Assembly (NCBI GenBank): GCA_002788855.1
Contig: PFSB01000006.1
Span: 99,292 to 163,291 of the forward strand
Source: Candidatus Roizmanbacteria bacterium CG_4_9_14_0_2_um_filter_38_17
Lineage (GTDB): Bacteria; Patescibacteriota; Microgenomatia; GCA-00278855
Direction of reading: 5' to 3'
Length of the DNA: 64,000 nucleotides
Shown here: piece after piece, positions 1-64,000 of the stretch
Layout: each line of letters opens with the position of its first letter
Position numbering within the stretch: the stretch's first letter is position 1
Program-made: the position numbers and the translations under genes
The notes under the pieces: generated by a model
What the model saw: only the letters and a program-made list of their open reading frames with translations
Database searches by the model: none
What the model was told of the DNA's origin: nothing

Positions 1-384
1 AAGAATAATACCAGCTAGTGTATAGATAGACTCCATTCCTATGAATAGTTCAAAATTTTTCTTTGATCTTATAGCAAGCTCAAGAGTAGCAAAAATGTCA
101 CGAATCTTAAAAAACACTTGGGTAGATATTGTGTTTTGTAACATTAACAGTGGATACATGAGGATACTAATAACTGACACGCGATTTACCATTTTTTTGT
201 CTGAAGAGTAAGTTTCATATTTTGTAATTACTGTTGATGATCCGGGATGGGGTCCGTCAATTAGGTCTATGTGTTTAACTTGCGGTTTAAAAAAGCTTAA
301 CATTGGTTCAATCATTCCGTTGATTGCTGTGCGCTCGTTGTTTTCCCAGAGGGCAAAAGTTCCAATTAAAAGGCTCTTTAACAT
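1..384 (-). CDS. Hypothetical protein, N-terminal part (gene continues past left edge); hydrophobic segment suggests membrane protein
   Basis: Manual reverse-complement translation from ATG at 384..382 gives an open frame to position 1 (MLKSLLIGTFALWENNERTAINGMIEPMLSFFKPQVKHIDLIDGPHPGSS...ISILMYPLLML...). Not in ORF track because it runs off the window. Confidence 0.35.
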   Translation of the reverse strand, partial: MLKSLLIGTFALWENNERTAINGMIEPMLSFFKPQVKHIDLIDGPHPGSSTVITKYETYSSDKKMVNRVSVISILMYPLLMLQNTISTQVFFKIRDIFATLELAIRSKKNFELFIGMESIYTLAGIIL

Positions 385-428
385 ATAAGGTAGTTTACAA
401 TACTTTGAGATAAAGTTAAAATCATCCC

Positions 429-1067
429 ATGAGTATTAAGCAGGTACTAGTGAAGTTAGGTGATAAGCCTTATTATTTGGCGATAGAGCGGGAACTGGAG
501 GGAATAGAAACTGTACTTGATCTGGGCTGTGGCGCAGACTCACCGCTGTCAGAGGTTGCTGGAAATTATACATCTGTTGGAGTAGATTTATTTACGAAAA
601 GCATAGAAATAAGTAAGCTCAAGAAAATACATGATAAATATATCCAATGTGATGTGACCAAAATTAATGAGAAGGTTAAACCAAAGTCGTTTGATGTGGT
701 TATAGCGTTGGATTTGATTGAGCATCTTGATAAAAAAGAGGGAATAAAATTACTTGAGAAAGTAGAAAAAATTGCGACAAAAAAAGTTATTATAATGACA
801 CCTAATGGCTATTATGATCAAGAACCATACGGAGGAAACCCTTACCAAGTTCACAGATCTGGCTGGAGTGTTGATGATTTTCAAAAACGAGGTTACAATG
901 TTAAGGGAATCAGAGGGTTAAGATATTTACGTGGTGAATGTGCAACTTTAAAATACAGACCTTGGTTTTTTTGGGGAGTAGTTGCAAGTATTACACAGTT
1001 ATTTTTATATAACTTTCCTAAGTTTTCATATCAGCTTTTTGCAGTAAAAAGTATTAATAATTCATGA
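429..1067 (+). CDS. Class I SAM-dependent methyltransferase
   Basis: Motif [13 protein letters not shown] and acidic motif II ([11 protein letters not shown]) typical of Methyltransf_11/12 fold; ATGA overlap with next gene. Confidence 0.7.
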
Positions 1068-2113
1068 CAAAAAAAGCATTAATAACTGGTTCGGCGGGTC
1101 TTATTGGTTCTGAAGCAGTGCGATTTTTCAGTAGAAAGAATTATGAAATCTTTGGTATTGATAACGATATGAGGGCTTATTTTTTTGGTAAGGAAGCGAG
1201 TACCGATTGGAATAGAAAAAAGCTTGAAGAAAGCCATCTAAACTATAAGCATCTGAGTATAGACATCAGAGATGAAAAAAAGATAGAGAAGGTATTTAGA
1301 CAGAATAAGTTTGACGTTGTTATACATACTGCCGCTCAGCCATCACATGATTGGGCAGCTAAGGAGCCTCTGACAGATTTTACGATAAATGCTAATGGGA
1401 CATTGATTTTGCTTGAAAATTTTCGCAAATATGCTCCTGACGGTGTCTTTATTTTCACGTCAACGAATAAAGTATATGGTGACCGTCCAAATTCACTTCC
1501 TTTTGTAGAATTAGAAACTCGTTATGAGTTGCCTAAAGATCATAGGTTTTATCAAGGAATAGATGAATCAATGAGTATAGACAATTCTGTACATAGTATC
1601 TTTGGTGCATCCAAGATTGCCGCGGATATTTTGGTTCAGGAATATGGTAAATATTTTGGTCTCAATACGGCTATCTTTAGAGGTGGATGTTTAACTGGTC
1701 CTGCTCATAGTGGTACTCAGTTGCATGGGTTTTTAGCTTACTTAGTTAAATGTATTGCAATCGGGTTAGAATATAAAATATTTGGGTATAAAGGGAAACA
1801 GGTGCGAGACAATATCCATTCATATGACTTGGTAAATGCTTTTTATCATGTTGTTCAAAACCCTCGAAAAGGAGAAGTGTATAATATGGGCGGATCTAGG
1901 CACTCAAATGTTTCCATGTTAGAGGCTATAGAGAAAATAGAAAAACGGCTAGGTAAAAAGGCTAAAGTTGTTTATATCGATGAAAATAGGATAGGAGATC
2001 ATATTTGGTATGTTTCAGATGTATCAAAATTTCAAAAGCATTATCCTAAGTGGGAATATAAATATGGAATTGACAGAATAATTGAAGAGCTATGTAACGT
2101 TTATAAGAAATGA
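1064..2113 (+). CDS. NAD-dependent sugar epimerase/dehydratase (extended SDR; CDP-paratose/UDP-hexose epimerase-like)
   Basis: N-terminal Rossmann [13 protein letters not shown], catalytic YGASK (YxxxK) motif, about 350 aa. Confidence 0.75.
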
Positions 2114-3177
2114 AGTATAAGAAAGTATTGATCACTGGGGGTGCGGGATTTGTAGGCTCTAACATTTGTCTTGCTCTTAAGAAAGAGTATGCAGGTATTC
2201 ATATTCTAGCCTTGGATAATTTGAGGAGGAGAGGATCAGAATTAAATGTGGGGCGTCTAGCGGATGCTGGAGTTGATTTTATACGAGGGGATGTACGAAA
2301 CCAGGAAGACTTGTCAGGAATAGATCCAGATCTGATTATTGAGTGTTCAGCAGAACCTTCTGCACAGGCTGGAGTGACATCAAGTCCAAGCTATGTTTTG
2401 TCAACAAATTTGATTGGTGCAATTAATTGTTATGAAGTAGCAAGGAAATGCTCAAGTGATGTCATATTTATATCTACAAGTAGAGTATATCCATATAGTG
2501 TTCTTGAAAATATAAAATATGAAGAGACTGAGTCAAGATATAAAATCCCTGAGAATATAGAAATGGCAGGTGTGTCTGTAGACGGTATTAGTGAGAAATT
2601 TCCTCTTCCAGGAAAAAGGACTTTTTATGGTGCTAGTAAGTTATCTGCTGAGCTTATTCTTGAAGAATATAGGGAGGTATATGGTGTAAATGCATCCATT
2701 ATTCGCTATGGAATGATAGCTGGTCCATGGCAGTTTGGCAAGGTTGATCAGGGAATAGTTGCACATTGGTTAGCTAAGCACAGTTTTGGTGGAGAACTAT
2801 CTTATATCGGATATGGTGGACTAGGCAAACAGGTTAGAGATATTGTGCACGTTGATGATGTTGTTGTCTTATTAAGATATCAGCTGGAACATCCAGCTGT
2901 ACTTACAAGTAAAATATATAATGCTGGAGGCGGAGTTGAAAACAGTATTTCTTTGTTAGAGTTAACTGATTATTGTCAGGAAGTTACAGGTAATACAATT
3001 AAAATTGGAAAGAATGACAAAGCAAGACTTGGCGATATTCCGCTATATTACACAGATAATTCAGAAATAACTAAGACTACGGGTTGGAAGCCAAATAAAT
3101 CCATACAAAACATTATCGAGGATACATATAAGTGGCTTATTAGTTACAAACAGCAACTTGTTGGGTTGGTAGGATGA
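2110..3177 (+). CDS. NAD-dependent sugar epimerase/dehydratase (extended SDR), paralog of previous gene
   Basis: [13 protein letters not shown] Rossmann motif, YGASK catalytic motif; translationally coupled (ATGA) to neighbours. Confidence 0.75.
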
Positions 3178-6100
3178 AGTGGTTAAAGGGTCGTAAGCAA
3201 GATATTTTAGGGCTCGCTATTCTCATTGCTATAAGCATGATTCCTTTAATTTGGGTTAGTGGCGGTTATTTGCTAGATGGGCACGATAATGTATTTCCTC
3301 TTGTGCCTCAAGTATTTTTACACGGTAGGTTATTTACATGGATATCAAATGAAGGTTTTGGACTTGATCAAACGCGCTTCATGGGAACAATACCTATGCA
3401 TTTGCTGGAGGCATTACCAGCGATGCTTGGATTTTCGATTACCGTTGCACAAAGATTTACATATATTTTTTGGATGTTGGCAATGTCACTATCGATGTAC
3501 TTATTTGTTCGAAGAACAGGTCTTGGAAATTGGGTTGTAGCAACAATAGCAGCAGTATTATATGTGATTAATTTTTATATATTACAAGCTTGGTTTATTG
3601 CTGAGGTAGCTAAATTTTCAGCGTACACAGCTTTACCTTTGCTTCTGCTGGTATTTTATGAGGTCTATCGTAAGCGGTTATCTATATTGACCGGATCGTT
3701 ACTAAATGGCTTAATCTTGTTTATATTTAATGCTGGTGGCTTGTTTGGCATTCCATTGTATGGAGGTTTAATTACCACTATTGTCGTATTTGTGCTTTTC
3801 TTCTCGCTGCATGATTGCCTTAAAGGTTCACTATCTACAGCTTTTCGGTTTTTGCTATTAATTTTAGGAACTTTAATTTTGGCTGTTTTGGCAAATATGT
3901 ATATGTTGTTGCCTGTGTTTTTTGAGCTTTCAAAGGCTGTAATTGACGGTGTTGCTAGTGTGGGCGGTGTGGAAGGGTTAATTGAGTGGGCGGGTGTTAT
4001 AAGCAAGAATACAAGCTATAATAACTTATTTAGATTGCAGGGTGTTTCGGAGTGGTATGACAATGCTCAGCATTCTTATGCTTCTAACTATTTAATGACT
4101 CCAGTGCTAATATTGGCAAGTTTTGTTCCGCTCGTAATTTTGATTCTACCCTTATATACATGGAAAACATGGTCTATAGCAAAAAAACACAGACCTTTTG
4201 TATTGTACCTCTATTGGTTATTCATTATTGGTTTTGTTCTGTCGGCCGGTACACATGCGCCATTGGGTTTTGTGTACAAGGCTATGATGAGATATATACC
4301 AGGTTTTTTGATATTTCGTACCCCGTATTATAAATTTGCACCTACAATATTCTTTTCGTTTTCCATTATTGCTGGAATTACAATTGGTTTTTTTATAGAC
4401 AGATTTAAACCTAAAATGCATTTAATTATGACTGTGGCCGTTGTGAGTTTGGTAGTTCTTTATCATTTTCCGTTTGTACAAACGAAACAATTTAATTGGA
4501 GAGATGACTTGCGTACTAGGCTCAAGGTGCCTGAATATGTGTTTGATTTTGCTGATTATATAAATAGAGCTGACACTGGGGATAACAGAGTGTTGGCTAT
4601 TCCTAATTTAAGCAGCTCAACCCAAGCGGATGTTTATAACTGGGGATTTTTTAGTCTATATCCTTTAACAAGGTACTTTACTAATAAGCCGGTGATAATG
4701 AACGACCAGCTACTTGATCGGCAGTCTCGCACAATAATAAATGAAATATATCGTAGTTTACTTATTGGAGACAAGCAATATTTTGAGCAATTAGCTAGGT
4801 TAGCAAGCATTAAATACCTGCTTGTGCGTAATGATTTTAATTATAAATTGGAATGGTCGAGATCGATTAGTCCGGATGAATATGAAGCCCAGATAAAAAG
4901 TTTTTATCCTAATATAACCAGTCTAACATTTGGTGAATGGACACTGTATACCATGCCCGTCAATTATTCTAATGGTGTTGTTTCAGTTTATAAGCCAATT
5001 GAAGTGATTAGTTCGGATATTACTAATCTACATAATTTACTGGGTACTCCTTATAGATATTCGCTTAACTCGATAATAGCTGATAGTGTTACGCAGGACA
5101 TGTATAAAGAAGCTAGTTATAGCTCATTTCTTAATTGTCGACTGTGTGAGGTTGAGAGAAATATCATGCATGTAGATTTTACTGCTTCACGGATTTTACC
5201 GAACTCTCCTCTTTTTAAGATAATTCAGTATAGAGAAAATAAGCAAATTAGCTCTGTTGTTGGTGTAGATAAAATAACCACACTTTTGGGAATAAGTAAT
5301 AAAAGAGTAGCCAGATTAATAAAGATGTATGAGCTTGATGTCAAAGATGAACAGGTACTTACCAAGACAATGGATGATATTATTAGTCAGACCGATATTT
5401 TGATTGCTGAGATAGAAAAGATAGAAAATACTGAGGAAAAACTAACGTTAGCTATAAAAGCATCAATGTATATAGATAAAGAACTTCAATATTTAAGAAA
5501 TCAGTTTAAGAATGAAGCTATACAAAGGGCAAGTAGTAGCATGAAGAGTAGATACTTGATGTTACTTCAAGAGTTTCAACAAGATCTATTAAATATTGAA
5601 AGTTATAAATTTGGAGGAAACATTGAAAAGGACAAGTTATTTATATTTCAAGTACCGCGTTCAGGACTTTATGGTTTTAGCTTAAAATATGATTCTAATT
5701 TAGGTAAAGTAGGTACCACTGTCGAATTGGTTATAGATAAAAGTGAATCTTTATTGGTAGAGATAAATAATGATTCTTGGATAGATATGGGTGATCTACC
5801 CTTAGACAAGGGCGAACATAGGTTAGAGATTAGGATAAATAATGAAGATATTGATATTTTAAAATGGGCAGAGACAGATTCAAGCCTTTATCCAGACAAA
5901 AGTTGCTATGGGGCAAAATTAGTCAATGATGATCCAATTGGTTTTGGTTCATTTAAAATGAGGTTTAAGAATCCTATCGCACAAGGTGAGGAATATATTT
6001 TCTATGAAATAAACGATGCAATAGAAGGTGGCGTGACTAATCTTAGTACTTTTGAGTATCAAGAAGATGTATCTGACACAACTGAAGATCTTCGATTTTA

Positions 6101-6584
6101 TGACGTTGAAGCAATGGGAAAAAGAGAATTTGTTTTTTGTGGCAACACACAAGAAGATAGCCTATCTATTCTTCCTCACACAACGCAAATATATTTTCCA
6201 GTTGTATATATGCGAGAGTTGGACCAACAGGTTATAGTGCATAAACTAGTTGTTGATTACACAAAAATTAATCCAACTCATTACAATGTGAATGTTATAG
6301 GTGATAATGGAGATGTAACAGTAGTTACATTAAATGAAAGATTTGACCCAGATTGGGAGCTCTTAATAACGGATGGTAGTGGTGAGACTAGCAAGGTGCA
6401 GAACCACTTTGAATCTGATTATTATGCTAATAGTTGGTTGATTCAGAAAGATGGAGATTATAAACTAGAGGTAAGGCACGCTAGTCAGCGAAGATTTACT
6501 GTAAGTGCAGTTATCAGTTTATTTTTTGCGGTTAGCTCTGGTGCATATATTTGTTACAAAAAATTTGTTAAAAAGAATGATTAA
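3174..6584 (+). CDS. Giant polytopic membrane protein, YfhO-like GT-C glycosyltransferase candidate (1136 aa) with large extracytoplasmic C-terminal domain and C-terminal TM anchor
   Basis: About 13 hydrophobic helices in first 450 aa, LLDGHDNVFPL loop near N-terminus, long beta-rich soluble domain, final TM helix (VISLFFAVSSGAYICY) as in YfhO-family proteins. Confidence 0.45.
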   Translation: MKWLKGRKQDILGLAILIAISMIPLIWVSGGYLLDGHDNVFPLVPQVFLHGRLFTWISNEGFGLDQTRFMGTIPMHLLEALPAMLGFSITVAQRFTYIFWMLAMSLSMYLFVRRTGLGNWVVATIAAVLYVINFYILQAWFIAEVAKFSAYTALPLLLLVFYEVYRKRLSILTGSLLNGLILFIFNAGGLFGIPLYGGLITTIVVFVLFFSLHDCLKGSLSTAFRFLLLILGTLILAVLANMYMLLPVFFELSKAVIDGVASVGGVEGLIEWAGVISKNTSYNNLFRLQGVSEWYDNAQHSYASNYLMTPVLILASFVPLVILILPLYTWKTWSIAKKHRPFVLYLYWLFIIGFVLSAGTHAPLGFVYKAMMRYIPGFLIFRTPYYKFAPTIFFSFSIIAGITIGFFIDRFKPKMHLIMTVAVVSLVVLYHFPFVQTKQFNWRDDLRTRLKVPEYVFDFADYINRADTGDNRVLAIPNLSSSTQADVYNWGFFSLYPLTRYFTNKPVIMNDQLLDRQSRTIINEIYRSLLIGDKQYFEQLARLASIKYLLVRNDFNYKLEWSRSISPDEYEAQIKSFYPNITSLTFGEWTLYTMPVNYSNGVVSVYKPIEVISSDITNLHNLLGTPYRYSLNSIIADSVTQDMYKEASYSSFLNCRLCEVERNIMHVDFTASRILPNSPLFKIIQYRENKQISSVVGVDKITTLLGISNKRVARLIKMYELDVKDEQVLTKTMDDIISQTDILIAEIEKIENTEEKLTLAIKASMYIDKELQYLRNQFKNEAIQRASSSMKSRYLMLLQEFQQDLLNIESYKFGGNIEKDKLFIFQVPRSGLYGFSLKYDSNLGKVGTTVELVIDKSESLLVEINNDSWIDMGDLPLDKGEHRLEIRINNEDIDILKWAETDSSLYPDKSCYGAKLVNDDPIGFGSFKMRFKNPIAQGEEYIFYEINDAIEGGVTNLSTFEYQEDVSDTTEDLRFYDVEAMGKREFVFCGNTQEDSLSILPHTTQIYFPVVYMRELDQQVIVHKLVVDYTKINPTHYNVNVIGDNGDVTVVTLNERFDPDWELLITDGSGETSKVQNHFESDYYANSWLIQKDGDYKLEVRHASQRRFTVSAVISLFFAVSSGAYICYKKFVKKND

Positions 6585-7065
6585 AAACCTTATAAATCGG
6601 GTATCTGAAGCTAGTACAAAGATGGATCTTAAATTTGGTTATACATTGATGATTGTGCTAGTAGTCATAGCAGTTTTGAGCAAAGTTCCTTATGCAAATT
6701 TATTCATAAAAATAGATATTATGACTATGATTCCATTGGTTATATTGGGTGTGTTTTTTCGTTTATTAGTTGGAGCGAGTCTGTGGTTAATAATACCAGT
6801 GCTTTTTCTACTTATACTAATTAGCAGTATTTCTGAGGCAGTGATTACATATACTTCATTTATATATGGACTATATTTAATTATTATTTCTCTTCTAAGC
6901 GTTACATATATGCTGTATTTATTAATCTTTTTTTCTGCTCTATTGCTAATAGATACAGTATTTGGAGTTGGTTTTTCAGAAATATTAGGTGTTTTTTTAT
7001 ATATATCTTTGGTAGGAGTTATTGTGAAATATAGCTATCAAGAGATGATTCAATCTAATAAATAG
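6577..7065 (+). CDS. Small polytopic membrane protein (hypothetical)
   Basis: Highly hydrophobic 160-aa product; start placed at MIKNL to avoid 80-nt overlap of track ORF 6505 with upstream gene. Confidence 0.35.
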   Translation: MIKNLINRVSEASTKMDLKFGYTLMIVLVVIAVLSKVPYANLFIKIDIMTMIPLVILGVFFRLLVGASLWLIIPVLFLLILISSISEAVITYTSFIYGLYLIIISLLSVTYMLYLLIFFSALLLIDTVFGVGFSEILGVFLYISLVGVIVKYSYQEMIQSNK

Positions 7066-8513
7066 TGTTGCTTAATAAGTTGAAATTAGGTTTAGTTTTG
7101 GTTGTTGTTTTTGCTGTGTATAGAGTTTGGTTTCGATTGGGAACTTTATCTGCTGGGGATTGGCCTTATCTGTATTTAGAAAATATTGGAGAATTTTCAT
7201 GGTTTCCAGAAATTAGATTTTTGTGGCTTGGATTATATTATCAGATTCCAGCTAAACTTTTTGTGCAAGTACTGGGATTATCATGGGAAGTGGTTGAGAG
7301 GGTTATATGGTTTGTACCTTTTGTACTGCTTTGTGTCTATTCAAGTTATCGTTTAACTAAATCATGGTTGGGGGTATTGGTTTATACAACCAGCACATAT
7401 ATATTAATGGTGGTTGGAGGGGGACAGATGGGGGTAGCTTTTGGATATGCACTGGCGCCTTTGGTGTTGGATTGGTTTGTAAGAGGTAGGAAAGGGTTAT
7501 TAGGAGGGTTATTTGTTTCTTTACAGTTAATGTTTGATCCTCGAATGGCATATATAACTTTGTTTGGGGTGGTTTTGTATTATCTAGTAACAGACTGGAA
7601 AAAAGTGAGGCTCATTATTATTCCTTTGATTATTGCATTTATTTTGAATCTATTTTGGATAGTTCCTATAATTATGTCTGGTACGGGGGAATATGGAGAT
7701 ATATACACAGGTGGAGAAATGGTAGAGTTTTTTAGTTTTGCAAAGTTTGAAAATGCAATTTCACTTTTTCATCCAAATTGGCCTGACAATATATTTGGAA
7801 AAGTGGGATTCCAAAGGCCTGAGTTTATGTTGCTGCCAATTTTGGCATTTTCCAGTCTTTTGTTCTCAAAAAAGCCTAAAATATTATTTTTTGCTTTACT
7901 AGGGTTAGTTGGTTCATTTTTGGCTAAAGGTGCAAATGAACCCTTTGGTATGGTCTATTTGTGGCTATTTGAACATGTTCCTGGATTTGTGATGTTTAGA
8001 GATCCTACTAAATGGTATCTATTAATTGCTTTAAGCTACTCTGTCCTTATTCCATATGTGCTTAATAGTTTCAAGGTTAAATGGGTTGTGTGGTTATTTA
8101 TTGTTTATTGGGTAATTTTAATAAGACCAGTTTGGCTAGGTCAGCTTACGGGTACATTTGAGCCAAAGGCGGTGCCAGGTGAGTATATTGAATTAAAGGA
8201 TTTTATTTATGAGCAAGATGGTGATTTTAAAACACTATGGATTCCTGGTAGGCAGAGATTTGGATTTGTATCCAAGAATCATCCGGCAATTGAAGCTTCA
8301 TCGTCAGCTGAGCTTTCTAGAAGTGAACTTCTAAATAAAAAGGTTAAGTATATTATTGTTCCTTACGATAATCGCGAGGAACTGTTTATTGAGGATCATA
8401 AGTATGTTCCAGCTCTTAGAGCTGAACTCATAGAGGAGCTTGGGCAGTTATCGTGGCTTGAGCATAGCCAAATAGAGAATATAGATATATTTGAAATTAA
8501 AGCAGATAAATAA
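7065..8513 (+). CDS. Polytopic membrane protein, possible GT-C family glycosyltransferase
   Basis: 482 aa, at least 10 predicted TM helices, aromatic-rich loops; embedded between other GT-C genes. Confidence 0.4.
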   Translation: MLLNKLKLGLVLVVVFAVYRVWFRLGTLSAGDWPYLYLENIGEFSWFPEIRFLWLGLYYQIPAKLFVQVLGLSWEVVERVIWFVPFVLLCVYSSYRLTKSWLGVLVYTTSTYILMVVGGGQMGVAFGYALAPLVLDWFVRGRKGLLGGLFVSLQLMFDPRMAYITLFGVVLYYLVTDWKKVRLIIIPLIIAFILNLFWIVPIIMSGTGEYGDIYTGGEMVEFFSFAKFENAISLFHPNWPDNIFGKVGFQRPEFMLLPILAFSSLLFSKKPKILFFALLGLVGSFLAKGANEPFGMVYLWLFEHVPGFVMFRDPTKWYLLIALSYSVLIPYVLNSFKVKWVVWLFIVYWVILIRPVWLGQLTGTFEPKAVPGEYIELKDFIYEQDGDFKTLWIPGRQRFGFVSKNHPAIEASSSAELSRSELLNKKVKYIIVPYDNREELFIEDHKYVPALRAELIEELGQLSWLEHSQIENIDIFEIKADK

Positions 8514-9826
8514 TGTTTAAGATAAGGGCTAAAATATTAGTGGTAGCAGTTATCCTATCTTTAGGGTTAGGCTTTATCTTACATAACTATGCAAAGTATC
8601 CACAAAGAGGTGCTAGTGCTGATGAGTACACCTATTCATTTCTAGGTTTGAGTCTGATTAAAGACGGTGTTCCAACGTCATGGTCTCATTTTTCGGCATA
8701 CAAGAACAAGTACTCATTAACGATTAATAATGCCTACTTTCCAGTAGTATATCCATATTTTGATCATCCACCGCTTAATGGACTCTTAGTGGCATCAGTG
8801 GCACTTTTAAATGGTGAGCGGGAGTTTTATCAGATTAATCTTTCTACAATTCGTTTAGCACCCATATTTTTATTTATGGTTACTTCAACGCTAGTATTTT
8901 TAATAGGCAAAAAACTATATGGCTATAAGACTGGGTTATGGGCTCTCTTAATAAATATAACTACTACTATTATTGTAATGAATGCGCGTGTGGCATTTGC
9001 TGAGAATCTTTTAACTCCATTATTTCTACTAGCTTTGTACTTATATATACTATTTAAGGACAAACTTCGTGTACCAATCGTATTATTATTGGGTACTCTC
9101 TCGGGTCTTGCTATCTGGACTAAAGAGCTAGGGGTAATAGTCTTTATATCCTTGCTGTATCTTTTTATTGAAAGAAAGCAAAGCTTAAGATTGACGCTTC
9201 TACTAGTATCAACGACCCTCCTATTTGGATTTGGTTATGTATTATATGGTGCTTACTTTGACTGGGGATTGTTTAAGGAGATAATATTCATTCAATCTAC
9301 TAGAAATATAGGTCCTGATAATCTCCTGATACTTCTGTTTAAACCAATTATTGTCAATAAGGAGTATTATGATGGGTGGTACTTCTTGGGCTTACTAAGT
9401 ATATTTACAGCTTTAATTAAATATACAAAACATAAAATAATTATTGTTCCTGCTATGACATACTTTCTATTACTTATAGTTAGTGCTTCACAAGATATTA
9501 TATCTGGCTGGTATATGATACCCTTGTTTCCTTTAATGTCTATATTAACTGCGGCGCTATTGGTTGAGAGTCAGCGCAAGTTTAATTGGTATCCATTAGC
9601 GATGTTACTGTTTGTAGGGTTGTCACAGATGAAGTTAATATTTGAGCCTAATTTTGGATTGGCTCCTTCTCAATTTAGACTGTTCATGGTGATTATGTTT
9701 TTACCAGTTATTGGAGCGATGATGCTACAAAATAAGCGTGTTTATAGCTATTTAGTTAGTATCTGGTTTTATTTATTCATCCTGGGAAATGTTTATTTGA
9801 CATATAATTATGTACACCCAGCTTAA
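8513..9826 (+). CDS. ArnT/PMT-like (PMT_2, GT39/GT83-type) polyprenol-phosphate-sugar dependent glycosyltransferase
   Basis: N-terminal TM then loop with acidic ADEYTY motif and downstream HPPLNGLL motif resembling the DE...KPPL signature of ArnT/PMT_2 family; polytopic. Confidence 0.5.
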   Translation: MFKIRAKILVVAVILSLGLGFILHNYAKYPQRGASADEYTYSFLGLSLIKDGVPTSWSHFSAYKNKYSLTINNAYFPVVYPYFDHPPLNGLLVASVALLNGEREFYQINLSTIRLAPIFLFMVTSTLVFLIGKKLYGYKTGLWALLINITTTIIVMNARVAFAENLLTPLFLLALYLYILFKDKLRVPIVLLLGTLSGLAIWTKELGVIVFISLLYLFIERKQSLRLTLLLVSTTLLFGFGYVLYGAYFDWGLFKEIIFIQSTRNIGPDNLLILLFKPIIVNKEYYDGWYFLGLLSIFTALIKYTKHKIIIVPAMTYFLLLIVSASQDIISGWYMIPLFPLMSILTAALLVESQRKFNWYPLAMLLFVGLSQMKLIFEPNFGLAPSQFRLFMVIMFLPVIGAMMLQNKRVYSYLVSIWFYLFILGNVYLTYNYVHPA

Positions 9827-10048
9827 ATGAAAATACAGGATATTGGTTTTATTGCGGTTTTATTGGTAGTTTTGGTTATGAGGAAACCTCGCCTTTGTGT
9901 TGTTGTTGGATTAGCTTGTTTTGGATTATCTATTCCTTTGTTTGCTACTTGGACATTTTTTACAGCACAGAGGTTGACTTATTATGCCGGCGCATTTATT
10001 CTTCACGCTGTTTTGTTACAGCTATTTATTAGTACACCCCGCAAGTAG
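9827..10048 (+). CDS. Small membrane protein (hypothetical)
   Basis: 73-aa hydrophobic ORF; 3' end overlaps first copy of CCGCAAGTAGCCCTGA motif. Confidence 0.3.
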   Translation: MKIQDIGFIAVLLVVLVMRKPRLCVVVGLACFGLSIPLFATWTFFTAQRLTYYAGAFILHAVLLQLFISTPRK

Positions 10049-10054
10049 CCCTGA
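10039..10054. repeat. Recombination-site-like motif copy 1 (CACCCC-GCAAGTAGCCCTGA-ATTGC)
   Basis: Identical 16-mer CCGCAAGTAGCCCTGA recurs at 11449..11464 and a degenerate copy (CACCCCTTCAGTAGCCCCTTGA) at 11198..11219. Confidence 0.5.
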
Positions 10055-10177
10055 ATTGCTTTGGAGTCAGAAGGGTTACGCGTAGGCGGACAAGTTATTT
10101 GAACTTGGCAGGACTAATCTAAGCGAGGATAGCGTAAGTTAACTGGGGCATTGCAGAGCTCAATAGCATACCCCACG

Positions 10178-10186
10178 TGCTATAAT
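10178..10186 (+). promoter_or_regulatory. Extended -10 promoter element (TGcTATAAT) for MNT/HEPN operon
   Basis: TGCTATAAT 11 nt upstream of ATG 10197; implies short/leaderless transcript. Confidence 0.4.
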
Positions 10187-10196
10187 ATCTACAATA

Positions 10197-10484
10197 ATGC
10201 AGAGATCTGATTTATATAACAATACAAAAGATATTTTTTCTCATTATGGGGTTAAGAAAGCAGCAGTTTTTGGCTCGTATGCTCGTGGTGATAATAGAGA
10301 TGATAGTGATATTGACATTCTTGTTGAATTAGGTAGATCTATGGGTTTAATTGATTATTCTGGATTAAGGCTGGATTTACAGGATAGACTAGGGATGAAA
10401 GTAGATCTAGTTCAGTATAAAACAATAAAACCATCAATAAAGGAGTATATCTTAAAAGACGAAACTGTATTATTTCAAGCGTGA
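10197..10484 (+). CDS. Minimal nucleotidyltransferase (MNT) antitoxin of HEPN/MNT type II TA pair
   Basis: GSYARGD...DSDIDILV motif (GS-x9-Dx D Pol-beta NTase signature), 95 aa, 4-nt overlap with downstream HEPN gene. Confidence 0.75.
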   Translation: MQRSDLYNNTKDIFSHYGVKKAAVFGSYARGDNRDDSDIDILVELGRSMGLIDYSGLRLDLQDRLGMKVDLVQYKTIKPSIKEYILKDETVLFQA

Positions 10485-10807
10485 TGAAAATAGCTACTCC
10501 ATACATTGAGAATATTTTAGATTCAATTGTTCAGATTGAAAAATATTTAACTGAAATTAAATATGATAAAAAGTCTTTTCTAGAGAATATTGAAAAGCAA
10601 GATGCTGTTATTAGACGACTAGAAGTTATAGGTGAAGCTACAAAGAGACTAGAAGAAGATTATAAAAGCCAGTTTCCTAATGTTCCCTGGAAGAATATGG
10701 CAGGGATGAGAGATGTCCTAATTCACGACTATGACGAGGTGGATATTGACTTGGTTTGGGATACTGTAAGTAAAGATTTGGTTGTGCTCAAGGAAGCTAT
10801 TAAATAA
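10481..10807 (+). CDS. HEPN-domain toxin (HepT/DUF86 family)
   Basis: R-x4-H motif (RDVLIHDY) near C-terminus, 108 aa, coupled to MNT gene. Confidence 0.75.
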   Translation: MMKIATPYIENILDSIVQIEKYLTEIKYDKKSFLENIEKQDAVIRRLEVIGEATKRLEEDYKSQFPNVPWKNMAGMRDVLIHDYDEVDIDLVWDTVSKDLVVLKEAIK

Positions 10808-10894
10808 AATAGACTAGTGTAATATTTATGTTTACACTTATTTACAGCCCCTTTTAATGTGGGTGGGTTGAAACAGAATAGCAACCCATAGTGT

Positions 10895-10922
10895 TTGACA
10901 AATAGGCTTTGTTTTGTATACT
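10895..10922 (+). promoter_or_regulatory. Sigma70-like promoter (TTGACA-16nt-TATACT)
   Basis: TTGACA at 10895..10900 and TATACT at 10917..10922; track ORF 10895 starts on the TTG of the -35 box, real start probably ATG 10931. Confidence 0.45.
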
Positions 10923-10930
10923 CTTTGTAT

Positions 10931-11191
10931 ATGTCAGAAGCTAGACCAGGTATGGTTGTTTATGATGGAGCGTTAATGCAAGCACACGATGTTGCAGAGG
11001 AAATGTTTTGGTATGTCTACGGTGACGATTTATCTGAATCCAGGGAAATAGTTGCTGCGTACCGCAATAGGGCTGTTGGCTGTGGCTGTGGTAGGTGCCA
11101 AAAGGACGAGCATCGTGCATGGAAAGGGGAAATACAAAAGTTTATTGATCCCGAAAGTTTAAGTAATCTTTTTCCACATATAGACTGGTAG
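10931..11191 (+). CDS. Hypothetical small protein with CGCGRC motif
   Basis: 86-aa ORF (MSEARPGMVVYDGALMQAHD...VGCGCGRCQKDEHRAWKGE...), locally higher GC than surroundings. Confidence 0.3.
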   Translation: MSEARPGMVVYDGALMQAHDVAEEMFWYVYGDDLSESREIVAAYRNRAVGCGCGRCQKDEHRAWKGEIQKFIDPESLSNLFPHIDW

Positions 11192-11241
11192 TTTTTTCAC
11201 CCCTTCAGTAGCCCCTTGAGATTAGATCAGCTATATTTTTC

Positions 11242-11327
11242 CCATCTCTGACTGCTTGGTTGGTTCCTCGGTCTTCTGGATAAACTTGAGCCATATTTAC
11301 TAAATAGAGATTATCTATACCGGTTTT
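11242..11327 (-). pseudogene. Orphan 86-bp duplicate of the 3' end of the FAD-oxidoreductase gene (12159..12244)
   Basis: About 94 percent identity by eye to 12159..12244 (CCATCTCTGACTGCTTGGTTGG...TCTATACCGGTTTT); would encode the same C-terminal residues (...YLVNMAQVYPEDRGTNQAVRDGK) on the minus strand. Confidence 0.6.
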
Positions 11328-11344
11328 TTTGTTTTAAAACCGGG
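11321..11344. other. Hairpin CCGGTTTT-TTTGTTTT-AAAACCGG at duplication breakpoint
   Basis: 8-bp perfect stem, 8-nt loop, followed by palindromic GTTTTAAAAC. Confidence 0.3.
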
Positions 11345-11448
11345 TTTTAAAACAAATATGTTTCTGTCTTTAATCTTAGCAACTCTTTGGCGTCCACGCC
11401 TGAGTGCTATTGTGGGATTAGTATGTTTGTTATTGTCTATTTCTCTGT

Positions 11449-11464
11449 CCGCAAGTAGCCCTGA
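11449..11464. repeat. Recombination-site-like motif copy 3 (CCGCAAGTAGCCCTGA)
   Basis: Exact repeat of 10039..10054 with similar 3' extension (WTTGC). Confidence 0.5.
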
Positions 11465-11511
11465 TTTGCGCCAGAATTAACAAGGTTTGAATCTATCCGG
11501 GGGAGCGATTG

Positions 11512-11540
11512 TTGACAATCTGTACAGAATTATGTAAAAT
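11512..11540 (+). promoter_or_regulatory. Consensus sigma70 promoter TTGACA-17nt-TAAAAT driving leaderless Phd/RelE operon
   Basis: TTGACA 11512..11517, TAAAAT 11535..11540, ATG at 11547 (only 6 nt after -10). Confidence 0.6.
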
Positions 11541-11546
11541 GAAGAC

Positions 11547-11822
11547 ATGACAATAACAATACCCATAACACAAGCAAGGGAAGAATTGACGAGCCTTGTG
11601 GATAATGTCAAGAGGAAGCTAGATGAGTATGTAATTACAGTTAATGGAACCCCTGCGGCGGTTGTGATATCTTCGGCAGAGTACGAATCTTGGAAAGAAA
11701 CAAATGAAATTCTATCTGATTTGGAACTTACAAAAGCTATAAAGAAGGGTGAGAAAGATGTAGATAAAGGACGGATTTATTCTCTTGAACAGCTGAGAAA
11801 AGAATTGAAACTTGTTTTTTAA
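11547..11822 (+). CDS. Phd/YefM-family antitoxin
   Basis: 91 aa, N-terminal ITQAREELTSLVDNV...VNGTPAAVVISSAEYESWKET typical Phd/YefM fold; immediately upstream of RelE-like gene. Confidence 0.75.
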   Translation: MTITIPITQAREELTSLVDNVKRKLDEYVITVNGTPAAVVISSAEYESWKETNEILSDLELTKAIKKGEKDVDKGRIYSLEQLRKELKLVF

Positions 11823-11827
11823 GTAAG

Positions 11828-12079
11828 ATGTATAGAATACTTATTACTTCTCAAGCTAGAAAAGAACTCAAAAAGATTAAAAAGAAATACCAGCAAGCAA
11901 TAGTAGAAATACTTGTTGAGCTTCAAGAAAATCCCAGATCAGGCAAGCCCCTAACGCGAGAGTTGACTGGAAAATTTTCTTATAAGGTAGGAGTATATAG
12001 AATAATATATACAATTAATGACCTAGATAAGACAATCCATATTCTAACAGCGGGTCATCGTTCTAGTGTATATAAATAG
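11828..12079 (+). CDS. RelE/ParE-family toxin (type II)
   Basis: 83 aa, basic N-terminus, C-terminal ...YRIIYTINDLDKTIHILTAGHRS consistent with RelE/ParE. Confidence 0.75.
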   Translation: MYRILITSQARKELKKIKKKYQQAIVEILVELQENPRSGKPLTRELTGKFSYKVGVYRIIYTINDLDKTIHILTAGHRSSVYK

Positions 12080-12118
12080 CTTGTGTGAATTTTCTGCAAG
12101 GACAAAACTTGCAGAAAA

Positions 12119-13447
12119 TTAGTATTCACCAAAGATGATTTTGTCTGCAATTGATTTTCCATCTCTGACTGCTTGGTTGGTGCCTCTGTCTTCCGGATAA
12201 ACTTGAGCCATGTTTACTAAATAGAGATTATCTATACCGGTTTTAACAGGTGGGATATAGTTATGATAATTTGTGTCTACGATGGGTTGAGCAAACTTAT
12301 CTCTAAATATCCAATGTGCATCTACAAAGGACTTGTTAAATTTGGGATTAATTTTCTTTAGTTCTTTAACAATTAGCTCAAATAAGTCTGTTTTATTCAT
12401 GGTCATTAACTCGTCCGTCTGGGCTGGGTAGGCACCAGCATAAAGCAAGTGAGCTCCACTATATTTATTTGGTGATACAAAATTAGTATGTTCAACTACA
12501 GCCAGAATATGTGAATTTGGATCGTTAACGTTTAGCCAATAGATATCTTTCATAAATTGTTTTTTTAGTTGCAAGATGGCCACCATTGCCCCACGATACT
12601 TAACCTTAGCCAGTTTTTCTGTATATTCTGCTGGTAAAGATGGGCAAAGCTTGGCAAAGACTGGATTTGGGGTTGTGACAATAATTTTGTCATATTGCAA
12701 GGTTTGACCTTTTTGAACTTGCAGGGTCAAACCCTGTTTGCTTGAAGGTTTAATTTCAACAATGTCTGAATTGGTATAGAGATTTACCTGCTTATTCCTA
12801 AGCTTCTCTAATAGCTTATCAATTAATAATTTAAATCCTCCATCAAGATAGACCAGCTCCTCATTAGCGCCGTTTCTGGATTTGCTTCGAAGATATAGCC
12901 TTGACCAGAGCCAAGCCATGGATATGCTGTCTGCGTGTTCTCCAAACTTTCCCTTTAAAAGTGGTTCCCAGATTATCTTATATGCCCTTCGGCCCGCGTA
13001 TTTGAGAATCCAGTTGCCAGCTGACAACTGTGCTAGCTTTTTCCAATTTTTATCAGTAACAAATTTTTGTAGATATATTGCCACAAACCCCAGTCTAATT
13101 CGGTCAATAAGGGGTAGAGGAGAGAAATGAAGTAAGTCTTTTGGTGTGGAGAAAGAGTAGATTTTACTGTTGTAGTGGATACCTACTGAACTTGGTAAAT
13201 AAAGTAGCTTATGATCAATATTTAGTTCGTGAATAAGGCCAATAATATCTTTGTCAGATTTAAATAGGTGATGATAGTAGCCTTCAAAACCTACTCCATT
13301 TACTGTAAGCAATCCCAGTAGTCCACCAAAATTAGCATTTTTTTCGTATAGATCTATCTGGTATTCGGGGTTTTGTGAGAGATAATAGGTTGTGCTTAAT
13401 CCTGACATGCCTCCTCCGATTATTGCAATTTTTGTTTTCATGCTCAA
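12119..13447 (-). CDS. FAD-dependent oxidoreductase (amine oxidase / desaturase / UDP-galactopyranose-mutase-like fold)
   Basis: N-terminal dinucleotide motif KIAIIGGGMSGLSTTYYL, 442 aa. Confidence 0.6.
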   Translation of the reverse strand: MSMKTKIAIIGGGMSGLSTTYYLSQNPEYQIDLYEKNANFGGLLGLLTVNGVGFEGYYHHLFKSDKDIIGLIHELNIDHKLLYLPSSVGIHYNSKIYSFSTPKDLLHFSPLPLIDRIRLGFVAIYLQKFVTDKNWKKLAQLSAGNWILKYAGRRAYKIIWEPLLKGKFGEHADSISMAWLWSRLYLRSKSRNGANEELVYLDGGFKLLIDKLLEKLRNKQVNLYTNSDIVEIKPSSKQGLTLQVQKGQTLQYDKIIVTTPNPVFAKLCPSLPAEYTEKLAKVKYRGAMVAILQLKKQFMKDIYWLNVNDPNSHILAVVEHTNFVSPNKYSGAHLLYAGAYPAQTDELMTMNKTDLFELIVKELKKINPKFNKSFVDAHWIFRDKFAQPIVDTNYHNYIPPVKTGIDNLYLVNMAQVYPEDRGTNQAVRDGKSIADKIIFGEY

Positions 13448-13470
13448 TTTAAGGCTTAGCCTTATTTCGC

Positions 13471-15096
13471 TTAATACTTTACTTTATCTGTAACGTCTAT
13501 AAAATCATAAGGATGTTCAAGGTCAGATGTTATATAGTTGTTATCAGGTAATAATTCCAGATTAGTGTTGAAATATTGATTAAAAATTACTCTAAAAGAG
13601 TTAACTGGAGATATGCTGGGATACAGTATCTCTTGCATGTTCATATTGGGTAGATAATAGGCATTTAGGATACGCATTTTAACTCTAAGTGCGTTATCAC
13701 TGAGCGTTCTCCAATCCATATCTTCACCGCAGTGACCCCAGCCATCGTCTTCTGCTAATTCTGGAATAATGCCACAGGGGCCTTCGTCTGACTGAACAAT
13801 AATGATTGGTTCAGATTCTGAATTAAGCAGAATGTTATCTACAATATCTTGGATAACTTTGTTGGTATAGATTAATTGATCCAGATAACTGTCTGAATCA
13901 CTTTGGCTATTTACATCACTTTCAGTTATATGGTTACCTTCCCTGTCATAAATATATGGTCCATGGGGAAGTAGCATATGGACAAACACAAACTTAGGAC
14001 CAGACTTTGTTTTAGTGATCTGCTCTAACCTCTTAACTTTAGCTGGAATCCTTAACTTCTGCTCAACCCGAAGATAGTTTTCTTCACCGAATTCAACAGC
14101 CTGCATTTTGGCAAGCACTGGTAAGGCTAGTGTGGTCTGCAAGAACTCTCTGGAGAACTGATCAAGCCCTAGAAAGCTCCAACTATATACTTCGTCTGCT
14201 AGAGTATTGTCAGCTGTAGGAAACCACCACGACCCAAGGTGATAATAGGTATATCCTAGTTCCTTCAGTGCTAGTCCAACTTGATGTTTATTCAGCATAC
14301 TGTTAATGAGTGTTTGGTCCTCCGACTCTTTCCCATATTGATCGGTAAGATGGTTAAGATAGGTCATGTTTAATGAAGAAGCGAGTGACTGGAATGTTTT
14401 AGGGTAATTTGCAACACTTTTATCTGTGACATAAAAGCCTGCGTTATTTAGGTAGTTAGTAAACTCTGCGTTATCATAATCTAGTTCTGATAGTAGAGTA
14501 GAGTTGGCAGCGTAGCGGTCGAAGATGAGGTAGTATATGTCTGGTTTAACAGCGCTTCTTAAAATCCCAAAGCTAGCTTTGGGATTGGAAGCTTGATTGG
14601 CATTAGAGCTTGGTTTGTGGGAGATAATGGTGAAGGCAGATGAAAGTAGGAGAACAATGCTCATTATAAAAAATAGCTGATTAAATTTCTCGACAAAGGT
14701 CCCACCTTTCACTTTGTGAAAGGAACGACCAAGTCTCGCATTTTGTATACCTAAGCTTATGAGAAATAACTCTGATACAAAAAGAAGCTTATCTGGGCCA
14801 ACTTTTAATATTCCAAGATCTATATTAAATTCTGGTGGAAATAGCTGTACCAAATGTCCGTGGGTAAAAAAGATTAAAATAAATATACTTGCAATAAAGG
14901 CTGTTTTAGCCTTGTTTCGGATAACCATTATTAATATTAATGTAGTGGAAACGGTTGCTAAAACTGAATATGCTAGGGGTTTATATACCATATTAATTGG
15001 AGTCTCTGCTATATTGTGGGCATAGAGAAAAAGAACTGAATATATAGCGAAAATGACAGGGTTGAGTAGTACTAATTTTTTTGACATAGATATCAT
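13471..15096 (-). CDS. Membrane-anchored sulfatase/alkaline-phosphatase-superfamily transferase (LtaS/EptA-like)
   Basis: About 5 N-terminal TM helices then PDIYYLIFDRYAAN matching the PNIvlIvlDslRaD metal-binding motif of sulfatase-like domains. Confidence 0.45.
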   Translation of the reverse strand: MISMSKKLVLLNPVIFAIYSVLFLYAHNIAETPINMVYKPLAYSVLATVSTTLILIMVIRNKAKTAFIASIFILIFFTHGHLVQLFPPEFNIDLGILKVGPDKLLFVSELFLISLGIQNARLGRSFHKVKGGTFVEKFNQLFFIMSIVLLLSSAFTIISHKPSSNANQASNPKASFGILRSAVKPDIYYLIFDRYAANSTLLSELDYDNAEFTNYLNNAGFYVTDKSVANYPKTFQSLASSLNMTYLNHLTDQYGKESEDQTLINSMLNKHQVGLALKELGYTYYHLGSWWFPTADNTLADEVYSWSFLGLDQFSREFLQTTLALPVLAKMQAVEFGEENYLRVEQKLRIPAKVKRLEQITKTKSGPKFVFVHMLLPHGPYIYDREGNHITESDVNSQSDSDSYLDQLIYTNKVIQDIVDNILLNSESEPIIIVQSDEGPCGIIPELAEDDGWGHCGEDMDWRTLSDNALRVKMRILNAYYLPNMNMQEILYPSISPVNSFRVIFNQYFNTNLELLPDNNYITSDLEHPYDFIDVTDKVKY

Positions 15097-16475
15097 CTAG
15101 ATTTCAGCCAGTATAGCGTTCGTTTGGAACCAGTAATTTTGTGTTTGGATTTTGTGATGAAATATTCATCAAACTCTTGTTCAAACTGGACTTGAGTATA
15201 CTTGTCAAAAATATCTTTGCGACTTGCTAGCATTTTCTGAACTTGGGAATCTGTTTTGGGAACAAACTCAATAACCAAATTAGCTGTAATGCTATGCAGA
15301 TACTCTGCAATACTGCTCAAGGGTAAGTTGTTGGAAATAGCTAGGTGATGGATTAATGCCAATGCCAGAACCAGATCGACTGGTCCACGCTCAATAAGAG
15401 ACATACGCTCACAGTTTTGCCAACCGAGCGCAGGAGATGGATTTGTTAGGTCCTGGATCAAAGGAAGAATATTATTAATCTTTATATTATTAAGCTTAAG
15501 ATAATTGCGTTCAACTGCTAGAGGGTCAATGTCAAAGGCGATGACATTTTTTGTGTAAGGTGCAGTGGTTATGCTAAATTCTCCGGTATTTGCTCCTAAA
15601 TCCCAGATCTGTTTAGGCTTAATCTTTTTAGTAATGTCTTTAACTAGCTTTTGTTTATGTGTAAAAGCTTTACCAGAATAGTTGGTTTGGTTGTAGTAGT
15701 CTCCCCATTCTGTCTTGGCGATATTCCAATTTAAGCTTTCTATGGTTGATTTTAGATTGATTAATATATTTGTTAACTGAGTTTTTGAAATTCCTCTTGG
15801 GTTGGTTTTTACAGTTTCGTGTTTGTCAGCATAACGTTTCTGACTTTGTGCATGAAGATGGATGTGGGTTGCTATTCCAAAATTTAACCACGACTTTTTA
15901 GGTAATAGTTTAGAAGCTAAATCCAACGGAATTCCGTCTATATTTGTTCGTAGGAGCTCCCGGGTGCGAATATCTGCATATGACATGAGAGCTAGTGGAG
16001 CAAGAAAGTGTTGGCAGAACTGTTTGTAAGCCACCCAAGGCTCTTTATTCTCATATTCTTGGAAAGACAGAGTATCTATTAATATAGCTTTATTTTTAAT
16101 AAACTGTATATTAAATGCACTAGCATCTTTTAGGATCATGTTATGTTTTAAAGCTATTAGAGAGATATCTAGCGTGGCAAGCGCAGCAACTTTAAGTTGA
16201 GAAAAACTCCATTCGTATGCATATGAGATAAAAGGTATCATGTCTGGCTTAATTACCTTGTATGACAAAGCTGGCTCAGTTGATTTTTTAGTTGATTCTC
16301 TGTGTGGGATTAATAAACTCTTTTCTAAGAGGTCTTTATATAGACCACTTGATATGAGCTTGTCATAATTACTCTTATACGACTTATTTATTTGTCTGTA
16401 GATCGCGCGGCCTTCGAGAAAAATGAAGCCGGATGGATCACGAAATGAGCCTGGAAGCTTAGTTGTTTTTTTCAT
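15093..16475 (-). CDS. FkbM-family SAM methyltransferase with N-terminal domain of unknown function
   Basis: QIWDLGANTGEFS equals FkbM motif (D-x-G-A-N-x-G); start moved to MKKTTKL. Confidence 0.55.
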   Translation of the reverse strand: MKKTTKLPGSFRDPSGFIFLEGRAIYRQINKSYKSNYDKLISSGLYKDLLEKSLLIPHRESTKKSTEPALSYKVIKPDMIPFISYAYEWSFSQLKVAALATLDISLIALKHNMILKDASAFNIQFIKNKAILIDTLSFQEYENKEPWVAYKQFCQHFLAPLALMSYADIRTRELLRTNIDGIPLDLASKLLPKKSWLNFGIATHIHLHAQSQKRYADKHETVKTNPRGISKTQLTNILINLKSTIESLNWNIAKTEWGDYYNQTNYSGKAFTHKQKLVKDITKKIKPKQIWDLGANTGEFSITTAPYTKNVIAFDIDPLAVERNYLKLNNIKINNILPLIQDLTNPSPALGWQNCERMSLIERGPVDLVLALALIHHLAISNNLPLSSIAEYLHSITANLVIEFVPKTDSQVQKMLASRKDIFDKYTQVQFEQEFDEYFITKSKHKITGSKRTLYWLKSR

Positions 16476-16665
16476 CAGCACTGGATTTTGGTTTACGTTT
16501 AAAGAGCTCAACTATTTTGCTCCAGCCAGATTTAAAGACAACAGCCCCACCTATTATTGAAGCTATAAGGATCTGAAAGACATAGCTACCCGTACCAGGA
16601 TCGAGGTATGCGTGAGCATGCTCGGGGAACAATAATACACTTAGTGTTAAGAGCAAAAGCAACAT
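16459..16665 (-). CDS. Small secreted/membrane peptide (hypothetical)
   Basis: 68 aa, signal-like N-terminus and one TM helix; heads minus-strand operon. Confidence 0.25.
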   Translation of the reverse strand: MLLLLLTLSVLLFPEHAHAYLDPGTGSYVFQILIASIIGGAVVFKSGWSKIVELFKRKPKSSADEKNN

Positions 16666-16707
16666 AAAGTGTATTTTAGCACTGTTTAAGCTAAAATTGA
16701 ATTAGAT

Positions 16708-17244
16708 ATGCGAATAGGAGTAGATATTTCACAAGTTGTGTATTCTGGTACGGGAGTAGGTGAATACACTAAAAGATTAATAGTTAATCTTGTAAAGAAC
16801 GATACGAAGAATGAGTATGTGTTGTTTTTTTCAAGCTTAAGAAGAAAACTACCAGATTCTATAGCTAAGATCCAGAATGAAAACGTAAGCATCAAGAGGT
16901 TTTATCTTCCACCTACTTTATTAGATATACTCTGGAATCGTTTGGGCATATTTCCGATTGAATGGTTTATAGGAAAAGTAGACGTCTTTATTTCCAGTGA
17001 CTGGACGCAGCCGAGCTCTCGCTTGGCTAAACTAGTAACAGTAGTACATGATCTTTCTCCATTAAAGTTCCCCCAAGAGCACCACCCTTTAATAGTAAAT
17101 GTTCATAAACGAAGACTAGATAAAGTAAAAAAACTCTGTAGCATGATAATTTGCGATAGTAAGGCAACTAAACAAGACTTAGTTGAAATGTTAGGTATTA
17201 GTGAATCAGGTGTAAAAGTTGTTTATCCTGGAGGGAAACTATGA
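16708..17244 (+). CDS. GT4 N-terminal-domain-only protein, truncated tandem paralog of 17241..18347
   Basis: MRIGVDISQVVYSGTGVGEYTKRL... aligns to N-terminal half of next gene (MMLIGVDGNEANQDTRVGIGRYAMEL...), both reaching K-VV-YPG; lacks the C-terminal EX7E glycos_transf_1 domain. Confidence 0.5.
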   Translation: MRIGVDISQVVYSGTGVGEYTKRLIVNLVKNDTKNEYVLFFSSLRRKLPDSIAKIQNENVSIKRFYLPPTLLDILWNRLGIFPIEWFIGKVDVFISSDWTQPSSRLAKLVTVVHDLSPLKFPQEHHPLIVNVHKRRLDKVKKLCSMIICDSKATKQDLVEMLGISESGVKVVYPGGKL

Positions 17245-18347
17245 TGTTAATAGGTGTTGATGGTAATGAGGCTAATCAAGACACAAGGGTAGGAATTGGT
17301 AGGTATGCGATGGAACTGCTATGGCAGTTCTACAATTTTCAAATACCAAATATCAAACTCCAAATTTATTTAAAAGATAAACCGAGAGGCCATATGCCTA
17401 AAGAGAAAGATGGGTGGGAATATAAAATTGTTGGTCCTCGAGCGTTTTGGACACAAATAGGTCTACCAATTGATCTATTTTTAGACAAAAATAGACCAGA
17501 TATATTCTGGACACCAACACATTATGCTCCGCGTTTTTGCCCCGTCCCAAGTATTGTATCGATCATGGACACTTCGTATCTACACTATCCAGAAATGTTT
17601 AAGAAAAGAGATCTATATCAATTGACGAGTTGGAGCAAATATTCAATAAATAACGCAGCTATGGTTTTGACTATCAGTAAAGCAGCAAGAGCTGATATAA
17701 TTAAGTTCTATAATGTTGATCCGACAAAAGTAGTGGTTACTTATCCGGGGATTGTAATGAATAAAAATATACTAACGAATAAGATTTTAGCTAAATATGG
17801 AATTAAGCCCAACTTTATTCTGTATGTTGGCACGCTTCAGCCACGCAAGAATTTAGTTCGCTTAATAGAGGCATTTGGTCTGTTGGAAAATAAGACGTTG
17901 CAGTTAGTTATAGTTGGAAAAAAAGGTTGGTTGTTTGACGAGATATTTACAAAAGTAAATGAGCTAGGACTGGAAGATAGAGTTATTTTTACAGGATTTG
18001 TGCCGGACGAAGAACTTTCAAGCTTCTATCAAGAAGCCAAGCTAATTACTTTAGTAAGTCTGTATGAGGGATTTGGGTTACCACCTCTTGAGGCGATGAG
18101 TTATGGTACGCCAGCTGTAGTTTCAAATGTCTCTAGTTTGCCGGAGATTGTTGGTGAGGCGGGTATTTTAGTTAATCCAGAGGATTCATCAGATATAGCC
18201 TCCGGAATAACGAAGGCTCTTACTATGTCTGATTCGGCTTATAATAAGCAAAGGGAGCTGGCAAAAGCACAAGCAGCTAAGTTTAATTGGAGTGACACAG
18301 CTAGAGAGACGCTTCAAGTATTGCAAAGTGTAGTTGGGAATATATAA
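17241..18347 (+). CDS. GT4 family glycosyltransferase
   Basis: C-terminal EGFGLPPLEAMSYGTPAVVS (glycos_transf_1 EX7E region). Confidence 0.75.
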   Translation: MMLIGVDGNEANQDTRVGIGRYAMELLWQFYNFQIPNIKLQIYLKDKPRGHMPKEKDGWEYKIVGPRAFWTQIGLPIDLFLDKNRPDIFWTPTHYAPRFCPVPSIVSIMDTSYLHYPEMFKKRDLYQLTSWSKYSINNAAMVLTISKAARADIIKFYNVDPTKVVVTYPGIVMNKNILTNKILAKYGIKPNFILYVGTLQPRKNLVRLIEAFGLLENKTLQLVIVGKKGWLFDEIFTKVNELGLEDRVIFTGFVPDEELSSFYQEAKLITLVSLYEGFGLPPLEAMSYGTPAVVSNVSSLPEIVGEAGILVNPEDSSDIASGITKALTMSDSAYNKQRELAKAQAAKFNWSDTARETLQVLQSVVGNI

Positions 18348-18364
18348 AGATCGGATCTTTATTA
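18341..18364. repeat. REP-A palindrome (TATATAAAGATC-G-GATCTTTATTA)
   Basis: Near-perfect 11/12-bp-arm hairpin; same element flanks RAYT at 34619 and 35345. Confidence 0.7.
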
Positions 18365-18369
18365 ATTAT

Positions 18370-18963
18370 ATGAAAGATAAATATGGAGATAAATTAAGTT
18401 CAGGTGAGGTTCTACAAAAAGGAATGAATAGGATAGATGGTATTCTATTGGATCTAGAACTTATGATTCTACGCTGGATTGGGCACGTACCATTTCACAG
18501 TTTCCGTAAGCTCTTCTATAGACTTTCGGGTATGAAAATAGGCAAGGGCTCGAATATTCACATGTGGGCTTGTTTTTTTGAGCCAGCTGGAATATCAATA
18601 GGAGAAGACACAATTGTCGGAAATAATGTATTTTTAGATGGTAGGGCTCCGATCACTCTGGGCAATCATGTAGACGTTGCCGCGGAAGTAATGATTTATT
18701 CGTCCCAACATGATATTGATGATCCAAAATTCAAAGCAGTATTTAAACCAGTGAATATTGGAAATTATGTATTTATTGGACCCAGAGCTATTATTTTACC
18801 AGGTGTGACGATAGGAGAAGGAGCAATAGTTGCCGCGGGAGCAGTTGTGTCAAAAGACGTAGCTCCTTTTACTGTTGTAGGAGGTGTTCCGGCTATTAAT
18901 ATACGTGATAGGAAACTTGTGGACCCTCAATACATACTTGGACGTGCGCGTAATTTTCAATAA
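18370..18963 (+). CDS. Hexapeptide-repeat (left-handed beta-helix) acetyltransferase
   Basis: Multiple [LIV]-G-x4 hexapeptides (IGNYVFIGPRAIILPGVTIGEGAIVAAGAVV); start reassigned to ATG 18370 because track start 18334 lies inside REP-A palindrome. Confidence 0.7.
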   Translation: MKDKYGDKLSSGEVLQKGMNRIDGILLDLELMILRWIGHVPFHSFRKLFYRLSGMKIGKGSNIHMWACFFEPAGISIGEDTIVGNNVFLDGRAPITLGNHVDVAAEVMIYSSQHDIDDPKFKAVFKPVNIGNYVFIGPRAIILPGVTIGEGAIVAAGAVVSKDVAPFTVVGGVPAINIRDRKLVDPQYILGRARNFQ

Positions 18964-19835
18964 TGGACCTTTCGATAATAATCTTAAGCTACAATACAGT
19001 AAAGCTACTAGAAGAATGTCTCCAGTCTGTGTTTTTCGGTCTGCAAAACTCTAATCTAAGATTTGAGCTTATCGTGGTGGATAATGCGTCAACCGATGAC
19101 AGCGTAGCAATGGTAGATAAGCAGTTTAAAGCTGTAAAGCTCATAGAAAGCAAAAAAAATATGGGATATTCCAAAGCAAACAATTTAGCAGCTCGCAGGG
19201 CAAAGGGTAAATATTTACTTTTTCTTAATTCAGATATAGTTGTATTAGATAGTGCGATAGATAAACTTCATCGCTTTATTGATCAGAATGTTGATGCTAG
19301 TATTGCAGGAGGCAAACTGTTAAATACTGGTGGAAAATCAGCGCAACCTTCCTGTGGACCATTTTATTCATTACCTGTATCGTTTGGTGTATTATTCTTG
19401 CGTGGTGATCACTGGGGATTAACAAGATATTCACCAGACGTGGTTAAAAAAGTAGATTGGGTTTCTGGGGCTTGCTTAATGTTAGAAAAAGATATTTTTA
19501 ATAAGATCGGTGGATTTGATGAATCGATTTTCATGTATATGGATGAGATAGATATTCTTTATAGGGCTTCTAAAAAAGGATACCGGACATACTTTTATCC
19601 CGATGCAAAGTTTATTCATCATGGAGCTGCAAGCTCAAAAAGCAATCGTGCTCCGGTAATTAATATATTTAAGGGTCTGGTGTATTTTTATAGGAAGCAT
19701 CATAAGGGTGCAAACTTGTTGGTTCTTCAACTAATGTTATTGTTGAAAGGATTATTAGGTATAATAGTTGGTATGTTGGTGCGTAATAGGAATATGCGGA
19801 TAAGTTATAAGCAAGCAATGCGGGAAGCAATATGA
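18963..19835 (+). CDS. GT2 family glycosyltransferase (polyprenol-phosphate sugar synthase-like)
   Basis: LSIIILSYNTVKLLEECL...VVDNASTDDS, DxD-containing GT-A fold; C-terminal hydrophobic helix. Confidence 0.75.
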   Translation: MDLSIIILSYNTVKLLEECLQSVFFGLQNSNLRFELIVVDNASTDDSVAMVDKQFKAVKLIESKKNMGYSKANNLAARRAKGKYLLFLNSDIVVLDSAIDKLHRFIDQNVDASIAGGKLLNTGGKSAQPSCGPFYSLPVSFGVLFLRGDHWGLTRYSPDVVKKVDWVSGACLMLEKDIFNKIGGFDESIFMYMDEIDILYRASKKGYRTYFYPDAKFIHHGAASSKSNRAPVINIFKGLVYFYRKHHKGANLLVLQLMLLLKGLLGIIVGMLVRNRNMRISYKQAMREAI

Positions 19836-22800
19836 TGAAAAAATGGCTAAATTGGTTAGATGACAATATCTTAAAAGTGGTGGTGGTTTTCTTGATTGCA
19901 TTTATTCCACTGTATCCAAAATTTCCTTTATTAGATCTGAAGAATACCTGGGTATATATTCGTTGGGATGATATTGTAATTGCTCTTTCTAGTTTAATAT
20001 TTGGTATTCAGGTTTTGCGTTGGAAAGTAACGCTAAAAACTCCTCTCACAAAGCCAATCGCTCTGTACTGGATAGCTGGATTGTTAACAACCATATATGC
20101 TCTGTTTTTTATTTTGGGAAGCTTGCCTCATGTTTTCCCAAACTTGTCAGTTTTGCATTACCTGCGTCGAATTGAATATATGGTGGTATTTTTTATTGCA
20201 TTTAATAGCATAAAGTCAAAATCCGATGTTAAGTTGTATTTAATAACATTATGTTTGACGGTTTTTGCGATTATTATATATGCAGTAGGACAAAGATTCG
20301 CTGGATTTCCAGCAGTAATAACGATGAATGAAGAGTTTGCTAAAGGTAAGCTCCTTTATCTACCACCGACTGCGCGAATTACAGCAACATTTGCTGGGCA
20401 CTATGATTTGGCGGCTTATATGGTGCTTGTTATTCCTGTTATATTGGCGGCAATATTTTCTGTAAAACGAATTAGTTTAAAGATAGGACTGACGCTATTA
20501 TCTACATTTTCGTATATTGTGTTGCTGTTTACGGAGTCTAGAGTCTCAATCGCGGCATATTTTTTAGCGGTTAGTTCTACCATGATCTTTATGCGAAAGA
20601 AATTACTTCTTATACCGATATTAATTATAAGTTTTGTGCTAATGAATAATCTATCTGGCTCTTCTGAGAGATTATATAAAACATTTCGAATAAGAGATGT
20701 TGCTTTTAATATGGAAACAGGGCAACCTATAGCCGCAGTTGAGGATATAGACAAAGAAACAGGAATAGCTATTGCTGAATCACAGGAAGTTACCAAAGAA
20801 AGACTGCCGGTAGGATCAGGATTTATAGGATTACCTGGAGGAGGAGGAAGTGGAGGCGGAGGTAATAGTGCTGGTTCAGGTTTATTAAGTAGGTATGAGC
20901 CGAGCGAGAGAATTGAAGTTCGCCAATTAACATATAAAACATACGCTACTCAAGAGCTTGCGGCTACAGGTGGAGCAAAACTGGCGACGGTTTCTGGGAG
21001 GTTTTTGATACGCAAAGCTTTAGTTTATGACATTTCATTTACAACGCGATTTCAAGGTGAATGGCCACGAGCAATGGATGCTTTCCGTCGTAATCCCATC
21101 CTTGGTAGTGGTTTCTCTACCATAAGTCTAGCAACAGATAATGATTACTATCGAATGCTAGGGGAGACAGGAATCTTAGGAACCTTGACTTTTCTAGGGG
21201 TTTTCTTTGCCGCTGGAGTAGTGATTATGCGTAGCTATAAAAAAGTGGATCATAAGCTTTCTAGAAATTTTGCGTTAGGCATAGCTGGGGGGATTATTGG
21301 CTTAGCATTTAATGCACTTCTTATTGATGTATTTGAAGCTTCAAAGATTGCATACACACTCTGGATATTGATGGGGTTAGGATTGGGTGCTTTGGTGGTT
21401 AGTTATAAGGGTAAGTTTAATTATCTAAAGGAGCTAATAAGGTTAATCATCTCGAAACCTGTGTTAATTGTTGGACTTTTGACAATTGGTTTAGTTTCCT
21501 TTCTACCGTTTCTGAAAAATTATTTTACAGGTGATGATTTTACGTGGTTACGATGGGCAGCAGAAGATGGATTTGAGGATAGTTTGGCGTACTTTTTATA
21601 TGCAGATGGGTTCTTTTATCGACCATTGCAAAAATTGCTGTATCTAGTGATGTTTAATGTTTTTTGGCTGCAGCCTATGGGGTATCATTTCGTGAGTCTA
21701 GTGGTTCATCTTACTGCAACTGTAGGAGTGTATTTATTGAGCGATCAGCTTATAAAAAACAGGCGCTTAGCCCTTGTTCCAGCCTTTATTTTTCTTTTTC
21801 TAGCAAGTAATTCAGAGTCCATATTTTGGGCTTCTTCACTGGGTAATATGTTAGCTGTGATGACTATGGTGTGGTCTACCTATCTATATAGTCAGGCAAG
21901 ATTACATAATAAAATATTCCTGGGTGTTTTGGTGTTTGTCTTAAATATTATTGCAATGCTGGCCTATGAGGGAGGGATTACGGCTCCACTATTATTAGTT
22001 TTGTGGGAGTTAATATATGGAAGTCGTAAGATATGGCGTTTAATACCTAACTTGTTATTAATGCCAGCGTATGTAGTAGCGAGATATTTTGCTTCTGCGC
22101 ATGGGTTAGCTGGTGACTATAACTATAACTGGTTAAAATTACCAGTTAATGTTGTTGGTAATGCCTTGGCGTATCTAGTTATGTTTGTGACGGGACCACG
22201 CTGGGCAGGTGATTGGTTTAATAGCCTAAGATATCTTTTAAATAGCGAGGTTAAAACAATGATAGCTGTTACAGTCCTAGTTGCAATGTCTGGACTGATA
22301 TTTATTACTGTGATGATTAGACGCAGACAGTATGTTCCTAAGCTACTTTTGTTTGGAATTGGATATTCCATTATTGCTCTAATGCCATTTTTAGGATTGG
22401 GTAATGTTAGCATAAGGTATAGTTATTTGGCCGCACCTGGCTTTGCAATAGTATATATCTATGTTCTTAAGATGGCTTATGATCAGCTTAGAAAAGTTAA
22501 TTTTTTGCTTGCAATAATTGTCACAAGTTTTATATTTATTGCGACACTTAGCTTTAATTATCGACAGCTTGGAGAGTCTAATAGGGACTGGGTTCAGGCT
22601 GGTGAGATAGTCCAGAACACTCTGTTGAGTTTGAAGAATAAATATTTCCCTTTTGCTAGTAAAGGACGTTTTTACTTTGTAGATAGACCAATTCGATATG
22701 GTACAGCTTGGGTGTTTCCAGTTGGGTTAGCTGATGCTTTTTGGCATAGTTGGCAAGATCCACGTTTAGAAATCCACGAAGTTTCTTCAATTGGCGAGGG

Positions 22801-22918
22801 ATTTAGACTTGCTGATACTGCGGGTAATTCATATGTATTTATCTTTCGCGATGGAAAAATAGAATTGGTTAAGCATGAAATAGTGAAATTTGAAAAAGAG
22901 TTTGTTATTGTTGAATGA
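19832..22918 (+). CDS. Fusion membrane protein: Wzy_C (O-antigen ligase/polymerase)-like domain, Gly-rich linker, and C-terminal ArnT/PMT-like GT-C domain with soluble tail (1028 aa)
   Basis: GSGFSTISLATDNDYYRMLGETGILGT matches Wzy_C H-N-x-Y-L-x4-E-x-G-x-x-G motif; GLPGGGGSGGGGNSAGSG linker; second domain with TGDDFTWL and YRPLQKLLY (DE...KPPL-like) motifs and about 12 TM helices. Confidence 0.5.
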   Translation: MMKKWLNWLDDNILKVVVVFLIAFIPLYPKFPLLDLKNTWVYIRWDDIVIALSSLIFGIQVLRWKVTLKTPLTKPIALYWIAGLLTTIYALFFILGSLPHVFPNLSVLHYLRRIEYMVVFFIAFNSIKSKSDVKLYLITLCLTVFAIIIYAVGQRFAGFPAVITMNEEFAKGKLLYLPPTARITATFAGHYDLAAYMVLVIPVILAAIFSVKRISLKIGLTLLSTFSYIVLLFTESRVSIAAYFLAVSSTMIFMRKKLLLIPILIISFVLMNNLSGSSERLYKTFRIRDVAFNMETGQPIAAVEDIDKETGIAIAESQEVTKERLPVGSGFIGLPGGGGSGGGGNSAGSGLLSRYEPSERIEVRQLTYKTYATQELAATGGAKLATVSGRFLIRKALVYDISFTTRFQGEWPRAMDAFRRNPILGSGFSTISLATDNDYYRMLGETGILGTLTFLGVFFAAGVVIMRSYKKVDHKLSRNFALGIAGGIIGLAFNALLIDVFEASKIAYTLWILMGLGLGALVVSYKGKFNYLKELIRLIISKPVLIVGLLTIGLVSFLPFLKNYFTGDDFTWLRWAAEDGFEDSLAYFLYADGFFYRPLQKLLYLVMFNVFWLQPMGYHFVSLVVHLTATVGVYLLSDQLIKNRRLALVPAFIFLFLASNSESIFWASSLGNMLAVMTMVWSTYLYSQARLHNKIFLGVLVFVLNIIAMLAYEGGITAPLLLVLWELIYGSRKIWRLIPNLLLMPAYVVARYFASAHGLAGDYNYNWLKLPVNVVGNALAYLVMFVTGPRWAGDWFNSLRYLLNSEVKTMIAVTVLVAMSGLIFITVMIRRRQYVPKLLLFGIGYSIIALMPFLGLGNVSIRYSYLAAPGFAIVYIYVLKMAYDQLRKVNFLLAIIVTSFIFIATLSFNYRQLGESNRDWVQAGEIVQNTLLSLKNKYFPFASKGRFYFVDRPIRYGTAWVFPVGLADAFWHSWQDPRLEIHEVSSIGEGFRLADTAGNSYVFIFRDGKIELVKHEIVKFEKEFVIVE

Positions 22919-24327
22919 AATACAGGATAGCGCTGCTAATAATTCTAATTTTGGCGGTGGTATTGAGATTACGCGGAATAAATAGTCCGGTTGCAGACTG
23001 GCACTCTTGGCGTCAGGCAGATACCGCAGCTGTAGCGCGAAACTTTGAGAAGTTTGGAGTCGATGTTCTTCATCCTCGTTATGATGATTTGTCTAATATA
23101 TCCTCTGGTCTGGACAATCCGATGGGTTGGAGAATGGTGGAGTTTCCTATCTACCAGTTTGTAGCAGTTGGCTTAAAACAAGCGTTTGGTGTATGGTCAA
23201 TTGAGGTATGGCTCAGATTAATAAGTATATCTTTCTCAACTGGATCTGTACTGCTGATTTATCTTCTTGGGGTCCATGTGGTAAATAAACGAGTAGGACT
23301 GATGTCTGCATTAGGCTACGGAGTTTTTCCGTACTCTGTATATTATGGTAGAGTAATTTTACCTGAAGCAACAGCGGTCTTCTTAGCATTGCTATCTATT
23401 TACCTTTTAATTCGTGTGAAGAGTAACTTAGTAGCAGTGATTTCATCTGGGGTTGTTGGAGCACTTGTGCTACTGGTTAAGCCAACAGCTGCTTTTATCA
23501 TGTTGCCGATGATATATTTTGCTTGGGTTAGATTTAAAGGTATTAGGGGTATCTTTTCAATTTGGCCATATCTTTTGGCTATCTTAATGTTTGTTCCATT
23601 TATCTGGTGGAGAAACTGGATAGCTTCATATCCCGAAGGTATTCCCGCGAACATGTGGTTATTAAATGGTGATGGAATCCGATTAAAAGGTGCGTGGTTT
23701 TACTGGTTATTCGGAGAGCGAATAGCTAAATTAATACTTGGATACTGGGGAGTTGTTCCTCTAGCAATGGGAGTTTTGTGGATGCTAACTAATTCAAAAC
23801 TAAAGCCATTGCTCTGGTTTGTAGTGGGGGCTGGAATATATCTGGTTGTATTCGCAACAGGTAATGTTAAGCACGACTATTATCAAGTGATGATATTGCC
23901 TGCTCTTTTCTTTGCTGTGGCTGTAGGTATTGAGTATCTTATAAAAGATAAAAAAACCTATGTCGAGCGATTTGTTTCTTACGCTTTTGTAATAGTTATT
24001 ATGGGATTGTCAGTAGTTCTTTCTTGGCACGAAATTCGGACATATTACTGGATTAATAATATGAAAATGGTTGAGGTGGGTAAAGTGGTTGATAATTTAT
24101 TGCCCAGCGATGCAAAAGTCATAGCACCGTACGGTGGAGATACGGCTTTTTTGTATCAGACTAATCGCGCGGGTTGGCCAATAGGGTTTGAAATAGAAGA
24201 TAAAATAGAAAAAGGGGCAACTGCCTATGTTTCAATTGATCCATTAGATATAGAGCCTAGAACGCTTGCTGAAAAATATACAGTTGTTGAAGAAGGGGAA
24301 GGGTATATTATTATTTCGCTAAAATGA
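22915..24327 (+). CDS. ArnT/PMT-like GT-C glycosyltransferase
   Basis: N-terminal TM followed by loop ADWHSWRQADTAAVARNF (acidic/Arg loop as in PMT_2), about 11 TM helices, C-terminal soluble tail. Confidence 0.5.
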   Translation: MKYRIALLIILILAVVLRLRGINSPVADWHSWRQADTAAVARNFEKFGVDVLHPRYDDLSNISSGLDNPMGWRMVEFPIYQFVAVGLKQAFGVWSIEVWLRLISISFSTGSVLLIYLLGVHVVNKRVGLMSALGYGVFPYSVYYGRVILPEATAVFLALLSIYLLIRVKSNLVAVISSGVVGALVLLVKPTAAFIMLPMIYFAWVRFKGIRGIFSIWPYLLAILMFVPFIWWRNWIASYPEGIPANMWLLNGDGIRLKGAWFYWLFGERIAKLILGYWGVVPLAMGVLWMLTNSKLKPLLWFVVGAGIYLVVFATGNVKHDYYQVMILPALFFAVAVGIEYLIKDKKTYVERFVSYAFVIVIMGLSVVLSWHEIRTYYWINNMKMVEVGKVVDNLLPSDAKVIAPYGGDTAFLYQTNRAGWPIGFEIEDKIEKGATAYVSIDPLDIEPRTLAEKYTVVEEGEGYIIISLK

Positions 24328-25499
24328 AAATTCTATTTGTCACTTATGATCTACCGTATCCACTTGATGCGGGAGGAAAAGTTCGTGCATATAACTTAAT
24401 AAAGGAACTAGCTAAAGAGAATGAGGTGACATTGTTTTCTTACTACCGTGATAACTCTCAGCTAAGTTATGTGGATGAACTGCGTAAATACTGTGCTAAC
24501 GTTCATCTCTTCAAGCGAGTAGCTGTATTTTCACTAAAGCATATAGTTAATACGATTTTGCATCCAAATCTCACTGCGCATATCTCACATTACTACCACT
24601 CCGGTCTTAGCCAAGAGCTGGATAAAGAATTACAAACTGGCATCTACGACCTACTACATCTGGAATCATTCTATACAAGTCATCTCTTGGGAGATTACAA
24701 CGTTACCCAGGTTTTGGGCACAGAAAATATTGAATGGAAGATATATCAAGGGCATTTCGAGATGAAATCTTTTACTAGTAGATTTCCACTGCAACTGGAA
24801 GCTTTTCGAACAAGGATGTTTGAGCAGTCTAGTTGGAAAAAAGCCGACGCGTTACTTGCGGTTTGCCTGTCTGATAAGGCTACAATTAGCGAACATACTA
24901 CGAAATCAGTGTACGAGATTCCAAATGGAGTGGATATTGATTATTTTTGCTACGAAAGTCCAACCATAGATATAAATAAGTTAAAGTTATTGTATGTAGG
25001 AGATTATGCCTATCTTCAGAATAGTGATGCAATTAGCTGGTTGTTAAAAGATATATACCCAGCAATAAGAGCCAAGTATCCTAATTCAACATTGACTATA
25101 GTTGGCAAGAATATTCCAGAGAATCTTGAAAAAAGCTATGGTGTAACTATCCAAAGAGATGTTGAAGATATTCGTGAAGTATATTCCGATGCAGATATGC
25201 TGCTTGCACCGCTTCGTATAAGCTCGGGAACTCAGTTTAAGATACTTGAGGCAATGGCTACTGGTGTAATTGTGCTTACAACGCCTACGGGGATACAGGG
25301 ATTAAATGCTAAACCCGGAAAGGAACTTGTTGTATTTAAAGATAAGAGAGATGTAGCATTGGCAATAGAAAATATTCTAAAGTCTCAAAATACAGCTGAA
25401 GAGATGTCCAAAAGAGCAAGAGAACTTGTTGAGAAAGAGTATAGCTGGAATATGATAGGCTCAAAATTAAGATCAATTTATAAAAATTTAGTGAAATGA
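24324..25499 (+). CDS. GT4 family glycosyltransferase
   Basis: C-terminal FKILEAMATGVIVLTT (glycos_transf_1). Confidence 0.7.
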   Translation: MKILFVTYDLPYPLDAGGKVRAYNLIKELAKENEVTLFSYYRDNSQLSYVDELRKYCANVHLFKRVAVFSLKHIVNTILHPNLTAHISHYYHSGLSQELDKELQTGIYDLLHLESFYTSHLLGDYNVTQVLGTENIEWKIYQGHFEMKSFTSRFPLQLEAFRTRMFEQSSWKKADALLAVCLSDKATISEHTTKSVYEIPNGVDIDYFCYESPTIDINKLKLLYVGDYAYLQNSDAISWLLKDIYPAIRAKYPNSTLTIVGKNIPENLEKSYGVTIQRDVEDIREVYSDADMLLAPLRISSGTQFKILEAMATGVIVLTTPTGIQGLNAKPGKELVVFKDKRDVALAIENILKSQNTAEEMSKRARELVEKEYSWNMIGSKLRSIYKNLVK

Positions 25500-26386
25500 A
25501 ATTGGCAGTAATTATTGTTAGTTATAATACAAAACCGTATCTTCAGAAGTGTTTAAAGACGTTAAGCAAGAGTAATTATCCTACTAAAGACTTATCTATT
25601 GTTGTGGTAGATAATGCGTCAACAGATGGAACAGTAGCGGAGCTTAAAGTGTTATTTCAAGATGTTACATGGGTTAAGCTGGATGAAAATACCGGATTTT
25701 CCCGTGCCAATAATATAGGAATTAAGCGAGCCGGTGAGGCTGATTATTATCTGTTTCTAAATCCCGACACAGAAGTTTTACCCAGTGGGTTGTCTAAGAT
25801 GGTCAGTTATCTAGAAAGCAATCCAGATGTGGGTATTTTAACTCCGTATGTTAAATTAACAGATGGTTTAATTGACGATGCATGTCATCGGGGATTTCCA
25901 ACTCCCTGGAATGCTTTTTGTCATTTTTCTGGATTAGCTTCGATGTTCCCACGCTCGTTGCTGTTTAATGGTTATCACTTAGGCTATAGGAGTCTAGATA
26001 AGATACACGAAATTGATGCGTGCGTAGGCGCGGCGATGTTAGTAAGAAAAAAAGTAGGCGAAGATATAGGCTGGTGGGATGAAGATTTTTTTTGGTATGG
26101 TGAAGATCTGGATTTTTGTTATAAGGCCAAAGAGAGAGGAAATAAGATAGTATTTAATCCCGATGTTGTAGTACTGCATCATAAGGGAGTATCTGGAGGA
26201 ATTAAAAAGAAGTCTAGTAATTATTCAAACGTAGATAGATTGACTAAAAAAAGGGCACAGGAAGCAAGATTCGATGCAATGATTATTTTTTATAAGAAAC
26301 ACTATACTAACAAGTATCCCAAAATATTAACATTAATTGTTACTTCGTTTATTCGAATAATCAAAGTAATTAAAGTGGGTATATGA
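25496..26386 (+). CDS. GT2 family glycosyltransferase
   Basis: LAVIIVSYNTKPYLQKCL...VVVDNASTDGT. Confidence 0.75.
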   Translation: MKLAVIIVSYNTKPYLQKCLKTLSKSNYPTKDLSIVVVDNASTDGTVAELKVLFQDVTWVKLDENTGFSRANNIGIKRAGEADYYLFLNPDTEVLPSGLSKMVSYLESNPDVGILTPYVKLTDGLIDDACHRGFPTPWNAFCHFSGLASMFPRSLLFNGYHLGYRSLDKIHEIDACVGAAMLVRKKVGEDIGWWDEDFFWYGEDLDFCYKAKERGNKIVFNPDVVVLHHKGVSGGIKKKSSNYSNVDRLTKKRAQEARFDAMIIFYKKHYTNKYPKILTLIVTSFIRIIKVIKVGI

Positions 26387-27429
26387 GAATTGGAATTGAT
26401 ACTCGCTTACAAAATGAGAGCGGTGTAGGTAGATACATACGGAATTTATTGCTTAATCTTAGGAAGCTTAATAGCGGCCATGAATATGTTTCAATTAGCC
26501 CAGATATTAAATGGCACTCAATTAAAGAGCAGCTTATAATGCCATTTTTATTAGGAAATAAATATAACTTGGTTCATTTTCCTTACTTCAATGTCCCTAT
26601 TTTTTACTCTGGAAAATATGTGATGACTGTACACGATCTTATTATTAATACTTATGCTACAGGTAGAGCAAGTACGCTGAATCCAGTATTGTATTGGTTG
26701 AAGAGAATGGCATATTTATTGGTATTAAGTCTCGCGGTGAGACGCGCATGCAGAGTAATTGTGCCAAGTTTTGCTGTTAAAGAACAGTTGCTTCAAGCAT
26801 ATAATATAGGACCAGAGAAAATATCTGTAATATATGAAGGTGTTGATAAGAAACTAAGCGAAGCTACTGGAGGAGGAGATGTTTTAAATAGATATCAACT
26901 TAAAGGTCAGCAATATTTGTTATATGTGGGCAATGCATACCCACATAAAAATCTTGAAACTCTGCTTGTGACTTTTGATAAGATTAGAGAGGGTAATCTT
27001 AAGTTGATACTAGTTGGTAAGTATGACTATTTTTACAACCAGTTCATTGCTGCTAACATGAATAGAAATATTATTTTTACAGGATATGTTGAAGATAATG
27101 AGCTGGCAATTTTGTATAGAGAAGCTTTGTTACTTATCCAGCCTTCGCTAATGGAGGGGTTTAGTTTACCCACAGTCGAAGCAATGGCCAGAGGTTGCCC
27201 TGTTCTTTGCAGTGATATTCCTGTTCATCGTGAAATTTGTCTTGATGCTGCTTTATATTTTAAATCCCAAGATTCTCAAGATCTATATAGTAAGCTTATG
27301 GAGCTGATTGCAGATAGAGACAAACGTAATAATCTCATAGAAAAAGGTAAAGCTAGAGTAACAATATTCTCATGGGAGGATACGGCTGCTTTGACCCTTC
27401 AAACATATGAAAGTTGCTTTAGTTTATGA
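26383..27429 (+). CDS. GT4 family glycosyltransferase
   Basis: EGFSLPTVEAMARGCPVLCSDIPVHREI (EX7E). Confidence 0.75.
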   Translation: MRIGIDTRLQNESGVGRYIRNLLLNLRKLNSGHEYVSISPDIKWHSIKEQLIMPFLLGNKYNLVHFPYFNVPIFYSGKYVMTVHDLIINTYATGRASTLNPVLYWLKRMAYLLVLSLAVRRACRVIVPSFAVKEQLLQAYNIGPEKISVIYEGVDKKLSEATGGGDVLNRYQLKGQQYLLYVGNAYPHKNLETLLVTFDKIREGNLKLILVGKYDYFYNQFIAANMNRNIIFTGYVEDNELAILYREALLLIQPSLMEGFSLPTVEAMARGCPVLCSDIPVHREICLDAALYFKSQDSQDLYSKLMELIADRDKRNNLIEKGKARVTIFSWEDTAALTLQTYESCFSL

Positions 27430-28516
27430 TCGGGTAAACAAATGGGGAGGCGCTGAAAGAGTGTTGCTAGCTCTTCATGAGATTTGGCCAGATGCACCTT
27501 TGTTTACAGGTGTATACAATCCGCAGTCTGCGAAATGGGCTGATGTTTTTGAAGTTAAGCCCTCGCTGATAGATAAGTTAATATTTACTCGTACACGCCA
27601 TGAGCTGTTTGCTTGGCTGATGCCATTTGGTTTTGAAAACTTTTTATTTGATGATTATGATCTAGTTATATCAGTAACTTCAGCTGAGGCAAAAGGTATT
27701 ATAACTAAGCCCAAAACTCTCCATATTTGTTACTGTCTAACCCCAACTAGGTATTTATGGAGCAATGATAAGCAGTATCGAAATAGCATTCATCCAGCTA
27801 TTAGGTGGGTAGCCGATCCTGTGTTAACGTACCTTAGAAAATGGGATAAAGTGGCTGCCTCACGACCAGATGCTTATGTTGCTATTTCAGAGTATGTCAG
27901 TAACCGAATAAAGCGCTACTATAATCGAGACTCAGTAGTTATTTATCCCCCCGTATCACAGCTTGCAGACACCCATTCCAGGAGCGTGATACACACTCCT
28001 GAAATGGGTAAGGGTTATTATTTAGTTGTTAGTCGACTTGTTAAGTATAAAAAAGTGGATTTAGCGATAAAAGCGTGTGAGCAACTAAAACACTCGCTTG
28101 TGATTATTGGAACAGGATCAGAAAAGGACTACTTGCAGAAGTTAGCTGGTAATAATACAACTTTTATATCTGACGTGAATGATGGTGAGCTGGCTGGTTA
28201 TTATCAGAGTTGCAAAGCTCTCATAGCGCCGCAAGAGGAAGATTTTGGTTTGGTTGCCGCGGAAGCTCAGTCAATGGGTAAGCCGGTAATAACTTTTTAT
28301 AAAGGTGGAGTTAGTGAAATTGTGAAAGACGGAGTTACAGGTAAGTATTTTAATAAGCAGACGGTTGCCTCGCTTATAGAAGCCTTGGCAGACTTCGATG
28401 CATCTGTGTATAATAGCAAAGAAATAAGAAGCAAAAGTAAAAAATTTAGTAAACTTAACTTTATGCGTAAATTTGAAAAACATTCGTTGAGTATGTTAAA
28501 TACATACAATAGATAA
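27407..28516 (+). CDS. GT4 family glycosyltransferase
   Basis: FGLVAAEAQSMGKPVITFYKGGVSEIV (EX7E region). Confidence 0.7.
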   Translation: MKVALVYDRVNKWGGAERVLLALHEIWPDAPLFTGVYNPQSAKWADVFEVKPSLIDKLIFTRTRHELFAWLMPFGFENFLFDDYDLVISVTSAEAKGIITKPKTLHICYCLTPTRYLWSNDKQYRNSIHPAIRWVADPVLTYLRKWDKVAASRPDAYVAISEYVSNRIKRYYNRDSVVIYPPVSQLADTHSRSVIHTPEMGKGYYLVVSRLVKYKKVDLAIKACEQLKHSLVIIGTGSEKDYLQKLAGNNTTFISDVNDGELAGYYQSCKALIAPQEEDFGLVAAEAQSMGKPVITFYKGGVSEIVKDGVTGKYFNKQTVASLIEALADFDASVYNSKEIRSKSKKFSKLNFMRKFEKHSLSMLNTYNR

Positions 28517-28527
28517 ATACTAAACAT

Positions 28528-29610
28528 ATGAAAGCAGTAATTTTTGCAGGTGGTGTAGGAACAAGATTGTGGCCGCTGTCTAGAAAAAAATCCCCCAAAC
28601 AATTTGAGCAAATTGTAGGTAATAGCTCCACTCTTCAATTATCAGTTGAGCGTTTAACATCGAGTTTTACGCCTGAACAAATATATATATCTACAGGAAT
28701 GCCATATGTAGATATGGTCTCGGATCAGCTTCCAGATATACCTAAAGATAATATTATTGGTGAACCTGAAATGCGTGATGTGGGTCCAGCTGTTGGTTTA
28801 ATATCTGCGATCTTACGTAAAGATGCTCCTGGTGAGCCATTTGCAATATTATGGAGTGATCATTTGGTTAAAAATGTGAAGCTATTCAACCGTATCTTAG
28901 GAGTTGGTGGAAAATTAGTTGAAAAAGATAAAGACAGTATAGTCTTTATTGGTCAAACCCCACGCTTTGCTAGTGAAAACTTAGGATGGATAGAAAGAGA
29001 TAAAAAACAAAATGAGATAGAGGGGATAGATGTATATGGATTTAAAAGCTGGAAATATCGACCAGATAAAGTTACAGCAGATAAGTTTTTCAAGAGTGGT
29101 AAACATCTCTGGAATCTTGGTTATTTTGTTACGACACCAGAGTTTTTACTTAAGCAGTATAAAAAATATGTTCCAGAAATGTACGAAAAGCTCCAGAAAA
29201 TAGTCGAATTAAGAGGAAAAGCTGGGTATGAAAAAAGGCTTAAGGAGATATATCCAACTTTAGAAAAAATAAGCTTCGATAATGCAATCCTAGAAAAAAT
29301 AGAGACTGGAAATAGATATGTAATCGCGGAAGACATCGGGTGGAGCGATGTGGGTGCCTGGGAGGCTTTAAAAGAGGCATTAGAGGATGAGCCAGGGCAG
29401 AATATAACTAAGGGGAAGGTTATTATAAATAATTGCAGTGATAGCTTAATATATAGCTATACGGGTCAGACCGTTGCGGCCATAGATCTTGACCATATGA
29501 TGATTGTAAATACTGAAGATGTGCTCTTGATTTGTCCTAAAAAATCTACACCAAAAGTTAAAGAATTGGTGAATAGCTTAGTAGGCACGGATAATGATCA
29601 TCTTACATAA
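28528..29610 (+). CDS. manC: Mannose-1-phosphate guanylyltransferase (GDP-mannose pyrophosphorylase, no PMI domain)
   Basis: IFAGGVGTRLWPLSRKKSPKQF N-terminal NTP-transferase signature; 360 aa. Confidence 0.75.
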   Translation: MKAVIFAGGVGTRLWPLSRKKSPKQFEQIVGNSSTLQLSVERLTSSFTPEQIYISTGMPYVDMVSDQLPDIPKDNIIGEPEMRDVGPAVGLISAILRKDAPGEPFAILWSDHLVKNVKLFNRILGVGGKLVEKDKDSIVFIGQTPRFASENLGWIERDKKQNEIEGIDVYGFKSWKYRPDKVTADKFFKSGKHLWNLGYFVTTPEFLLKQYKKYVPEMYEKLQKIVELRGKAGYEKRLKEIYPTLEKISFDNAILEKIETGNRYVIAEDIGWSDVGAWEALKEALEDEPGQNITKGKVIINNCSDSLIYSYTGQTVAAIDLDHMMIVNTEDVLLICPKKSTPKVKELVNSLVGTDNDHLT

Positions 29611-29613
29611 ATA

Positions 29614-30249
29614 ATGTATCCCAAACTTAAACGCGTTTTTGATCTTGTTTGTACAACAATTTTAATGATTGTTTTTTTGCCCATTGCTTTGTTTACGGCA
29701 ATTGCTATTAAATTGGATACAAAGGGTCCAGTCTTTGCAGATACCCCAGAGCGAGTAGGAAAAAATGGTGTACCTTTTAAGATGTATAAATTTCGTTCAA
29801 TGATTATGGATGCTCATAATTTACTTAGAAAAGACCCCAAGTTGAGAGTATTATACGAGCAGTATAAAAAGAATAGTTACAAGTTGGTTGAAGATCCACG
29901 TGTAACAGTAGTGGGTAAGTTTATTCGTAAACATTCTGTTGACGAGCTTCCACAGCTAATCAATGTGATTCGTGGTGAGATGAGCTTAGTTGGTCCCAGA
30001 GCTTATTATCCTGACGAACTAAAGGATCAGCAAAAAAAATATCCACATACACAAAAATCTGTGCAGAAGGTACTTTCTATCAAACCAGGAATCACTGGTA
30101 TCTGGCAGGTATCAGGTAGGTCTGAGGTGAACTTTGATAAACGAATTGCTATGGATGCAAAGTATGCAAGTAAACGATCATTGTTGTATGATATTTCTAT
30201 TCTTCTTAAAACACCTTGGGCCATGATTGGTGGAAAAGGAGCGGTGTAA
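29614..30249 (+). CDS. Small initiating phosphoglycosyltransferase (bacterial sugar transferase, WbaP/WcaJ C-terminal-domain type)
   Basis: One N-terminal [10 protein letters not shown] and [21 protein letters not shown] motifs. Confidence 0.8.
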
Positions 30250-30251
30250 AT

Positions 30252-32219
30252 ATGGATTTTAAAAAAATAGAAATAAATAACCAACCAGAAGCTCAAGTTG
30301 AGACTAAAGGTTCAAGCAGAAGGAGACTTAAGGTGGGCTTTCCCAAGCTTAAATTCAGTAAAAAAACTGGAATAATCTTGACAGCTCTACTAGGAATTCC
30401 GCTTATATTACTAATTGTTTTGGGTGTAGTCGTGGGTATTCCAGCTCGCCAAATTTATGCAGATGCTAAAGTAGCTAAGGATCAACTTCAGGTAACCAAT
30501 GCAGCTATAAAAAAGCAAAATCTCAAAGATGCTAAAGAAAGCTTAAAAGACTCCAAAGACAAACTTACAGTTCTTAATGCTTCTGTTAGTAAGCTTAACT
30601 GGTTTGGATCCCTACCAGTTGTTGGTGCCTACCAAAAAGATTTGAAAAGTTTGGTGACAGCGGGGATAGCAGCTGTTGAGGGAGGTCAAATTGCGGTAGA
30701 TGCGATTGAGCCATATGCAGATTTATTAGGCTTAGAGGAAGGGACCTCATTTGTAAATAAATCTACCGAAGATCGCTTGCAAACAGCTGTGACGACAATA
30801 GGTAAACTGAGCCCAGCGTTAGATGAGATTGCAGGAAAATTGACTATTGTAAGAGATGAAATTGGGAGCATTGATCCAGCTAGATATCCAGAAAAGTACA
30901 AAGACCAGGAGGTAAGAGTTAAGATTGTAGACGCTAAGGCTCAAGTTAACGATCTAGCAGATCTGTTTATTGACGCGAAGCCATTTTTAACCGCGCTACC
31001 TGATCTAATGGGGGCAGACGAAGCAAAAACATATCTTTTCCTTTTTCAGAATGACAAAGAACTACGTCCAACGGGTGGCTTTATTACAGCCTATGCATAC
31101 TTCCGGATGCACAAGGGTAAAATTGAGGTAATTCGCTCAGATGATATCTACAATCTAGATAATGCTAGACGAAAGAAAGTTGCCGCTCCTGAAGAGCTAT
31201 TAAAATATCATAAAGAGGTCTATGAGCTAACCTTAAGAGACAGTAATTTATCTCCAGATTTTAGGGAATCAATGTTGTTATTTGAGGAGTTATATAGTGA
31301 TGTTTCGGGTAATTTGGAGATAGATGGAATCTTTGCTTTAGATACGCATATGTTGGCAGAGTCGATGAAAATTCTTGGTCCGATAAATGCATATGGTACA
31401 ACTTTTACAACTGAACCCGATGATCGTTGCGGTGGCTGTCCGCAAGTGGTGTATGAACTGGAGGAATATGCGGACAAACGAGTCGGCTATATACGAGAAA
31501 ATAGAAAAGATATTATTGGAGTATTAATGTCCCAAATTATGCAAAAAGCGTTAGGAGTATCTCCTGGTCAGTACTGGGGTCGATTGTTCCAGATGACACT
31601 TGACGAAGTTGGGCAGAAGCATTTTATTGCATATTTCCATGATAAAGACGCTCAAGCAGGAGCAGAGGCACTTAACTTTGCTGGCAGGATAAAGGATTTT
31701 GATGGAGATTACTTGCATGTTAATGATACTAACTTTGCTGGAGCAAAATCTAATATGTTTACAAATCATACGGTTGAACAAGAAATAGATATTGCTAAGG
31801 ATGGGACAGTTACAAAGACTTTAACCTTAAGTTATAAAAATACAGAACCAGGTTCTCCTGGTTGTAACTTAGAGCGCGGAGGCCTTTGTTTGAATGGATT
31901 GCTTAGAAACTGGGTACGTATTTACACACCAGAAGGATCCCAGCTTCTGGACTTTAAAGGTTCAGAGACCGATCCAGTGGAGAAGAATGAATTAGGAAAG
32001 ACGGTTTTTGAAGGATTCTTTACAGTGCGACCTGAGGGACAAGCGCAGCTAAAAGTTTCGTATAAGTTGCCGTTTAAGGTGAGCTCTACTGAGGACTATA
32101 ATATGTTAATTCAAAAACAAGCTGGTACAGAAGGTCATAAATATATTATTAAACTGAATGGTAAAATGGTTGAAGAGTTTGATCTTATTACAGATAAAGA
32201 ACTTCAACTCACCCTCTAG
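30252..32219 (+). CDS. Membrane-anchored extracytoplasmic protein, DUF4012-like
   Basis: Single N-terminal TM (GIILTALLGIPLILLIVLGVVVGI), coiled-coil region, conserved-looking RPTGGFITAYAYF segment; start set to ATG 30252. Confidence 0.4.
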   Translation: MDFKKIEINNQPEAQVETKGSSRRRLKVGFPKLKFSKKTGIILTALLGIPLILLIVLGVVVGIPARQIYADAKVAKDQLQVTNAAIKKQNLKDAKESLKDSKDKLTVLNASVSKLNWFGSLPVVGAYQKDLKSLVTAGIAAVEGGQIAVDAIEPYADLLGLEEGTSFVNKSTEDRLQTAVTTIGKLSPALDEIAGKLTIVRDEIGSIDPARYPEKYKDQEVRVKIVDAKAQVNDLADLFIDAKPFLTALPDLMGADEAKTYLFLFQNDKELRPTGGFITAYAYFRMHKGKIEVIRSDDIYNLDNARRKKVAAPEELLKYHKEVYELTLRDSNLSPDFRESMLLFEELYSDVSGNLEIDGIFALDTHMLAESMKILGPINAYGTTFTTEPDDRCGGCPQVVYELEEYADKRVGYIRENRKDIIGVLMSQIMQKALGVSPGQYWGRLFQMTLDEVGQKHFIAYFHDKDAQAGAEALNFAGRIKDFDGDYLHVNDTNFAGAKSNMFTNHTVEQEIDIAKDGTVTKTLTLSYKNTEPGSPGCNLERGGLCLNGLLRNWVRIYTPEGSQLLDFKGSETDPVEKNELGKTVFEGFFTVRPEGQAQLKVSYKLPFKVSSTEDYNMLIQKQAGTEGHKYIIKLNGKMVEEFDLITDKELQLTL

Positions 32220-32770
32220 TGGAATCCTTTAAAGCAGTAGCAGTTATTCTAAAGCGAACGAACTTTGGCGAAGCAGATAGATATGTTTCATTATTTACCC
32301 GGTCACGAGGTAAGCTTACAGGTATTGCAAAAGGAGTTAGGAAAATGACTAGCCGCAGAGCAGCTCATCTTGAGATATTTAATCAGTCGAAACTATATTT
32401 TTCGGTAAACAATGGAACATATTATATTAATGGAGTTGAGAGTATTAATAACTATCGAAACCTTAAAGAAAATGAAGCTAAAGTCCATTTGGCGTTTGCA
32501 TTTTGTGAGTTGATTGAAAAAATATCTCCCGAAGGTGTTCCAAACAGAAAAGTATACGATGTGTTATTGCTGGCGCTTGATCACATAGATAAGCTATCTG
32601 AAGAACTTACTTTGTCTTACTGCGATAAGGTGATAGAAAGATTCTTTTTAAGAGTATTAACTGAATACGGATATATATCAGATACTATGTCAGTTGATGT
32701 GATGGAATATGCTCAACAAATCATTGGACGCAAGTTTAACTCAATTGAGGTAGCTAAACGTACATTATGA
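32219..32770 (+). CDS. recO: DNA repair protein RecO (short form)
   Basis: N-terminal OB-fold pattern AVILKRTNFGEADRYVSLFTRSRGKLTGIAKGVRK. Confidence 0.55.
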   Translation: MESFKAVAVILKRTNFGEADRYVSLFTRSRGKLTGIAKGVRKMTSRRAAHLEIFNQSKLYFSVNNGTYYINGVESINNYRNLKENEAKVHLAFAFCELIEKISPEGVPNRKVYDVLLLALDHIDKLSEELTLSYCDKVIERFFLRVLTEYGYISDTMSVDVMEYAQQIIGRKFNSIEVAKRTL

Positions 32771-32783
32771 TAGAATTCTTATC

Positions 32784-34163
32784 ATGGATGATTTAATGAA
32801 AAAAATTGTTTCCCTGAGTAAGCGACGCGGATTTGTGTATCCTGGTAGTCAGATCTATGGTGGATTAGCTAATACCTGGGATTACGGACCGTTAGGAACT
32901 ATGTTAATGAAGAATATTCGTGATAGTTGGTGGACGCTGTTTATTACTCAAAGAAGAGATATGTTTCCGCTTGATTCGGGAATTCTTATGAGTCCTAGGG
33001 TGTGGGAGGCTTCGGGTCACACTTCAACTTTTAATGACATGCTTATAGATTGCCGTAACTGTAAATTGCGTACAAGAGCAGACCATCTAATAGAGGAACA
33101 CTTTGAAGAAAAAAAAGAAGAAATAAAGGTAGAAGGTTTATCTAGTCAGGACTTGGCAGATATTATTCAGAACCATGGAATTGTGTGCCCTAAATGTAAA
33201 AAAATAGATTGGACTGCTCCACGTGCTTTTAATCTATTATTTGAAACTAACATCGGTATTGTCCCAGAGAATCAGTCAAAAGCTTATTTACGAGGAGAGA
33301 CAGCGCAAGGAATATTTGTTAATTTTAAGCAGGTCGTAGAAAGTATGCGCCCTAAATTACCTTTTGGAATAGGTCAGATTGGTAAATCATTTAGAAATGA
33401 GATTACCAAAGGTAATTTCGTGTTTAGAACTTTGGAGTTTGAGCAGGCTGAGATCGAGTATTTTTTTGATCCAGAACAAGATGACTGGAGAAAATTGTTT
33501 AATAGCTGGAAAGATAAAATGCAGACATTTGTAGTTGATGAATTAGGGATAGATAAGGCGAAGCTACGTTGGAGAAAGCATACAGATGATGAACGCTCGC
33601 ACTATTCCAGACATACAGAAGATCTGGATTACAAGTTTCCGTTTGGATATAAGGAGTTATGGGGAATTGCCTATCGCACAGATTTTGATCTAAAGCAGCA
33701 CATGGAGGAAAGTGGACAGGATCTTAGATATCTTGACCCCCAGACTAATAAAAAATTAGTACCTCATGTAATTGAACCAGCTGTGGGAGTAAATAGATTG
33801 TTTTTGATGGTTCTGGTTGATGCGTATACAGAGGAAGAAAAACGGACAGTACTAAAACTTAAGCCAAGCCTAGCTCCTTATGTTGCAGCTATTTTCCCTC
33901 TCTTGGGTAATAAGCCAGAATTAAAAGAAAAAGCAAAGGCTATATATGATAAGTTGCAAAAATATTTTAGCGTCACTATAGATGAGAGGGGTAATATAGG
34001 TAAAAGATATTTTGCTCAAGACGAGATTGGAACACCACTGTGCATAACTGTAGATTTTGAAACCCTTACGGACGGCGCTGTGACAATCAGAGAACGAGAT
34101 ACAATGGCGCAGAGTAGAGTTGCAATTGATAAAATAGTAGATTATATTAATGATATACTATGA
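32784..34163 (+). CDS. glyQS: Glycine--tRNA ligase (dimeric GlyQS type)
   Basis: SLSKRRGFVYPGSQIYGGLANTWDYGPLG N-terminal signature, class II motifs, 459 aa. Confidence 0.9.
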   Translation: MDDLMKKIVSLSKRRGFVYPGSQIYGGLANTWDYGPLGTMLMKNIRDSWWTLFITQRRDMFPLDSGILMSPRVWEASGHTSTFNDMLIDCRNCKLRTRADHLIEEHFEEKKEEIKVEGLSSQDLADIIQNHGIVCPKCKKIDWTAPRAFNLLFETNIGIVPENQSKAYLRGETAQGIFVNFKQVVESMRPKLPFGIGQIGKSFRNEITKGNFVFRTLEFEQAEIEYFFDPEQDDWRKLFNSWKDKMQTFVVDELGIDKAKLRWRKHTDDERSHYSRHTEDLDYKFPFGYKELWGIAYRTDFDLKQHMEESGQDLRYLDPQTNKKLVPHVIEPAVGVNRLFLMVLVDAYTEEEKRTVLKLKPSLAPYVAAIFPLLGNKPELKEKAKAIYDKLQKYFSVTIDERGNIGKRYFAQDEIGTPLCITVDFETLTDGAVTIRERDTMAQSRVAIDKIVDYINDIL

Positions 34164-34612
34164 AAAATTTAGTTATTGGAGTTGTGGTTTTGATTTTCTT
34201 GGTAATAGGCGGTTGGTTTCTATTTGGTAAAAATACCAATTCAGATATAGAATTGCTGTCAGAGCCAACAGTGACTCCAGCACTTGCCCCTATAGGAGAT
34301 GAGGTTAGTGTTAATTTTGAACCAAATAAAGCCCGTACGAAGGCTACCCTTGTAATCAGTGGCTTAGATAAGGCGGGAGTTGAAAGTTTAGAATATGAAG
34401 TACTCTACGAAACATCTGGCTTAGTTAAAGGAATAAATTCTGGTAGTTCACCTGTTGAGGTGGATGTTAATGGTGAAGTTGAGCGAGAGCTGGACTTTGG
34501 AACGTGCTCTAGTGGAGTATGTAGATATGATAAAGAAATAGGCACTATTACGCTAATAATCCGCTTTAATACCAGCTCTGGCACCAAACTCTTCAAACAA
34601 GAATACAACTAA
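34160..34612 (+). CDS. Hypothetical membrane-anchored secreted protein
   Basis: N-terminal TM then beta-rich 130 aa. Confidence 0.4.
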   Translation: MKNLVIGVVVLIFLVIGGWFLFGKNTNSDIELLSEPTVTPALAPIGDEVSVNFEPNKARTKATLVISGLDKAGVESLEYEVLYETSGLVKGINSGSSPVEVDVNGEVERELDFGTCSSGVCRYDKEIGTITLIIRFNTSSGTKLFKQEYN

Positions 34613-34618
34613 CCCCAA

Positions 34619-34643
34619 CATATAAAGATCCGATCTTTATATA
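34619..34643. repeat. REP-A palindrome (CATATAAAGATC-C-GATCTTTATATG), inverted orientation
   Basis: Perfect 12-bp arms around single C. Confidence 0.75.
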
Positions 34644-35344
34644 TGATATTATTAGTTTGTATGAGACTAGTCAATTTTGTGAATGGTCAGGTTTATCACA
34701 TATATAACAGAGGTGTTCGCAAGGATTTACTTTTTTATAGAGATTCTGACTATGTGAGGTGGGAAAATCTTTTATCCTGGTGTTCTAACTATAGCTATCC
34801 ATTTAGTAGTTATGTTCAAGGGCTAAAATCGCTTAGTAAGGAGAAGGCTAGTCTTGATGCCTATCAAGAACGTATAGAAAAAGAATATCGTTACAGTCGG
34901 CCTCTTGTTAATATTCTTTGCTATATTGAGATGCCTAATCATTTTCACTTAGTTCTCGAGCAAAACGTTGAATCAGGCATTTCTTTGTTTATGCAAAAGC
35001 TGTCCATTGCGTATGCAATGTATCTTAATAGTAAATATGAGCTATCTGGGTCAGCTTTTCAAGGTAAATATAAGTTTGTACACGTAGAAACAGATGCTCA
35101 GCTAGTTCAGCTGTTAAAGTATATGTTACTTAATCCCGTAGTTGCACTCATAGTTTCAATTTTAAATCTAAAAAAATATAAATGGTCAGCACTTAAAGAG
35201 TATTTGGGAAATACTGACAAGATGATAGTCGACACAACCAAGTTGCCTAGTGTGTTTATAAACCCACAGGAGTTATTAAATTTTCTTAAAGAGGAGTCAG
35301 GCTCTGGATTTACAGCGGAACTTGGTTCACTAGTTATAGACTAA
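34643..35344 (+). mobile_element. REP-associated tyrosine transposase (RAYT; IS200-like Y1/HuH transposase) copy 1
   Basis: HuH motif MPNHFHLVL, C-terminal KYMLLNPV (variant of RAYT Y-x-H-x-N-P motif, His replaced by Leu); flanked by inverted REP-A hairpins; probable true start MRLVNF at 34661. Confidence 0.7.
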
Positions 35345-35369
35345 TATATAAAGATCGGATCTTTATATA
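35345..35369. repeat. REP-A palindrome (TATATAAAGATC-G-GATCTTTATATA)
   Basis: Perfect 12-bp arms immediately after RAYT stop. Confidence 0.75.
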
Positions 35370-35427
35370 TTGGTTGTGGTGAAGATGTCTTGACACGTAG
35401 CTTAAATGTGGTGTAGAGTGGATATAA

Positions 35428-35883
35428 GTGGTGAAAAGTGGTGAAATGTTACTAGGTAGATATACGAGCCGTGTTACAGACAAGGGCAGAGTTGCCTTGC
35501 CAGCTAAGCTCAGAGCTGAACTAGGAGAAAAAATAGTAGTGACTCAGGGATATGAAAAATCACTAATCTTAGTTGGCGAGAGTAGTTGGCGAGAGCTGAT
35601 CAAAGGAACAAGTCAAAAGCCTTTTACTATTGGCGCAGCACGCGACACCACGAGGTTTTTATTAGGTAGCGCTAGTTCGGCGATTTTAGATAAGCAAGGT
35701 AGGTTTGTGTTACCTGACTATCTTAAGCAGCACGGTGAGATAACAAAAGAGGTAATATTTCTTGGATTAGGCACGTATATTGAGCTTTGGGATAAAAAGC
35801 GCTGGGAAGAATATCAGGAATATTTAAATGTGAATATTGAAGATATATCAGAGAGATTAAGTAAATTAAACATTGAAAAATAG
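35428..35883 (+). CDS. mraZ: Transcriptional regulator MraZ
   Basis: Two DxxxR repeats (TDKGRVALPAKLR and LDKQGRFVLPDYL), 151 aa, heads dcw cluster. Confidence 0.9.
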   Translation: MVKSGEMLLGRYTSRVTDKGRVALPAKLRAELGEKIVVTQGYEKSLILVGESSWRELIKGTSQKPFTIGAARDTTRFLLGSASSAILDKQGRFVLPDYLKQHGEITKEVIFLGLGTYIELWDKKRWEEYQEYLNVNIEDISERLSKLNIEK

Positions 35884-36757
35884 TACACACTATGCATCTC
35901 ATATACCCGTTCTTCCACGGGAAGCTGTGGATAGCTTAAAGGTGAAGAAGGGTGAGAAATATATTGATGCAACGCTTGGTTTTGGTGGGCATACAAAAGA
36001 GATCCTTAAAAAAGGTGGAATACTTCTTGGAATAGATTGCGACGGTGAAAATCTGGCATCAGTAGGTAAGGATTTATCAGCATATGACAGCAATAGTTGG
36101 AAGTTGGTGCAAGGAAATTTTGAGAATATACAAAATATTGCAGAAGTAGAAGGGTTTAGCTCGGTCTCAGGTGTTCTTTTTGATCTAGGGATATCTAATT
36201 GGCAGTTGGATGAATCTAATCGGGGTTTAAGTATTCGTTTTGATCTTGATTCAGAAGAAAAACTAGATATGCGCTTGGATCAAACTCAAGAGATTACCGC
36301 TGAATATATAGTAAATAAATATTCTGAAAAAGAACTATATGAAGTGTTTAGTAAGTATGGTGAGCTAAGAGAAGCAAAAAGTATAGCAAGAATTATTGTA
36401 AAAAAACGGCCAATAGTTACAGGTAGTAAGCTTGTAACAATCATAAATTCAGTTGCCAGCTCAAAGAGCTTATTGGCAAGATCATTTCAAGCACTGCGTA
36501 TAGAGGTAAATCATGAACTTAGAGCACTAAAATCAGGGTTAGCTGGAGCAGAAGCCATCCTTAAGCCAGGTGGAGTATTAGCTGTTATTAGTTTTCATTC
36601 ACTAGAAGATCGACTGGTTAAACAGGCGTTTAATAATTGGTCAAATACAAAAAAGATGGAGGTAGTAACAAAACAGCCAATTACAGCTGGCACTCAAGAA
36701 GTAAAAGCAAATTCTCGAGCAAAAAGTGCAAAACTTAGAGTTGCTATAAAAAAATGA
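35873..36757 (+). CDS. rsmH: 16S rRNA (cytosine1402-N4)-methyltransferase RsmH (MraW)
   Basis: HIPVLPREAVDSL and DATLGFGGHT motifs. Confidence 0.9.
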   Translation: MKNSTHYASHIPVLPREAVDSLKVKKGEKYIDATLGFGGHTKEILKKGGILLGIDCDGENLASVGKDLSAYDSNSWKLVQGNFENIQNIAEVEGFSSVSGVLFDLGISNWQLDESNRGLSIRFDLDSEEKLDMRLDQTQEITAEYIVNKYSEKELYEVFSKYGELREAKSIARIIVKKRPIVTGSKLVTIINSVASSKSLLARSFQALRIEVNHELRALKSGLAGAEAILKPGGVLAVISFHSLEDRLVKQAFNNWSNTKKMEVVTKQPITAGTQEVKANSRAKSAKLRVAIKK

Positions 36758-37026
36758 AAAAAACAATAATTCTAACCCTGATTCCGTTGTTAATATTATT
36801 TGTTGTACAGATTACTGTATCTGCAAAAGTCTCTGGCATAGGTAAAGATGTGGCGCTTATTGAAGCCAATGCGATCAAACTTGACCGCGAAAATGATTTA
36901 TTACAGCATAAAGTAGCTAGTGAAACTGCCCTTCTTATAGTGCAGCAAAAAGCTGAAAAACTGGGAATAACTACCAAGGTTCCCGTTGAGTTTCTTGACG
37001 ATTCGGTGTATGTTGTACAGAGATGA
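36754..37026 (+). CDS. ftsL: Cell-division protein FtsL-like (single TM plus coiled coil)
   Basis: 90 aa, one TM, position between rsmH and ftsI. Confidence 0.55.
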   Translation: MKKTIILTLIPLLILFVVQITVSAKVSGIGKDVALIEANAIKLDRENDLLQHKVASETALLIVQQKAEKLGITTKVPVEFLDDSVYVVQR

Positions 37027-38693
37027 ACCGGTTACGCTTTATAGGGCTGTTGTTTATGTTAGTCTTCTTGCTAATCTGGGTTAGGCTTTTTTATTGGCAG
37101 GTAATTCAGCGGGATCGGCTCGCAACTCAAGCACAAGGACAATATGCTTCGGAGTATAGTGTATTTCCAACGCGCGGCAAAATTCTATCAGTTGATAATG
37201 CTGTTATTGTTACTAATCAACCTGCTTACATCCTATTTGCTGAGACTAAAAAATTACCTTCAGATAAGAACTATATATTTGAGATAGCCAAGGCGTTGGA
37301 AATTGAAGAAGCTTCGATTGCCGCAACTCTAGATACACAAAAAAACTGGGTGTCTGTAGTTCGTAAAGTAACCACGGAACAAAAACAACTTATTGAGGAG
37401 TTAGAGATTTCTGGTTTGGGTTTTGAACAGGAGAATGTGCGTTTTTATCCTGAAGGCTCGGCAAGTGCTGCTTTATTGGGTTTTGTAGGTGGAGATCTAA
37501 GCGGAGAGCCCAAGGGCTATTTTGGGCTTGAGGGTTATTATGATGAAATTTTGACGGGCAAGCCAGGTTTTGTACGTGCTGAAAAAGATGCACATGGGGT
37601 ACCAATACCCATAGGCTCACAAAAGCGCATAGAAGCTATTGAGGGCGCTGATTTAGTGTTAAATATCGACGTTGGAATTCAAAATGCTGTAGAGCAACAC
37701 TTAAAACGAGGAATAGAACGATATGAAGCAACGTCTGGCGCGGTTATTGTGATGCGCCCTACAACTGGTGCAATAGTCGCAATGGCGTCTTTTCCCTCTT
37801 ATGATCAGCGAGACTATGCAAATTATGATCCGAAGCTGTACAAAAATTCAATAGTGGCTGATACATTCGAACCTGGTTCAACTTTTAAGGTTATTACTAT
37901 GGCTGCTGCTATCAATGAAAAGGTAATTAAACCAACAACTACATATATGGAAACCGGACCTGTAGTTGTGCAGGGATACAAAATTAGAACATGGAATGAG
38001 CAATATGGTGGAAAGACAAATATGACCGAAGTGCTTGAAAGATCTTCTAATGTGGGAATGGTGTTTATTAGCCAGAAACTTGGCATAGAGCTTTTTTACA
38101 AGTATCTTCGTGAATTTGGCTTTGGCGCATATACTGGTATAGATCTTCAGGAGGAAGTAAGTTCTCCTTTGCGTAAAAGAGATTCCTGGAAAGAGATAGA
38201 TCTGGCAACCTCATCTTTTGGCCAGGGAATAGCTGTAACTCCAATTCAGTTAATACGCGGGGTTGCGGCAATTGCTAATCAGGGCGAGCTGGTGGTGCCT
38301 AAAATTGCAAATGCCATGCGCTTTGAGGATAATAGGGTGATTGACCTGATGACGGAACAAGGCAAGAGAGTGATATCTCCAGCTACCGCAAGTATAGTGA
38401 CGGAAATGATGGTTTCATCAGTAGATAATGGTGATGCGCGCTGGGCTAAGCCAAAGGGTTTTCGTATTGCCGGCAAAACTGGTACTGCCCAGATTCCAGT
38501 TGAGGGTCGTTATGATCCAGATCGTACTATAGCTTCTTTTATTGGTTTTGCTCCAGCTAATGATCCCGAGTTTATTATGCTTGTAATACTTAAAGAACCT
38601 CAGACTTCTCCTTGGGGGTCTGAAACAGCAGCGCCGCTTTTCTTTGATATCTCCCGCGACCTCTTTGCGTATCTGAATGTATCTCCAAGTTAA
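37023..38693 (+). CDS. ftsI: Peptidoglycan D,D-transpeptidase FtsI / class B PBP
   Basis: STFK (SxxK), SSN and KTGT active-site motifs, N-terminal TM. Confidence 0.9.
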   Translation: MNRLRFIGLLFMLVFLLIWVRLFYWQVIQRDRLATQAQGQYASEYSVFPTRGKILSVDNAVIVTNQPAYILFAETKKLPSDKNYIFEIAKALEIEEASIAATLDTQKNWVSVVRKVTTEQKQLIEELEISGLGFEQENVRFYPEGSASAALLGFVGGDLSGEPKGYFGLEGYYDEILTGKPGFVRAEKDAHGVPIPIGSQKRIEAIEGADLVLNIDVGIQNAVEQHLKRGIERYEATSGAVIVMRPTTGAIVAMASFPSYDQRDYANYDPKLYKNSIVADTFEPGSTFKVITMAAAINEKVIKPTTTYMETGPVVVQGYKIRTWNEQYGGKTNMTEVLERSSNVGMVFISQKLGIELFYKYLREFGFGAYTGIDLQEEVSSPLRKRDSWKEIDLATSSFGQGIAVTPIQLIRGVAAIANQGELVVPKIANAMRFEDNRVIDLMTEQGKRVISPATASIVTEMMVSSVDNGDARWAKPKGFRIAGKTGTAQIPVEGRYDPDRTIASFIGFAPANDPEFIMLVILKEPQTSPWGSETAAPLFFDISRDLFAYLNVSPS

Positions 38694-38722
38694 AGTTAAT
38701 TGTTTTAGCTCTTATTAGCGGT

Positions 38723-38747
38723 CTATTAAAAACTGGGTTTTTAATAG
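38723..38747. repeat. REP-B palindrome (CTATTAAAAAC-TGG-GTTTTTAATAG)
   Basis: Perfect 11-bp stem, 3-nt loop. Confidence 0.75.
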
Positions 38748-38771
38748 AATATTTGGTATTCTTGTATTGTT

Positions 38772-39482
38772 ATGAGAAAAGATGCGGTGTTTGTAGTCGG
38801 TGAGTTTTATCATGTATATAATAGAGGAACTCGTAAAAGCGAAATATTTTTGAATGAAAGTGATTATAGACGATGAGATGAGTGTTTGTATTGGAGTAAT
38901 AATTTTGGCTATCCCTATAGTCTTCTAAGACAGCAAATTAATCAGGCGAAAAAGAGTGGTAGAAATATTAAAGAAGTAGTTGAACAAATTGAAATGCAGT
39001 ACCGATTATTTGAGTCTTTGGTTAATGTAATTTCTTACGCACATATGCCAAATCACTTTCACCTAGTCTTGAGGCAAAATGTAGATAATGGAATATCAAA
39101 ATTTATGCATAAAATGTCGGCTTCTTATGCAAAGTACTTTAACAAGAAGTACAATCTAACCGGATCACTGTATGAAGGAAATTTTAGAGCGATTCAGATA
39201 ATATCTGAACCTCAACTATTAGAAGTTAGTAGATATGTTCATATTAATCCAACTGTAGCAGGAATTGTTGATATAAAGGGTTTGCTTACATATCCCTGGA
39301 CATCGTTGCGTTTATATGTAGGAGAAGTGAATAATAAGCTCGTTGATATCAGTTATTTACTCGGCTTAAGTAATAATAACGCAGAAGAGCTGGTAAGGTT
39401 TACTCTTTCCAGGATTAGCGATGATAATGAAGGACTATTGGAAGGGATAATGATTGATGGTAACAAATTAGCCCGTAAATAA
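38772..39482 (+). pseudogene. RAYT copy 2, disrupted by in-frame TGA (TGG to TGA at the Trp position conserved in copy 1)
   Basis: ATG 38772 gives MRKDAVFVVGEFYHVYNRGTRKSEIFLNESDYRR-stop-DECLYW...; downstream part intact with MPNHFHLVL and RYVHINPTVAGIV (Y-x-H-x-N-P) motifs; copy 1 has DSDYVRWENLLSW at the equivalent position. Confidence 0.65.
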
Positions 39483-39485
39483 GCT

Positions 39486-39510
39486 CTATTAAAAACCCAG
39501 TTTTTAATAG
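39486..39510. repeat. REP-B palindrome, inverted orientation (CTATTAAAAAC-CCA-GTTTTTAATAG)
   Basis: Exact reverse complement of copy at 38723. Confidence 0.75.
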
Positions 39511-39642
39511 AATTGCAGTGATTATGAAGAGGGTGTGAAGGATAAATCCGGTGATGTACCAGGAAGAGCTACTAGTACTAGCTCACATATAGGAAACTAG
39601 CAGTTTTTAGGTGGAAGATAAGACTTAAGATATAATACATCC

Positions 39643-40920
39643 ATGGCTTTAGTTACAAAGCTTCGTGGTCTGATTCCAAATAATTTAGTTAATACTTTTT
39701 GGCATTATCCTATTGCTTTGTTTGCGGCTTTGAGATATGGGTTTCCAGCTAAAAAACTTACTTTAATTGGGGTAACAGGTACAGATGGAAAGACTACTAC
39801 AACTTACATTATTAACCATTTGTTAAAAAAAGCTGGATATAAAACAGCTATGATCACGTCTGTATTGGCGGAGATAGCTGGCAAAACTAGTAATACAGGT
39901 TTTCATGTTACCAGTCCCCATCCTTGGCAAGTGCAGAAATATTTAGCTGAAGCAGTTAAATCTGGGGTAACTCATGCGATTCTAGAAGTTACTTCCCACG
40001 CATTGGATCAACACAGATTTGCCGGTTGTAGTTTTAGGTATGGAATTGTAACGAATATTAAACCTGACCACCTGGACTATCATAAAACTTATGATAACTA
40101 CTTTCATTCAAAGTCTAAGCTACTCTTAGGAGCTCAAAAAGCAGTTCTTAACAAAGACGATCAAAGCTTTAACAGGCTAAATACACTCTTAACAGGAAAA
40201 GATATTGTTACGTATAGCATTAAGGAGCAAGCAGACTTTACAGGTAAAAAAATAATACAAACAAGTATACCTGTCACTCTACCAGGAGATTACAATCTAT
40301 CCAATATTCTGGCCGCCACAGCCGTTGTAAATAATATTGGCCTCTCTATTGATGAAGTTAGTAAATATTTACCATCTTTTAAAGCAGTACCAGGCAGATT
40401 TAATGAAGTAGATATTAAAAAAGACTTTCGGGTAGTAATAGATTTTGCCCATACGCCCTATGGTTTACAGGCTTTACTTACTGCGCTGCGGAATCAAACT
40501 CAGGCAAGAATTATAGCTGTATTTGGTTGTGCGGCAGAACGTGGAGCAGATAGGCGAGAGATGGGCAGGGTAGGTGGTAAGTTGGCAGATATAACAATTA
40601 TTACAGCCGAGGATCCTCGTTTTGAAGGCGTGGAAAAGATAAGCGCTGTGATTGCAGGTTGGGCAGATAAAGCTGGAGCAGAAGAATTAAGCAGCAAACA
40701 GTTAGGAGATAGTAGCAAAAAAGATAAGCATGTATATACTAAAATAGCAGATCGGCAAGGGGCAATAAATGCTGCAATAGACATTGCAAAGCCTGGAGAT
40801 ATTATTGTTTTATGTGGAAAAGGACACGAGCAAAGTATGAATTTTAGAGGAGTTGAATATCCTTGGGATGAAAATAAGGCTGTTCAAAAAGCCCTAACTA
40901 AAAGATATGGATCTAAGTAA
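39643..40920 (+). CDS. murE: MurE-like Mur ligase (UDP-MurNAc-L-Ala-D-Glu:diamino acid ligase) lacking canonical N-terminal domain
   Basis: P-loop GVTGTDGKTTTTYII at residue 44, C-terminal AVFGCAAERGADRR...TAEDPRFE resembling MurE FGCGGDRD...DNPRxE region; in-frame stop 6 codons upstream of ATG. Confidence 0.7.
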   Translation: MALVTKLRGLIPNNLVNTFWHYPIALFAALRYGFPAKKLTLIGVTGTDGKTTTTYIINHLLKKAGYKTAMITSVLAEIAGKTSNTGFHVTSPHPWQVQKYLAEAVKSGVTHAILEVTSHALDQHRFAGCSFRYGIVTNIKPDHLDYHKTYDNYFHSKSKLLLGAQKAVLNKDDQSFNRLNTLLTGKDIVTYSIKEQADFTGKKIIQTSIPVTLPGDYNLSNILAATAVVNNIGLSIDEVSKYLPSFKAVPGRFNEVDIKKDFRVVIDFAHTPYGLQALLTALRNQTQARIIAVFGCAAERGADRREMGRVGGKLADITIITAEDPRFEGVEKISAVIAGWADKAGAEELSSKQLGDSSKKDKHVYTKIADRQGAINAAIDIAKPGDIIVLCGKGHEQSMNFRGVEYPWDENKAVQKALTKRYGSK

Positions 40921-42343
40921 AATTAAGCATATACATTTTGTTGGTATAAAAGGTGTAGGGATGACATCTCTAGCTGTATTAGCCCATGAGATGAAAAAAA
41001 AGGTGACTGGTTCTGATGTTTTGGAAGAATTTGTGACAGACAAAGTGCTTAAAGATCTGAAGATTGAAGTATTTGGGGAATTTAATGGAGAGAATTTTAA
41101 GAAGTTACTAACAAGATACAGCCCCCCAGAATTATTAGTAGTTACAACGGGTGCACACCAAGGATTTAATAATCTAGAGGTACAACATGCTAAAGAGCTA
41201 GGCTTTAAAGTAGTCTCCCACGCTCAAGCTTTGGGTATATTATCCATGCATAAGAATGTGATTGCTGTTGCTGGAACGCATGGTAAGTCAACAACAACTG
41301 CAATGATAGCGCATGTTTTAACTGAAGCTGGGACAGATCCATCATACTTAGTGGGAGTTGGAAGCATACCTTCATTACCAAATCCAGGTCATCACGGCAA
41401 GGGTAATTTGTTTGTAGTTGAAGCTGACGAATATGTAACTGATCCTCAAACAGATCCTACCCCACGGTTTCTGTGGCTTAAGCCTAAGATATTAGTAATA
41501 ACATCCGTCGAATATGATCACCCAGATGTTTATTCAGATGTTTACAAACTAGTTCAAGCATTTAGAGAGCTAGCGGAAAAAGTACCCATAGATGGTACCA
41601 TCATTGCCTGTATAGATAACCTAGGTGTGGAGAAAGCTCTAGAGGGCTCTAAGGCTAAGATTATTTGGTATGGATTCTCTCCTCGTGCAGATTATAGAAT
41701 CAAAAGTTATTATCCAACCTTATTATCTGGCGGGCAAGTGGTTTTAGAGTTTTGTGTTGAACACCAAAAACGTGAGTTATTTTGCACACAGCTGGCGGTA
41801 TCTGGTAGACATAATAGCTTAAATGCATTGGCATGCATTATTGCTTGTGTTGAGGTAGGAGTATCGTGGACTAAAGCACCCGAATACCTGAGAAGTTTTA
41901 CGGGTACGGGGCGCAGATTTGAGTTAAAAGGCCAACAAGGAGAGACCGTACTATACGATGATTACGCACATCATCCAACTGAGATTAAGGCTGTGCTGGC
42001 TATGGCTAAGGAGCTCTACGTGGGTTATCATATTATAGCTATATTTCAGCCCCATACATATTCACGCACTAAAGCTCTGTTTAAGGACTTTGCAAAATCT
42101 TTTACAGATGCGAATGAAACTTATTTATTAGATATTTTTTCCTCGGCCCGAGAAAAGAAAGATCCATCTATTTCATCACAAGAATTAGCCAAGGAAGCTA
42201 GTAAGCATGGGGCGCAGGTTAAATATGTACGAAGTGTTCTGGAGATGGTTAACAGGATAAAGTCGAAATTAGGGAGTAAACAGGTTATAATTACGATGGG
42301 AGCTGGAGATGTATACAAGATACACGATAAGCTAAAAGTCTAA
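40907..42343 (+). CDS. murC: UDP-N-acetylmuramate--L-alanine ligase MurC
   Basis: HFVGIKGVGMTSLAVLAHEMKKKVTGSD N-terminal signature, P-loop VAGTHGKSTTTAMI. Confidence 0.85.
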   Translation: MDLSKIKHIHFVGIKGVGMTSLAVLAHEMKKKVTGSDVLEEFVTDKVLKDLKIEVFGEFNGENFKKLLTRYSPPELLVVTTGAHQGFNNLEVQHAKELGFKVVSHAQALGILSMHKNVIAVAGTHGKSTTTAMIAHVLTEAGTDPSYLVGVGSIPSLPNPGHHGKGNLFVVEADEYVTDPQTDPTPRFLWLKPKILVITSVEYDHPDVYSDVYKLVQAFRELAEKVPIDGTIIACIDNLGVEKALEGSKAKIIWYGFSPRADYRIKSYYPTLLSGGQVVLEFCVEHQKRELFCTQLAVSGRHNSLNALACIIACVEVGVSWTKAPEYLRSFTGTGRRFELKGQQGETVLYDDYAHHPTEIKAVLAMAKELYVGYHIIAIFQPHTYSRTKALFKDFAKSFTDANETYLLDIFSSAREKKDPSISSQELAKEASKHGAQVKYVRSVLEMVNRIKSKLGSKQVIITMGAGDVYKIHDKLKV

Positions 42344-42344
42344 T

Positions 42345-43604
42345 ATGGCAAAATTTATAATAAATGGCAGAAATAGACTAGAAGGAAAAATTAAGGTTGC
42401 GGCTAATAAGAATGCGGTTTTGCCAGTAATGGCGGCAACGCTTCTTTGTGAAGGAACAAGCATTATTCATAACGTACCTGAAATAAAAGATGTTGAGGTA
42501 ATGGTGAATATTTTACGCAAGCTGGGAGCAAAAGTAACCTTAAGCGAGAGAACATTAACAGTAGACAGCTCAAATATAACCAATCTAGAAATACCACGTG
42601 ATCTAGCTCAACGCCTGAGAGCATCAGTATTATTGTTGGGACCATTACTTGCAAGAGCTGGAGAAGTTAAGCTTCCTCATCCTGGTGGTGATGTAATAGG
42701 TAGGCGTGGTATTTTCACACATATTTCTGCATTGACGAAGCTAGGGGTTCAAATTACTCAAGATGACCTCATGTACTATGGCAAGGTTATTCAGAAAAAT
42801 GCAGTGAAAGTATTTTTAGATGAACCCTCAGTGACAGGCACAGAAAATGTCATGATGTACGCGGCTTTAACAGATGGTGAAACAGTGATAGAGAATGCTG
42901 CAGCTGAACCTCATATTGTTGATCTATCTAGATTTTTAGCATCAGCTGGTGTAACTATCGAGGGAGCAGGAACTAGTAGAATTAGAATAATAGGAAAAAA
43001 GAGCTTAAAGGGCGGAGAGTATACAATTTCTCCTGACCCGATTGAAGCGGGCACATTTGCAATTGCTTCTGCAGTAACCAAAGGAGACCTGGAGATTGGA
43101 CCAATTGTACAAGATGACATGCAGATGATAAAGATAGTGCTGGAGAGATTTGGCGTTAATCTAAAGTTTGATAAAGATAAACTTCGTGTAAATTCCAAAG
43201 AAATAACAGCACCTCTTAGACCTGTGCAAGCAATGGTTTGGCCTGGCTTTCCAACTGACCTTATGAGTCCTTTAATCGTGCTTGCCACACAGGCAGAAAG
43301 GCAGACCCTGTGTCATGATCCTCTTTATGAGTCACGCATGTTCTTTGTTGATAAGCTAATTAGAATGGGGGCTCACATTACAATCTGTGATCCGCATCGT
43401 GTCATTGTGTATGGCAAGTCAAACTTGTATGGAAGAGAGCTGGCAAGTCCAGATATACGAGCAGGAATGGCCTTAGTTTTGGCGGCTTTAATAGCGGAGG
43501 GTAAGAGTGTTATTGATCAAGCAGAGATTGTTGAAAGGGGATACGAGAATATTGACAAAAGATTGCGTATAATAGGAGCAGATATTAAAAGATCTAATGA
43601 TTAA
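42345..43604 (+). CDS. murA: UDP-N-acetylglucosamine 1-carboxyvinyltransferase MurA
   Basis: FIINGRNRLEGKIKVAANKNAVLPVMAATLL, 419 aa EPSP-synthase fold. Confidence 0.9.
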   Translation: MAKFIINGRNRLEGKIKVAANKNAVLPVMAATLLCEGTSIIHNVPEIKDVEVMVNILRKLGAKVTLSERTLTVDSSNITNLEIPRDLAQRLRASVLLLGPLLARAGEVKLPHPGGDVIGRRGIFTHISALTKLGVQITQDDLMYYGKVIQKNAVKVFLDEPSVTGTENVMMYAALTDGETVIENAAAEPHIVDLSRFLASAGVTIEGAGTSRIRIIGKKSLKGGEYTISPDPIEAGTFAIASAVTKGDLEIGPIVQDDMQMIKIVLERFGVNLKFDKDKLRVNSKEITAPLRPVQAMVWPGFPTDLMSPLIVLATQAERQTLCHDPLYESRMFFVDKLIRMGAHITICDPHRVIVYGKSNLYGRELASPDIRAGMALVLAALIAEGKSVIDQAEIVERGYENIDKRLRIIGADIKRSND

Positions 43605-44841
43605 ACAAGCAGTTATATTGGCAGCAGGCGAGTCATCAAGGTTTCAGCCGTTGTCTGCATATAGGCATAAAGCAGAAATCCCATTGCTTGGTAAAAGTTT
43701 GCTCCAGCGCACGGTAGATAACTTACAGAGCATTGGTGTAGAAGAGGTTATTATAGTTCATTCGCCAGATCGAAGACCTCAGTTATTTGCTCATGAGTGT
43801 GAACTAAGATTTGTAGTTCTAGATAAACCTACAGGAATGGGAGATGCCCTGCTGGCAGCTTTAGATTTTTTGGATGATAAATATTTTGTGCTTCATCCCT
43901 ACCACTTTGCGGGAGTTAATTACATGAAAAAGATGGTTAAGGTTACAGCTGAAAATAATGGCTGTTTATTAGTAACTGATCCCGTAATAGGAAAAAGCGG
44001 TGGACTTGCCACGGTTGAAAAGGATGACATTGTCCAGGTTGAGGAGATGGAGTATAAGGGGGGAGATAATAAGAAATATGTTCTTGGAATATATTTACTA
44101 ACCAAAACATACACAGATATTTTGCAACAGACTAAAAAAGATCACTATAGTTTTGAACTTGCCCTTGATCAATATGCAAGAGCTAACAAATTATCCTGGT
44201 TTCAGGTTAGAGACTACTCAGTATCGCTAAAATACCCCTGGGACTTATTCAAGATCAAGGATACGCTTCTTCGCTCTAGTAAAGCAAGTATAGCGAAAAC
44301 AGCGAAAATTGACCCAACAGCCGTGATAGATGGGGTAGTTATTATCGATGAAAATGCGAAAATAGGAGCATATGCCGTTATTAGAGGTCCCGCATATATT
44401 GGTAGAAATGTACGAGTAGGAGATCATGCTTTGGTTCGTGATTTGACTACATTGGAAGAGGGCTCGATGGTGGGTGGTTCAGCAGAAGTAAAAAATAGTA
44501 TTGTTTTGGAAGAGTCTCATGTGCAGGGATATCTTGCAGACTCTATAGTGGGGCAAGAGGTGAGAATAGCTCATGGATTTGTTTCAGCTAATCGCCGCAT
44601 TGATAGGGAAACCATCTCTGTAGAGGTTAAAGGTAAAAAAATAGATACAAGGTTTTTTGCCCTGGGTTGTATAGTAGGTGATAATGTTTATACGGGTATA
44701 AATGTGGCAACTATGCCAGGGGTTAAAGTTGGTGAGAATTCAATAGTTGGCCCTCGTACCACTGTGTTTGCGAATGTCCCTCCAAATGTTCGGTATTATC
44801 AAAAAGCCGAATCCCACACAGAAAAGATTATAAAGAAGTAA
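43597..44841 (+). CDS. Bifunctional sugar-1-phosphate nucleotidyltransferase / hexapeptide acetyltransferase (GlmU-like)
   Basis: N-terminal AVILAAGESSRFQPL NTP-transferase motif and C-terminal LbH repeats; follows murA. Confidence 0.5.
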   Translation: MIKQAVILAAGESSRFQPLSAYRHKAEIPLLGKSLLQRTVDNLQSIGVEEVIIVHSPDRRPQLFAHECELRFVVLDKPTGMGDALLAALDFLDDKYFVLHPYHFAGVNYMKKMVKVTAENNGCLLVTDPVIGKSGGLATVEKDDIVQVEEMEYKGGDNKKYVLGIYLLTKTYTDILQQTKKDHYSFELALDQYARANKLSWFQVRDYSVSLKYPWDLFKIKDTLLRSSKASIAKTAKIDPTAVIDGVVIIDENAKIGAYAVIRGPAYIGRNVRVGDHALVRDLTTLEEGSMVGGSAEVKNSIVLEESHVQGYLADSIVGQEVRIAHGFVSANRRIDRETISVEVKGKKIDTRFFALGCIVGDNVYTGINVATMPGVKVGENSIVGPRTTVFANVPPNVRYYQKAESHTEKIIKK

Positions 44842-44847
44842 TCTGCT

Positions 44848-45555
44848 ATGAATAGTTATCATAGGCAACTATTGGTTAATATCCAGAAGAATTCAAGAAG
44901 AGAAGATTTGTCATTACACAATAGCCAGAAGTACTGTGGGACAAGTGACAAATTCTACAATCTTAAAACAGAAATCAAGCGTCAGGCTGCAAAAGAATTT
45001 TTTAGAAAGTATCTTGATTTATCTTTCGATGAGTATATTGAGCTTTTGGATTCTTTGAACACTGGAAAATCCTATGAAGAAAAAACTATTGCCTCAATGA
45101 TTTTATGTTTGTATAAAAACAACAAAGAACACATAGGTCCAGAACATTTAGATAAGTGGCTTGAAAATCTTGAAGGTTGGGCAGAAATTGATTCATTATG
45201 CCAGTCTTCTTTTGGTGCTGATGAAATATTACTAAAATGGAACAGTTGGGAAAAAGCCTTAATTACTTTCTCCAGATCAGATTTTATTAGCAAAAGAAGA
45301 GCGAGTCTTGTTTTGCTTGTAAAACCTGTAAGAGACGCTAAGAATGATAAGTTGTTTAGTCTTGCGCTGGAAAATATAGATAAATTAAAGAAAGAGAAAG
45401 ATATATTAATTACAAAAGCAATTTCGTGGTTGTTACGGGATATGATAAAAAACTATAGAAATGAAGTAAGGCATTACTTGAAGGAAAATAGAGAAACTCT
45501 CCCAAAAATTGCTATAAGGGAAGTAACAAGGAAACTAGAAACAGGAAAGAAGTAA
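44848..45555 (+). CDS. DNA alkylation repair protein (AlkC/AlkD-like HEAT-repeat glycosylase family)
   Basis: W/D-rich helical repeats (WLENLEGWAEIDSLC, KAISWLLRDM) typical of DNA_alkylation family. Confidence 0.55.
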   Translation: MNSYHRQLLVNIQKNSRREDLSLHNSQKYCGTSDKFYNLKTEIKRQAAKEFFRKYLDLSFDEYIELLDSLNTGKSYEEKTIASMILCLYKNNKEHIGPEHLDKWLENLEGWAEIDSLCQSSFGADEILLKWNSWEKALITFSRSDFISKRRASLVLLVKPVRDAKNDKLFSLALENIDKLKKEKDILITKAISWLLRDMIKNYRNEVRHYLKENRETLPKIAIREVTRKLETGKK

Positions 45556-45572
45556 GCAGTTAGATTATAAAT

Positions 45573-45797
45573 ATGGAAGCTAGAGAAGCAAGTATTATAA
45601 CAGGTGTAATTGCAGAGAAATATGGTCTGGATAACATAGAAGTGAGTGGTTGGCTACATAATGCATTAGATCCTGGACTAGGTCCAGAAAGCAATCAAAA
45701 AGCGAGAGGATCGCTAAATCATGCTCTTGACGAATCGGATGTAACCTATTTACTTGGTATTTGGGCTGATTGTATAGCCGACTCCAACTCTGCTTAA
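45573..45797 (+). CDS. Hypothetical small protein
   Basis: 74-aa ORF, no recognisable motif. Confidence 0.3.
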   Translation: MEAREASIITGVIAEKYGLDNIEVSGWLHNALDPGLGPESNQKARGSLNHALDESDVTYLLGIWADCIADSNSA

Positions 45798-45824
45798 ATA
45801 TCTGGATTGGATCTAGTTCTGGCT

Positions 45825-45890
45825 CTATTAAAAACTGGGTTTTTAATAGGTTGTTAAATCAAGCTATTAAGGGGGTCAACTATTTAAATT
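45825..45890. repeat. REP-B palindrome plus about 40-bp extension; left copy of direct repeat bounding 1.5-kb cassette
   Basis: CTATTAAAAACTGGGTTTTTAATAG then TTGTTAAATCAAGCTATTAAGGGGGTC...TTTAAATT; matches 47377..47443. Confidence 0.7.
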
Positions 45891-46013
45891 ACAGGAAGTG
45901 ATTTCCATTATTGGGACACAGAGCTCGTAATACTTTTTAAACTTCAAAAAAAGTTCCAAAATTTTTGTCATTCAAAAGTTAACCTCATTTTAAGTTCGAA
46001 TCCCACTCGGCCG

Positions 46014-46022
46014 TGGTATAAT
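46014..46022 (+). promoter_or_regulatory. Extended -10 (TGGTATAAT) for cassette operon
   Basis: 6 nt upstream of ATG 46029, leaderless configuration. Confidence 0.4.
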
Positions 46023-46028
46023 AATTGT

Positions 46029-46469
46029 ATGGAAACCTTTCTTAATTTTCTAACAGTATTCGGGCTTGGAAGCGTTATAACTGTATTTATCACACACAAA
46101 CTAAAACAATCCTCAGAATCAAAAATAAAAATGAGAGAATTAAAAGAAAATCAATATAAAAGTCTTCTTAATAATTTAATGGGTTTTTTTGAGGGATGGG
46201 AAGACTATGCAGTTGCAGATAAAAAAGCTCGCAAGAAACAATTCTTGTGGGAAGTTTATACAAGCGTTCCTGTATATGCATCAGATGTGGTTATAAGGCT
46301 TTGCTATGAGTTTATAGAAAGCCATAACAAAGAAGGGAAATTGAAAGGAGAGAGCAATAAAATTTATTCAAAAATCGTAATTGCTATGAGAATGGAATTA
46401 AATAAAATTTATGGTCAGCCAGATACTACACTTTCAGAGAAAGACATTAAAGTTCTTAAAGTTGATTAA
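46029..46469 (+). CDS. Hypothetical membrane-anchored protein (1 TM plus 120-aa soluble domain)
   Basis: N-terminal FLNFLTVFGLGSVITVFITH helix; no known motif. Confidence 0.45.
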   Translation: METFLNFLTVFGLGSVITVFITHKLKQSSESKIKMRELKENQYKSLLNNLMGFFEGWEDYAVADKKARKKQFLWEVYTSVPVYASDVVIRLCYEFIESHNKEGKLKGESNKIYSKIVIAMRMELNKIYGQPDTTLSEKDIKVLKVD

Positions 46470-46508
46470 TGATTCAAAGCAGAGCAGACAAAATTACAAA
46501 AACTGACA

Positions 46509-47330
46509 ATGAATATTTTTCAGAGTAAGTACTTCAACGTTGTTCTTCCAGTTTTATTTGTTTTGTTTCTTTTGCTGCTACTTGTCTATGGTTGTTTAAT
46601 TGGCATATATGATGTTATAACTTTAGCTGTAAATGCCGTCCTTATGCTCCTTGCTACGCTAATTGCAATTTCACTACCTTTGTATGCAAGCGCGAAAAAT
46701 GAACAAAAACGCAGGGATAAGGAACATGAAATGATTTATGTATCTGTATCCCGATACGTTGGCGGTGAAATCTTGGATAATGTTATAGAGATTCAAGATA
46801 TTCTAAAAAATAATGAAAAATCTCTAGGCCAACTGGATAAACAAAATCTTTCTATGTCAGAAAGAGATAAAAAAATAGTTACCGCTTCTATATGGAAAAC
46901 GGCTTCAGAAATCCTTGTTGGTTCGCTTCAGGATAAACATCACAACAATATGGTTATGTCTGGTTTAGTAGCCAAAATTCCCGATGACGCTGTTGGCAAC
47001 GGAATTCGTGATACTTATCAAAAAATGGATAATCTAAAAAAGCGACTCAAAAGCATAACGATGTTTTTTGGAATGCTTATATCTCCCCAAGTTGGGGTTT
47101 CTAAAACATTCTTGGATTATCAGTTTAATACGAAACTGCAAGAAGGTATTACTGCTGTTGAATTGGATATAAAGATATTTAGCGATTCTGCAGAAAAAAC
47201 TAGAAAAGACATTAACAAGCTACTGAAACAATATGGGAAAGAGATTAAAATTATAGCTTATGAAAAAGTACATAACTCTGAAAAAGGATCTAGAAAAACT
47301 GAAAAATCTTCCATTTCTTCAAAAAAATGA
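46509..47330 (+). CDS. Hypothetical membrane protein (2 N-terminal TM plus helical soluble domain, Lys/Ser-rich tail)
   Basis: VLPVLFVLFLLLLLVYGCLIGIYDVITLAVNAVLMLLATLIAISLPLY; no known motif. Confidence 0.45.
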   Translation: MNIFQSKYFNVVLPVLFVLFLLLLLVYGCLIGIYDVITLAVNAVLMLLATLIAISLPLYASAKNEQKRRDKEHEMIYVSVSRYVGGEILDNVIEIQDILKNNEKSLGQLDKQNLSMSERDKKIVTASIWKTASEILVGSLQDKHHNNMVMSGLVAKIPDDAVGNGIRDTYQKMDNLKKRLKSITMFFGMLISPQVGVSKTFLDYQFNTKLQEGITAVELDIKIFSDSAEKTRKDINKLLKQYGKEIKIIAYEKVHNSEKGSRKTEKSSISSKK

Positions 47331-47376
47331 GCAAGAGATTGTTGATAAATAGCTATAGCTATGGTTGAAAGATGTT

Positions 47377-47443
47377 TCTATTAAAAACTGGGTTTTAAAT
47401 AGATTGTTAAATCAAGCTTTTAAGGAGGTCTACCCTTTAAATT
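47377..47443. repeat. REP-B variant plus extension; right copy of direct repeat bounding cassette
   Basis: CTATTAAAAACTGGGTTTTAAATAG then ATTGTTAAATCAAGCTTTTAAGGAGGTC...TTTAAATT. Confidence 0.7.
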
Positions 47444-47579
47444 TCAGACCCTTTAAATCCAGATAATGGGGTCAGCCACCTATTTAGAAAAAATACAAGG
47501 ACAAATCTTGTAGAAAATATATATGCAAATTTTCTACTCAATTGGGAAACGGCACCTTTTTTCATTTAACGCTCAACTT

Positions 47580-47616
47580 AAGGCAAGGTCTTCCATTTCA
47601 TGTAAGGCCTTGCCTT
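47580..47616. terminator. Hairpin AAGGCAAGG-N19-CCTTGCCTT, possible bidirectional terminator
   Basis: 9-bp perfect stem immediately 3' of minus-strand TrmB stop (47625). Confidence 0.3.
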
Positions 47617-47624
47617 GTTTCGCG

Positions 47625-48383
47625 TTAGGGGAGGAGGGACCAGAGGGATTGGAAGATTATTTTCTGGGTTTGGACTAGTCCGGGTTCTTCAATGATAACT
47701 GCATATGGTAGTTCATCTTCGGTGATAGAGATGATGGCATATTTATCTGTATAGATGATGATATAGCTTGAGGAGTTGGAGCTGGAGTTTTGTATCCATT
47801 TTCGCTGTGCTAACTGCACTTCTTCTCCACCTTTTCCTAAGGCAATTACATTTACCTGGATACCTTTGGTAATTCTTTGTTTAGTAAAATTAGGAAATTG
47901 TTGATAGAGGTATTTTCTGATTGGCAAAGCTGAGTAAGCATAATATGTTTTATCTTTAGTATTCTCAACAGAGTGGAGAATATCTAGGAGTACTTTTTCG
48001 ATACCTTCTTCTCCCTCATAATATTTAACCGTGGGACTTGATCCAGTAATTTTAGATGCCTCAAGTTCTGGTATGACTTTTGTACTAAGGGATGAAATTA
48101 GCTGTTTAATCCTGGTTTCTTTTTCTTTAGCAAGATTTGTTAGTTTTTTAGGAGATTCAGCTAGATAACGTTTTCGCTGTCCACTCATCTGAAAGCATAC
48201 GAGGCCTTTTTTTACGAGTTCTCTTAGTATTTCGTGAGTAGTTCCCCTATTGATTTTAGTATCTGCAGCTAGCTCCCGGATGGAGACAGGGCCAAGCTTT
48301 AGGAGTGATTTGTAAACAATATATTCCTTACTAGATATACCCAGCAGACTAAATTGTGAATCCATTGGGTAATTATATAACAC
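47625..48383 (-). CDS. TrmB-family (sugar-responsive) transcriptional regulator
   Basis: N-terminal winged HTH ...YKSLLKLGPVSIRELAADTKINRGTTHEILRELVKKGLV..., 252 aa with C-terminal sensor-like domain. Confidence 0.65.
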   Translation of the reverse strand: MLYNYPMDSQFSLLGISSKEYIVYKSLLKLGPVSIRELAADTKINRGTTHEILRELVKKGLVCFQMSGQRKRYLAESPKKLTNLAKEKETRIKQLISSLSTKVIPELEASKITGSSPTVKYYEGEEGIEKVLLDILHSVENTKDKTYYAYSALPIRKYLYQQFPNFTKQRITKGIQVNVIALGKGGEEVQLAQRKWIQNSSSNSSSYIIIYTDKYAIISITEDELPYAVIIEEPGLVQTQKIIFQSLWSLLP

Positions 48384-48480
48384 TTGTCAATAAAATGTTG
48401 ACAAAAACTGTTGACATTGCATATGTGCCGAACTATGCTTGGTCTTTGTTATTAATTGTCAATATATTAACTGACTGACT
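48384..48480. promoter_or_regulatory. Divergent trmB-like/glmS control region with inverted repeat TTGTCAA-N7-TTGACAA and glmS promoter TTGACA-17-TATGCT
   Basis: TTGTCAA 48384..48390, TTGACAA 48398..48404, TTGACA 48411..48416, TATGCT 48434..48439, extra TTGTCAA 48456..48462. Confidence 0.45.
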
Positions 48481-50250
48481 ATGTGTGGGATATTTGGATA
48501 TACTGGAAAAAATAATAATGCAGCGGATATAGTCCTTGAGGGGCTTAAAAAACTTGAGTATCGTGGATATGATAGCTGGGGTGTGGCAGTCCCGGGTCCT
48601 AGCGATGTAATCTCTGTAAGAAAAAAAATAGGTAAGATTGGTAATGCTACGATTGGCAACTTACCAGATGCATCTACCGGAATTGGACATACACGCTGGG
48701 CGACTCATGGTGGGGTAACAGAAAAGAATGCTCATCCGCATTTATCCTGTGATAAAAAAATTGCAGTAATTCATAATGGCATCATTGAAAATTACGATAA
48801 GCTACGTAGTAAGCTACAGAGCCAAAATCATGTATTTGTATCTGATACAGACTCTGAGGTAGCAGTACATCTGATAGAAGAATACAGGATGACTAATGCA
48901 TTATTAGAAGCTGTACGGAAGGCTTTTTTGGATTTTAGTGGACTAAATGCTGTAATTGCTCTGGAGGTTGGTGAAGAAGGTTTTGTGGCTATTAAAAATG
49001 GTTCACCCGTAGTAGTTGGGTTCGGTCAGGACGGAAACTATTTAGCTAGCGATGCAGTGGCGCTTAGTGCTCATACTAGAACAGTTTATTACCTTAAGGA
49101 TAATGAACTTGTGCATGTAGGCAAAAAAGAGGTACTGCTGTTTAATGCAGAAACTGGCAAGCAAAAGGGTTTTAAGAAGATAAAATTAGATTGGAGTGTA
49201 GAAGCTGCTGATTTAGGAAAGTACAAATACTTTATGCTTAAAGAGATAAATGAGCAACCAGATATTATTTCTCGTATTCTTAAAGAAGATATTGAGCAGG
49301 CAATACAGTTAGCTAAAGTGATTAAAAAATCATATGGTACTTATTTAGTTGGGTGTGGTACTGCTGCATATGCCTGTCTAGCTGGTTCTTATCTGTTTTC
49401 AAAAATAGCTAAAAGACATGTGAACTGGGCAGTAGGGAGTGAATTTGGCTACCAATTAGATTTTCTAACAGATAAAAGCTTCGTATTGGCTTTATCCCAA
49501 TCCGGAGAGACGATGGATATCCTTGAAGCAGTAAAAAAAGCTAAAACAAGAAATGCAAAAATTGGTGCTCTGGTTAATGTAATGGGGTCTACTCTTTACA
49601 GAGAGGCTGACCATAAAATGTTAATAGGGGCTGGCCCTGAAAAAGGAGTAGCCTCAACGAAAGTATTTGTTTCCAAGCTTGCTCATCTTGTGTTGCTTTC
49701 ATATATACTGGAGGGTAAAAACTTGGAAGGAACAGCAGTTCTTAAAAAAGCAGAAGTATCTGCGAGGGATGTTTTGAATGAAAGCACTACAAGAAAAATT
49801 AAAAAGTTAGCAAACAAATTGTATAAAAAAGATCATATGTATATAGTTGGCAGGGGTTTATCATACCCAGCGAGTTTGGAAGCAGCACTAAAGATAAAGG
49901 AAATTTCATATATCCATGCGGAGGGATTTGCCGCCGGGGAGCTAAAACATGGGGTCATAGCATTAATCGAAAAAGGAACACCTTGTATGGTATATGCCCC
50001 GAATGATGAAACATATGGCGCAAATCTTGCAGGCGCAATGGAGATGAAAGCGCGTGGTGGTTATATTATTGGAGTGTCACATAAGGATCATGAAGTATTT
50101 GATTATTATATTGAGGTAAAAGACGCAGCTGAGGCAACCATTATTCCTAATGTGATGGTTGCGCAGTTGCTCTCGTATTATTTAGCAGTTAAGCTAGGAC
50201 TTGATCCAGATAAACCTCGTAACCTAGCTAAATCTGTTACGGTTAAATAA
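48481..50250 (+). CDS. glmS: Glutamine--fructose-6-phosphate aminotransferase GlmS
   Basis: MCGIFGY N-terminal Ntn-amidotransferase start, two SIS domains, C-terminal ...KSVTVK. Confidence 0.95.
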   Translation: MCGIFGYTGKNNNAADIVLEGLKKLEYRGYDSWGVAVPGPSDVISVRKKIGKIGNATIGNLPDASTGIGHTRWATHGGVTEKNAHPHLSCDKKIAVIHNGIIENYDKLRSKLQSQNHVFVSDTDSEVAVHLIEEYRMTNALLEAVRKAFLDFSGLNAVIALEVGEEGFVAIKNGSPVVVGFGQDGNYLASDAVALSAHTRTVYYLKDNELVHVGKKEVLLFNAETGKQKGFKKIKLDWSVEAADLGKYKYFMLKEINEQPDIISRILKEDIEQAIQLAKVIKKSYGTYLVGCGTAAYACLAGSYLFSKIAKRHVNWAVGSEFGYQLDFLTDKSFVLALSQSGETMDILEAVKKAKTRNAKIGALVNVMGSTLYREADHKMLIGAGPEKGVASTKVFVSKLAHLVLLSYILEGKNLEGTAVLKKAEVSARDVLNESTTRKIKKLANKLYKKDHMYIVGRGLSYPASLEAALKIKEISYIHAEGFAAGELKHGVIALIEKGTPCMVYAPNDETYGANLAGAMEMKARGGYIIGVSHKDHEVFDYYIEVKDAAEATIIPNVMVAQLLSYYLAVKLGLDPDKPRNLAKSVTVK

Positions 50251-50269
50251 TAAGGTATACTTAAATATT

Positions 50270-51244
50270 ATGGCGAAGAAGATCGTTGTTATTGGTGGAG
50301 GAACGGGCACTTATGTGGCCTTAACGGGGTTGCGTGAATATGATGTGTCACTAACTGCAGTGGTAACAATGATGGACTCTGGTGGGAGTACTGGGCGTCT
50401 CCGTGATCAACTTGGGGTACTACCTCCTGGGGATATTCGCCAAGCTCTCGTGGCTTTATCAGAATCCGATGAAGTTTGGCGAAAACTGTTTACTTACCGT
50501 TTTGATAATGGAGACCTAAGTGGTCATAACTTTGGCAACTTGTTTATTTCAGCTCTTGAGAAAATGACCGGTGACTTTTCTGAAGCATTAAAATTGGCTT
50601 CAGAGCTTTTGCAAATTAAAGGCCAAGTACTTCCTGTTACCTATTCAAAATCTGATCTCTGTGTGGAGTTAGAAGATGGGCAAGTGATTGAAGGAGAAAC
50701 ATATATTGATGAACTAGAGTCAAATAAAAAGAGATCTAAAATTAAAAGAGCGTATCTTAAACCAACTGCTCCAATTAATGAGGCTGTAGTGGCAGCGATT
50801 CAGGAAGCAGATCTAGTTCTAATTGGTCCGGGTGATCTTTACACAAGTTTATTAGTTAATTTATTAGTTGATGGCGTGGTTGATGCTTTATCATCAACTA
50901 AGGCAAAAGTTGTGTATGCCTTAAATCTAATGACAAAATATGGTCAGACAACAAGTTACACTGGGCAAGATCACGTGTCAGATCTTGAGCAATACCTTGG
51001 TAAAGGCGTATTGGACTATGTATTAGTTAATAATGCTAGGCCCGACGATGACACATTGAAGATATACGAAAAGGAGCAAGAAATTCTTAACGTTGATAAT
51101 CTAAAAGAGAATGGATATAGAATTGTGCATGCAGATATGTTGGCGGATGAGAAGATTCAGAAACCAGCAGCTGATAAACTAAAGAGAAGTTTAATTCGGC
51201 ACGATCCTGACAAACTTGCCAAGGTAATAATGTCTTTAGGCTAA
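50270..51244 (+). CDS. YvcK/CofD-like gluconeogenesis-factor family protein (UDP-sugar binding, cell-wall homeostasis)
   Basis: KIVVIGGGTGTYVALTGL...AVVTMMDSGGSTGRLRD signature of UPF0052/YvcK. Confidence 0.8.
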   Translation: MAKKIVVIGGGTGTYVALTGLREYDVSLTAVVTMMDSGGSTGRLRDQLGVLPPGDIRQALVALSESDEVWRKLFTYRFDNGDLSGHNFGNLFISALEKMTGDFSEALKLASELLQIKGQVLPVTYSKSDLCVELEDGQVIEGETYIDELESNKKRSKIKRAYLKPTAPINEAVVAAIQEADLVLIGPGDLYTSLLVNLLVDGVVDALSSTKAKVVYALNLMTKYGQTTSYTGQDHVSDLEQYLGKGVLDYVLVNNARPDDDTLKIYEKEQEILNVDNLKENGYRIVHADMLADEKIQKPAADKLKRSLIRHDPDKLAKVIMSLG

Positions 51245-51292
51245 TTAATGCTTAAATATAGCCATTTCTTGTTATAATCAGGCTATAAGATT

Positions 51293-52009
51293 ATGAACAA
51301 GGGCAAAACTATTGTAATACTACATGGCTGGAAACTTAGCTCCCAGAGATATAATCCACTAGTCAAAGAACTTAGGAAGCTTGGGTATAGAGTATATATT
51401 CCGGATATGCCAGGTAATGGGGTTGCGAAGTTACCTAAGAATCCATTTACACTTGATGACTATGTTGAGTACGTATTAGGGTATTTGTCTACGAATAAAC
51501 TACGAAGATTTACTTTAATTGGTCATTCTTTCGGAGGAAGAGTGGGGATCAAATTAGTTGCTAAAAACCCCGAGCTTATAAATAAGCTGGTCCTAACTGG
51601 TACTCCAGGTGTGATCCCTGTGTCATCAACTAAAATTAAGATGTTTTTGGTGTTAGCGAAAATTGGTAATATGATTTTTAACTTACCTGTCCTAGAGTTA
51701 TTCAAGGACAGTGCAAGAAGAGGCTTATATAGACTAGCGAAATCCAGTGATTACTACCATACAGATGGAGTTATGAGACAAACTTTTAAAAATATTATTA
51801 GAGCTGATCTAGTAAAATCTATGTCAAAATTAAAGCTTCCAGTTACTCTCGTCTGGGGTGAGCATGATGAGGCAGTTCCTGTAAATGTAGCTAAAGTGAT
51901 GCAAAAAATGATTAAGGGATCAAAACTTGTGGTGATACCCGGATCTAGTCACGATGTTATCTGGGCAAACCCGCTTAGGTTTATTGATGCGTTTAATACT
52001 GATAAATAA
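51293..52009 (+). CDS. Alpha/beta-hydrolase fold protein
   Basis: GHSFGG nucleophile elbow, 238 aa. Confidence 0.65.
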   Translation: MNKGKTIVILHGWKLSSQRYNPLVKELRKLGYRVYIPDMPGNGVAKLPKNPFTLDDYVEYVLGYLSTNKLRRFTLIGHSFGGRVGIKLVAKNPELINKLVLTGTPGVIPVSSTKIKMFLVLAKIGNMIFNLPVLELFKDSARRGLYRLAKSSDYYHTDGVMRQTFKNIIRADLVKSMSKLKLPVTLVWGEHDEAVPVNVAKVMQKMIKGSKLVVIPGSSHDVIWANPLRFIDAFNTDK

Positions 52010-53616
52010 TGATAAATATATTGTCATATATTGTTCTAGCAGCATTTGTAATTCGTACTATACGAAATACTCTTTACCACATATTTTTGTGGCAAAACAA
52101 TGAATATCGTCTAGACATGCTTAAGGTTTATCTAAAGACGAGTGTTGGCAAAAGAATTGTTTTTGGTCCCATGGCAAAGATTAAATTTGTTTTATTAGCT
52201 CTATTTATCTTTGCTTTAATAGGGGAGTTTAATATTATAGCTAGCTTGGCTATCTGGAGTTTTGGGGTTTTATTTATTGTGGAAGCATGGCGAAATCTAG
52301 GCGAGTTTATGTCAGGTTCTTTGCCTCTTCCTAAGTTTACAGTCAAAGTTGTGCTGATCATATTAATAACATTACTTTTTCAGTTTATTCTGATATTGTC
52401 CTCATCTCCACGTTTTGCTTTAGATCTTATGCCATTTATGGATAAGCTGCTTGCTGTATCCGTTGCTGCGCAGATTGGGTTACTAAGCATCCCAACTCGA
52501 ATTAGGGATGCATTGTTGGAGTATTTTGCCATGGAGAAAATGGTTAGATTTAAAAGAATTCGCGTAGTGGGAATTACCGGAAGTTATGGAAAATCTACAA
52601 CTAAGGAGTTTTTGTACCAGTTGGTTAAAGATGAGTTCAATGTAGTTAAAACTTCTAAGAATATAAACAAGCCAGTGGGTATTGCAAAGCTTATTTTGCA
52701 AGAAGTCAGTGACAAAACTGAGCTACTTATAGTTGAAGCAGCGGCTGACAAACACCATGGTCGGAACCAGGTGGTGCGTATTACAAATATGTTAGCAGAT
52801 AAGCTGAGTGTGGCTGTGATAACAGGAGTAAATCAGCAACATCTAGCGCTGTTTAAATCTAGACAGGAAATAATTCAAACAAAATATAGTTTGGTGACAG
52901 GTCTTAATGATGAGGGCGTTGCGGTTCTTAAGGTAGATAGTCGTTCTATGCGGAGGCTTGCAAAAAAAGCCAAAAAAGACAGTTTAAAAACGGTGTTATG
53001 CGGAACGGATAAACGCCTCTATGCCTATGGGGACAAAATTGTGCTATCTAGTTCTGGGTCTAAATTTGAATTAGTTATCGGAAAGAATAGAGCTAAATTA
53101 AATACAGATCTTCTAGGGTTAGCAAACGTGGAAGGCATTGTTGTAGCGGCAACAGTGGCTATGCAGCTAGGTGTTTCGTGGAATAGGATAAAGACTAAGA
53201 TAAAAAAACTTACTCCGCCACTTAATTCTCTTAATGTAGTTAAAAAACGTGGCTTAGTATTGATTGACGATACCTACAGCGCAAATCCTGATGGTGTAAT
53301 TGCAGCTTTAGACTTTTTATCACTCTATTCTGATACCAAAATATTAGTGCTTAATCCATTAGCTGAACTTGGAGAGGATTCCGTTTTAGTACATAAGAAC
53401 ATAGTCAAGTATGCGGCAAAAATTTGTGATGCCATCATCTTAACAAATGGTAATAACTACGAAGCTGTTATGAAAGCTGTAAAAGAAGATGTTGTTGTAG
53501 TGGTAAAGAATAAGAATCAAGTGAAAGATTACATAAAGAACAACTTTAAAGGTAAAAAGGTTATATTATTTGAAGGAAGGGAGACCGCGGGTGCTTTGAG
53601 CACTTACAAAAGTTAA
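52009..53616 (+). CDS. murF: MurF-like UDP-MurNAc-tripeptide--D-Ala-D-Ala ligase with polytopic N-terminal membrane domain replacing canonical domain 1
   Basis: About 5 TM helices in first 170 aa, then VVGITGSYGKSTTKEF P-loop, NINKPVGIAKLIL and VNQQHLALFKSRQEIIQTKYSL matching MurF central-domain motifs. Confidence 0.65.
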   Translation: MINILSYIVLAAFVIRTIRNTLYHIFLWQNNEYRLDMLKVYLKTSVGKRIVFGPMAKIKFVLLALFIFALIGEFNIIASLAIWSFGVLFIVEAWRNLGEFMSGSLPLPKFTVKVVLIILITLLFQFILILSSSPRFALDLMPFMDKLLAVSVAAQIGLLSIPTRIRDALLEYFAMEKMVRFKRIRVVGITGSYGKSTTKEFLYQLVKDEFNVVKTSKNINKPVGIAKLILQEVSDKTELLIVEAAADKHHGRNQVVRITNMLADKLSVAVITGVNQQHLALFKSRQEIIQTKYSLVTGLNDEGVAVLKVDSRSMRRLAKKAKKDSLKTVLCGTDKRLYAYGDKIVLSSSGSKFELVIGKNRAKLNTDLLGLANVEGIVVAATVAMQLGVSWNRIKTKIKKLTPPLNSLNVVKKRGLVLIDDTYSANPDGVIAALDFLSLYSDTKILVLNPLAELGEDSVLVHKNIVKYAAKICDAIILTNGNNYEAVMKAVKEDVVVVVKNKNQVKDYIKNNFKGKKVILFEGRETAGALSTYKS

Positions 53617-53618
53617 GT

Positions 53619-54815
53619 ATGTTAAAAGTAATATCTTCAGGACTTTCTCCAAATACGAAAGCGACAGATGTCATAATTGCTCTGGAGGCATTAATATTAA
53701 AACGGCACTGGAAAGATCCTTTGCAGTTGCATATTCTAAAAAAATGGTTTGCAAGTCGGTATAACTCTGATCAAGTCTATTTATTTAATTCTGGGCGGTC
53801 TGCGTTGTATTTTCTGCTTAAAGCGGCGGGTGTAACAAAACAAGACGAGGTTATAGTGCAGGCTTTTACATGTATTGGAGCTATTAACCCAATTATCTGG
53901 ATTGGAGCAAAACCTGTTTATATAGATATAGATCCACAAACATATAATCTTGACCCTGACTTACTGGAGTCATCAATTACTTCTAAAACTAAAGTTGTAA
54001 TTGTTCAACATACCTTTGGAATACCTGCTGCTATTTCTAAAATTAAGAAAATATGTCAAGAGCATAAAATTATTCTAATTGAAGACTGTGCGGTAAGTAT
54101 TGGCGCATTTGTGGGTAAAAAAGAAGTAGGTACATATGGTGATGCGGCTTTTTTTAGTTTTGGAAGAGATAAGATAGTTTCTAGTGTTAGTGGTGGTGCC
54201 GCAATAATTAATAATCTTAAACATTTTGCCAATCTAGATGAGTTATATAGAGAGATACTAGAGCCTTCCTCTAACTGGGTATATCAGCAGTTATTGCACC
54301 CTGTTGCTATGGCTGTAATTCTTCCTCTGTATTTGATTCAAGTAGGAAAGATATTATTAGTTTTATTGCAGAAAATTAAACTTATTTCTAAACCATATGA
54401 AGAATTGGAATATTCTGGAGGTAAACCAGAAAGTTATCCTCGAAGGTATTCTCCAGCTTTAGTTCCGCTAATTATGCATCAGCTTAGACAGCTAGATGCG
54501 ATGGATGCAAGACGGGTCTTTAATGCCAGTTACTATGGAGAAAATTTAATAAAAGGAGCTGTATATTTGCGCTATCCAGTATTGGTAAAAAATAGAGAAC
54601 AGATATTAAATAAAGCTCAAAGGGCAGGAATTTATCTTGGTACATGGTATGATAGTGTGATTAATCCAGCTGGTGTAACTTTGAGTAATTTTAAATACAA
54701 AAAAGGTAGTTGCCCAGTGGCAGAAGATATTGCAGGACGAATACTAAATTTACCAACATACGCGCGTTTGACTGTTAGGGAAATAAAGAAAGTTAGAGAT
54801 ATTGTGAATGACTAA
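53619..54815 (+). CDS. DegT/DnrJ/EryC1/StrS-family PLP-dependent sugar aminotransferase
   Basis: EDCAVSIGAFVGKKEVGTYGDAAFFSFGRDKIVS (D-x-A-x-A-x-G ... SF-x-x-x-K Lys motif). Confidence 0.65.
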   Translation: MLKVISSGLSPNTKATDVIIALEALILKRHWKDPLQLHILKKWFASRYNSDQVYLFNSGRSALYFLLKAAGVTKQDEVIVQAFTCIGAINPIIWIGAKPVYIDIDPQTYNLDPDLLESSITSKTKVVIVQHTFGIPAAISKIKKICQEHKIILIEDCAVSIGAFVGKKEVGTYGDAAFFSFGRDKIVSSVSGGAAIINNLKHFANLDELYREILEPSSNWVYQQLLHPVAMAVILPLYLIQVGKILLVLLQKIKLISKPYEELEYSGGKPESYPRRYSPALVPLIMHQLRQLDAMDARRVFNASYYGENLIKGAVYLRYPVLVKNREQILNKAQRAGIYLGTWYDSVINPAGVTLSNFKYKKGSCPVAEDIAGRILNLPTYARLTVREIKKVRDIVND

Positions 54816-55881
54816 TCTCCACATAAAACCAGTTACTAGTAACAAAACCTGGAACAACTTCATAAGCTCAGTTGCTGCTCGCTCTTTTTTTCAGTCCTGG
54901 GAGTGGGGAGAAGTGAGTAAGCTCAATGGTCAGACAATAGATAGACTCGGCATCTATGAAAAAGACAGGTTGGTTGGTGTTTTTCAGATAACACTTGTTC
55001 AAGCTAAGCGTGGTAACTATATTATGTTAAGACATGGTCCAGTGCTTAGTAGTTGGAACAGTAGATATCTAGTAGTATTGATAGATTTTTTAAAAAAAAT
55101 CTACAAAGATAATTATTCTTTTATAAGAATAAGTCCATTAATAGACCGTGTATATAGTACTTTGTTGAAGAAAGTTGGATTCAGACTAGCGCCTGTGCAC
55201 GACAATATTGATGCGCAGATATGCTACGAGGTGAATCTCAAACCTGAGCTGGAAGTAATCTTGGCGGGCATGCGCAAAAATACTAGAGGATCGATTAAAA
55301 AAACAGCTTCAAACGAAAACCTTACGATAGGGTATGAAATTTCAGCTAAATCTATTAAGGAATTTAGTCAACTATACCGTCAAACGGCTCGTAAAAAAGG
55401 TTTTGTGGAATGGAGTGGGATAAAAACAGAAGTTAGTGAGTTTGATAAGAACAAAGCTGTGGATCTTATCATTGTCTACTTGAATAAAGAGCCGGTTGCG
55501 GGAGCAGTGATTAATTACTGGGGTAATCAGGGTATTTATCATTATGCTGCTGCAAATTATGATGGCTTAAAAACTCAAGCGCAATATTTAGTGATTTACG
55601 AGGCAATAAAACGTTGCAAAATGCGTGGGTTGGAATATTTTAATTTCTGGGGTGGAATTGAAGACATCAGTGATGTTGGGCACCCATGGTTTGGGTTAAC
55701 AGTTTTTAAACGTGGATTCGGGTCAAAGCAGAAAGTTTATCTACAGACATATGATTATATGCTTTCTCATGGGTACTGGAAAACATATCTATATGAGCAA
55801 GTTGTTGAGCATTTACGAGGATACAAAACAATTGGTACTTGGCGTAGTCCAACTTTCTTACGACGACTATTTGGTGTATGA
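54808..55881 (+). CDS. FemAB-family peptidyltransferase (peptidoglycan branch/interpeptide formation)
   Basis: FFQSWEWGEVSKLNGQ N-terminal FemAB signature, 357 aa, two GNAT-like halves. Confidence 0.55.
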   Translation: MTNLHIKPVTSNKTWNNFISSVAARSFFQSWEWGEVSKLNGQTIDRLGIYEKDRLVGVFQITLVQAKRGNYIMLRHGPVLSSWNSRYLVVLIDFLKKIYKDNYSFIRISPLIDRVYSTLLKKVGFRLAPVHDNIDAQICYEVNLKPELEVILAGMRKNTRGSIKKTASNENLTIGYEISAKSIKEFSQLYRQTARKKGFVEWSGIKTEVSEFDKNKAVDLIIVYLNKEPVAGAVINYWGNQGIYHYAAANYDGLKTQAQYLVIYEAIKRCKMRGLEYFNFWGGIEDISDVGHPWFGLTVFKRGFGSKQKVYLQTYDYMLSHGYWKTYLYEQVVEHLRGYKTIGTWRSPTFLRRLFGV

Positions 55882-55894
55882 TGAAATTATAGAG

Positions 55895-56239
55895 ATGAAA
55901 TTTGTAAAATCAGTAACCCATGCAATTGAAGGCTTAGGGTACGTGCTTAGAGAGCATGCAAACTTTCGTATTCATATAGCATTAGCTTTTGTCGCGATAG
56001 TTTTAGGAATAAGCTTAAAATTGTCTAATCTCGAACTGTCCATACTTGTAATAACTATTACGCTAGTATTAATGGCAGAGATTCTGAATACTGCGGTTGA
56101 AGAGCTGTCGGACTTAATTACCCTGCGCTGGAGTAAACATGCTAAAGTTGCAAAGGATGTCTCTGCTGGCATGGTATTTTTAACTTCAATTTGCGCGGCA
56201 ATTGTGGGGTGGTTGCTTTTTATTCCTAAACTTAATTAA
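55895..56239 (+). CDS. dgkA: Diacylglycerol/undecaprenol kinase DgkA family
   Basis: MKFVKSVTHAIEGLGYVLREHANFRIHIA...EILNTAVEELSD (E-x-x-N-T-A-V/I-E motif), 3 TM; track ORF 55712 is an upstream over-extension overlapping femAB gene. Confidence 0.7.
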   Translation: MKFVKSVTHAIEGLGYVLREHANFRIHIALAFVAIVLGISLKLSNLELSILVITITLVLMAEILNTAVEELSDLITLRWSKHAKVAKDVSAGMVFLTSICAAIVGWLLFIPKLN

Positions 56240-56242
56240 TAT

Positions 56243-57277
56243 ATGGCATTATTCTTAGGTATATTTCTAGTTTCTTTTTGCATTAATGCATTATTGTTTG
56301 TCCCATTCATTAATCTTCTATATAAAATTCAGATGCAGCGGCAAAAACAAGATACGCTGGATACTTTTGGTAAATTAACGCCAATATTTAATCGTTTACA
56401 CAAAATGAAAGTGGGTACTCCAGTTGGCGGTGGGCTTTTACTCATAATAACAACCTGCATTTTAACTCTGGTGATTTTGTCTAGCTTGAAACTATTCTGG
56501 GTACCTATAGTTTCTGACTATCCACTCATATCTGAGCTTAAAGTAATTTTTTTTACATTTGTCATGTTTGGGCTCTTAGGTCTTTATGATGACATAAAAA
56601 AGATGTTTAAGTTCTTAGCGGATACTTTTTTTGGTCTTAGGTTTAGGCACAAGATTCTATTGCAAATTATTCTTGCTGCAATTATTTCATATTGGCTTTA
56701 CCAGAATCTTTCAATATCTATTATTAATATTCCCTTAATTGGGGTAATAGACCTAGGCTGGATATATATTCCGTTTGCAACACTAGTTATTGTGGCTTTC
56801 ACCAATGCATATAATATTACCGATGGTCTAGACGGGCTTGCAGGAGGGCTGTTATTTATTGCACTTATTATTTTCTGGGTTATATCTGCTTCAGTTTTAG
56901 ATACTCCTTTGGAAATTTTTATTGCCGTCTGGGTAGGGGGATTGGTAGCTTTCTTGTATTTTAATGTATTTCCAGCTAGGATCTGGATGGGTGATGTGGG
57001 TTCAATGGCTTTTGGAGCAACATTAGCTGTAATTGGCTTATTATTAGGTAAGTTAGTAGCCCTGGTAATAATTGGTTTAATATTTGTTCTAGAAGTAAGC
57101 TCCAGCTTAGCTCAGATGTTATCTAAATATTTTCGTGGAAAGAAATTATTCGAAGTAGCTCCATTTCATTTATTGCTTCAAAATAAAGGATGGGCAGAGC
57201 CTAAAATTGTTATGCGTGCTTGGTTGGTCCAAATTATGCTGGGAGTGTTCGGCCTCTGGCTCTCCTTCTTTACTTAA
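56243..57277 (+). CDS. mraY: Phospho-N-acetylmuramoyl-pentapeptide transferase MraY
   Basis: NAYNITDGLDGLAGG motif, polytopic 344 aa. Confidence 0.9.
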   Translation: MALFLGIFLVSFCINALLFVPFINLLYKIQMQRQKQDTLDTFGKLTPIFNRLHKMKVGTPVGGGLLLIITTCILTLVILSSLKLFWVPIVSDYPLISELKVIFFTFVMFGLLGLYDDIKKMFKFLADTFFGLRFRHKILLQIILAAIISYWLYQNLSISIINIPLIGVIDLGWIYIPFATLVIVAFTNAYNITDGLDGLAGGLLFIALIIFWVISASVLDTPLEIFIAVWVGGLVAFLYFNVFPARIWMGDVGSMAFGATLAVIGLLLGKLVALVIIGLIFVLEVSSSLAQMLSKYFRGKKLFEVAPFHLLLQNKGWAEPKIVMRAWLVQIMLGVFGLWLSFFT

Positions 57278-57326
57278 GTTTTAATATTTTATTGATTCAC
57301 CCTATTTTGATATATACTCTAAGCTC

Positions 57327-58793
57327 ATGATTCGCGCAAAGGATATAACATTTTCGTATGGTAGTGAGCTCGTTTTTGATAAAACTAGTTTTATCATTAC
57401 TGAAGGTCAAAAAGTTGGCATGGTTGGTCCAAATGGGGCTGGTAAATCAACATTATTTTCCATTATTACAAATAAACTAGAGCTGGATGCTGGAAGTATC
57501 GAGACGACTGGAACTGTCGGATATGTTCCACAGGAAGTTAAGCAAGATCCTAGTTTAGAAGAGTCTTTATCAGTAAGAGACTATATTGATCCAGAAAAGC
57601 AGAAGAGCGATTTCGAGCTAAAAAAACTATTAGCAGGACTAGAATTAGATCATGTAGCGCTACTATCAAAGCCCAAGATCTTGAGTGGAGGCCAAAAAAC
57701 AAAACTAGCTCTTGCACGAGCTTTAATTCAAGAGCCTGACCTACTGCTGTTGGATGAACCTGTTAATTTTATGGATTCTGCTGGTAAGAGATTCGTGATG
57801 AACTTCTTGAGTCAATATCCTAAATCTCTGATGATCGTGTCCCATGACCTTGATTTACTGGACGAGCACATTGATAAGGTCTTGATATTAAATATACAAA
57901 GCAAAAAAATAGAGACGTATGCTGGAACATATAAAAAAGCAATGAAACTCAAAGAAGAACAGGAAGAGCATTTTAAAAGACAGGTTAGAGTAAAGGAGAA
58001 GCATATAGAACAAATGGAAAAATCATTGCTTAAGCTCTACAGGAACAAGTCAAAAAAAGGGGTACGTGCTCGCATGCAACACATAAAACGTATTGGGCAA
58101 GAAAAATCTGCGCTTCCTGCAATGCCAACTGCGATTAAAAAATTTAAGCTAGATTTACCTGAACCTAGTAGAATTGCTGAGTTACCAATAATGGTTAAGG
58201 GTATCAATAAATCATATGGTGATAATAAGGTTCTTAAAGACCTATCTTTTTATGTAAATAGAGGAGAGAAAATATTAATAACTGGAGACAACGGGGCAGG
58301 TAAGTCGACACTTATTAAAATTATTATGAATAAAATTAAAGCAGATACAGGTACAGTTTTGATCAAGGAAAACGTGCAAATTGGCTACTATTCTCAAGAG
58401 TTTGAAACTTTTGATTTTAGCAAAAGAGTGTTGGATACGGTAATGGAGGAGTGTGGTATCTATGAGCAGAAAGCTCGGAGTTTTTTGGGGAGGTTTATGT
58501 TTGATGCAGATAATGTAAAACAGCGCGTCGGGACGCTCTCAGGAGGTGAAAAAACTAGATTGTCTGTGGCTATGATAATGCTGAATAATAATAATCTCTT
58601 AGTTCTTGATGAACCTACTACCTATCTTGATCCTCTGAGCCAAAGAATCGTTCTCGAAGCTCTCAAGGAATATAAAGGAACTCTTGTATTAGTTAGCCAT
58701 GTGGATGAATTTGTAAAAGAATTAAAACCAGATAGAGCATTCCTCATGCCAGAAGGTGAACTAATCACCTGGTTCTCCACCCAGGATTATTAG
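57327..58793 (+). CDS. ABC-F family ATPase (two ABC domains, basic inter-domain linker; no TM domain)
   Basis: Two Walker A (GMVGPNGAGKST, ITGDNGAGKST), two LSGG signature motifs, K/R-rich linker. Confidence 0.8.
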   Translation: MIRAKDITFSYGSELVFDKTSFIITEGQKVGMVGPNGAGKSTLFSIITNKLELDAGSIETTGTVGYVPQEVKQDPSLEESLSVRDYIDPEKQKSDFELKKLLAGLELDHVALLSKPKILSGGQKTKLALARALIQEPDLLLLDEPVNFMDSAGKRFVMNFLSQYPKSLMIVSHDLDLLDEHIDKVLILNIQSKKIETYAGTYKKAMKLKEEQEEHFKRQVRVKEKHIEQMEKSLLKLYRNKSKKGVRARMQHIKRIGQEKSALPAMPTAIKKFKLDLPEPSRIAELPIMVKGINKSYGDNKVLKDLSFYVNRGEKILITGDNGAGKSTLIKIIMNKIKADTGTVLIKENVQIGYYSQEFETFDFSKRVLDTVMEECGIYEQKARSFLGRFMFDADNVKQRVGTLSGGEKTRLSVAMIMLNNNNLLVLDEPTTYLDPLSQRIVLEALKEYKGTLVLVSHVDEFVKELKPDRAFLMPEGELITWFSTQDY

Positions 58794-58834
58794 AATTATA
58801 TAGAGCGTCGCTCTATTAAGGCCTTGTTTACAAC

Positions 58835-58859
58835 CTATTAAAAACTGGGTTTTTAATAG
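58835..58859. repeat. REP-B palindrome (fifth copy)
   Basis: CTATTAAAAACTGGGTTTTTAATAG. Confidence 0.75.
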
Positions 58860-58988
58860 GAAAGAGCGGAAGCTTCAAAGCCGAGCTTTATGCTCTAGTA
58901 TATAGTTTGGTTTTAGAATCGCTTAACTTAAAGCAATGCTATTTATTACATAAAAAGCCTCGCTTTGTTTCACTTGCTTACTGAAAAG

Positions 58989-59011
58989 TGTCAAACGTCC
59001 AGCGTTTGACA
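58989..59011. promoter_or_regulatory. Perfect inverted repeat TGTCAAACG-N5-CGTTTGACA upstream of murD, overlapping putative promoter (TTGCTT-17-TAAAAT at 59015..59043)
   Basis: 9-bp arms exact reverse complements; shares TGTCAA/TTGACA half-site with trmB-like/glmS region. Confidence 0.45.
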
Positions 59012-59056
59012 ACTTTGCTTAGGATGGGGGTTTGGATTAAAATAGTAGTACAGAAG

Positions 59057-60406
59057 ATGCAAAACCTTAATCCAGTTGAAACCTTGCGTGAGAAATATTC
59101 AGGTAAGAATGTGTTAGTTTTAGGGATAGGGGTATTGGGTGGAGGAGTTGGCTCCGCGCGTTTTTTTGCAGATATTGGTGCAAAAGTTGTAGCAACTGAT
59201 CTTAAGTCAGCTGAACAACTCGACCCCTCTTTACTTAGGCAGCTACAAGATTTGGGAGTAGAGCTCAAGCTAGGTGGACATAGTAAAGAAATGATAGATG
59301 CTGCGGATCTGGTGATTCGTAACCCAGCGGTTCCTTTAGATTCTGAATATGTACAATACGCAAAAGAGCAAAATATTCCGGTTGTAATGGACGCAGCCTT
59401 ATTTGTAACTTTAAGCCCTGCTCCTATTATTGGTGTAACAGGTACCAGAGGTAAAACAACTACCTGTAATATGATTGCTTCTATTTTACAAGCTGTGGGT
59501 AAGCATGTGCTGCTGGGAGGAAATATTCATGGCACATCTACGCTTGATCTACTCTACGAAGTGAATGAAAAATCTATTGTGGTATTAGAATTATCTAGCT
59601 GGGCGCTACAGGGATTTTGCGATTTTGCGGTTAGCCCTCATATTGCTGTCATAACTAATATTTATCCAGACCATCTTAATAGATATACTGATATGCAGAG
59701 CTATGTGGATGATAAACAAACAATCTTTGCTTACCAGAAGCCTAACGATATATTGTTCTTAAATAGTGAAGATGGTTTTACAAGTAAATTTTCAAAAAAA
59801 GTAGTGGGCAAGGTGGGATTGTTTAACAAAAAAGATTTACTGCAAAAAATTGAATTACAGTTACCTGGTGAGCACAATATGGCAAACGCGGCTTGTGCTT
59901 TTGGAGTTGCTAGATATCTAGGTGTAAGTGAGAAGGATATTTTATCGAGCCTATCTCAGTTTTCTGGAGTCCCATATAGGCTGGAAATTATTGCTGAAAT
60001 AAATGGAGTGACATATGTAAATGACACAACCAGCACGACCCCTACATCTGTTATTGCGGCACTAAATGCCTTTATGAATAAGTCGATTGTATTAATTATT
60101 GGAGGTGCGGATAAAAATTTACCTCTTGATGAGCTCGTAAAATTATTCCAGAGTGAAAAACAGATTAAAGACGTGGTGTTTCTTAAAGGTGGAGGGACCA
60201 GTAAGTTGCTTGAAGCCTTAGGCAGGCAGGACGCTGTTGTCTATGATAACCTTGAGAAAGCAGTTTTTGCAGCATCTAACAAAGCTAACAAAGGAGATTA
60301 TGTAATATTTAGTCCAGGATTTACTTCTTTTGAGATGTTTAAAAATGAATTTGATCGAGGAGATAGATTCAACCAAATTGTGAACTCACTTAATGCAAAA
60401 AATTAA
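59057..60406 (+). CDS. murD: UDP-N-acetylmuramoylalanine--D-glutamate ligase MurD
   Basis: N-terminal VLVLGIGVLGGGVGSARFFADIGAKVVATD Rossmann-like domain, P-loop GVTGTRGKTTT; start placed at ATG 59057. Confidence 0.85.
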   Translation: MQNLNPVETLREKYSGKNVLVLGIGVLGGGVGSARFFADIGAKVVATDLKSAEQLDPSLLRQLQDLGVELKLGGHSKEMIDAADLVIRNPAVPLDSEYVQYAKEQNIPVVMDAALFVTLSPAPIIGVTGTRGKTTTCNMIASILQAVGKHVLLGGNIHGTSTLDLLYEVNEKSIVVLELSSWALQGFCDFAVSPHIAVITNIYPDHLNRYTDMQSYVDDKQTIFAYQKPNDILFLNSEDGFTSKFSKKVVGKVGLFNKKDLLQKIELQLPGEHNMANAACAFGVARYLGVSEKDILSSLSQFSGVPYRLEIIAEINGVTYVNDTTSTTPTSVIAALNAFMNKSIVLIIGGADKNLPLDELVKLFQSEKQIKDVVFLKGGGTSKLLEALGRQDAVVYDNLEKAVFAASNKANKGDYVIFSPGFTSFEMFKNEFDRGDRFNQIVNSLNAKN

Positions 60407-61529
60407 AAAGAGAGCCAGACACAAACTTCGCAAGGTAGGACCTCGTCTATCTGGTAAGCGTCCCAATTCCACGTCTTTTCTTATCATTATAGTTACGATA
60501 GTGTTGGCTGCATTTGGACTGCTGATGATATTTGAAGCTTCGGCCGTCTCGGCTTTGCGAACATTTGACGATAAATTTCATTTTTTGCGAAACCAAGGAA
60601 CCTGGGCGAGTATAGGTTTAGTGAGCATGTTTATAGTTTCACGTATAGATTATCGTAGATATTACAGCATGTCAGTATTTTTATTGAGCGGTGTAATATT
60701 TAGTTTAATTATGGTTTTTTTACCAGGTATCGGCCTTAAAGCGTCAGGAGCTCATCGCTGGATTAATCTGGGCTTTTTTAATTTTCAACCTACAGAGTTG
60801 GCAAAGCTCGTATTAGTTATTTATCTTGCTGCTTGGTTTACACATAAGGAAAAAAATCGATTATTGTCGTTTGGTTTGTTGCTTTTTGTTGTATTGGGTT
60901 TGATAGTGCTGGAGCCAGATTTGGGTACGGCAATTATTATTGGTGCTATTGCGATGGTTTTATACTTTTTATCTGGCGCACCACTTGCCCAGTTTGTTTT
61001 ACTAATACCAGTAGGTGTGGTTTTGGTGCTGCTTTTGGCATTGACGTCACCCTATCGTTACCAACGTATAATGACATTCTTAAAGCCAGATTCTGATCCA
61101 CTTGGGGCGTCTTATCATGTTCAACAGCTGTTGTTGGGTTTTGGTAGTGGGGGCTGGTTTGGAGTAGGGTTAGGTAGATCGTTGCAGAAATTTTCGTATC
61201 TGCCCGAAGCGACTACGGACTCTATCTTTTCAATTGTGGGAGAAGAAACCGGTTTTATCGGCGCCAGTTTAGTTTTGTTACTATATTTGATACTAATTGT
61301 AGTTGCATTTAAAGTTGCTGTGAACTCACCAACTCGCTTTGGACAGCTACTTGCTGCTGGGATAGGCAGCTGGATTGCTATACAGACTATAATCAACCTT
61401 GGAGCTACTGTTGCTCTCTTACCACTAACCGGAGTACCGTTGATGCTATTATCATATGGTGGTTCAAGTTTATTGGTTACATTTTTAGGAATTGGAATTT
61501 TGTTAAACATTAGTAAACAAAGCAAATGA
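60393..61529 (+). CDS. ftsW: SEDS-family peptidoglycan glycosyltransferase FtsW
   Basis: 10-TM pattern, conserved SEDS segments (PTELAKLVLVIYLAAWF, ATTDSIFSIVGEETGFIG). Confidence 0.85.
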   Translation: MQKIKKRARHKLRKVGPRLSGKRPNSTSFLIIIVTIVLAAFGLLMIFEASAVSALRTFDDKFHFLRNQGTWASIGLVSMFIVSRIDYRRYYSMSVFLLSGVIFSLIMVFLPGIGLKASGAHRWINLGFFNFQPTELAKLVLVIYLAAWFTHKEKNRLLSFGLLLFVVLGLIVLEPDLGTAIIIGAIAMVLYFLSGAPLAQFVLLIPVGVVLVLLLALTSPYRYQRIMTFLKPDSDPLGASYHVQQLLLGFGSGGWFGVGLGRSLQKFSYLPEATTDSIFSIVGEETGFIGASLVLLLYLILIVVAFKVAVNSPTRFGQLLAAGIGSWIAIQTIINLGATVALLPLTGVPLMLLSYGGSSLLVTFLGIGILLNISKQSK

Positions 61530-62626
61530 GAATAGTTATTACCGGAGGACATCCAGGACCAGCGCTGGCTGTAATTGATCATATTAGAACAAGCTATCCC
61601 GACTGGAAGATATATTTTGTAGGAACTAAAAACCCCTTAACAGATGATAAAGCTTTGTCATTTGAGTATAAAGAGATAGCTACAAGAGGTCTTTCTTTTA
61701 TTAATTTAGATACGGGAAAATTTGATAGAGCAAATAAATTAAAGTTAATACTAAATTCATATAAAATTGCCCGTGGGTATTTTAAAAGCTTAGCTATTCT
61801 TAAGAGAATAAAACCAGATGTTGTATTATCTTTTGGTGGATACTTGGCGGTTCCTGTAGCATTTGGTGCGAAAACTCTGGGAATTAAGATCCTCACCCAT
61901 GAGCAGACTTTTGGAGTGGGATTTGCAAATAGGTTAATTGCCAGAATTGCAGATAGAGTGCTGTTGTCGTGGGAAGAAACAAAGCTAGTGGATCCTCGCT
62001 GGAAAAGCTTGGTAACTGGTTTACCTATTCGCAAATCCGTAATTAATGCCAAAACTCAGATGGATAAGTCTAAGTTGCCATTAATACTAGTGATGGGTGG
62101 AAGCCAGGGGGCACATTTTATTAATCAGCTTATTGGAAACATGCTAGATGATTTGTTGAGCGTATTTAGAGTTGTGCACCAAGTGGGAGATTCTAGTGCT
62201 TATGATGATTACGTTACGCTTAATCACAAACGCAAAGAAATGAAACAAGAGATAGGTGATAAGTATGAGTTATATAAGCATATATCTACAGAAAAAATTG
62301 GCACATATCTTGAGCTTGCTGATATTGTAATTTCACGCGCTGGAATAAATACTATGGCTGAGCTTTTGTATTTGCAAAAAAAAGCCGTATTAATTCCATT
62401 GCTCGAGAGTATTAATCCTGAGCAGTTAGTAAATGCTAGATATTATAAAGAGACACAGCTGGGTACATATCTAAAGCAAGATGAAGTTACACCAGAGAAA
62501 TTACATAACGAAATCAACAATATAGCAAAGAATAATGCGGCTAAAAGTGATATTCCAGTATTTAAGATGCTGGAGTTTGCGGCAGATAACGTCGTTAAGG
62601 AGTTAATAGCTGTAACCAATGGGTAG
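61526..62626 (+). CDS. murG: Undecaprenyldiphospho-muramoylpentapeptide beta-N-acetylglucosaminyltransferase MurG
   Basis: MRIVITGGHPGPALAV N-terminal G-loop, GT28 architecture, GGSQGAHFIN. Confidence 0.85.
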   Translation: MRIVITGGHPGPALAVIDHIRTSYPDWKIYFVGTKNPLTDDKALSFEYKEIATRGLSFINLDTGKFDRANKLKLILNSYKIARGYFKSLAILKRIKPDVVLSFGGYLAVPVAFGAKTLGIKILTHEQTFGVGFANRLIARIADRVLLSWEETKLVDPRWKSLVTGLPIRKSVINAKTQMDKSKLPLILVMGGSQGAHFINQLIGNMLDDLLSVFRVVHQVGDSSAYDDYVTLNHKRKEMKQEIGDKYELYKHISTEKIGTYLELADIVISRAGINTMAELLYLQKKAVLIPLLESINPEQLVNARYYKETQLGTYLKQDEVTPEKLHNEINNIAKNNAAKSDIPVFKMLEFAADNVVKELIAVTNG

Positions 62627-63302
62627 GACTAAATTACTTTCTTTTGTTATATTATTGTTTGTTATTGCTGGTGAATTATATATTGTCTCCTTGTTGTGGG
62701 GGTTCGAGAGAGTGGGTAGGGTTTTTACCAATAACTATTTGAATCCAGCATTTTTTAAGTTTGGAAAGTTTAATGTCCTAGGTGTTTCCAAGCAACAGCT
62801 AATGGATCAGATGAAAGAGTATGATCCTGAGCTGACCAATGTAAAGATCACGAAAAAACTAAATGGTGACATATATATTGATGTAGCCGGTATTGAGGAA
62901 AAATACATGCTGGCAGATAAAGATGAAACACAGTTTTTTTCCGCTGATGAGAGAGGTGTTGTAATTAAAGAGGCCACTGGGCAAGATAAATTGCTGATTG
63001 TGACTGGTAAAGCGAGCTTAAAAAAAGGCTCCAAAATGGATTCAGAGTCTGAGAGAGCAGCGCTAATTTTAGTAGATAAAGTAGCCAAATACCCAGCTTT
63101 GGAAGAGTTGAAAAAGGTGATTATTCAAGACGACAAGCTACTAATGGTCTTTGAGCGGAATTTTGTGGTAATATTGCCTATTGTAGAGGATCTTGATTCT
63201 TACTTACAATCTTTACAAATCCTGCTAGATCGGTTTACAATAGAAGGTAAGCTGCCACAAGAGATAGATATGAGATATATCAGGGCAGTGGTAAAAATGT
63301 AA
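62619..63302 (+). CDS. ftsQ: Cell-division protein FtsQ/DivIB-like (TM plus POTRA)
   Basis: N-terminal TM, position between murG and ftsA. Confidence 0.5.
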   Translation: MGRTKLLSFVILLFVIAGELYIVSLLWGFERVGRVFTNNYLNPAFFKFGKFNVLGVSKQQLMDQMKEYDPELTNVKITKKLNGDIYIDVAGIEEKYMLADKDETQFFSADERGVVIKEATGQDKLLIVTGKASLKKGSKMDSESERAALILVDKVAKYPALEELKKVIIQDDKLLMVFERNFVVILPIVEDLDSYLQSLQILLDRFTIEGKLPQEIDMRYIRAVVKM

Positions 63303-63304
63303 TA

Positions 63305-64000
63305 TGGCTAAAGACAGAGTTATTGTTGGAATAGATATTGGTAGTGAAAAAATTGCGACCCTCATTGCTTCGGTTTCTGAGGATGAGCAGCCACGCATAA
63401 TTGGTGTTTCCACAGTTTTAAGCAAAGGTATCAAGAGAAGCCAGGTAGTAGACATTGAGCAGGCTACAAAAAGTGTGTTATCTAGTTTAGAGAGCGCAGA
63501 ACGCATGGCTGGGTACCAAGTGACAAATGCATTTATCTCAGTCGGTGGATCTCATATTGGATCGGTCAATTCGCAAGGAGTAGTAGCTGTTGCTAATCCA
63601 GATAAAGAGATTATCAACGATGATATTGAGCGGGCTATTGAGGCAGCAAAAGCACTATCCATACCTTCTACTCAGGCAATTTTACATGTACTGCCACGGC
63701 AGTTTACCGTCGATTCTCAGGAAGGTATAAAAGATCCAGTAGGAATGACAGGTGTACGTTTGGAGGTAGACACACATCTAGTTACTGGTGGAGCAACATC
63801 TATCAGAAACTTAACTAAATGTGTTGAAGAGGTGGGCATAGATGTTGAGGGGTTAGTCTTTAATGGGTTGGCTTCTTCCAGCAGTACATTAACAGATACT
63901 GAAAAAGAACTTGGTGTAGTAATGCTGGATATTGGTGCGGGAACAACTGATCTTTGTATCTGGATTGAAGGATCATTAGCTTATTCAGCTGTTGTACCAG
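63305..64000 (+). CDS. ftsA: Cell-division protein FtsA, N-terminal part (continues past right edge)
   Basis: MAKDRVIVGIDIGSEKIATLIA actin-fold phosphate-1 motif; open to end of window. Confidence 0.85.

Follow-up and report, generated by a model that had tools for sequence, protein, structure and literature searches.

A membrane protein joining an O-antigen-ligase-type and a PMT/ArnT-type enzyme, probably involved in envelope glycan assembly in Microgenomates

Known ligases and GT-C enzymes in comparison with the fusion protein

The O-antigen ligase WaaL (PF04932, CAZy family GT121, structures 7TPG/7TPJ) has two arginines and a histidine with catalytic roles, and Asp or Glu at the position of this histidine is typical of SEDS and related polymerase families (PMC10920833). 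In WadA, a bimodular ligase of Brucella and Mesorhizobium, a GT121 module is fused to a soluble GT25 glycosyltransferase adding the last core sugar, and the CAZy authors interpreted this fusion as evidence of coupled action (PMC10920833). GT-C enzymes, which include those of the PMT/ArnT/PMT_2 type (GT39/GT83; e.g., Pmt4, 9E61, and ArnT, 5F15), carry as a hallmark a DD or DxD motif after the first transmembrane (TM) helix (PMC6801728).

In the window, the 64,000-nucleotide stretch of DNA analysed here, we found a gene for a real membrane protein in which an O-antigen-ligase-type enzyme is joined to a PMT/ArnT-type enzyme. The ORF is unbroken, starts with ATG, encodes a single polypeptide of 1028 aa at exactly the coordinates given in an earlier interpretation made without database searches (hereafter the sequence-only reading), and shares an ATGA-type 4-nt overlap with each neighbour gene. 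The AF2 model of the protein had a pLDDT of 80.7 and a pTM of 0.79; its helices, combined with the positive-inside rule, predict 25 TM helices with the N terminus inside and the C terminus outside. The following features were distinguished:

19832..22918, + strand: whole fusion gene, 1028 aa and stop (ORF list, full-length homologues, AF2 model)
19832..21403, + strand: N module, residues 1–524, WaaL/Wzy_C-type (GT-C B-type), 12 predicted TM helices, long outer loop between TM9 and TM10
20531..20548, + strand: TESRVS turn between TM7 and TM8, residues 234–239 (invariant T234, S236, R237, S239)
20660..21025, + strand: variable beta-rich insert of the large outer loop, residues 277–398 (DSSP strands, low pLDDT, variable length)
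21041..21184, + strand: conserved core of the outer loop, TTRFQGEW and D436-N-x-Y-x5-E445-x-G447-x-x-G450 (invariant columns, conservation)
21404..21454, + strand: short, predicted cytoplasmic linker between the modules, residues 525–541 (K/R-rich, gap-free alignment, model helix)
21455..22642, + strand: membrane part of the C module, residues 542–937, divergent GT-C A-type (PMT/ArnT/STT3-like), 13 predicted TM helices
21518..21673, + strand: first outer loop of the C module, residues 563–614 (invariant columns, model helices)
22643..22915, + strand: C-terminal outer alpha/beta domain, residues 938–1028 (secondary structure, invariant columns)

By analogy, the protein may be likened to WadA, in that a ligase-type module is covalently linked to a second glycosyltransferase for the same acceptor. 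However, the partner is a 13-TM polytopic GT-C A-type module, expected to use a lipid-linked donor outside, and not a soluble nucleotide-sugar GT25 enzyme as in WadA. The N module shares the fold of WaaL, but has an invariant Asp in place of the His, a beta-rich loop insert of 66–168 aa among homologues, and the fused second enzyme. The SEDS proteins (RodA, FtsW) and Wzy-type polymerases are structurally much farther from it than WaaL, and it has no PBP partner logic. The similarity of the C module to the PMT, ArnT, and PMT_2 enzymes is barely detectable; unlike Pmt4 and ArnT, it ends at its C terminus in a small domain of alpha/beta type, some 90 aa long and neither MIR nor ArnT-like, and it sits behind a Wzy_C module. 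In comparison with AglB, PglB, and STT3, it has no visible WWDYG-type motif or large OST periplasmic domain, and its C-terminal domain is much smaller.

No described precedent for such a fusion was found in the literature searched, in agreement with the sequence-only reading, which had considered it undescribed. In public databases the family is held as a generic 'O-antigen ligase family protein', and an NCBIfam search with the fusion protein assigned no family.

Sequence and structural features of the two modules

The N module displays a WaaL fold: it has 12 predicted TM helices and, close to its C terminus, a long loop on the extracytoplasmic side. In the Pfam profile search proposed in the sequence-only reading, the fusion protein itself remained sub-threshold for Wzy_C (PF04932; 18.2 bits and E = 0.0022 at residues 400–455, gathering cut-off 31.7) and had no match to PMT_2 (PF13231), but its full-length orthologues did score, 36 of 40 with Wzy_C at E ≤ 0.01 (best 3.1e-13) and two of 40 with PMT_2 (best 1e-6). 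Many homologues carry a precomputed PF04932 assignment. The domain assignments of both halves are based on the orthologues and the predicted structure, which uphold the Wzy_C character originally proposed for the N-terminal half.

Since sequence searches against solved structures with the full-length, N-half, and C-half profiles gave no meaningful match, the catalytic residues were placed by motif register. The sequence GSGFSTISLATDNDYYRMLGETGILGT (residues 425–451, nt 21104–21184) aligns in register with the WaaL motif H-N-x-Y-L-x4-E-x-G, as had been noticed, but the His (H313 in 7TPG) is replaced by Asp, D436, which is invariant in 40 orthologues. The outer-loop core is the best-conserved segment of the protein, with a mean top-residue frequency of 0.85. 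The ESR motif pointed out earlier was confirmed as the TESRVS turn, whose R237 may be the first diphosphate-binding Arg, equivalent to the WaaL Arg, while R406 in TTRFQGEW is a candidate for the second phosphate-binding Arg; both are invariant and located in predicted outer loops, with R191 and R265 as their possible WaaL counterparts in 7TPG.

The beta-rich insert consists of DSSP strands, with low pLDDT at residues 319–385 of the AF2 model. The Gly/Ser run GLPGGGGSGGGGNSAGSG, which the sequence-only reading regarded as a linker at 20821..20880, is indeed present in the large loop, about 7 nt away from these coordinates (residues 333–350, nt 20828–20881), but does not connect the domains: it is a stretch of low complexity specific to the lineage and sits inside the loop of the N module, the nearly coincident residues 331–348 having 52% gaps among homologues. 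The true inter-domain linker is formed by residues 525–541, a K/R-rich segment with a short helix at 531–539 in the AF2 model and zero gaps in the alignment of 40 homologues; this is also the point where the split-gene variants described below stop and restart. An origin of the two modules by internal duplication was ruled out, since hhalign of the N half versus the C half found nothing.

The C module has a GT-C fold with the conserved N-terminal membrane module, and both loops on which its ArnT/PMT-like assignment had been founded, TGDDF and YRPLQKLLY, are present, so that this assignment stands. The first (residues 566–570) contains the invariant pair D568-D569 six residues after the first TM helix (542–562), corresponding to the acidic motif (DxD/DD/DE) in the first extracytoplasmic loop of GT-C A-type enzymes. 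The second (residues 596–604) is part of an FFYRPLxK motif with invariant Y596, P598, and K601, and the AF2 model places two short juxtamembrane helices, 569–578 and 581–589, in the same loop. The soluble tail, estimated earlier at 150 aa, actually comprises about 90 residues; it carries the invariant residues P953, W960, P963, G965, and W971, and is shorter in the split-gene C proteins.

The C-half profile matches stand-alone proteins at E values of about 1e-46 to 1e-51, and these proteins themselves pass PMT_2 (30.2 bits for P0228 and 29.9 bits for P0257, cut-off 26.1), which connects the C half with that family indirectly. The C-half family includes tens of thousands of cluster representatives, mostly missed by the current Pfam models. 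Comparison of the C-half profile with two neighbouring PMT_2 proteins by hhalign gave a collinear but insignificant alignment (probability 1.5–2.8%), which rules out the C module as a recent duplicate of the neighbouring PMT_2 gene.

Many invariant polar residues are retained in the predicted outer loops of both the N module (among them R237, R406, D436, E445) and the C module (among them D568, D569, K601, E662, D762, R862), which suggests that both modules are active.

Distribution, split variants and gene neighbourhood

The orthologous fusions sought at the suggestion of the sequence-only reading were found in abundance: 597 or more species-representative genomes carry a relative, and the best 80 relatives are all full length. 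Among the best 120 matches, all cover 80–100% of the query and 119 cover at least 94%, with identities of 37–100%. Relatives with informative record titles belong to Microgenomates, bacteria of the candidate phyla radiation.

A split form was also found, in which a 535-aa N-like gene ending with a TAG stop is followed, after a 12-nt spacer, by a 467-aa C-like gene; it occurs in two independent samples, and a third sample has a pair of 540 aa and 480 aa at the same operon position. In one more pair (L090) the halves overlap by 11 nt, and this could be either a possible split gene or a frameshift. Several high-scoring C-half matches of 527–541 aa only seemed to stand alone: they were pieces of fused genes, or gene calls that started at an internal Met of such genes, and were excluded from the count of split forms. 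That other lineages encode the two halves side by side, as two genes of the same operon, argues for a functional partnership, and the coupled or sequential transfer put forward in the sequence-only reading, plausible from the sequence, is strengthened by these variants. There are also stand-alone C-like genes without any N-like partner, and the motifs of the C module are kept in stand-alone relatives.

The fusion gene is surrounded by glycan-related genes (Pfam and NCBIfam assignments):

16708..17244, + strand: half-GT4
17241..18347, + strand: GT4
18334..18963, + strand: WcaF-like hexapeptide acetyltransferase
18963..19835, + strand: GT2
22915..24327, + strand: PMT_2 GT-C
24324..25499, + strand: GT4
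25496..26386, + strand: GT2
26383..27429, + strand: GT4
27407..28516, + strand: GT4
28528..29610, + strand: mannose-1-phosphate guanylyltransferase
29614..30249, + strand: small Bac_transf polyprenyl-phosphate phosphoglycosyl transferase
30216..32219, + strand: DUF4012 protein

This operon order is preserved across 80 species at about 37% identity. The upstream genes (16708..19835) keep their order in 63–75 of the 80 loci, and among the downstream genes (22915..32219) the order is kept in 79 loci for PMT_2, 17 for DUF4012, and 51–75 for the others, these counts being lower bounds obtained with at most 8 kb of flank per locus. The genes around the fusion cover priming on polyprenyl phosphate, sugar transfer in the cytoplasm (six glycosyltransferases), acetylation, and the synthesis of GDP-mannose; one more encodes a second PMT_2 enzyme. 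No flippase was identified within the conserved operon, and no polyprenyl-phosphate-sugar synthase among its genes. A role of the two GT2s as such synthases (GtrB/ArnC/DPM1-like) was unsupported: in NCBIfam they look like ordinary GT2s, with sub-threshold matches to MftF, EpsD, and rhamnosyltransferase. A separate dcw cluster is located further downstream in the window.

Proposed function and alternative explanations

The fusion probably assembles envelope glycan, and we are inclined to regard it, with somewhat more confidence than doubt, as a bifunctional enzyme of the outer face of the membrane performing two consecutive lipid-linked glycan transfers. We infer the donor types, the order of the steps, the acceptor, and the topology, as well as the step assigned to each module. 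Given its priming transferase, glycosyltransferases, O-acetyltransferase, and GDP-mannose synthesis, the operon would build an undecaprenyl-diphosphate-linked oligosaccharide, which would then be flipped outward. The catalytic loops of both modules would face the outside. R237 and R406 of the N module could hold the undecaprenyl-diphosphate donor, with D436 in place of the acceptor-activating His, and the module would move the diphosphate-linked glycan onto an acceptor by ligation or polymerisation. Patescibacteria, to which the record titles point, are not known to make lipid A-core, and the acceptor would therefore differ from that of WaaL. The C module would perform a second transfer, from a polyprenyl-phosphate-linked donor used, as the predicted topology indicates, on the outside, to the same acceptor or product, so as to provide the acceptor sugar or else to decorate the product.

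A further reading, which we consider doubtful, is that an envelope glycoconjugate defining the Microgenomates lineage is assembled outside the cytoplasm by the fusion as the only enzyme, in a 'prime and ligate' manner: the PMT-like module would put a first sugar (e.g., mannose) on an acceptor, either protein or lipid, and the adjoining WaaL-like module would at once transfer the undecaprenyl-diphosphate-linked oligosaccharide of the operon onto that sugar.

One could alternatively propose, with a modest chance of being right, that the N module is a Wzy-type polymerase and the C module a PglB/AglB-like oligosaccharyltransferase attaching the finished diphosphate-linked polymer to protein, lipid, or wall, with the fusion handing the polymer from site to site. 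The Asp at the WaaL His position, as in SEDS and Wzy-type polymerases (PMC10920833), is consistent with this, as are the presence of AglB, STT3, and PglB among the top structural matches of the C half and the fact that the conserved operon has no Wzy, WaaL, or LCP-type ligase as a gene of its own. It is improbable that the C module lacks catalytic activity and, as a dead GT-C domain, only assists the N-terminal ligase by scaffolding in the membrane or by binding the acceptor. Its very weak similarity to known GT-C families, with PMT_2 detected in so few orthologues, and the insignificant hhalign result could be read in this way, but orthologues with 28–48% identity in the C half all share the DD motif and more than 30 other residues, the motifs persist in the stand-alone relatives, and the existence of such genes without an N-like partner indicates that the C module has a function of its own.

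An artefact, in which a missed stop or a frameshift made one gene out of two adjacent ones, is hardly credible. Split versions do exist in other lineages, possibly including the L090 pair; however, an independent JGI contig encodes a 100% identical protein, the two modules are likewise fused in close relatives (92% and 84% identity), and the ORF is continuous in 79 of the 80 inspected species-level loci with a gap-free junction, so the two-gene split named as a risk in the sequence-only reading did not materialise. The same full-length architecture in 597 or more genomes, together with these unbroken loci, shows that the gene is not a misassembly.

The genomes of bacteria of the candidate phyla radiation are tiny, and next to nothing has been characterised of their cell envelopes. 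That a glycan operon of 13 genes around this fusion of a predicted 25 TM helices nevertheless keeps its order across many Microgenomates species points to a core envelope function for the lineage. Behind the name 'O-antigen ligase family protein' lies a protein of which one half is a GT-C enzyme without annotation. The 'prime and ligate' mode, if true, would represent a type of surface glycosylation pathway described in no organism. The link between a WaaL/Wzy-type and a PMT/ArnT-type enzyme, both fused and split, predicts that the two classes cooperate on one substrate, and the fusion offers a single-chain structural target for the hand-over of a diphosphate-linked glycan between two membrane glycosyltransferases.

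An unbroken gene for the fusion protein

The sequence-only reading had placed the whole protein in a single ORF, and this was found uninterrupted, with an ATG start:

19832..22918, + strand, fusion gene, 1028 aa

At both ends the gene shares an ATGA-type overlap with its neighbour: its start with the stop codon of the GT2 gene upstream, its stop with the start of the gene that follows. Such close spacing is in keeping with a compact operon. Every motif that the reading quoted was found in the protein, and its Gly/Ser run is also present, but a few bases from the position assigned to it, at residues 333–350 (nt 20828–20881).

Screening ~5.8 billion proteins revealed 1517 relatives among the scored candidates; 119 of the best 120 span 94–100% of the query and the other, a partial record, spans 80%, with lengths of 831–1084 aa and identities of 37–100%. 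A 100% identical protein is encoded on an independent JGI contig, flanked by the same genes. At least 597 stretches with a gene for a relative were found among GTDB representatives (one genome per species). The best 80 of these all align over query residues ~1–1015, and in 79 of them the stop-to-stop ORF comprises 981–1129 codons. The sole interrupted gene (locus L028, 7995–11045) is broken at about residues 213–229; since the break falls inside the N module (residues 1–524) and not at the domain boundary, the probable explanation is a sequencing error or a pseudogene, not a domain split. The linker (residues 525–541) contains no gaps in an alignment of 40 orthologues. Given the full-length relatives, the identical independent contig, the 79 continuous ORFs and the gapless linker, a misassembly or frameshift fusing two genes, against which the sequence-only reading had cautioned, is very unlikely.

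Two glycosyltransferase folds in one chain

The fusion protein combines two distinct glycosyltransferase folds, with conserved catalytic-type motifs in both. The assignment of the N half to Wzy_C holds for the family rather than for the protein's own score: the latter, 18.2 bits over residues 400–455, is below the Pfam cut-off of 31.7, while 36 of the 40 orthologues match, with a best E-value of 3.1e-13. The structural score of the N module is much higher to WaaL than to SEDS proteins. In WaaL, two arginines hold the Und-PP diphosphate and a histidine activates the acceptor, the histidine position being occupied by Asp or Glu in SEDS and related polymerase families (PMC10920833). The fusion-protein family has an invariant arginine in the TESR turn (R237) and another in TTRFQGEW (R406); D436, E445, G447, and G450 are likewise invariant among the orthologues. 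The WaaL histidine motif is H-[NSQ]-x9-G-x-x-[GTY]; D436-N437-x-Y439-x5-E445-x-G447-x-x-G450 is presumably in register with it, the replacement of His by Asp being the sole mismatch, and we take this as a lead. A loop of the N module holds a beta-rich insert (residues 277–398), which varies from 66 to 168 aa across orthologues and of which the Gly/Ser run is a lineage-specific portion.

The C half (from residue 542) has no Pfam or NCBIfam match in the fusion protein itself, and the PMT_2 profile proposed for it is matched by just two of the 40 orthologues. Structural comparison gave the following matches, and a Foldseek search with the full model was in agreement.

Structural matches of the C half (score)
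Pmt4, 21.5
ALG12, 18.6
AglB, 18.5
Pmt2, 18.1
AftA, 18.1
ArnT, 18.0
STT3B, 17.9
PglB, 16.0

GT-C enzymes are typified by an acidic DxD/DD motif in the first luminal loop, just past the first transmembrane helix, and their activity depends on this motif (PMC6801728). In the C module, the invariant pair D568-D569 lies six residues past helix 542–562, with a pair of short juxtamembrane helices and then Y596, P598, and K601, also invariant, after it. The modelled C module comprises 13 helices and then an alpha/beta domain of ~90 aa, a predicted plan in common with ArnT and oligosaccharyltransferases. Searched exhaustively, the C-half profile matched 92,130 cluster representatives at E<=1e-3; tightening the cut-off to E<=1e-10 left 52,142, and to E<=1e-30, 1,880. 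Some stand-alone relatives, one of them bearing C-terminal TPR repeats, exceed the PMT_2 threshold and therefore provide a transitive sequence link between the C half and the PMT_2 group. No sequence-level relationship was found between the two halves.

Topology was derived from the model helices and the positive-inside rule. Short K/R-rich loops (63–72, 127–130, 209–213, 254–256, 470–474, 525–541, 641–645, 689–694, 730–733, 831–836, and 888–890) are predicted on one side of the membrane, and all conserved motif loops of both modules, together with the C-terminal domain, on the opposite side. Since the 12 helices of the N module would bring the chain back to the cytoplasm, the first helix of the C module would run outward, placing the DD motif outside. 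As modelled, the fusion is topologically coherent.

The glycan operon and its split variants

The fusion gene is surrounded by a conserved Und-PP-glycan-type operon with the following gene order:

1, half-GT4
2, GT4
3, WcaF-like acetyltransferase
4, GT2
5, fusion gene
6, PMT_2 GT-C
7, GT4
8, GT2
9, GT4
10, GT4
11, mannose-1-phosphate guanylyltransferase
12, small Bac_transf phosphoglycosyl transferase (WbaP/WcaJ catalytic domain, E=2e-71)
13, DUF4012 protein

Order and strand are nearly invariable in the 80 related loci despite fusion-protein identities of ~37%: PMT_2 is kept in 79, the acetyltransferase in 75, and the upstream GT2 in 73; the priming transferase occurs in at least 51, a count limited by the reach of the flanks. 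The operon contains no second Wzy_C gene, and neither a flippase nor a chain-length regulator was recognised in it; its GT2s do not resemble polyprenyl-phosphate-sugar synthases.

The first gene (16708–17244, 178 aa) encodes the N-terminal Rossmann half of a GT4 only (PF13439); kept as a separate gene immediately upstream of the complete GT4 in 63 of the 80 loci, it is therefore a conserved "half enzyme" and not a pseudogene. The last operon gene encodes the 667-aa DUF4012 protein (30216–32219) and holds this position in at least 17 of the related loci as well, flank reach permitting. Record titles of the related loci name Levyibacteriota, Gottesmanbacteria, Woesebacteria, Shapirobacteria, and Patescibacteria, corresponding to Microgenomates lineages. 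Many species-representative MAGs with the Microgenomates-type operon (L002, L004–L007, and others; binchicken assemblies) are titled "uncultured Gammaproteobacteria bacterium", and single records Lysobacterales or Sulfotelmatobacter; these titles look like placeholders or binning errors rather than true taxonomy.

C-half relatives are also encoded as stand-alone genes. In two independent Logan samples (L084 and L085), a 535-aa gene that fits the N-half profile along its full length (E=1e-156) terminates in TAG. Its C-like neighbour, 467 aa long (E=2e-106 to the C-half profile), begins with an ATG 12 nt further on, and a PMT_2 gene comes next. A JGI contig with the order GT4, GT4, acetyltransferase, 94-aa ORF, GT2, 540-aa gene, 480-aa C-like gene, PMT, GT4, GT2 represents the same operon, each module having a gene of its own. 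On a farmland contig, a Wzy_C gene and a C-like gene overlap by 11 nt, which could reflect either a genuine split or a frameshift. Gene fission and fusion have thus occurred at the same operon position, and adjacent split genes versus a fusion in different lineages are classic evidence that the modules work together. The C module is also mobile among glycosylation contexts: locus L082 (1984–7512) carries the fusion gene, a GT2, and then an additional stand-alone C-like paralogue, while distant stand-alone C-like genes follow a GT2 in a pair adjoining an ABC transporter (L089, 5069–7482) or lie beside type IV pilus genes (L087, 6001–7476).

The surroundings of the operon in the window include:

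3174–6584, large polytopic membrane protein, 1136 aa
7065–8513, large polytopic membrane protein, 482 aa
8513–9826, extra PMT_2 GT-C
10481–10807, HepT-like toxin
within 8513–16511, minus strand, amine oxidase, sulfatase-family protein, methyltransferase-like protein
34643–35344, IS200-like Y1 transposase
35428–38693, start of the division/cell-wall cluster (MraZ, MraW, class B PBP)

The first two proteins have soluble C-terminal parts and no Pfam family, and could be additional envelope glycosyltransferases or transport proteins that lack annotation; the 482-aa protein has a weak, sub-threshold NCBIfam match to an MmpA-like lipid delivery protein, and its gene is directly upstream of the operon in ~30 of the 80 loci. 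None of the genes in segment 8513–16511, between this gene and the operon, was matched in the 80 loci, whose flanks extend to 8 kb at most, and the segment looks like a lineage-specific insertion. The transposase lies shortly ahead of the division/cell-wall cluster, and these positions put the dcw genes a few kb downstream of the glycan operon. Nearly all genes of the window are on the + strand, each 2-kb bin has a positive GC skew, and the cumulative skew climbs monotonically, consistent with one replichore with leading-strand coding.

Possible roles of the two modules

The priming transferase and the cytoplasmic GT4 and GT2 enzymes would make an Und-PP-linked, O-acetylated, probably mannose-containing oligosaccharide. 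After its flipping, the N module would transfer it by ligation or polymerisation, with the Asp as base, and the C module would perform a second transfer from a lipid-phosphate-linked donor to the same acceptor or product.

The division of labour could take three forms. The C module could prime or decorate and the N module ligate; the structural score, far higher to WaaL than to SEDS proteins, favours a ligase. Alternatively, the N module could polymerise and the C module ligate; the Asp in place of His and the lack of another polymerase point to a polymerase-like N module. A variant of protein O-glycosylation could also be proposed. The defining histidine of WaaL/O-antigen ligases is not present, and lipid A-core is unlikely as the acceptor in Patescibacteria, which are not known to make it; therefore, the protein should not be filed as a strict O-antigen ligase. 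In its action it would resemble an enzyme of the WaaL/Wzy type linked to one of the PMT/ArnT type. In principle, its nearest precedent is WadA, a GT121 ligase fused to a GT25 adding the last core sugar (PMC10920833).

Public databases name members of the family "O-antigen ligase family protein" or "hypothetical protein", leaving the C half unannotated. In the full-text literature, whose coverage excludes most subscription journals, we found neither a Wzy_C and GT-C fusion nor a description of this operon in candidate-phyla-radiation bacteria. We regard the fusion protein as a two-module enzyme of ligase type whose membrane-embedded partner is new, and its interest lies mainly in its lineage-wide conservation and in the testable prediction that two GT-C classes cooperate.

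Follow-up and report, generated by a model that had tools for sequence, protein, structure and literature searches.

A RAYT-like Y1 HUH gene between perfect palindromes in a Candidatus Roizmanbacteria genome

Introduction

To our knowledge, work on RAYT/REP systems has been confined almost entirely to Proteobacteria, and the way in which the enzyme spreads its hairpins is an unsolved problem. Patescibacteria have genomes of about 1 Mb that are otherwise repeat-poor. A literature search for RAYTs in the Candidate Phyla Radiation, or for repetitive extragenic palindromes in Patescibacteria, returned nothing relevant.

The closest described systems are known under three names that correspond to each other, namely TIRYT genes and their TIRtrons (Di Nocera et al., 2013; PMC3733652), TnpA-Y1 subclass 2.1 (Quentin et al., 2018; PMC6006769) and RAYT Group 1 (Bertels et al., 2017; PMC5581495). 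Class 2 proteins carry the tyrosine motif Y-x-x-x-N-P, whereas IS200 carries Y-x-x-x-Q (PMC6006769). Subclass 2.1 proteins have a length of about 238 aa, the motifs NH[YF]H, FQ and Y[IV]HLNP and a pair of serines in the tail, they have been reported with HTH-like C-terminal domains, and the published survey found no REP-like sequences adjacent to their genes (PMC6006769). Most TIRs carry GGGGWSAS, some are self-complementary throughout and belong to families of moderate abundance, and some TIRYTs possess self-complementary TIRs without GGGGWSAS (PMC3733652). The 16-mers flanking Group 1 genes show modest repetition, with about 12 per replicon (PMC5581495).

The DNA considered here, referred to as the window, is the whole stretch of 64,000 nucleotides analysed from contig PFSB01000006.1 of Candidatus Roizmanbacteria bacterium CG_4_9_14_0_2_um_filter_38_17, and it is 100% identical to contig PCTA01000010.1 of GCA_002786635.1. 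A first-pass annotation had reported an intact-looking RAYT gene between two palindromes, and this arrangement was confirmed: the gene, here called copy 1, has the palindrome REP-A on both sides.

Results

Copy 1, a RAYT-like Y1 HUH gene of TnpA-Y1 class 2, occupies positions 34661..35344 on the + strand and encodes an intact protein of 227 aa. The longest open reading frame extends from 34643 to 35344 on the + strand, the family alignment points to the ATG at 34661 (MRLVNF...) as the likely start, and the stop codon is found at 35342-35344. As the first-pass annotation had read from NHFHLVL and Y-x-x-x-N-P, the protein contains the HuH motif (MPNHFHLVL, with H94 and H96) and the tyrosine motif (KYMLLNPV, with the predicted catalytic Tyr154 and with Asn158). 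In a Pfam scan Y1_Tnp was the sole match (25 bits against a cutoff of 23, E 2e-5), and no HTH or DnaA_C-like C-terminal domain was matched by Pfam at E<=1. The score on the NCBIfam model REP_Tyr_transpos (NF047646) was 29.6 bits and did not reach the equivalog cutoff of 80. Comparison with the ortholog in the relative L001 gave a dN/dS of 0.123/0.796 (about 0.15), and copy 1 is intact and under purifying selection. No tnpB was found in its neighbourhood.

Because sequence searches of the PDB gave only weak or spurious matches (a spurious PDI-like match alone with single-sequence phmmer, weak matches to ISDra2 TnpA and 4ER8 with the family profile), the fold of copy 1 was placed by structure prediction and Foldseek. 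The AF2 model had a pLDDT of 92, with residues 158-222 forming short helices and the pLDDT falling to about 60 at the far end, and its best PDB match was 4ER8, the E. coli TnpA-REP (E 2e-5), followed by ISDra2 and IS608 TnpA. These data support the assignment of copy 1 as a Y1 HUH enzyme on the RAYT side of the family that is neither a Rep nor a relaxase; a better alignment to these unrelated families had been named as the outcome that would speak against a RAYT, and neither the Pfam scan nor the fold search gave it.

Among the homologs of copy 1, residues N93, H94, F95, H96 and N158 do not vary, at least 90% of the members have Y154, and the consensus contains MPNHFH, LFQG, YIHLNP and Y-x-x-SSY. 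All 49 of 49 family members tested matched NCBIfam REP_Tyr_transpos at E<=0.01 and below its cutoff, and the transpos_IS200 profile matched one of the 49 (E 0.009). The first-pass annotation had suspected altered activity from the Leu that replaces His two residues after the tyrosine in copy 1. This suspicion was not upheld, as the position is variable, is occupied by Tyr in the active E. coli TnpA-REP (YIYINP) and carries Leu throughout the copy-1 clade. Published subclasses have V/I or L/R there (PMC6006769).

The left REP-A (34620..34642) is a perfect palindrome of 11+1+11 (23 nt; ATATAAAGATC-C-GATCTTTATAT) that ends 18 nt before the likely start codon of copy 1, and the right REP-A (35343..35371) is a perfect palindrome of 14+1+14 (AATATATAAAGATC-G-GATCTTTATATATT) that overlaps the stop codon. 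Folded as single-stranded DNA the left hairpin has a dG of -5.5 kcal/mol (z -6.0) and the right hairpin one of -9.5 kcal/mol (z -7.9). Both are perfect, as had been claimed, but the claimed length of 25 bp holds for neither: on the left, C34619 does not pair with A34643, so that the arms are not 12+1+12, and the right copy is longer. Matches to ATATAAAGATC-N-GATCTTTATAT occur in the window at 34620-34642 (no mismatch, centre C), 35346-35368 (no mismatch, centre G) and 18342-18364 (two mismatches, centre G), whereas none are expected by chance (100 dinucleotide shuffles). The last of these belongs to a solo REP-A at 18339..18367, whose right arm has both mismatches. It includes the stop codon of a GT4 glycosyltransferase gene and sits in the 23-nt gap that separates this gene from one for a hexapeptide acyltransferase, so that the third copy reported between a GT4 and an acetyltransferase gene was found again.

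A paralog, copy 2, is located at 38772..39482 on the + strand (236 codons) in a module 3.4 kb downstream of that of copy 1, to which it is 40% identical. Its codon 35 (38874-38876) is an in-frame TGA where copy 1 and the ortholog in the relative L089 have Trp; as the L089 ortholog reads TGG, copy 2 carries a TGG>TGA nonsense mutation and appears, from its sequence, to be a recently inactivated pseudogene. Recoding of UGA was considered and rejected, since every other gene in the window terminates as expected under table 11 and TGG stands at this codon in the L089 ortholog. The tyrosine motif of copy 2, RYVHINPT (YVHINP), had been read correctly in the first-pass annotation, which missed both the TGA and the palindrome that copy 2 has of its own.

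This palindrome, REP-B, differs from REP-A and is present in five copies in the window, with none expected by chance (100 shuffles). The left flank of copy 2 (38722..38748) is a perfect 12+3+12 palindrome, TCTATTAAAAAC-TGG-GTTTTTAATAGA, and the right flank (39485..39511), which begins 2 nt past the stop codon, has the loop inverted (CCA). Three solo copies are found at 45825..45849 (TGG loop, intergenic), at 47378..47402 (one mismatch; 48 nt past the stop of ORF 46509-47330) and at 58834..58860 (12+3+12; about 40 nt past the stop of an ABC-F gene and before murD). The solos at 45825 and 47377 have a 71-nt extended repeat in common, and these two extended copies enclose a two-gene segment (45824-47447). 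Copy 2 with REP-B is thus a second, independent module.

When the window was extended by 10 kb on each side, giving 83 kb of the source contig, two more copies were obtained and the census stood at 4 REP-A and 6 REP-B, all intergenic. Exact REP-A was also detected at no fewer than five further loci in related metagenome contigs, including three on a single 51-kb contig and one that lies in frame within a membrane-protein ORF, so that the absence of REP-A elsewhere, which would have spoken against the first-pass reading, was not encountered. Exact REP-A had no match in 185,579 GTDB representative genomes, a set that does not include the source species or its close relatives. Solo density is low, at roughly one per 20-40 kb, most related 20-kb loci show the two flanking copies alone, and in one locus (L085) two REP-A copies enclose a small ORF. 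Mobility of the REPs may be rare, because one solo copy has been kept at the orthologous site in contigs L084 and L088, which are 13% diverged.

Around the aligned REP copies no conserved foot was found, neither a 5' GT[AG]G nor GGGGWSAS nor any common sequence outside the palindrome. The BIME-like arrangement that had been proposed was not recovered either: the window has no BIME or REPIN doublets, only single hairpins, none closer than 726 nt to the next, in a layout resembling that of REPtrons and TIRtrons. The stems are AT-rich and lack a T-run, and a terminator role is unsupported since none of the hairpins was picked up by a terminator/promoter scan of the window. The window gave no match in Rfam and tRNA scans, which places the hairpins outside known RNA families. 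The genome has a GC content of 37%, and the window contains several further, unrelated palindromes.

Orthologs of copy 1 are syntenic in L001 (78% amino acid identity) and L089, and in both they are bracketed by the same palindrome; REP-A in L001 is identical to that of the window while the surrounding DNA is 72-76% identical. The two REP-A copies flanking copy 1 differ in orientation by their single central base only and the pair is direct in L001, and the REP-B pair, inverted in the window, is direct in L089, where the right REP-B has a TGG loop. Family-wide, 19 flanking pairs are inverted, 13 are direct and 3 have differing loops, so that the opposite orientation reported in the first-pass annotation is not conserved. 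Comparison with L001 and L089 shows an indel of a hydrolase gene whose breakpoint falls exactly in the right REP-A. The window and L089 both have copy 2 with REP-B, which is missing at the ftsI-murE junction of L001; the insertion amounts to about 930 bp and reaches 29 nt and about 117 nt past the hairpins. Its junctions read TTAA on both sides in the window, whereas the left junction in L089 reads TTAG; as evidence for a target-site duplication these 4 nt, from which L089 differs, are not decisive. Between the window and L089, the unit REP-A/copy 1/REP-A shows 4 mismatches in 759 nt (99.5% identity), whereas the flanks are about 11% diverged (130/1200; p 5e-32), and this suggests that the unit has had a history separate from that of its flanks. 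The anomalous identity of the copy 1 module to that of L089 is a caveat to vertical inheritance.

Among 83 homologs from Patescibacteria with both flanks available, 61 (73%) had flanks sharing at least 16 nt, compared with 6 of 739 control ORFs (0.8%; Fisher 4.5e-66). Within the shared flank sequence a hairpin was present for 53 of the 61 bracketed homologs. The geometry is stereotyped, with the left hairpin ending about 17-30 nt 5' of the start codon and the right hairpin at the stop, and paralogs of one genome have different palindromes.

Discussion

We consider it probable that the locus is a module of the REPtron/TIRtron type, in which a vertically inherited, IS200-related Y1 HUH gene for a putative single-stranded DNA nuclease/ligase lies between its cognate REP-A copies. 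The observations that bear on this reading are the fold and motifs of copy 1, the bracket, the paralog-specific palindromes, the family-wide architecture, the solos and the REP-bounded indels. In such a module, the copy 1 protein would recognise the 23-29-nt REP-A hairpin when it forms in single-stranded DNA and would cut and rejoin the strand beside it via Tyr154, the metal being bound by His94, His96 and Asn158. The protein may, over time, have scattered a few solo hairpins into intergenic gaps, and the hairpins may have become hot spots at which the DNA between them is gained, lost or replaced. The missing GT[AG]G, the score of 29.6 bits against a cutoff of 80 and the low copy number argue against a REPtron/TIRtron module, as does the survey that reports no REP-like sequences beside subclass 2.1 genes (PMC6006769), and perfect palindromes would suit a dimer that binds double-stranded DNA just as well.

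An autonomous IS200-like insertion sequence, with the hairpins as subterminal ends of a transposing unit of about 750 bp and the solos as remnants or MITE-like derivatives, would account for hairpins at both ends at stereotyped distances, as in IS200 and IS608, for the copy 2 unit that is present or absent at ftsI-murE and has TTAA on either side in the window, and for the near identity of the copy 1 unit to L089 inside diverged flanks. However, no near-identical copies exist, the two paralogs of the window being 40% identical and having different hairpins, copy 1 resides at the same chromosomal site in genomes separated by a dS of about 0.8, and the copy 2 insertion overshoots its hairpins and has TTAG, not TTAA, at its left junction in L089. 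As the protein also has Y-x-x-x-NP rather than Y-x-x-x-Q, 227 aa rather than about 150 and no match to the IS200 profile, we regard such an element as unlikely. The palindromes might instead serve the host as dimer operators, as attenuators or as 3' hairpins that stabilise mRNA; the Y1 protein would then be a domesticated factor, DNA-binding or processing, that has ceased to move DNA. Every solo lies within about 50-270 nt on the downstream side of a + strand gene, the loop points the same way in four of five REP-B copies, solos are kept at orthologous sites, the left hairpin just 5' of the Y1 start codon could control expression, and HTH-like C-terminal domains have been reported for subclass 2.1 (PMC6006769). 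Yet Pfam detects no HTH in copy 1, whose HuH, Tyr and Asn residues are kept under purifying selection, indel breakpoints fall inside the palindrome, and the AT-rich stems have neither a T-run nor a flag from the terminator scan. Generic terminators would not give each paralog a private palindrome or bracket 73% of homologs against 0.8% of other genes, and a purely regulatory role appears quite improbable. Coincidence of AT-rich palindromes, to which a genome of 37% GC with several unrelated palindromes elsewhere in the window might be prone, has a negligible probability: shuffling reproduced neither the REP-A nor the REP-B pattern (0 matches in 100 shuffles), the same palindrome flanks the orthologs in L001 and L089, and the enrichment extends across the family (Fisher p 4.5e-66), so that a chance bracket is refuted.

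A broader proposal, which we hold to be rather improbable, is that Patescibacteria harbor a large undescribed radiation of subclass-2.1-like Y1 enzymes with private perfect palindromes at both gene ends, which act by hairpin-to-hairpin recombination instead of classical transposition, so that hairpin-bounded segments would be exchangeable cassettes. Several observations fit such cassette exchange, namely the apparent horizontal replacement of the Y1 module at a fixed locus (99.5% identity against flanks about 11% diverged), the gain or loss of the hydrolase gene with its breakpoint exactly in REP-A, the small ORF between REP-A copies in L085 and the two-gene segment 45824-47447 between REP-B copies. 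The loop flips between close relatives would then be a by-product.

If the locus is a REPtron/TIRtron-type module, the logic of a gene with its cognate palindrome extends to Patescibacteria, and it does so in a protein that by its motifs belongs to subclass 2.1/Group 1, reported by the main survey as not REP-associated. The putative substrates are very simple, being perfect hairpins of 23-29 nt without a guide tetranucleotide, and natural variation is at hand in the paralog-specific hairpins and the REP-bounded indels of close relatives, and for these reasons the lineage could be a convenient comparative and biochemical model. Copy 2 adds what looks like a recently formed pseudogene that still has its REP-B family. 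For annotation, 'transposase' calls of this kind in CPR MAGs are more aptly taken for single-copy genes of RAYT/TIRYT-like type than for insertion sequences that are active.

Compared with TnpA of IS200/IS605 elements (IS608, ISDra2), copy 1 shares the HUH/Tyr core fold and the hairpins at both gene ends, and by analogy its chemistry would be expected on single-stranded DNA; it differs in its tyrosine motif, in its length, in the absence of a tnpB partner and of an IS200 profile match, and in that insertion sequences occur as multiple near-identical copies where two diverged paralogs are found here. E. coli TnpA-REP (YafM/RayT, 4ER8) is the best structural match and has the same Y1 HUH fold and Y-x-x-x-NP motif. 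As in canonical REPtrons (E. coli REP/BIME, Pseudomonas RAYT-REPIN), a single-copy gene lies between cognate extragenic palindromes, each RAYT paralog has one REP family, and intergenic solos after genes are accompanied by occasional in-frame copies within ORFs. In contrast to these, the palindromes described here have no GT[AG]G foot, have perfect rather than imperfect or bulged stems and form no REP doublets (REPINs/BIMEs), their number extrapolates to tens instead of hundreds of copies, and the copy 1 protein is about 60 aa longer and scores far under the NCBIfam equivalog cutoff.

Copy 1 fits TnpA-Y1 subclass 2.1/Bertels Group 1/TIRYT better than an E. coli-type RAYT, an assignment that reflects comparison with the published motifs alone (Table 1, PMC6006769). 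It departs from that group in having YMLLNP and S-A (WSA) in place of YIHLNP and S-S, no HTH or DnaA_C-like domain detected by Pfam, and as its repeat a short, perfect, AT-rich palindrome without GGGGWSAS. The host phylum is covered by none of the three surveys, and REP-like sequences bracket 73% of the homologs studied here whereas none were reported for subclass 2.1 (Quentin et al., 2018; PMC6006769). The likeness lies in a protein of about 230 aa, in NH[YF]H, FQ, Y[IV]HLNP and Ser-Ser after the Tyr helix in the family consensus, in a matched flanking repeat at stereotyped distances, which is self-complementary as some TIRs are and only modestly repeated as for Group 1, and in several diverged paralogs per genome, each with its own repeat. 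The arrangement is therefore of a known type, found here in a new lineage, Patescibacteria, and with an unusual palindrome.

Two Y1 genes with cognate palindromes

The Y1 HUH (RAYT-like) gene called copy 1 lies on the plus strand of the window (GC content 37%) in the gene order glyS, 150-aa ORF, Y1 gene, mraZ, rsmH, ftsL, ftsI, copy 2, murE, murF; part of contig PCTA01000010.1 (GCA_002786635.1) is 100% identical to the window. Its longest ORF spans 34643-35344; judged by the family alignment, the conserved N-terminus begins at the ATG at 34661 (MRLVNFVNGQVYHIYNRG...), which gives a protein of 227 aa. Comparison with the ortholog on L001, a relative's contig carrying the orthologous region, yields a dN of 0.123 and a dS of 0.796, and copy 1 is under purifying selection. 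A good match to a sigma-70-like promoter (TTGACA, 18 nt, TAGAGT; 35390-35419), kept in L001 and located 3' of the right palindrome and 5' of mraZ, probably drives the dcw cluster.

The palindrome ATATAAAGATC-N-GATCTTTATAT (REP-A) occurs at three sites in the window, with 0 matches expected by chance (100 dinucleotide shuffles). Two sites flank copy 1, at 34620-34642 (perfect, centre C) and at 35346-35368 (perfect, centre G, growing to 14+1+14 at 35343-35371), and a solo copy, away from the Y1 genes, with 2 mismatches is found at 18342-18364. The first-pass annotation had described two perfect 25-bp palindromes around the gene; both are perfect, but the left one is 23 nt long. Folding energies predicted for the REP hairpins as single-stranded DNA range from -5.5 to -9.5 kcal/mol (z-scores -6 to -8). 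A terminator scan flagged none of them, and the aligned copies display neither a GT[AG]G foot nor any common sequence outside the palindrome.

Copy 2 (38772-39482, plus strand; 40% identity to copy 1) is bracketed by a distinct palindrome, REP-B (CTATTAAAAAC-TGG-GTTTTTAATAG), at 38723 and 39486; the right-hand copy has an inverted loop, CCA. Three more REP-B copies are located at 45825, 47378 and 58835, and again 0 matches are expected by chance. As the palindrome around copy 2 is a different one, the window contains two modules of a gene and its cognate palindrome. Codon 35 of copy 2 is an in-frame TGA (38874-38876), aligned with a Trp codon in copy 1. Because the ortholog on L089 (JGI Ga0209541_10018281; another relative's contig with the orthologous region, about 88% nucleotide identity) has TGG at this codon and is intact, and because dN/dS between the two is 0.068/0.642, copy 2 of the window is a nonsense pseudogene of recent origin. 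A shortened gene call of 198 aa recurs across several assemblies of the same population. Apart from the TGA, copy 2 is full length and was historically constrained by purifying selection, and the REP-B family persists.

Two further repeats were observed in the window. A 71-nt direct repeat (89% identical; 45824-45894 and 47377-47447), consisting of REP-B and about 45 nt 3' of it, encloses two ORFs (46029-46469 and 46509-47330) without a Pfam match and may delimit a hairpin-bounded cassette. The other, at 11220-11327 and 12137-12244, is a direct repeat of 108 nt with 88% identity between its copies; the minus-strand ORF 12119-13447 has the second copy as its 3' end. The two copies enclose a perfect 14+1+14 hairpin (11328-11356, TTTGTTTTAAAACC-G-GGTTTTAAAACAAA) and small ORFs at 11547-11822 and 11828-12079 for a putative Phd/YefM antitoxin and RelE/ParE toxin, named by eye. 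The segment 11220-12244 resembles a toxin-antitoxin cassette whose insertion duplicated the end of its target gene.

Relationship of the protein to REP-associated tyrosine transposases

In a Pfam search, copy 1 matched Y1_Tnp only (25 bits, cutoff 23). An AlphaFold model built from a 49-sequence alignment was confident (pLDDT 92, pTM 0.89), and its best PDB match was 4ER8, the E. coli REP-associated tyrosine transposase with bound REP hairpin (E 2e-5), followed by the ISDra2, IS608 and IS200 transposases. NCBIfam REP_Tyr_transpos was matched by all 49 family members (best E 3.9e-16), copy 1 scoring 29.6 bits, below the equivalog cutoff of 80, and transpos_IS200 by one of the 49, weakly. Residues N93, H94, F95, H96, N123, G130 and N158 are invariant in the family alignment, and at least 90% of members have Y154. 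Class 2 TnpA-Y1 proteins are defined by the signature Y-x-x-x-N-P, in place of which IS200-type transposases carry Y-x-x-x-Q (PMC6006769). By motif only, the consensus of the family (MPNHFH, LFQG, YIHLNP, Y-x-x-SSY; about 230 aa) agrees with subclass 2.1 (NH[YF]H, FQ, Y[IV]HLNP, 'SS'; median 238 aa), which corresponds to Bertels Group 1 and, largely, to the TIRYTs of Di Nocera et al. (PMC6006769).

Two residues past the catalytic Tyr, copy 1 and its whole clade (family proteins P0002, P0004 and P0012) have Leu; the E. coli enzyme, which is biochemically active, has Tyr (YIYINP), and other published subclasses have V/I, L/R, D or E (PMC6006769). A change of His to Leu had been taken as a hint of altered activity; the clade-wide Leu, the Tyr of the active enzyme and the variety among the subclasses argue against this. 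The position is variable, and Leu there is a trait of the clade, not a sign of decay.

Palindrome brackets across the family

From at least 514 confirmed relatives, 80 loci of GTDB representative genomes were compared; the overwhelming majority of homologs come from Patescibacteria/CPR MAGs. For 83 homologous genes with both flanks, 200 nt upstream were compared with 200 nt downstream. In 61 of the 83, the two flanks had an identical sequence of 16 nt or more in common, which contained a hairpin in 53 of these 61; only 6 of 739 other ORFs of the same loci had such a sequence (Fisher p 4.5e-66). A perfect stem of 7 bp or more on each side was present in 35 genes, the left hairpin typically ending about 17-30 nt 5' of the start codon and the right one beginning at most about 12 nt from the stop codon. 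The bracket is, by these comparisons, a property of the whole family. The palindrome sequence is private to each lineage, and paralogs within one locus differ in it (loci L012, L013, L021, L078 and the window). In many homologs labelled Saccharibacteria or Paceibacterota (L009, L026, L032, L035, L037, L043, L047, L048, L055, L059), hairpins have the same stem top and loop (AGG-TCTTG-CCT or complement) and different lower stems, hinting that a feature used in recognition is conserved and that the stems co-vary with it.

As the stems are perfect palindromes, orientation is carried by the loop alone. The opposite orientation of the two REP-A copies had been regarded as meaningful. However, both copies have centre G in L001 (same locus, 78% amino acid identity), the REP-B pair is direct (TGG/TGG) in L089 and inverted in the window, and family-wide 19 pairs are inverted, 13 direct and 3 have differing loops. 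Loops evidently flip, through either template switching or recombination between copies. Likening the arrangement to a BIME was also misplaced, since closely spaced REP pairs are absent; the layout corresponds to a REPtron or TIRtron.

Dispersal of the palindromes and indels at hairpins

When the window was lengthened by about 10 kb on each side, the resulting 83 kb contained 4 REP-A and 6 REP-B copies. Every solo copy is intergenic, mostly a few tens of nt 3' of a plus-strand gene, and two lie about 170-270 nt past the nearest called gene. The exact REP-A pattern had no match in GTDB representative genomes and was found in 10 further stretches of JGI metagenomes, of which L089 is the orthologous region and the rest are different loci on contigs of 37-43% GC; one 51-kb contig has three copies. 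REP-A is thus real, dispersed, lineage-restricted and of low copy number, at a roughly extrapolated tens of copies per Mb. On contig L085 (9637-10196), two exact copies, both with centre C, lie 537 nt apart around an 86-aa ORF. On L086 (1745-1767; also L087, L091 and L093), an exact copy is located in frame within a 410-aa multi-pass membrane-protein ORF and translates as YIKIRSLY, similar to the in-frame REP insertions reported from other bacteria.

Between the Y1 gene and mraZ, L001 (3638-4278) and L089 (6947-7581) carry a Ser-hydrolase gene and an extra REP-A, both lacking in the window, which has one REP-A there (35343-35371); the alignment breakpoints lie inside REP-A. The 15-nt ftsI-murE spacer of L001 lacks copy 2 and its REP-B pair (about 930 bp). 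REP-A is unchanged in L001, in spite of surroundings with no more than 72-76% identity. Comparison of the window's segment 34586-35383 with L089 gives 4 mismatches over 759 nt (99.5% identity) against 130 in the adjacent 1.2 kb (about 11%; p 5e-32), and for this reason the REP-A-bounded module appears to share an ancestor more recently than the DNA around it. This suggests that a horizontal replacement of the module took place recently and had its ends close to the hairpins. An assembly artefact might also produce the identity, but usual assemblers are not misled by a repeat as short as 29 nt.

Possible role of the enzyme and its hairpins

The probable reading is a module of the REPtron/TIRtron type, in which a Y1 HUH enzyme, inherited vertically and paired with a cognate hairpin, would now and then seed solo hairpins and turn hairpins into recombination hot spots. 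Catalysis and single-strand recognition by the enzyme are inferred from homology with TnpA-REP and the IS608/ISDra2 TnpA proteins. The main rival, an autonomous IS200-like element, is favoured by the absence of the copy 2 unit from L001 and the near identity of the copy 1 module between the window and L089; as identical copies are absent, the locus is fixed and the motifs are those of class 2, we regard it as unlikely. That the hairpins are purely regulatory fits their location 3' of genes and yet seems quite improbable, given their paralog-specific sequences, a bracket in 73% of homologs against 0.8% of other ORFs, breakpoints within the palindrome and the negative terminator scan. A more adventurous and rather unlikely reading, resting on a handful of indels, is that a Y1 recombinase would exchange hairpin-bounded cassettes.

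Comparison with known systems

REPtrons are already known, reportedly through the work of Nunvar, Bertels and Rainey, Ton-Hoang, and Messing. The paralog-specific palindromes of the present family follow the same rule of 'one enzyme, one repeat family' that has been described for REPtrons. TIRtrons are likewise known, some with self-complementary TIRs (PMC3733652). A literature search retrieved no paper linking RAYT or REP with Patescibacteria/CPR, and this host phylum is new, as is the hairpin type, which is short, perfect, AT-rich and without a guide tetranucleotide. Also new is that hairpin-bracketed proteins fall, by motifs, in subclass 2.1, unlike in the reference survey, where REP-like sequences were not found for that subclass (PMC6006769). 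The estimated density of REP-A is comparable to the modest repeat counts reported for Bertels Group 1.

Follow-up and report, generated by a model that had tools for sequence, protein, structure and literature searches.

Whether a transposase-like gene lodged between ftsI and murE of a Candidatus Roizmanbacteria genome is truly broken by one in-frame stop codon, and if so how recently and with what consequence for the enzyme, is the question raised by a 64-kb stretch of contig PFSB01000006.1, referred to here as the window. The gene, which we call RAYT2, lies downstream of ftsI (37023-38693; PBP_dimer and Transpeptidase domains) and upstream of murE (39643-40920; Mur ligase), neighbors that belong to the cluster mraZ-rsmH-ftsL-ftsI-murE-murC-murA. 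Its frame opens at ATG 38772, runs through 34 sense codons (MRKDAVFVVGEFYHVYNRGTRKSEIFLNESDYRR), meets TGA at 38874-38876 and then continues for 201 codons to TAA 39480-39482, and because the TGA splits the gene an ORF finder lists a 34-aa ORF and a 198-aa ORF, the latter from TTG 38886. The TGA at codon 35 is the sole interruption of the 236 codons, and relatives have TGG (Trp35) in its place. Frame reading confirmed the initial annotation of this DNA, which had described a frame broken by a single TGG-to-TGA change and intact thereafter; the stop it reported is real, but the position it gave, about 38868, was off by 6–8 nt. Its further observations that the paralog RAYT1 (its copy 1, 34643-35344) has TGG, and hence Trp, at the column aligned with the stop, and that the HuH and Tyr motifs are present in RAYT2 (PNHFHLV with H95/H97, RYVHINP with Y155), were likewise correct. 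The features of the locus are collected in Table 1.

Table 1. Features of the RAYT2 locus and its associated hairpins, in window coordinates.
Feature	Coordinates	Strand	Remarks
RAYT-like TnpA-Y1 gene (RAYT2)	38772..39482	+	236 codons; nonsense allele W35*
In-frame TGA	38874..38876	+	derived base A at 38876; ancestral G gives TGG (Trp35)
Residual 198-codon ORF from TTG (codon 39)	38886..39482	+	called as a gene in public annotations
Second derived base, linked with W35*	39114	+	GTG to ATG, V88M
Third segregating site	39349	+	ACC to ATC, T192I; on both TGA and TGG backgrounds
Left REP-B hairpin	38723..38747	+	loop TGG; 12-bp stem including one flanking T-A pair
Right REP-B hairpin	39486..39510	-	loop CCA, flipped relative to left copy; TGG in both sister lineages (A, B)
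Whole insert relative to the empty ftsI-murE junction	38694..39625	+	spacer, REP-B, RAYT2, REP-B, spacer; TTAA on both sides
TATAAT, 6 nt before the start codon of murE	39631..39636	+	conserved in occupied and empty sites
Paralogous cassette REP-A/RAYT1/REP-A	34620..35370	+	RAYT1 at 34643-35344, intact, 40% identical to RAYT2
Solo REP-B, intergenic	45825..45849	+	sequence match
Solo REP-B, one mismatch, intergenic	47378..47402	+	sequence match
Solo REP-B, intergenic	58835..58859	+	same site occupied in L109 (contig 87-92% identical)
Solo REP-A	18340-18362		sequence match

RAYT2 is predicted to encode a RAYT-like Y1 enzyme

With Trp35 restored, the 236-aa RAYT2 product scores 34.9 bits against the Pfam family PF01797 (Y1_Tnp; cut-off 23), and RAYT1 scores 25.1 bits. 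A profile search of PDB sequences returned no sequence-level link to a solved structure. We used the AF2 model of the full-length ortholog P0002 (mean pLDDT 93.2) for a Foldseek search, in which the best PDB match was 4ER8, E. coli TnpA-REP with a REP hairpin (E 1.6e-6), followed by the TnpA proteins of ISDra2 and IS608, all at probability 1.00. Alignments of 27 and 46 homologs identified 14 invariant residues in RAYT2, a set that includes Y13, H14, N17, R18, G19, D31, N94, H95, H97, Y155 and N159. The H95-F-H97 motif and Y155 are invariant among the 46 homologs, and the model places Y155 within helix 146-162, the strand beta1 at residues 12-19 and W35 within helix 29-44.

Six of the 14 invariant residues (Y13, H14, N17, R18, G19 and D31) are encoded upstream of the stop. 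Restart at TTG 38886 would, as initially proposed, give an N-terminally truncated protein, which would be without beta1, most of helix 29-44 and these six residues. Lacking these six residues and an edge-to-core strand of the sheet, the restart product is probably inactive.

The class-2 Tyr motif Y-x3-NP is present in both paralogs (YVHINP in RAYT2 and YMLLNP in RAYT1; family consensus YV[HN]LNP), and the family, at 205-257 aa, has PNHFH, LFQGxFK and YxxSS as its other consensus motifs. The name RAYT fits the fold and the architecture but not the established family limits: against NCBIfam NF047646 (REP-associated tyrosine transposase), which has a cut-off of 80 bits, RAYT2 scores 37.2 bits and RAYT1 29.5 bits, and the hairpins lack a GT[AG]G foot. 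We class RAYT2 as a member of the Y1 superfamily that is presumably RAYT-like in mechanism, and not as a canonical RAYT. Nor is it a second copy of RAYT1, as it had been called; at 40% identity, and with a separate cognate hairpin type for each gene, the two are paralogs and not copies of one element.

In a comparison of motifs, the RAYT2 family set matches only subclass 2.1 of TnpAY1, which is defined by NH[YF]H, FQ, Y[IV]HLNP, an SS tail and a median length of 238 aa (Quentin et al. 2018, Table 1, PMC6006769) and is equivalent to the Group 1 RAYTs of Bertels et al. 2017 (TIRYT), the RAYT group in which signs of horizontal transfer are most numerous. Subclass 2.1 is reported to be free of REP-like sequences near the gene and to carry a C-terminal HTH (DnaA_C-like) domain (Quentin et al. 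2018, PMC6006769). RAYT2 differs from this description on both counts, as a Pfam search gave no hit to a DnaA-like or HTH domain at the C-terminus of RAYT2, and as RAYT2 and many of its homologs are flanked by shared sequence. Of 56 homologous loci whose flanks are complete, most of them patescibacterial, 33 share at least 16 exact nucleotides between the two flanks, compared with 0 of 213 shifted controls, and most of the shared sequences that were inspected by eye are palindromes. The excess over the controls indicates that hairpin flanking is a property of the family.

Two hairpin types, one for each paralog

REP-B is a 25-nt palindrome, CTATTAAAAAC-NNN-GTTTTTAATAG, and the two copies that flank RAYT2 are 100% complementary over 27 nt. 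Folded as single-stranded DNA, the left copy forms a 12-bp stem with a 3-nt loop at -8.2 kcal/mol (z = -7.6). Five REP-B copies occur in the 64-kb window, two flanking and three solo, where shuffled sequence gives an expectation of 0. REP-A is a different palindrome, ATATAAAGAT-CSG-ATCTTTATAT, and its copies at 34620 and 35346 bracket RAYT1 upstream of mraZ, with one further solo copy in the window; all solo copies of both types are intergenic. The canonical 5′ GT[AG]G foot is missing, with no GTAG or GTGG found 5′ of any REP-B or REP-A in the window, and the bases preceding the five REP-B copies are GCGGT, AAGCT, TGGCT, TGTTT and ACAAC. ‘Atypical’ structures lacking this foot have been described for subclasses 2.6 and 3 (Quentin et al. 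2018, PMC6006769).

The hairpins that bracket RAYT2 are also kept in two related lineages, A and B, whose housekeeping DNA is about 91% and about 74% identical, respectively, to that of the window. The initial annotation had described the flanking copies as an inverted pair. The flanking pair is there, but since only the 3-nt loop of REP-B departs from a perfect palindrome, the orientation depends on three bases only, and it is inverted in the window and direct in the sister lineages. In the window and in L113, a nearly identical contig with an intact RAYT2 allele, the left loop reads TGG and the right one CCA; in lineages A and B the left loop is TGG or TAG and the right one is TGG. On these loop sequences, the right REP-B is flipped in the window's lineage, and this happened earlier than the nonsense mutation, as L113 already has the CCA loop. 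At the solo REP-B copies, loop orientation is not coupled to the orientation of the flanks. The sites of solo hairpins are conserved between lineages.

The stop codon is genuine

From 34000 to 46000 the window is 100% identical in contigs L001-L010 and L114-L119, drawn from JGI, ENA, Logan and NCBI assemblies, and at least 10 separate assemblies are base-identical across the RAYT2 region. As these assemblies derive from different runs and pipelines, we ruled out a sequencing or assembly error as the source of the TGA. Stop usage likewise ruled out a code in which TGA is sense (translation table 4 or 25): TGA terminates 18 of the window's 52 likely genes, among them the nearby upstream genes rsmH and ftsL, and in many cases does so in an ATGA overlap, and the RAYT2 stop is the only in-frame TGA in roughly 18,000 codons. 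The standard code therefore applies and recoding is excluded, which upholds the earlier argument from stop usage. No tRNA informative on the code lies in the 64-kb window, and no known RNA element or recoding signal was matched there by Rfam. We also considered a recurrent or programmed in-frame stop as a feature of the family and rejected it, with about 76 homologous loci all having intact ORFs (188-257 aa).

The nonsense allele is young and still segregating

Comparison with related strains and bins, which had been proposed as a check on the inactivation by a single TGG-to-TGA change, found TGG at codon 35 in three kinds of relative: in the P0002 ortholog of lineage A (about 86-87% identical), in the third lineage, B, and in L113 and L021, two short contigs of low coverage (2.8x for L113) that otherwise hardly differ from the window. 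On this evidence the stop is a single derived G-to-A change. Within 1343 nt, L113 (intact-allele protein P0072) differs from the window at three positions, 38876 (A/G), 39114 (A/G) and 39349 (T/C), all of which lie inside RAYT2 and at all of which L113 has the state of lineage A. The window haplotype consequently carries three derived changes in RAYT2 (W35*, V88M and T192I), none of them synonymous, and none in the covered flanks. L021 reads G, G and T at the same positions, and four haplotypes (GGC, GGT, AAC and AAT) were observed in all, so there has been either recombination among co-occurring strains or repeated mutation.

Against the lineage A ortholog, RAYT2 has a dN/dS of 0.105 at a dS of 0.64, similar to its housekeeping neighbors, and no further stop or frameshift was found in that comparison. 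The low ratio and the lack of any other lesion indicate that RAYT2 was under purifying selection and functional until very recently. Judged from these alleles, the TGA version is very young and still polymorphic, and the intact version coexists with it in the same natural population.

An old insertion and possible cassette exchange

The ftsI-murE junction is empty in relatives whose FtsI is 78% (L127), 64% (L120) or 51% (L123/124) identical. In L127 it reads ftsI-TAA|GATATAATACGTGT|ATG-murE, and the gaps in empty sites are 14-34 nt overall (26-34 nt in L120 and L123). These empty junctions show that the interval 38694-39625 is a genuine insertion, and the earlier statement that RAYT2 had been inserted between ftsI and murE of the dcw operon is borne out. 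The TATAAT that precedes murE is probably the −10 element of its own leaderless promoter, to judge from its position and conservation; a promoter and terminator scan of the RAYT2 locus gave no signal above shuffled expectation.

RAYT2 occupies the same junction in three lineages, with FtsI 81-94% identical and housekeeping DNA 72-91% identical, from which it follows that the insertion at this site long predates the stop codon. The recent mobility that had been read from the position of RAYT2 inside a conserved operon is therefore not supported. By sequence identity, the signature of a recent arrival belongs instead to the RAYT1 cassette: RAYT1 and its hairpins are 99.3% identical between the window and lineage A, within flanks of 85-92%, and the cassette is absent from lineage B and from all outgroups. 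Lineages A and B, whose flanks are about 74% identical, have RAYT2 cassettes that are 98.3% identical, and the near-identical tract begins at about the left hairpin and ends 6–8 nt past the right one, beyond which the sequences cannot be aligned. Chimeric assembly was rejected as the source of this near-identity, the B cassette being identical in three assemblies and having its own private substitutions. The discordant identities of RAYT1 and RAYT2 suggest exchange at the level of the cassette, in which the hairpins may either play an active part or simply coincide with the ends of recombination tracts. Searches for relatives of RAYT2 carried by plasmids or phages gave only distant matches, below 37% identity.

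Discussion

We consider it likely that the locus is a REPtron-like unit that was inserted long ago at the ftsI-murE junction of a Roizmanbacteria clade and now carries a very young, segregating W35* null allele whose enzyme is expected to be dead. The unit comprises a gene for a class-2 Y1/HUH single-strand-DNA endonuclease/transposase of RAYT-like type between its cognate REP-B hairpins, and would have entered the junction in the ancestor of a small Candidatus Roizmanbacteria clade and stayed there. In the window strain a G-to-A transition then turned the Trp35 codon TGG into TGA, so that translation ends after 34 residues, and the product of a restart at TTG 38886 would have neither the first strand of the central sheet nor the invariant YHxxNRG...D residues. 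The null allele appears to dominate the sampled population, with the intact allele persisting at low abundance, and in the long term REP-B would no longer be mobilized and would be expected to decay slowly.

Three other readings have to be weighed against this one. That the TGA is an artefact, or is a sense codon under table 4 or 25, might be argued from the close contig that reads TGG and from the fact that TGA is recoded in some lineages of the candidate phyla radiation, but the identity of the TGA sequence in at least 10 assemblies and the use of TGA as a terminator by 18 of 52 genes, with no other TGA in frame, make this extremely improbable. The contigs with TGG moreover differ at further linked sites, and so represent a different haplotype and not a corrected version of the same one. 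A subtler possibility is that the allele is attenuated and not null: tRNA-Trp would occasionally read the UGA, and the mutation would have down-regulated a potentially harmful nuclease to a little enzyme of normal sequence. UGA is the leakiest stop codon and tRNA-Trp is its near-cognate reader, so some wild-type RAYT2 may still be made, and as the TGA replaces a Trp codon exactly, such read-through would restore the ancestral protein. The high frequency of the TGA allele and the otherwise intact state of RAYT2, with no second disabling lesion, would be compatible with such a role. Bacterial read-through of UGA is, however, typically well below a few percent, and the occurrence of V88M and T192I with no synonymous change and none in the flanks fits relaxed constraint, albeit from a small sample of three sites. 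We regard attenuation as unlikely.

The remaining alternative is an active element of the IS200/IS605 type, of which the hairpins would be the ends, the solo hairpins miniature derivatives and the dcw position the product of a recent transposition. RAYT2 does share the fold of the IS608 and ISDra2 TnpA proteins, which are among its structural matches, and it is framed by subterminal hairpins, which lineages A and B have in direct orientation. As in IS200/IS605, the insertion adjoins a fixed tetranucleotide (TTAA on both sides) and shows no obvious long duplication, and relatives have an empty site. The near-identity of the RAYT2 cassette between lineages A and B within far more diverged flanks, with its sharp tract end, and that of the RAYT1 cassette between the window and lineage A, together with its absence from B, are also what a mobile element would produce. 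Unlike these elements, however, RAYT2 has the class-2 motif Y-x3-NP and not the class-1 motif Y-x3-Q, is 236 aa long against about 150, and has no tnpB. There is one copy per paralog in 64 kb, and the paralogs are 40% identical; RAYT2, single-copy in that stretch, sits at a fixed chromosomal site shared by three lineages, accompanied by a separate population of solo hairpins whose own sites are conserved between lineages, and no close plasmid or phage relatives of it were found. An active transposon of this kind is in our view quite improbable, and we retain the reading of an old REPtron-like insertion with a recent null allele.

The closest known counterpart of this arrangement is E. coli TnpA-REP (RAYT, YafM; 4ER8). 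RAYT2 shares with it the Y1 HUH fold, for which it is the best structural match, as well as the HuH motif, the single Tyr and Y-x3-NP. Like the E. coli REPtron, RAYT2 lies between cognate hairpins that recur, within the 64 kb examined, at three other intergenic sites, and low copy number with one hairpin type per paralog is a further point in common (Quentin et al. 2018). The two differ in that RAYT2 is only about 13% identical to 4ER8 in the structural alignment, is 236 aa long with a helical C-terminal tail, has NHFH and not DHLH as its HuH motif, and belongs to a Patescibacteria genome; the REP hairpins here, unlike those of E. coli, are AT-rich and perfectly palindromic, with a 3-nt loop and no GT[AG]G foot. 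By extrapolation from this distant relative, intact RAYT2 would act catalytically on REP-B; against this, its motifs match subclass 2.1, which is reported to be REP-less.

RAYT nulls with a premature stop, followed by REPIN decay, are known from Neisseria, E. coli and Pseudomonas (bioRxiv 10.1101/2021.07.10.451892). Because alleles of this sort and RAYT loss are already documented, the event at codon 35 is of a known kind, seen in a new host group; it is ordinary, but was caught unusually early. It resembles the frameshifted or lost RAYTs of N. gonorrhoeae, E. coli and P. chlororaphis (Bertels and Rainey) in that a small mutation creates a premature stop in a single-copy gene, with functional and null alleles among close relatives and REP decay to be expected. 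The RAYT2 lesion differs from those in being a nonsense substitution and not the result of homopolymer slippage, so that slippage would not readily reverse it, and in being still polymorphic within one environmental population. A null and an intact allele three bases apart, coexisting in one groundwater-type population, make a clean natural example, in which RAYT loss is seen at its earliest possible stage and the question of its being neutral or favored could be addressed.

Of more general interest are the family-wide association with hairpins and the discordant identities of the cassettes. Hairpin-flanked Y1 genes are widespread in genomes of the candidate phyla radiation, in a subclass that had been reported without REPs, and the library we searched returned no literature that mentions both RAYTs and this radiation. 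Cassettes whose gene trees disagree with those of their flanks are relevant to the debated view that RAYTs are ‘domesticated’ genes with strictly vertical inheritance. A broader proposal would combine these strands: that the patescibacterial members of subclass 2.1/Group 1 run hairpin populations of their own, that the cassette is exchanged between co-occurring species, and that the null allele reflects a conflict between host and repeat resolved by switching the gene off. We offer this combined proposal as a tentative and somewhat doubtful possibility.

A smaller point concerns public annotation. The 198-aa remnant is entered as a normal protein under PIP61897.1, PJC32128.1 and NCN58590.1 and is indexed in 32 blocks of the sequence collection, and these records should carry a pseudogene-fragment label.

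High-identity RAYT cassettes ending at or near their hairpins

Both paralogous RAYT genes lie in tracts whose identity between lineages exceeds that of the adjacent genes. In lineage A (contig L011) and lineage B (L111/L125), which carry RAYT2 at the same ftsI-murE junction, RAYT2 and its two REP-B hairpins are 98.3% identical, against ~74% for ftsI and murE there, and this identity breaks down 6–8 nt past the right hairpin. The lineage B RAYT2 sequence is backed by three independent assemblies. The RAYT1 cassette shows 99.3% DNA identity between the window and lineage A, compared with 85–92% for the adjacent genes, and REP-A hairpins form both limits of the high-identity tract. We found no RAYT1 cassette in lineage B, in the empty-junction relative L127 or in more distant relatives, and from these sequence comparisons it appears to have been acquired or exchanged recently. 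Lineage A additionally carries a 184-aa alpha/beta-hydrolase gene between two REP-A copies, whereas the window has one REP-A at the matching position (~35343–35369) and lacks the gene, which suggests that the segment was gained or lost through recombination between hairpins.

Elsewhere in the same region, glyS is only 65% identical at the DNA level between the window and lineage A but 77% between the window and lineage B, and encodes 459 aa in the window versus 426 aa in lineage A. All neighboring genes differ from glyS in this pattern, which points to replacement of the glyS allele in lineage A.

Features compared within the window and in lineage A
Feature	Window	Lineage A (L011)	Details
Nucleotidyltransferase/HEPN-like pair	10197–10807
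108-nt repeat	11220–11327; 12137–12244		copies 88% identical
Phd/RelE-like pair	11547–12079
glyS	32784–34163
RAYT1 cassette	34620–35370	3238–3987	REP-A, RAYT1, REP-A
Alpha/beta-hydrolase gene		within 3961–4599	minus strand
RAYT2 near-identical tract	38723–39516	7952–8745	L011 vs L111/L125

RAYT2 alleles

The near-identical contig L021, which has TGG where the window RAYT2 has its nonsense codon, differs from the window at four positions within its first 22 nt (L021 1–22, window 38785–38806), and one of these differences introduces a TAG in frame. These mismatches, the TAG included, are most likely an artefact of the contig end; less probably, the TAG may represent a second, independent RAYT2 null allele. 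The 198-aa remnant of the window copy (38886–39482) appears as an ordinary protein in public records (PIP61897.1, PJC32128.1, NCN58590.1 and UniRef100_A0A2H0BW42) and deserves a pseudogene-fragment flag.

REP-B variation and the murE upstream region

Comparison of window 39486–39510, L011 8715–8739 and solo copies in L102–L112 revealed that the 3-nt REP-B loop, TGG or CCA, is flipped among orthologous copies and against conserved flanks, so its orientation seems to be unconstrained or prone to inversion; TAG, TGA and TCA loops also occur. REP-B forms the start of a 71-nt repeat (window 45824–45894 and 47377–47447, 89% identical) that runs on into GTTGTTAAATCAAGCT...TTTAAAT. Several solo copies elsewhere share the flanks GTTGTTAAAT and AGCCAGAAC, so the solo element may extend beyond 25 nt. 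In assembly ERZ17912254, L005 ends and L010 starts precisely at the right REP-B hairpin (window ~39463–39517), demonstrating that metagenome assemblies are broken up by these palindromes.

A TATAAT-type box lies 6–8 nt upstream of the murE start codon at both occupied loci (window lineage, A and B) and empty ones (L127, L120 and L123), as inspected at window 39601–39642, L127 1769–1783, L120 5671–5705 and L123 5671–5697, and its position suggests that murE is transcribed without a leader. Across the three occupied lineages, the 40 nt preceding the box are nearly invariant, although the remaining spacer is unalignable.

Two toxin-antitoxin-like pairs lie within window 10197–12244, where the 108-nt repeat duplicates the 3′ end of a neighboring gene.

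Follow-up and report, generated by a model that had tools for sequence, protein, structure and literature searches.

A 25-nucleotide palindrome, called REP-B, recurs between genes of the window, by which we mean the whole 64,000-nucleotide stretch of DNA that was analysed. We consider it likely (probability of roughly 0.8) that RAYT-B, a RAYT-like Y1 HUH tyrosine transposase, has REP-B as its cognate DNA hairpin, and that this pair constitutes a system of the REPtron/TIRtron type in an uncultured groundwater bacterium of the CPR/Patescibacteria type. This reading follows from the bracketing of the transposase gene by its own hairpin, from a predicted fold that is closest to structure 4ER8, from compensatory hairpin changes that accompany a related transposase in the relative L113, and from the finding that homologous genes, mostly in CPR bacteria, are bracketed by a private hairpin at 43 or more of the 76 testable loci.

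Members of the REP-B family have the form CTATTAAAAAC-NNN-GTTTTTAATAG, which is a perfect hairpin with an 11-3-11 dyad. The stem is A/T-rich, with two G-C pairs among its 11, and carries a YGG triloop. A pattern search of the window recovers the five copies reported in a first-pass annotation of this DNA, four of them exact and one with a single mismatch, and tolerating up to 3–4 mismatches uncovers no additional copy in the window. No match arises in 100 dinucleotide-preserving shuffles of the window (chance expectation 0, versus 5 observed). These copies and their associated genes are as follows.

38723–38747, unstranded: REP-B copy 1, loop TGG; the ftsI stop is 30 nt before it and the RAYT-B ATG 24 nt after it
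38772–39482, + strand: RAYT-B, gene for a Y1 HUH transposase, interrupted by an in-frame TGA; recognized by Pfam, motifs and predicted fold
39486–39510, unstranded: REP-B copy 2, loop CCA; the RAYT-B stop is 4 nt before it
45825–45849, unstranded: REP-B copy 3, loop TGG; a 74-aa ORF (45573–45797) ends 27 nt before it; left boundary of a 1.5-kb cassette
45850–45894, + strand: 45-nt flank, repeated after REP-B copy 4 (47403–47447)
46029–47330, + strand: cassette with two ORFs, of 146 aa and 273 aa, flanked by REP-B copies 3 and 4
47378–47402, unstranded: REP-B copy 4, T to A at position 20; cassette ORF2 is 48 nt before it; in the convergent spacer with a TrmB-like gene
58835–58859, unstranded: REP-B copy 5, loop TGG; the ABC-F stop is 42 nt before it

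Two of these entries differ in part from the earlier description. The copy at 39486 had been called inverted, which is true of its 3-nt loop but not of the rest, and the orthologous copies in relatives L009 and L010 carry TGG there; the loop flips between orthologues. The one-mismatch copy is indeed present but begins at 47378 rather than 47377, where a T extends the stem to 12 bp, and its mismatch disrupts stem pair 6/20. Copy 1 is kept exactly in both L009 and L010.

A sixth exact copy resides after ftsZ on the same contig, at window-equivalent position 65978 and 2 kb beyond the window end. On the other side, neither REP-B nor REP-A (a second family described below) occurs in the 10 kb that precede the window. 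The six copies in 84 kb of this genome represent a number that looks low, which counts against the REPtron reading. Related genomes carry exact copies at no fewer than nine distinct sites. Extragenic copies dispersed away from the transposase gene number three in the window, one just past it and at least five in these genomes; the metagenome scan for REP-B, whose returns lacked the window's own contigs, is not a census. The exact pattern has 0 matches in GTDB representative genomes, and neither the Rfam gathering scan nor the tRNA scan of the window returned anything. Flank alignment defines a shared core of about 25–27 nt, and short motifs flank many copies asymmetrically, with (G/A)GCT at one end and (G/A)TTG(TTAAAT) at the opposite end, such that hairpin and flanks together read (G/A)GCT-CTATT...AATAG-(G/A)TTG. 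All copies are singlets: we found no REPIN-type inverted doublets of REP-B and no BIME arrays, which counts against the REPtron reading.

The protein evidence identifies the enzyme class. Both RAYT genes of the window match Pfam Y1_Tnp (PF01797) above its cut-off (34.9 and 25.1 bits). The sole NCBIfam match of their proteins is REP_Tyr_transpos (NF047646), although the scores of 31.6 and 29.5 bits fall far under the RAYT equivalog cut-off of 80 and thus weigh against the REPtron reading. In an alignment of RAYT proteins, the motifs YHxxNRG, PNHFH (HUH) and Y155xxxN(P) are invariant, and proteins of the RAYT-A and RAYT-B type are 233–236 aa long with a C-terminal extension. The tyrosine motif appears as YVHINP, YVHTNP or YIHLNP, which is the Y---NP signature of class 2 (TnpA-REP) and not the Y---Q of IS200 (Quentin 2018, PMC6006769). 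An AF2 model of RAYT-B (pLDDT 88.8) has as its best PDB match in a fold search 4ER8, a RAYT bound to its REP hairpin (E 2e-6), with the ISDra2 and IS608 TnpA structures ranking behind at about 3e-4. Sequence identity between RAYT-B and 4ER8 is 13%, and a phmmer search of RAYT-B against PDB sequences returned no relative, a further point against the REPtron reading.

Also counting against this reading is the fact that RAYT-B is broken in this genome. Codon 35 (38874–38876) is an in-frame TGA, found in four assemblies, where orthologues have TGG and RAYT-A also has Trp, and gene callers give just a 198-aa remnant (38886–39482). Reassignment of TGA under code 4/25 was rejected as the cause because every other long ORF is intact under table 11. 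Because RAYT-B stops prematurely, the REP-B copies present here, five to six in number, are probably relics that cannot move at present or can do so only with read-through.

A second palindrome family paired with its own RAYT, as had been claimed at first reading, is real. This family, REP-A, has the form ATATAAAGATC-N-GATCTTTATAT, occurs at 18342, 34620, 35346 and about 68105, and brackets RAYT-A. A degenerate palindrome of yet another type is found beside REP-B copy 5.

18342–18364, unstranded: solo REP-A copy with 2 mismatches, between two co-directional, tightly packed genes
34620–34642, unstranded: REP-A copy immediately upstream of RAYT-A
34643–35344, + strand: RAYT-A, an intact Y1 HUH transposase paralogue of 233 aa, 40% identical to RAYT-B
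35346–35368, unstranded: REP-A copy immediately downstream of RAYT-A
58799–58817, unstranded: degenerate palindrome TATAGAGCGTCGCTCTATT of a 'REP-C'-like kind, 17 nt before REP-B copy 5

The solo REP-A copy includes the stop codon of the upstream gene (18345–18347). The REP-C-like TATAGAGCGTCGCTCTATT is related to the hairpin TATAGAGT-TGG-ACTCTATA, which brackets a third RAYT in relative L115. REP-A goes with the RAYT-A type, and REP-C with the P0006 type.

Comparison with related genomes reveals that hairpin and transposase co-evolve. A RAYT in L113 that is 52% identical is bracketed by CTGTGAAACAC-CGG-GTGTTTCACAG, a hairpin with the same 11-3-11 geometry as REP-B but with three compensatory pair changes (98.7% of cells paired). 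REP-B itself brackets RAYT-B at 38723 and 39486, and does likewise in L009 and L010. GTDB genomes, mostly CPR, contain at least 574 RAYT relatives. Extra hairpin copies lie within ±6 kb of 3 of 43 related genes, a span that is too short to judge typical dispersal.

Each transposase unit acts as a separate module whose limits are its own hairpins or lie close to them. For example, RAYT-A is missing from L010, and the limits of the gap are exactly the REP-A hairpins. Between L009 and L010, the REP–RAYT-B–REP unit is 95–99% identical (dS 0.049), whereas flanking genes are 65–80% identical and the ftsI dS is saturated. This sharing of the RAYT-B allele shows lateral exchange. The identity tract ends 7 nt beyond the 3′ REP on the right and about 55 nt beyond the 5′ REP on the left, and because of this left edge, homologous recombination rather than transposition may explain the exchange.

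We infer catalysis on REP-B hairpins, any role in the host and the way in which the hairpins spread. If the enzyme acts as E. coli TnpA(REP) and the TnpA of IS200/IS605 do, it would bind the 11-bp stem and YGG loop of the hairpin in single-stranded DNA, cut at the hairpin foot through a 5′-phosphotyrosine intermediate and then rejoin strands. Such cleavage and rejoining could seed solo hairpins in other intergenic spacers, and the hairpin feet might become preferred breakpoints for the insertion or deletion of adjacent DNA.

Accessory genes differ between close relatives at REP sites in three independent cases, and in two of these the difference directly abuts the hairpin. The first is the two-ORF cassette, whose ORFs have no Pfam or NCBIfam match. 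REP-B and the 45-nt flank together make a direct repeat (D3) of 71 nt that is 89% identical between the copies at 45825 and 47378, and relative L003 (84% identical) lacks the cassette and has a single REP-B between alkD and the trmB-like gene. Exact-protein look-ups with cassette ORF2 and the TrmB-like gene, seeking the cassette elsewhere or an empty site in the same species, found only the same arrangement. In L009, a 612-nt segment consisting of a hydrolase gene and exactly one extra 25-nt REP-A is inserted flush at the REP-A copy 35346–35368. In L008, an ANT(2′′)-like ORF is inserted flush against REP-B copy 5, with its stop codon inside REP-B. It is conceivable, if on balance improbable, that streamlined CPR genomes gain and lose small accessory cassettes at these hairpins, which would be docking or breakage sites for the HUH enzyme or for recombination on single-stranded hairpins, as a REP-based functional analogue of attC-mediated exchange. 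Integrons themselves use an IntI tyrosine recombinase with attI, and each cassette is closed by an imperfect attC with extrahelical bases. An integron cassette was rejected for this locus: there is no integrase among the annotated neighbours, and the repeats have the same perfect 25-nt hairpin sequence that flanks the HUH transposase.

The modular behaviour of these units could also mean that REP–RAYT–REP is a minimal IS200-like insertion sequence, selfish rather than domesticated, with solo REP-B copies as its orphaned ends or as derivatives of the MITE/PATE type. The RAYT-A unit occurs or is missing as one block with hairpin limits, the RAYT-B unit has moved between lineages en bloc, most relatives have the hairpin at the two gene ends alone, and the flank motifs suggest that the bracketing hairpins are co-oriented, as are IS200/IS605 left and right ends. 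IS200/IS605 elements and their PATE/MITE derivatives likewise have single-strand hairpin ends and a Y1 HUH enzyme. However, IS200/IS605 elements encode a TnpA of about 150 aa with Y---Q, have distinct left and right subterminal hairpins and occur in multiple near-identical copies. By contrast, the protein described here is about 235 aa long with Y...NP, its fold is nearer 4ER8 than the IS608 and ISDra2 transposases, both ends of its unit are identical perfect hairpins, and there is no tnpB. Furthermore, every contig carrying the P0001 allele of RAYT-B has it between ftsI and murE, and this single fixed locus indicates a RAYT-like rather than IS-like element. Residence as a single copy at a conserved locus, with housekeeping-like inheritance, is reportedly a RAYT trait (Bertels 2017); the lateral exchange of the allele between L009 and L010 and the lack of RAYT-A in L010, however, point the other way. 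We regard an IS200-like origin as unlikely.

The positions of REP-B relative to genes raise another alternative. All five window copies are intergenic, as first described; coding sequence occupies about 91% of the window. The copies had also been called often directly 3′ of genes, and the correlation with gene ends holds throughout: every window copy begins 4–48 nt after a stop codon (30, 4, 27, 48 and 42 nt for copies 1 to 5). The alkD-like gene was wrongly named among these direct neighbours, as copy 3 starts 270 nt after it with the 74-aa ORF intervening. This placement would be expected if REP-B were mainly a transcription terminator or a 3′-UTR stabilizing hairpin selected at gene ends, with a secondary link to the transposase, since 6 of 6 copies (window and contig) fall within 50 nt of a stop, territory that makes up 1.6% of the window. 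An intrinsic (Rho-independent) terminator consists of a G+C-rich stem followed by a U-tract, whereas the REP-B hairpin is A/U-rich, has a fold of −7.1 kcal/mol and lacks a U-tract. A terminator scan flags no REP-B hairpin and shows no terminator enrichment at all. In addition, the copy in relative L005 sits between the divergently transcribed uvrB and uvrA, one window copy is upstream of RAYT-B, and the REP-A copy at 18342 separates tightly packed co-directional genes. REP-B is also identical at 25 of 25 positions across genomes that are merely 75% identical, which fits a protein-recognized repeat and not convergent terminators. Thus, the terminator or mRNA-stability role previously proposed for REP-B is not supported by its sequence and context, and we judge this explanation very improbable.

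Although a perfect dyad strictly conserved in relatives, with one copy 222 nt from the TrmB-like gene (47625–48383), could in principle be the operator of a dimeric transcription factor such as that TrmB-like regulator, this is scarcely credible because most copies follow genes instead of lying in promoters, no promoter elements occur at REP-B sites, the compensatory stem changes follow a RAYT relative in L113, and dozens of genomes have a like arrangement of unrelated hairpins around homologous transposase genes.

As the partner of a RAYT-like transposase, REP-B is an ordinary kind of bacterial repeat in an unusual host. To our knowledge, REP/RAYT systems have been characterized almost entirely in Proteobacteria and Cyanobacteria, and our literature search found no published description of them in CPR/Patescibacteria. 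Here, a small, densely coded genome holds at least two RAYT/REP pairs inside an essential division and cell-wall cluster, and hundreds of homologous transposases, with private hairpins, are spread across CPR lineages. The hairpin breakpoints hint at a route by which genomes with few other mobile elements acquire and shed genes. At present, the finding stands as a sound annotation rather than a surprise.

REPtrons typically have tens to hundreds of genomic REP copies, with a conserved GT[AG]G or CGTC at the hairpin foot. Neither motif is present in the flanks examined for REP-B, which also differs in its perfect A/T-rich 11-bp stem, its YGG triloop and its apparently few, singlet copies; its transposase, at about 235 aa, has a C-terminal extension and scores below the NCBIfam RAYT cut-off, and the host is a CPR bacterium. 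Nevertheless, as with REP and RAYT of E. coli and Pseudomonas (Nunvar 2010, PMC2817692; Messing 2012, PMC3479197, structure 4ER8; Corneloup 2021, PMC8266576), a Y1 HUH gene is bracketed by a cognate extragenic hairpin, additional hairpin copies are scattered between genes, more than one RAYT/REP pair occurs per genome with its own hairpin, hairpin and enzyme covary, and 4ER8 is the closest solved fold.

The TIRtron/TIRYT system (Di Nocera 2013, PMC3733652), which is TnpA-Y1 subclass 2.1 (Quentin 2018, PMC6006769), is similar in other respects. Its NH[YF]H, FQ and Y[IV]HLNP motifs and median length of 238 aa fit the RAYT proteins described here, which resemble subclass 2.1 by motif. Inverted repeats flank TIRtron genes; some of these repeats are self-complementary and some belong to moderately abundant families, and the genes are present in species without GTAG REPs. 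The published TIR motif GGGGWSAS is absent from REP-B, and subclass 2.1 genes are described as having no REP-like hairpins nearby (Quentin et al., PMC6006769), whereas clear stem-loops bracket the gene here and at the related loci counted above. If the subclass 2.1 assignment holds, the rule of a hairpin partner would extend to a subclass reported without REPs, and these simple perfect stems would offer substrates for studying how the enzyme recognizes DNA.

A mismatch-tolerant search of the whole window for the REP-B pattern CTATTAAAAAC-NNN-GTTTTTAATAG recovers five matches, and thus bears out the REP-B family proposed in the first-pass annotation at five positions.

REP-B copies in the window (start; description)
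38723; hairpin with loop TGG
39486; hairpin with loop CCA
45825; hairpin with loop TGG
47378; hairpin with loop TGG, a single mismatch disrupting one stem pair
58835; hairpin with loop TGG

In 100 dinucleotide-preserving shuffles of the window no match occurs, and no additional degenerate copies occur in the window at up to four substitutions. The copies share a core of 25–27 nt, and many are also bordered by the same brief, asymmetric motifs, (G/A)GCT at one end and (G/A)TTG(TTAAAT) at the opposite end; the copies at 45825 and 47378 are 89% identical over 71 nt. Comparison with gene ends, which the annotation had recommended, shows that all five begin 4–48 nt past a stop codon. Approximately 91% of the window is coding, and only 1.6% of it is non-coding sequence lying no more than 60 nt past a stop codon. 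When the same contig was read 10 kb beyond either window end, a sixth exact REP-B copy was found after ftsZ and a fourth copy of the second hairpin family, REP-A, before ileS, while the upstream 10 kb contains neither REP-A nor REP-B. The window sequence lies within a 110.9-kb groundwater-metagenome contig and is also present in the metagenome-assembled genomes GCA_002786635.1 and GCA_009992065.1. The gene content, with DUF4012 and a dcw cluster of compact form, suggests a host of the CPR/Patescibacteria type, as does the taxonomy of homologues of the transposase.

The claim of two REP families, each with its own RAYT transposase gene, also stands. REP-B copies at 38723 and 39486 bracket the RAYT-B open reading frame (a Y1 HUH transposase of 236 codons if read from the ATG at 38772), and the different hairpin REP-A brackets its 40% identical paralogue RAYT-A (34643–35344). 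RAYT-B scores 34.9 bits against Pfam Y1_Tnp, and its sole NCBIfam match is the REP-associated tyrosine transposase model (31.6 versus a cut-off of 80). Alignment with 12 database relatives reveals invariant YHxxNRG, PNHFH (the HUH motif) and Y155...N159. The NHFH, FQ and Y[VI]H[IL]NP motifs and the length of roughly 235 amino acids agree with those that Quentin et al. (PMC6006769) list for TnpA-Y1 proteins of class 2, subclass 2.1, a resemblance by which we infer that these transposases belong to that subclass. An AlphaFold model of the intact RAYT-B allele is confident (pLDDT 88.8); its top solved-structure match is 4ER8 (E 2e-6), an E. coli RAYT with bound REP hairpin, followed by IS200/IS605 transposases (approximately 3e-4).

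The window copy of RAYT-B is interrupted by an in-frame TGA at 38874–38876, a position occupied by a conserved Trp (TGG) in RAYT-A and in the orthologues on two related contigs, L009 and L010. The stop, found in four independent assemblies, severs the invariant N-terminal motif YHxxNRG, and because of it gene callers report only a 198-amino-acid remnant that lacks this motif. With a dN/dS value of 0.105 between the window and L009, inactivation was probably recent.

Among more distant relatives, the hairpin changes along with the enzyme. A 52% identical RAYT on L113 is flanked on each side by two copies of CTGTGAAACAC-CGG-GTGTTTCACAG, which shares with REP-B the 11-3-11 geometry and the terminal bases and keeps an AAGCT left flank, but differs in three stem pairs altered on both sides, with 98.7% of cells paired. 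A RAYT-A-like relative on L115 has the hairpin TATAGAGT-TGG-ACTCTATA, and YGG is the loop of all these hairpins. Hairpin and transposase thus co-vary. At least 574 relatives of the transposase occur in GTDB representative genomes, mostly of CPR lineages, and a private hairpin common to both flanks brackets the gene in at least 43 of the 76 loci that have enough flank. The L115 hairpin, termed REP-C, lies on both sides of a third RAYT paralogue, whose neighbours are atpC and carA (L115 7961–8672); it also occurs at L003 323–341 and, as a degenerate copy, at window positions 58799–58817, 17 nt upstream of the fifth REP-B copy.

A metagenome scan for the exact REP-B pattern yielded related contigs 75–92% identical to the window. 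In all of these, and in every contig carrying the intact allele P0001, RAYT-B lies between ftsI and murE, a fixed site that would represent RAYT-like single-locus behaviour. Between L009 and L010, the flanking genes are only 65–80% identical, whereas the REP–RAYT-B–REP unit is 95–99% identical, and dS is 0.049 for RAYT-B but saturated for ftsI. This high identity and low dS against divergent flanks show that the unit has been exchanged laterally. The identity tract ends 7 nt past the 3′ REP on the right and approximately 55 nt before the 5′ REP, within the end of ftsI, on the left, and this left boundary makes homologous recombination a likelier route than transposition. RAYT-A is wholly missing from L010, where homology to the window restarts 0–2 nt from the outer REP-A hairpin edges. 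Past the 3′ REP of RAYT-B the relatives diverge abruptly, and many contigs stop there. Several independent assemblies carrying P0001 (L119–L124) break 30–150 nt after RAYT-B, at the 3′ REP or shortly past it, which fits a repeat or strain-variable junction. Separately, the glycyl-tRNA synthetase gene of L009 (9034–10049, 426 amino acids) has no nucleotide-level alignment to window glyS (32780–33892, 459 amino acids), with both flanks approximately 90% identical, and may represent allele replacement.

The copy at 39486 had been described as inverted. However, its loop (39497–39499) reads CCA in the window and TGG in L009 and L010, with stems and flanks unchanged, and loops are flipped relative to flanks elsewhere, for example at 58835 compared with L008 and in L002. 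Because the loop flips independently, an inverted loop is no guide to the orientation of the element; the pattern suggests that loops are inverted through recombination within the palindrome or through template switching.

Gene content also differs at REP sites. L003 has the order alkD, single REP-B, trmB-like, and lacks the 74-amino-acid reading frame, the 1.5-kb two-gene cassette and the second REP-B. L009 (6947–7581, 90% identical) carries 612 nt absent from the window, flush at REP-A between RAYT-A and mraZ and comprising exactly one 25-nt REP-A plus a 184-amino-acid alpha/beta-hydrolase-like reading frame. In L008 (2837–3530, 87–92% identical), an ANT(2'')-like nucleotidyltransferase gene (PF10706) on the opposite strand abuts REP-B, its TAA stop falling inside the hairpin, and the ABC-F gene (window 57359–58675) is deleted, leaving a remnant. 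These differences would fit either integration at hairpins or deletion through REP–REP recombination. When looked up by exact protein, the cassette turned up in no context but its present one. We consider it unlikely that the hairpins are sites of cassette capture and loss. Elsewhere in the window, a 108-nt direct repeat (11220–11327 and 12137–12244, 88% identical), the duplicated 3′ end of the minus-strand gene 12119–13447, flanks an insert of approximately 800 nt that appears to hold a small putative antitoxin/toxin-like gene pair. At the inner edge is a further perfect hairpin with a CGG loop, TTTGTTTTAAAAC-CGG-GTTTTAAAACAAA (11328–11356), in the style of REP-A, REP-B and REP-C.

The standard RAYT mechanism would best explain RAYT-B and REP-B: the Y1 HUH enzyme would recognize its own hairpin as single-stranded DNA, then cleave and rejoin at the hairpin foot, as has been demonstrated for E. 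coli TnpA-REP, among others (PMC3479197, PMC8266576). The further proposal that REP-B may act as a terminator or mRNA-stability element is unsupported by the sequence, since the RNA hairpin has a folding energy of −7.1 kcal/mol, contains two G-C pairs and lacks a U-tract, a terminator scan flags no REP-B hairpin and, in L005, uvrB and uvrA are transcribed away from either side of a copy. Moreover, a solo REP-A (18342–18364) is squeezed between two co-directional genes of a glycosyltransferase operon; it provides the TAA stop of the upstream gene (17241–18347) and takes up the entire intergenic spacer, with an in-frame ATG of the following gene 6 nt beyond it.

As judged from sequence, the arrangement has the architecture that defines a REPtron. 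As in those systems, a cognate hairpin brackets the transposase gene, further extragenic copies are present, several RAYT/hairpin pairs occur per genome and the hairpin co-evolves with the enzyme. In contrast to REPtrons, there is no GT[AG]G foot, REPIN doublets are absent, high copy number is apparently absent and the protein falls below the curated RAYT equivalog threshold. The system most closely resembles the ‘TIRtron/TIRYT’ group described in Di Nocera 2013 (PMC3733652), where part of the flanking repeats are self-complementary and make up families of moderate abundance; this group corresponds to subclass 2.1, where Quentin 2018 (PMC6006769) found no REPs. REP/RAYT systems of CPR bacteria are not described in the literature that was searched.
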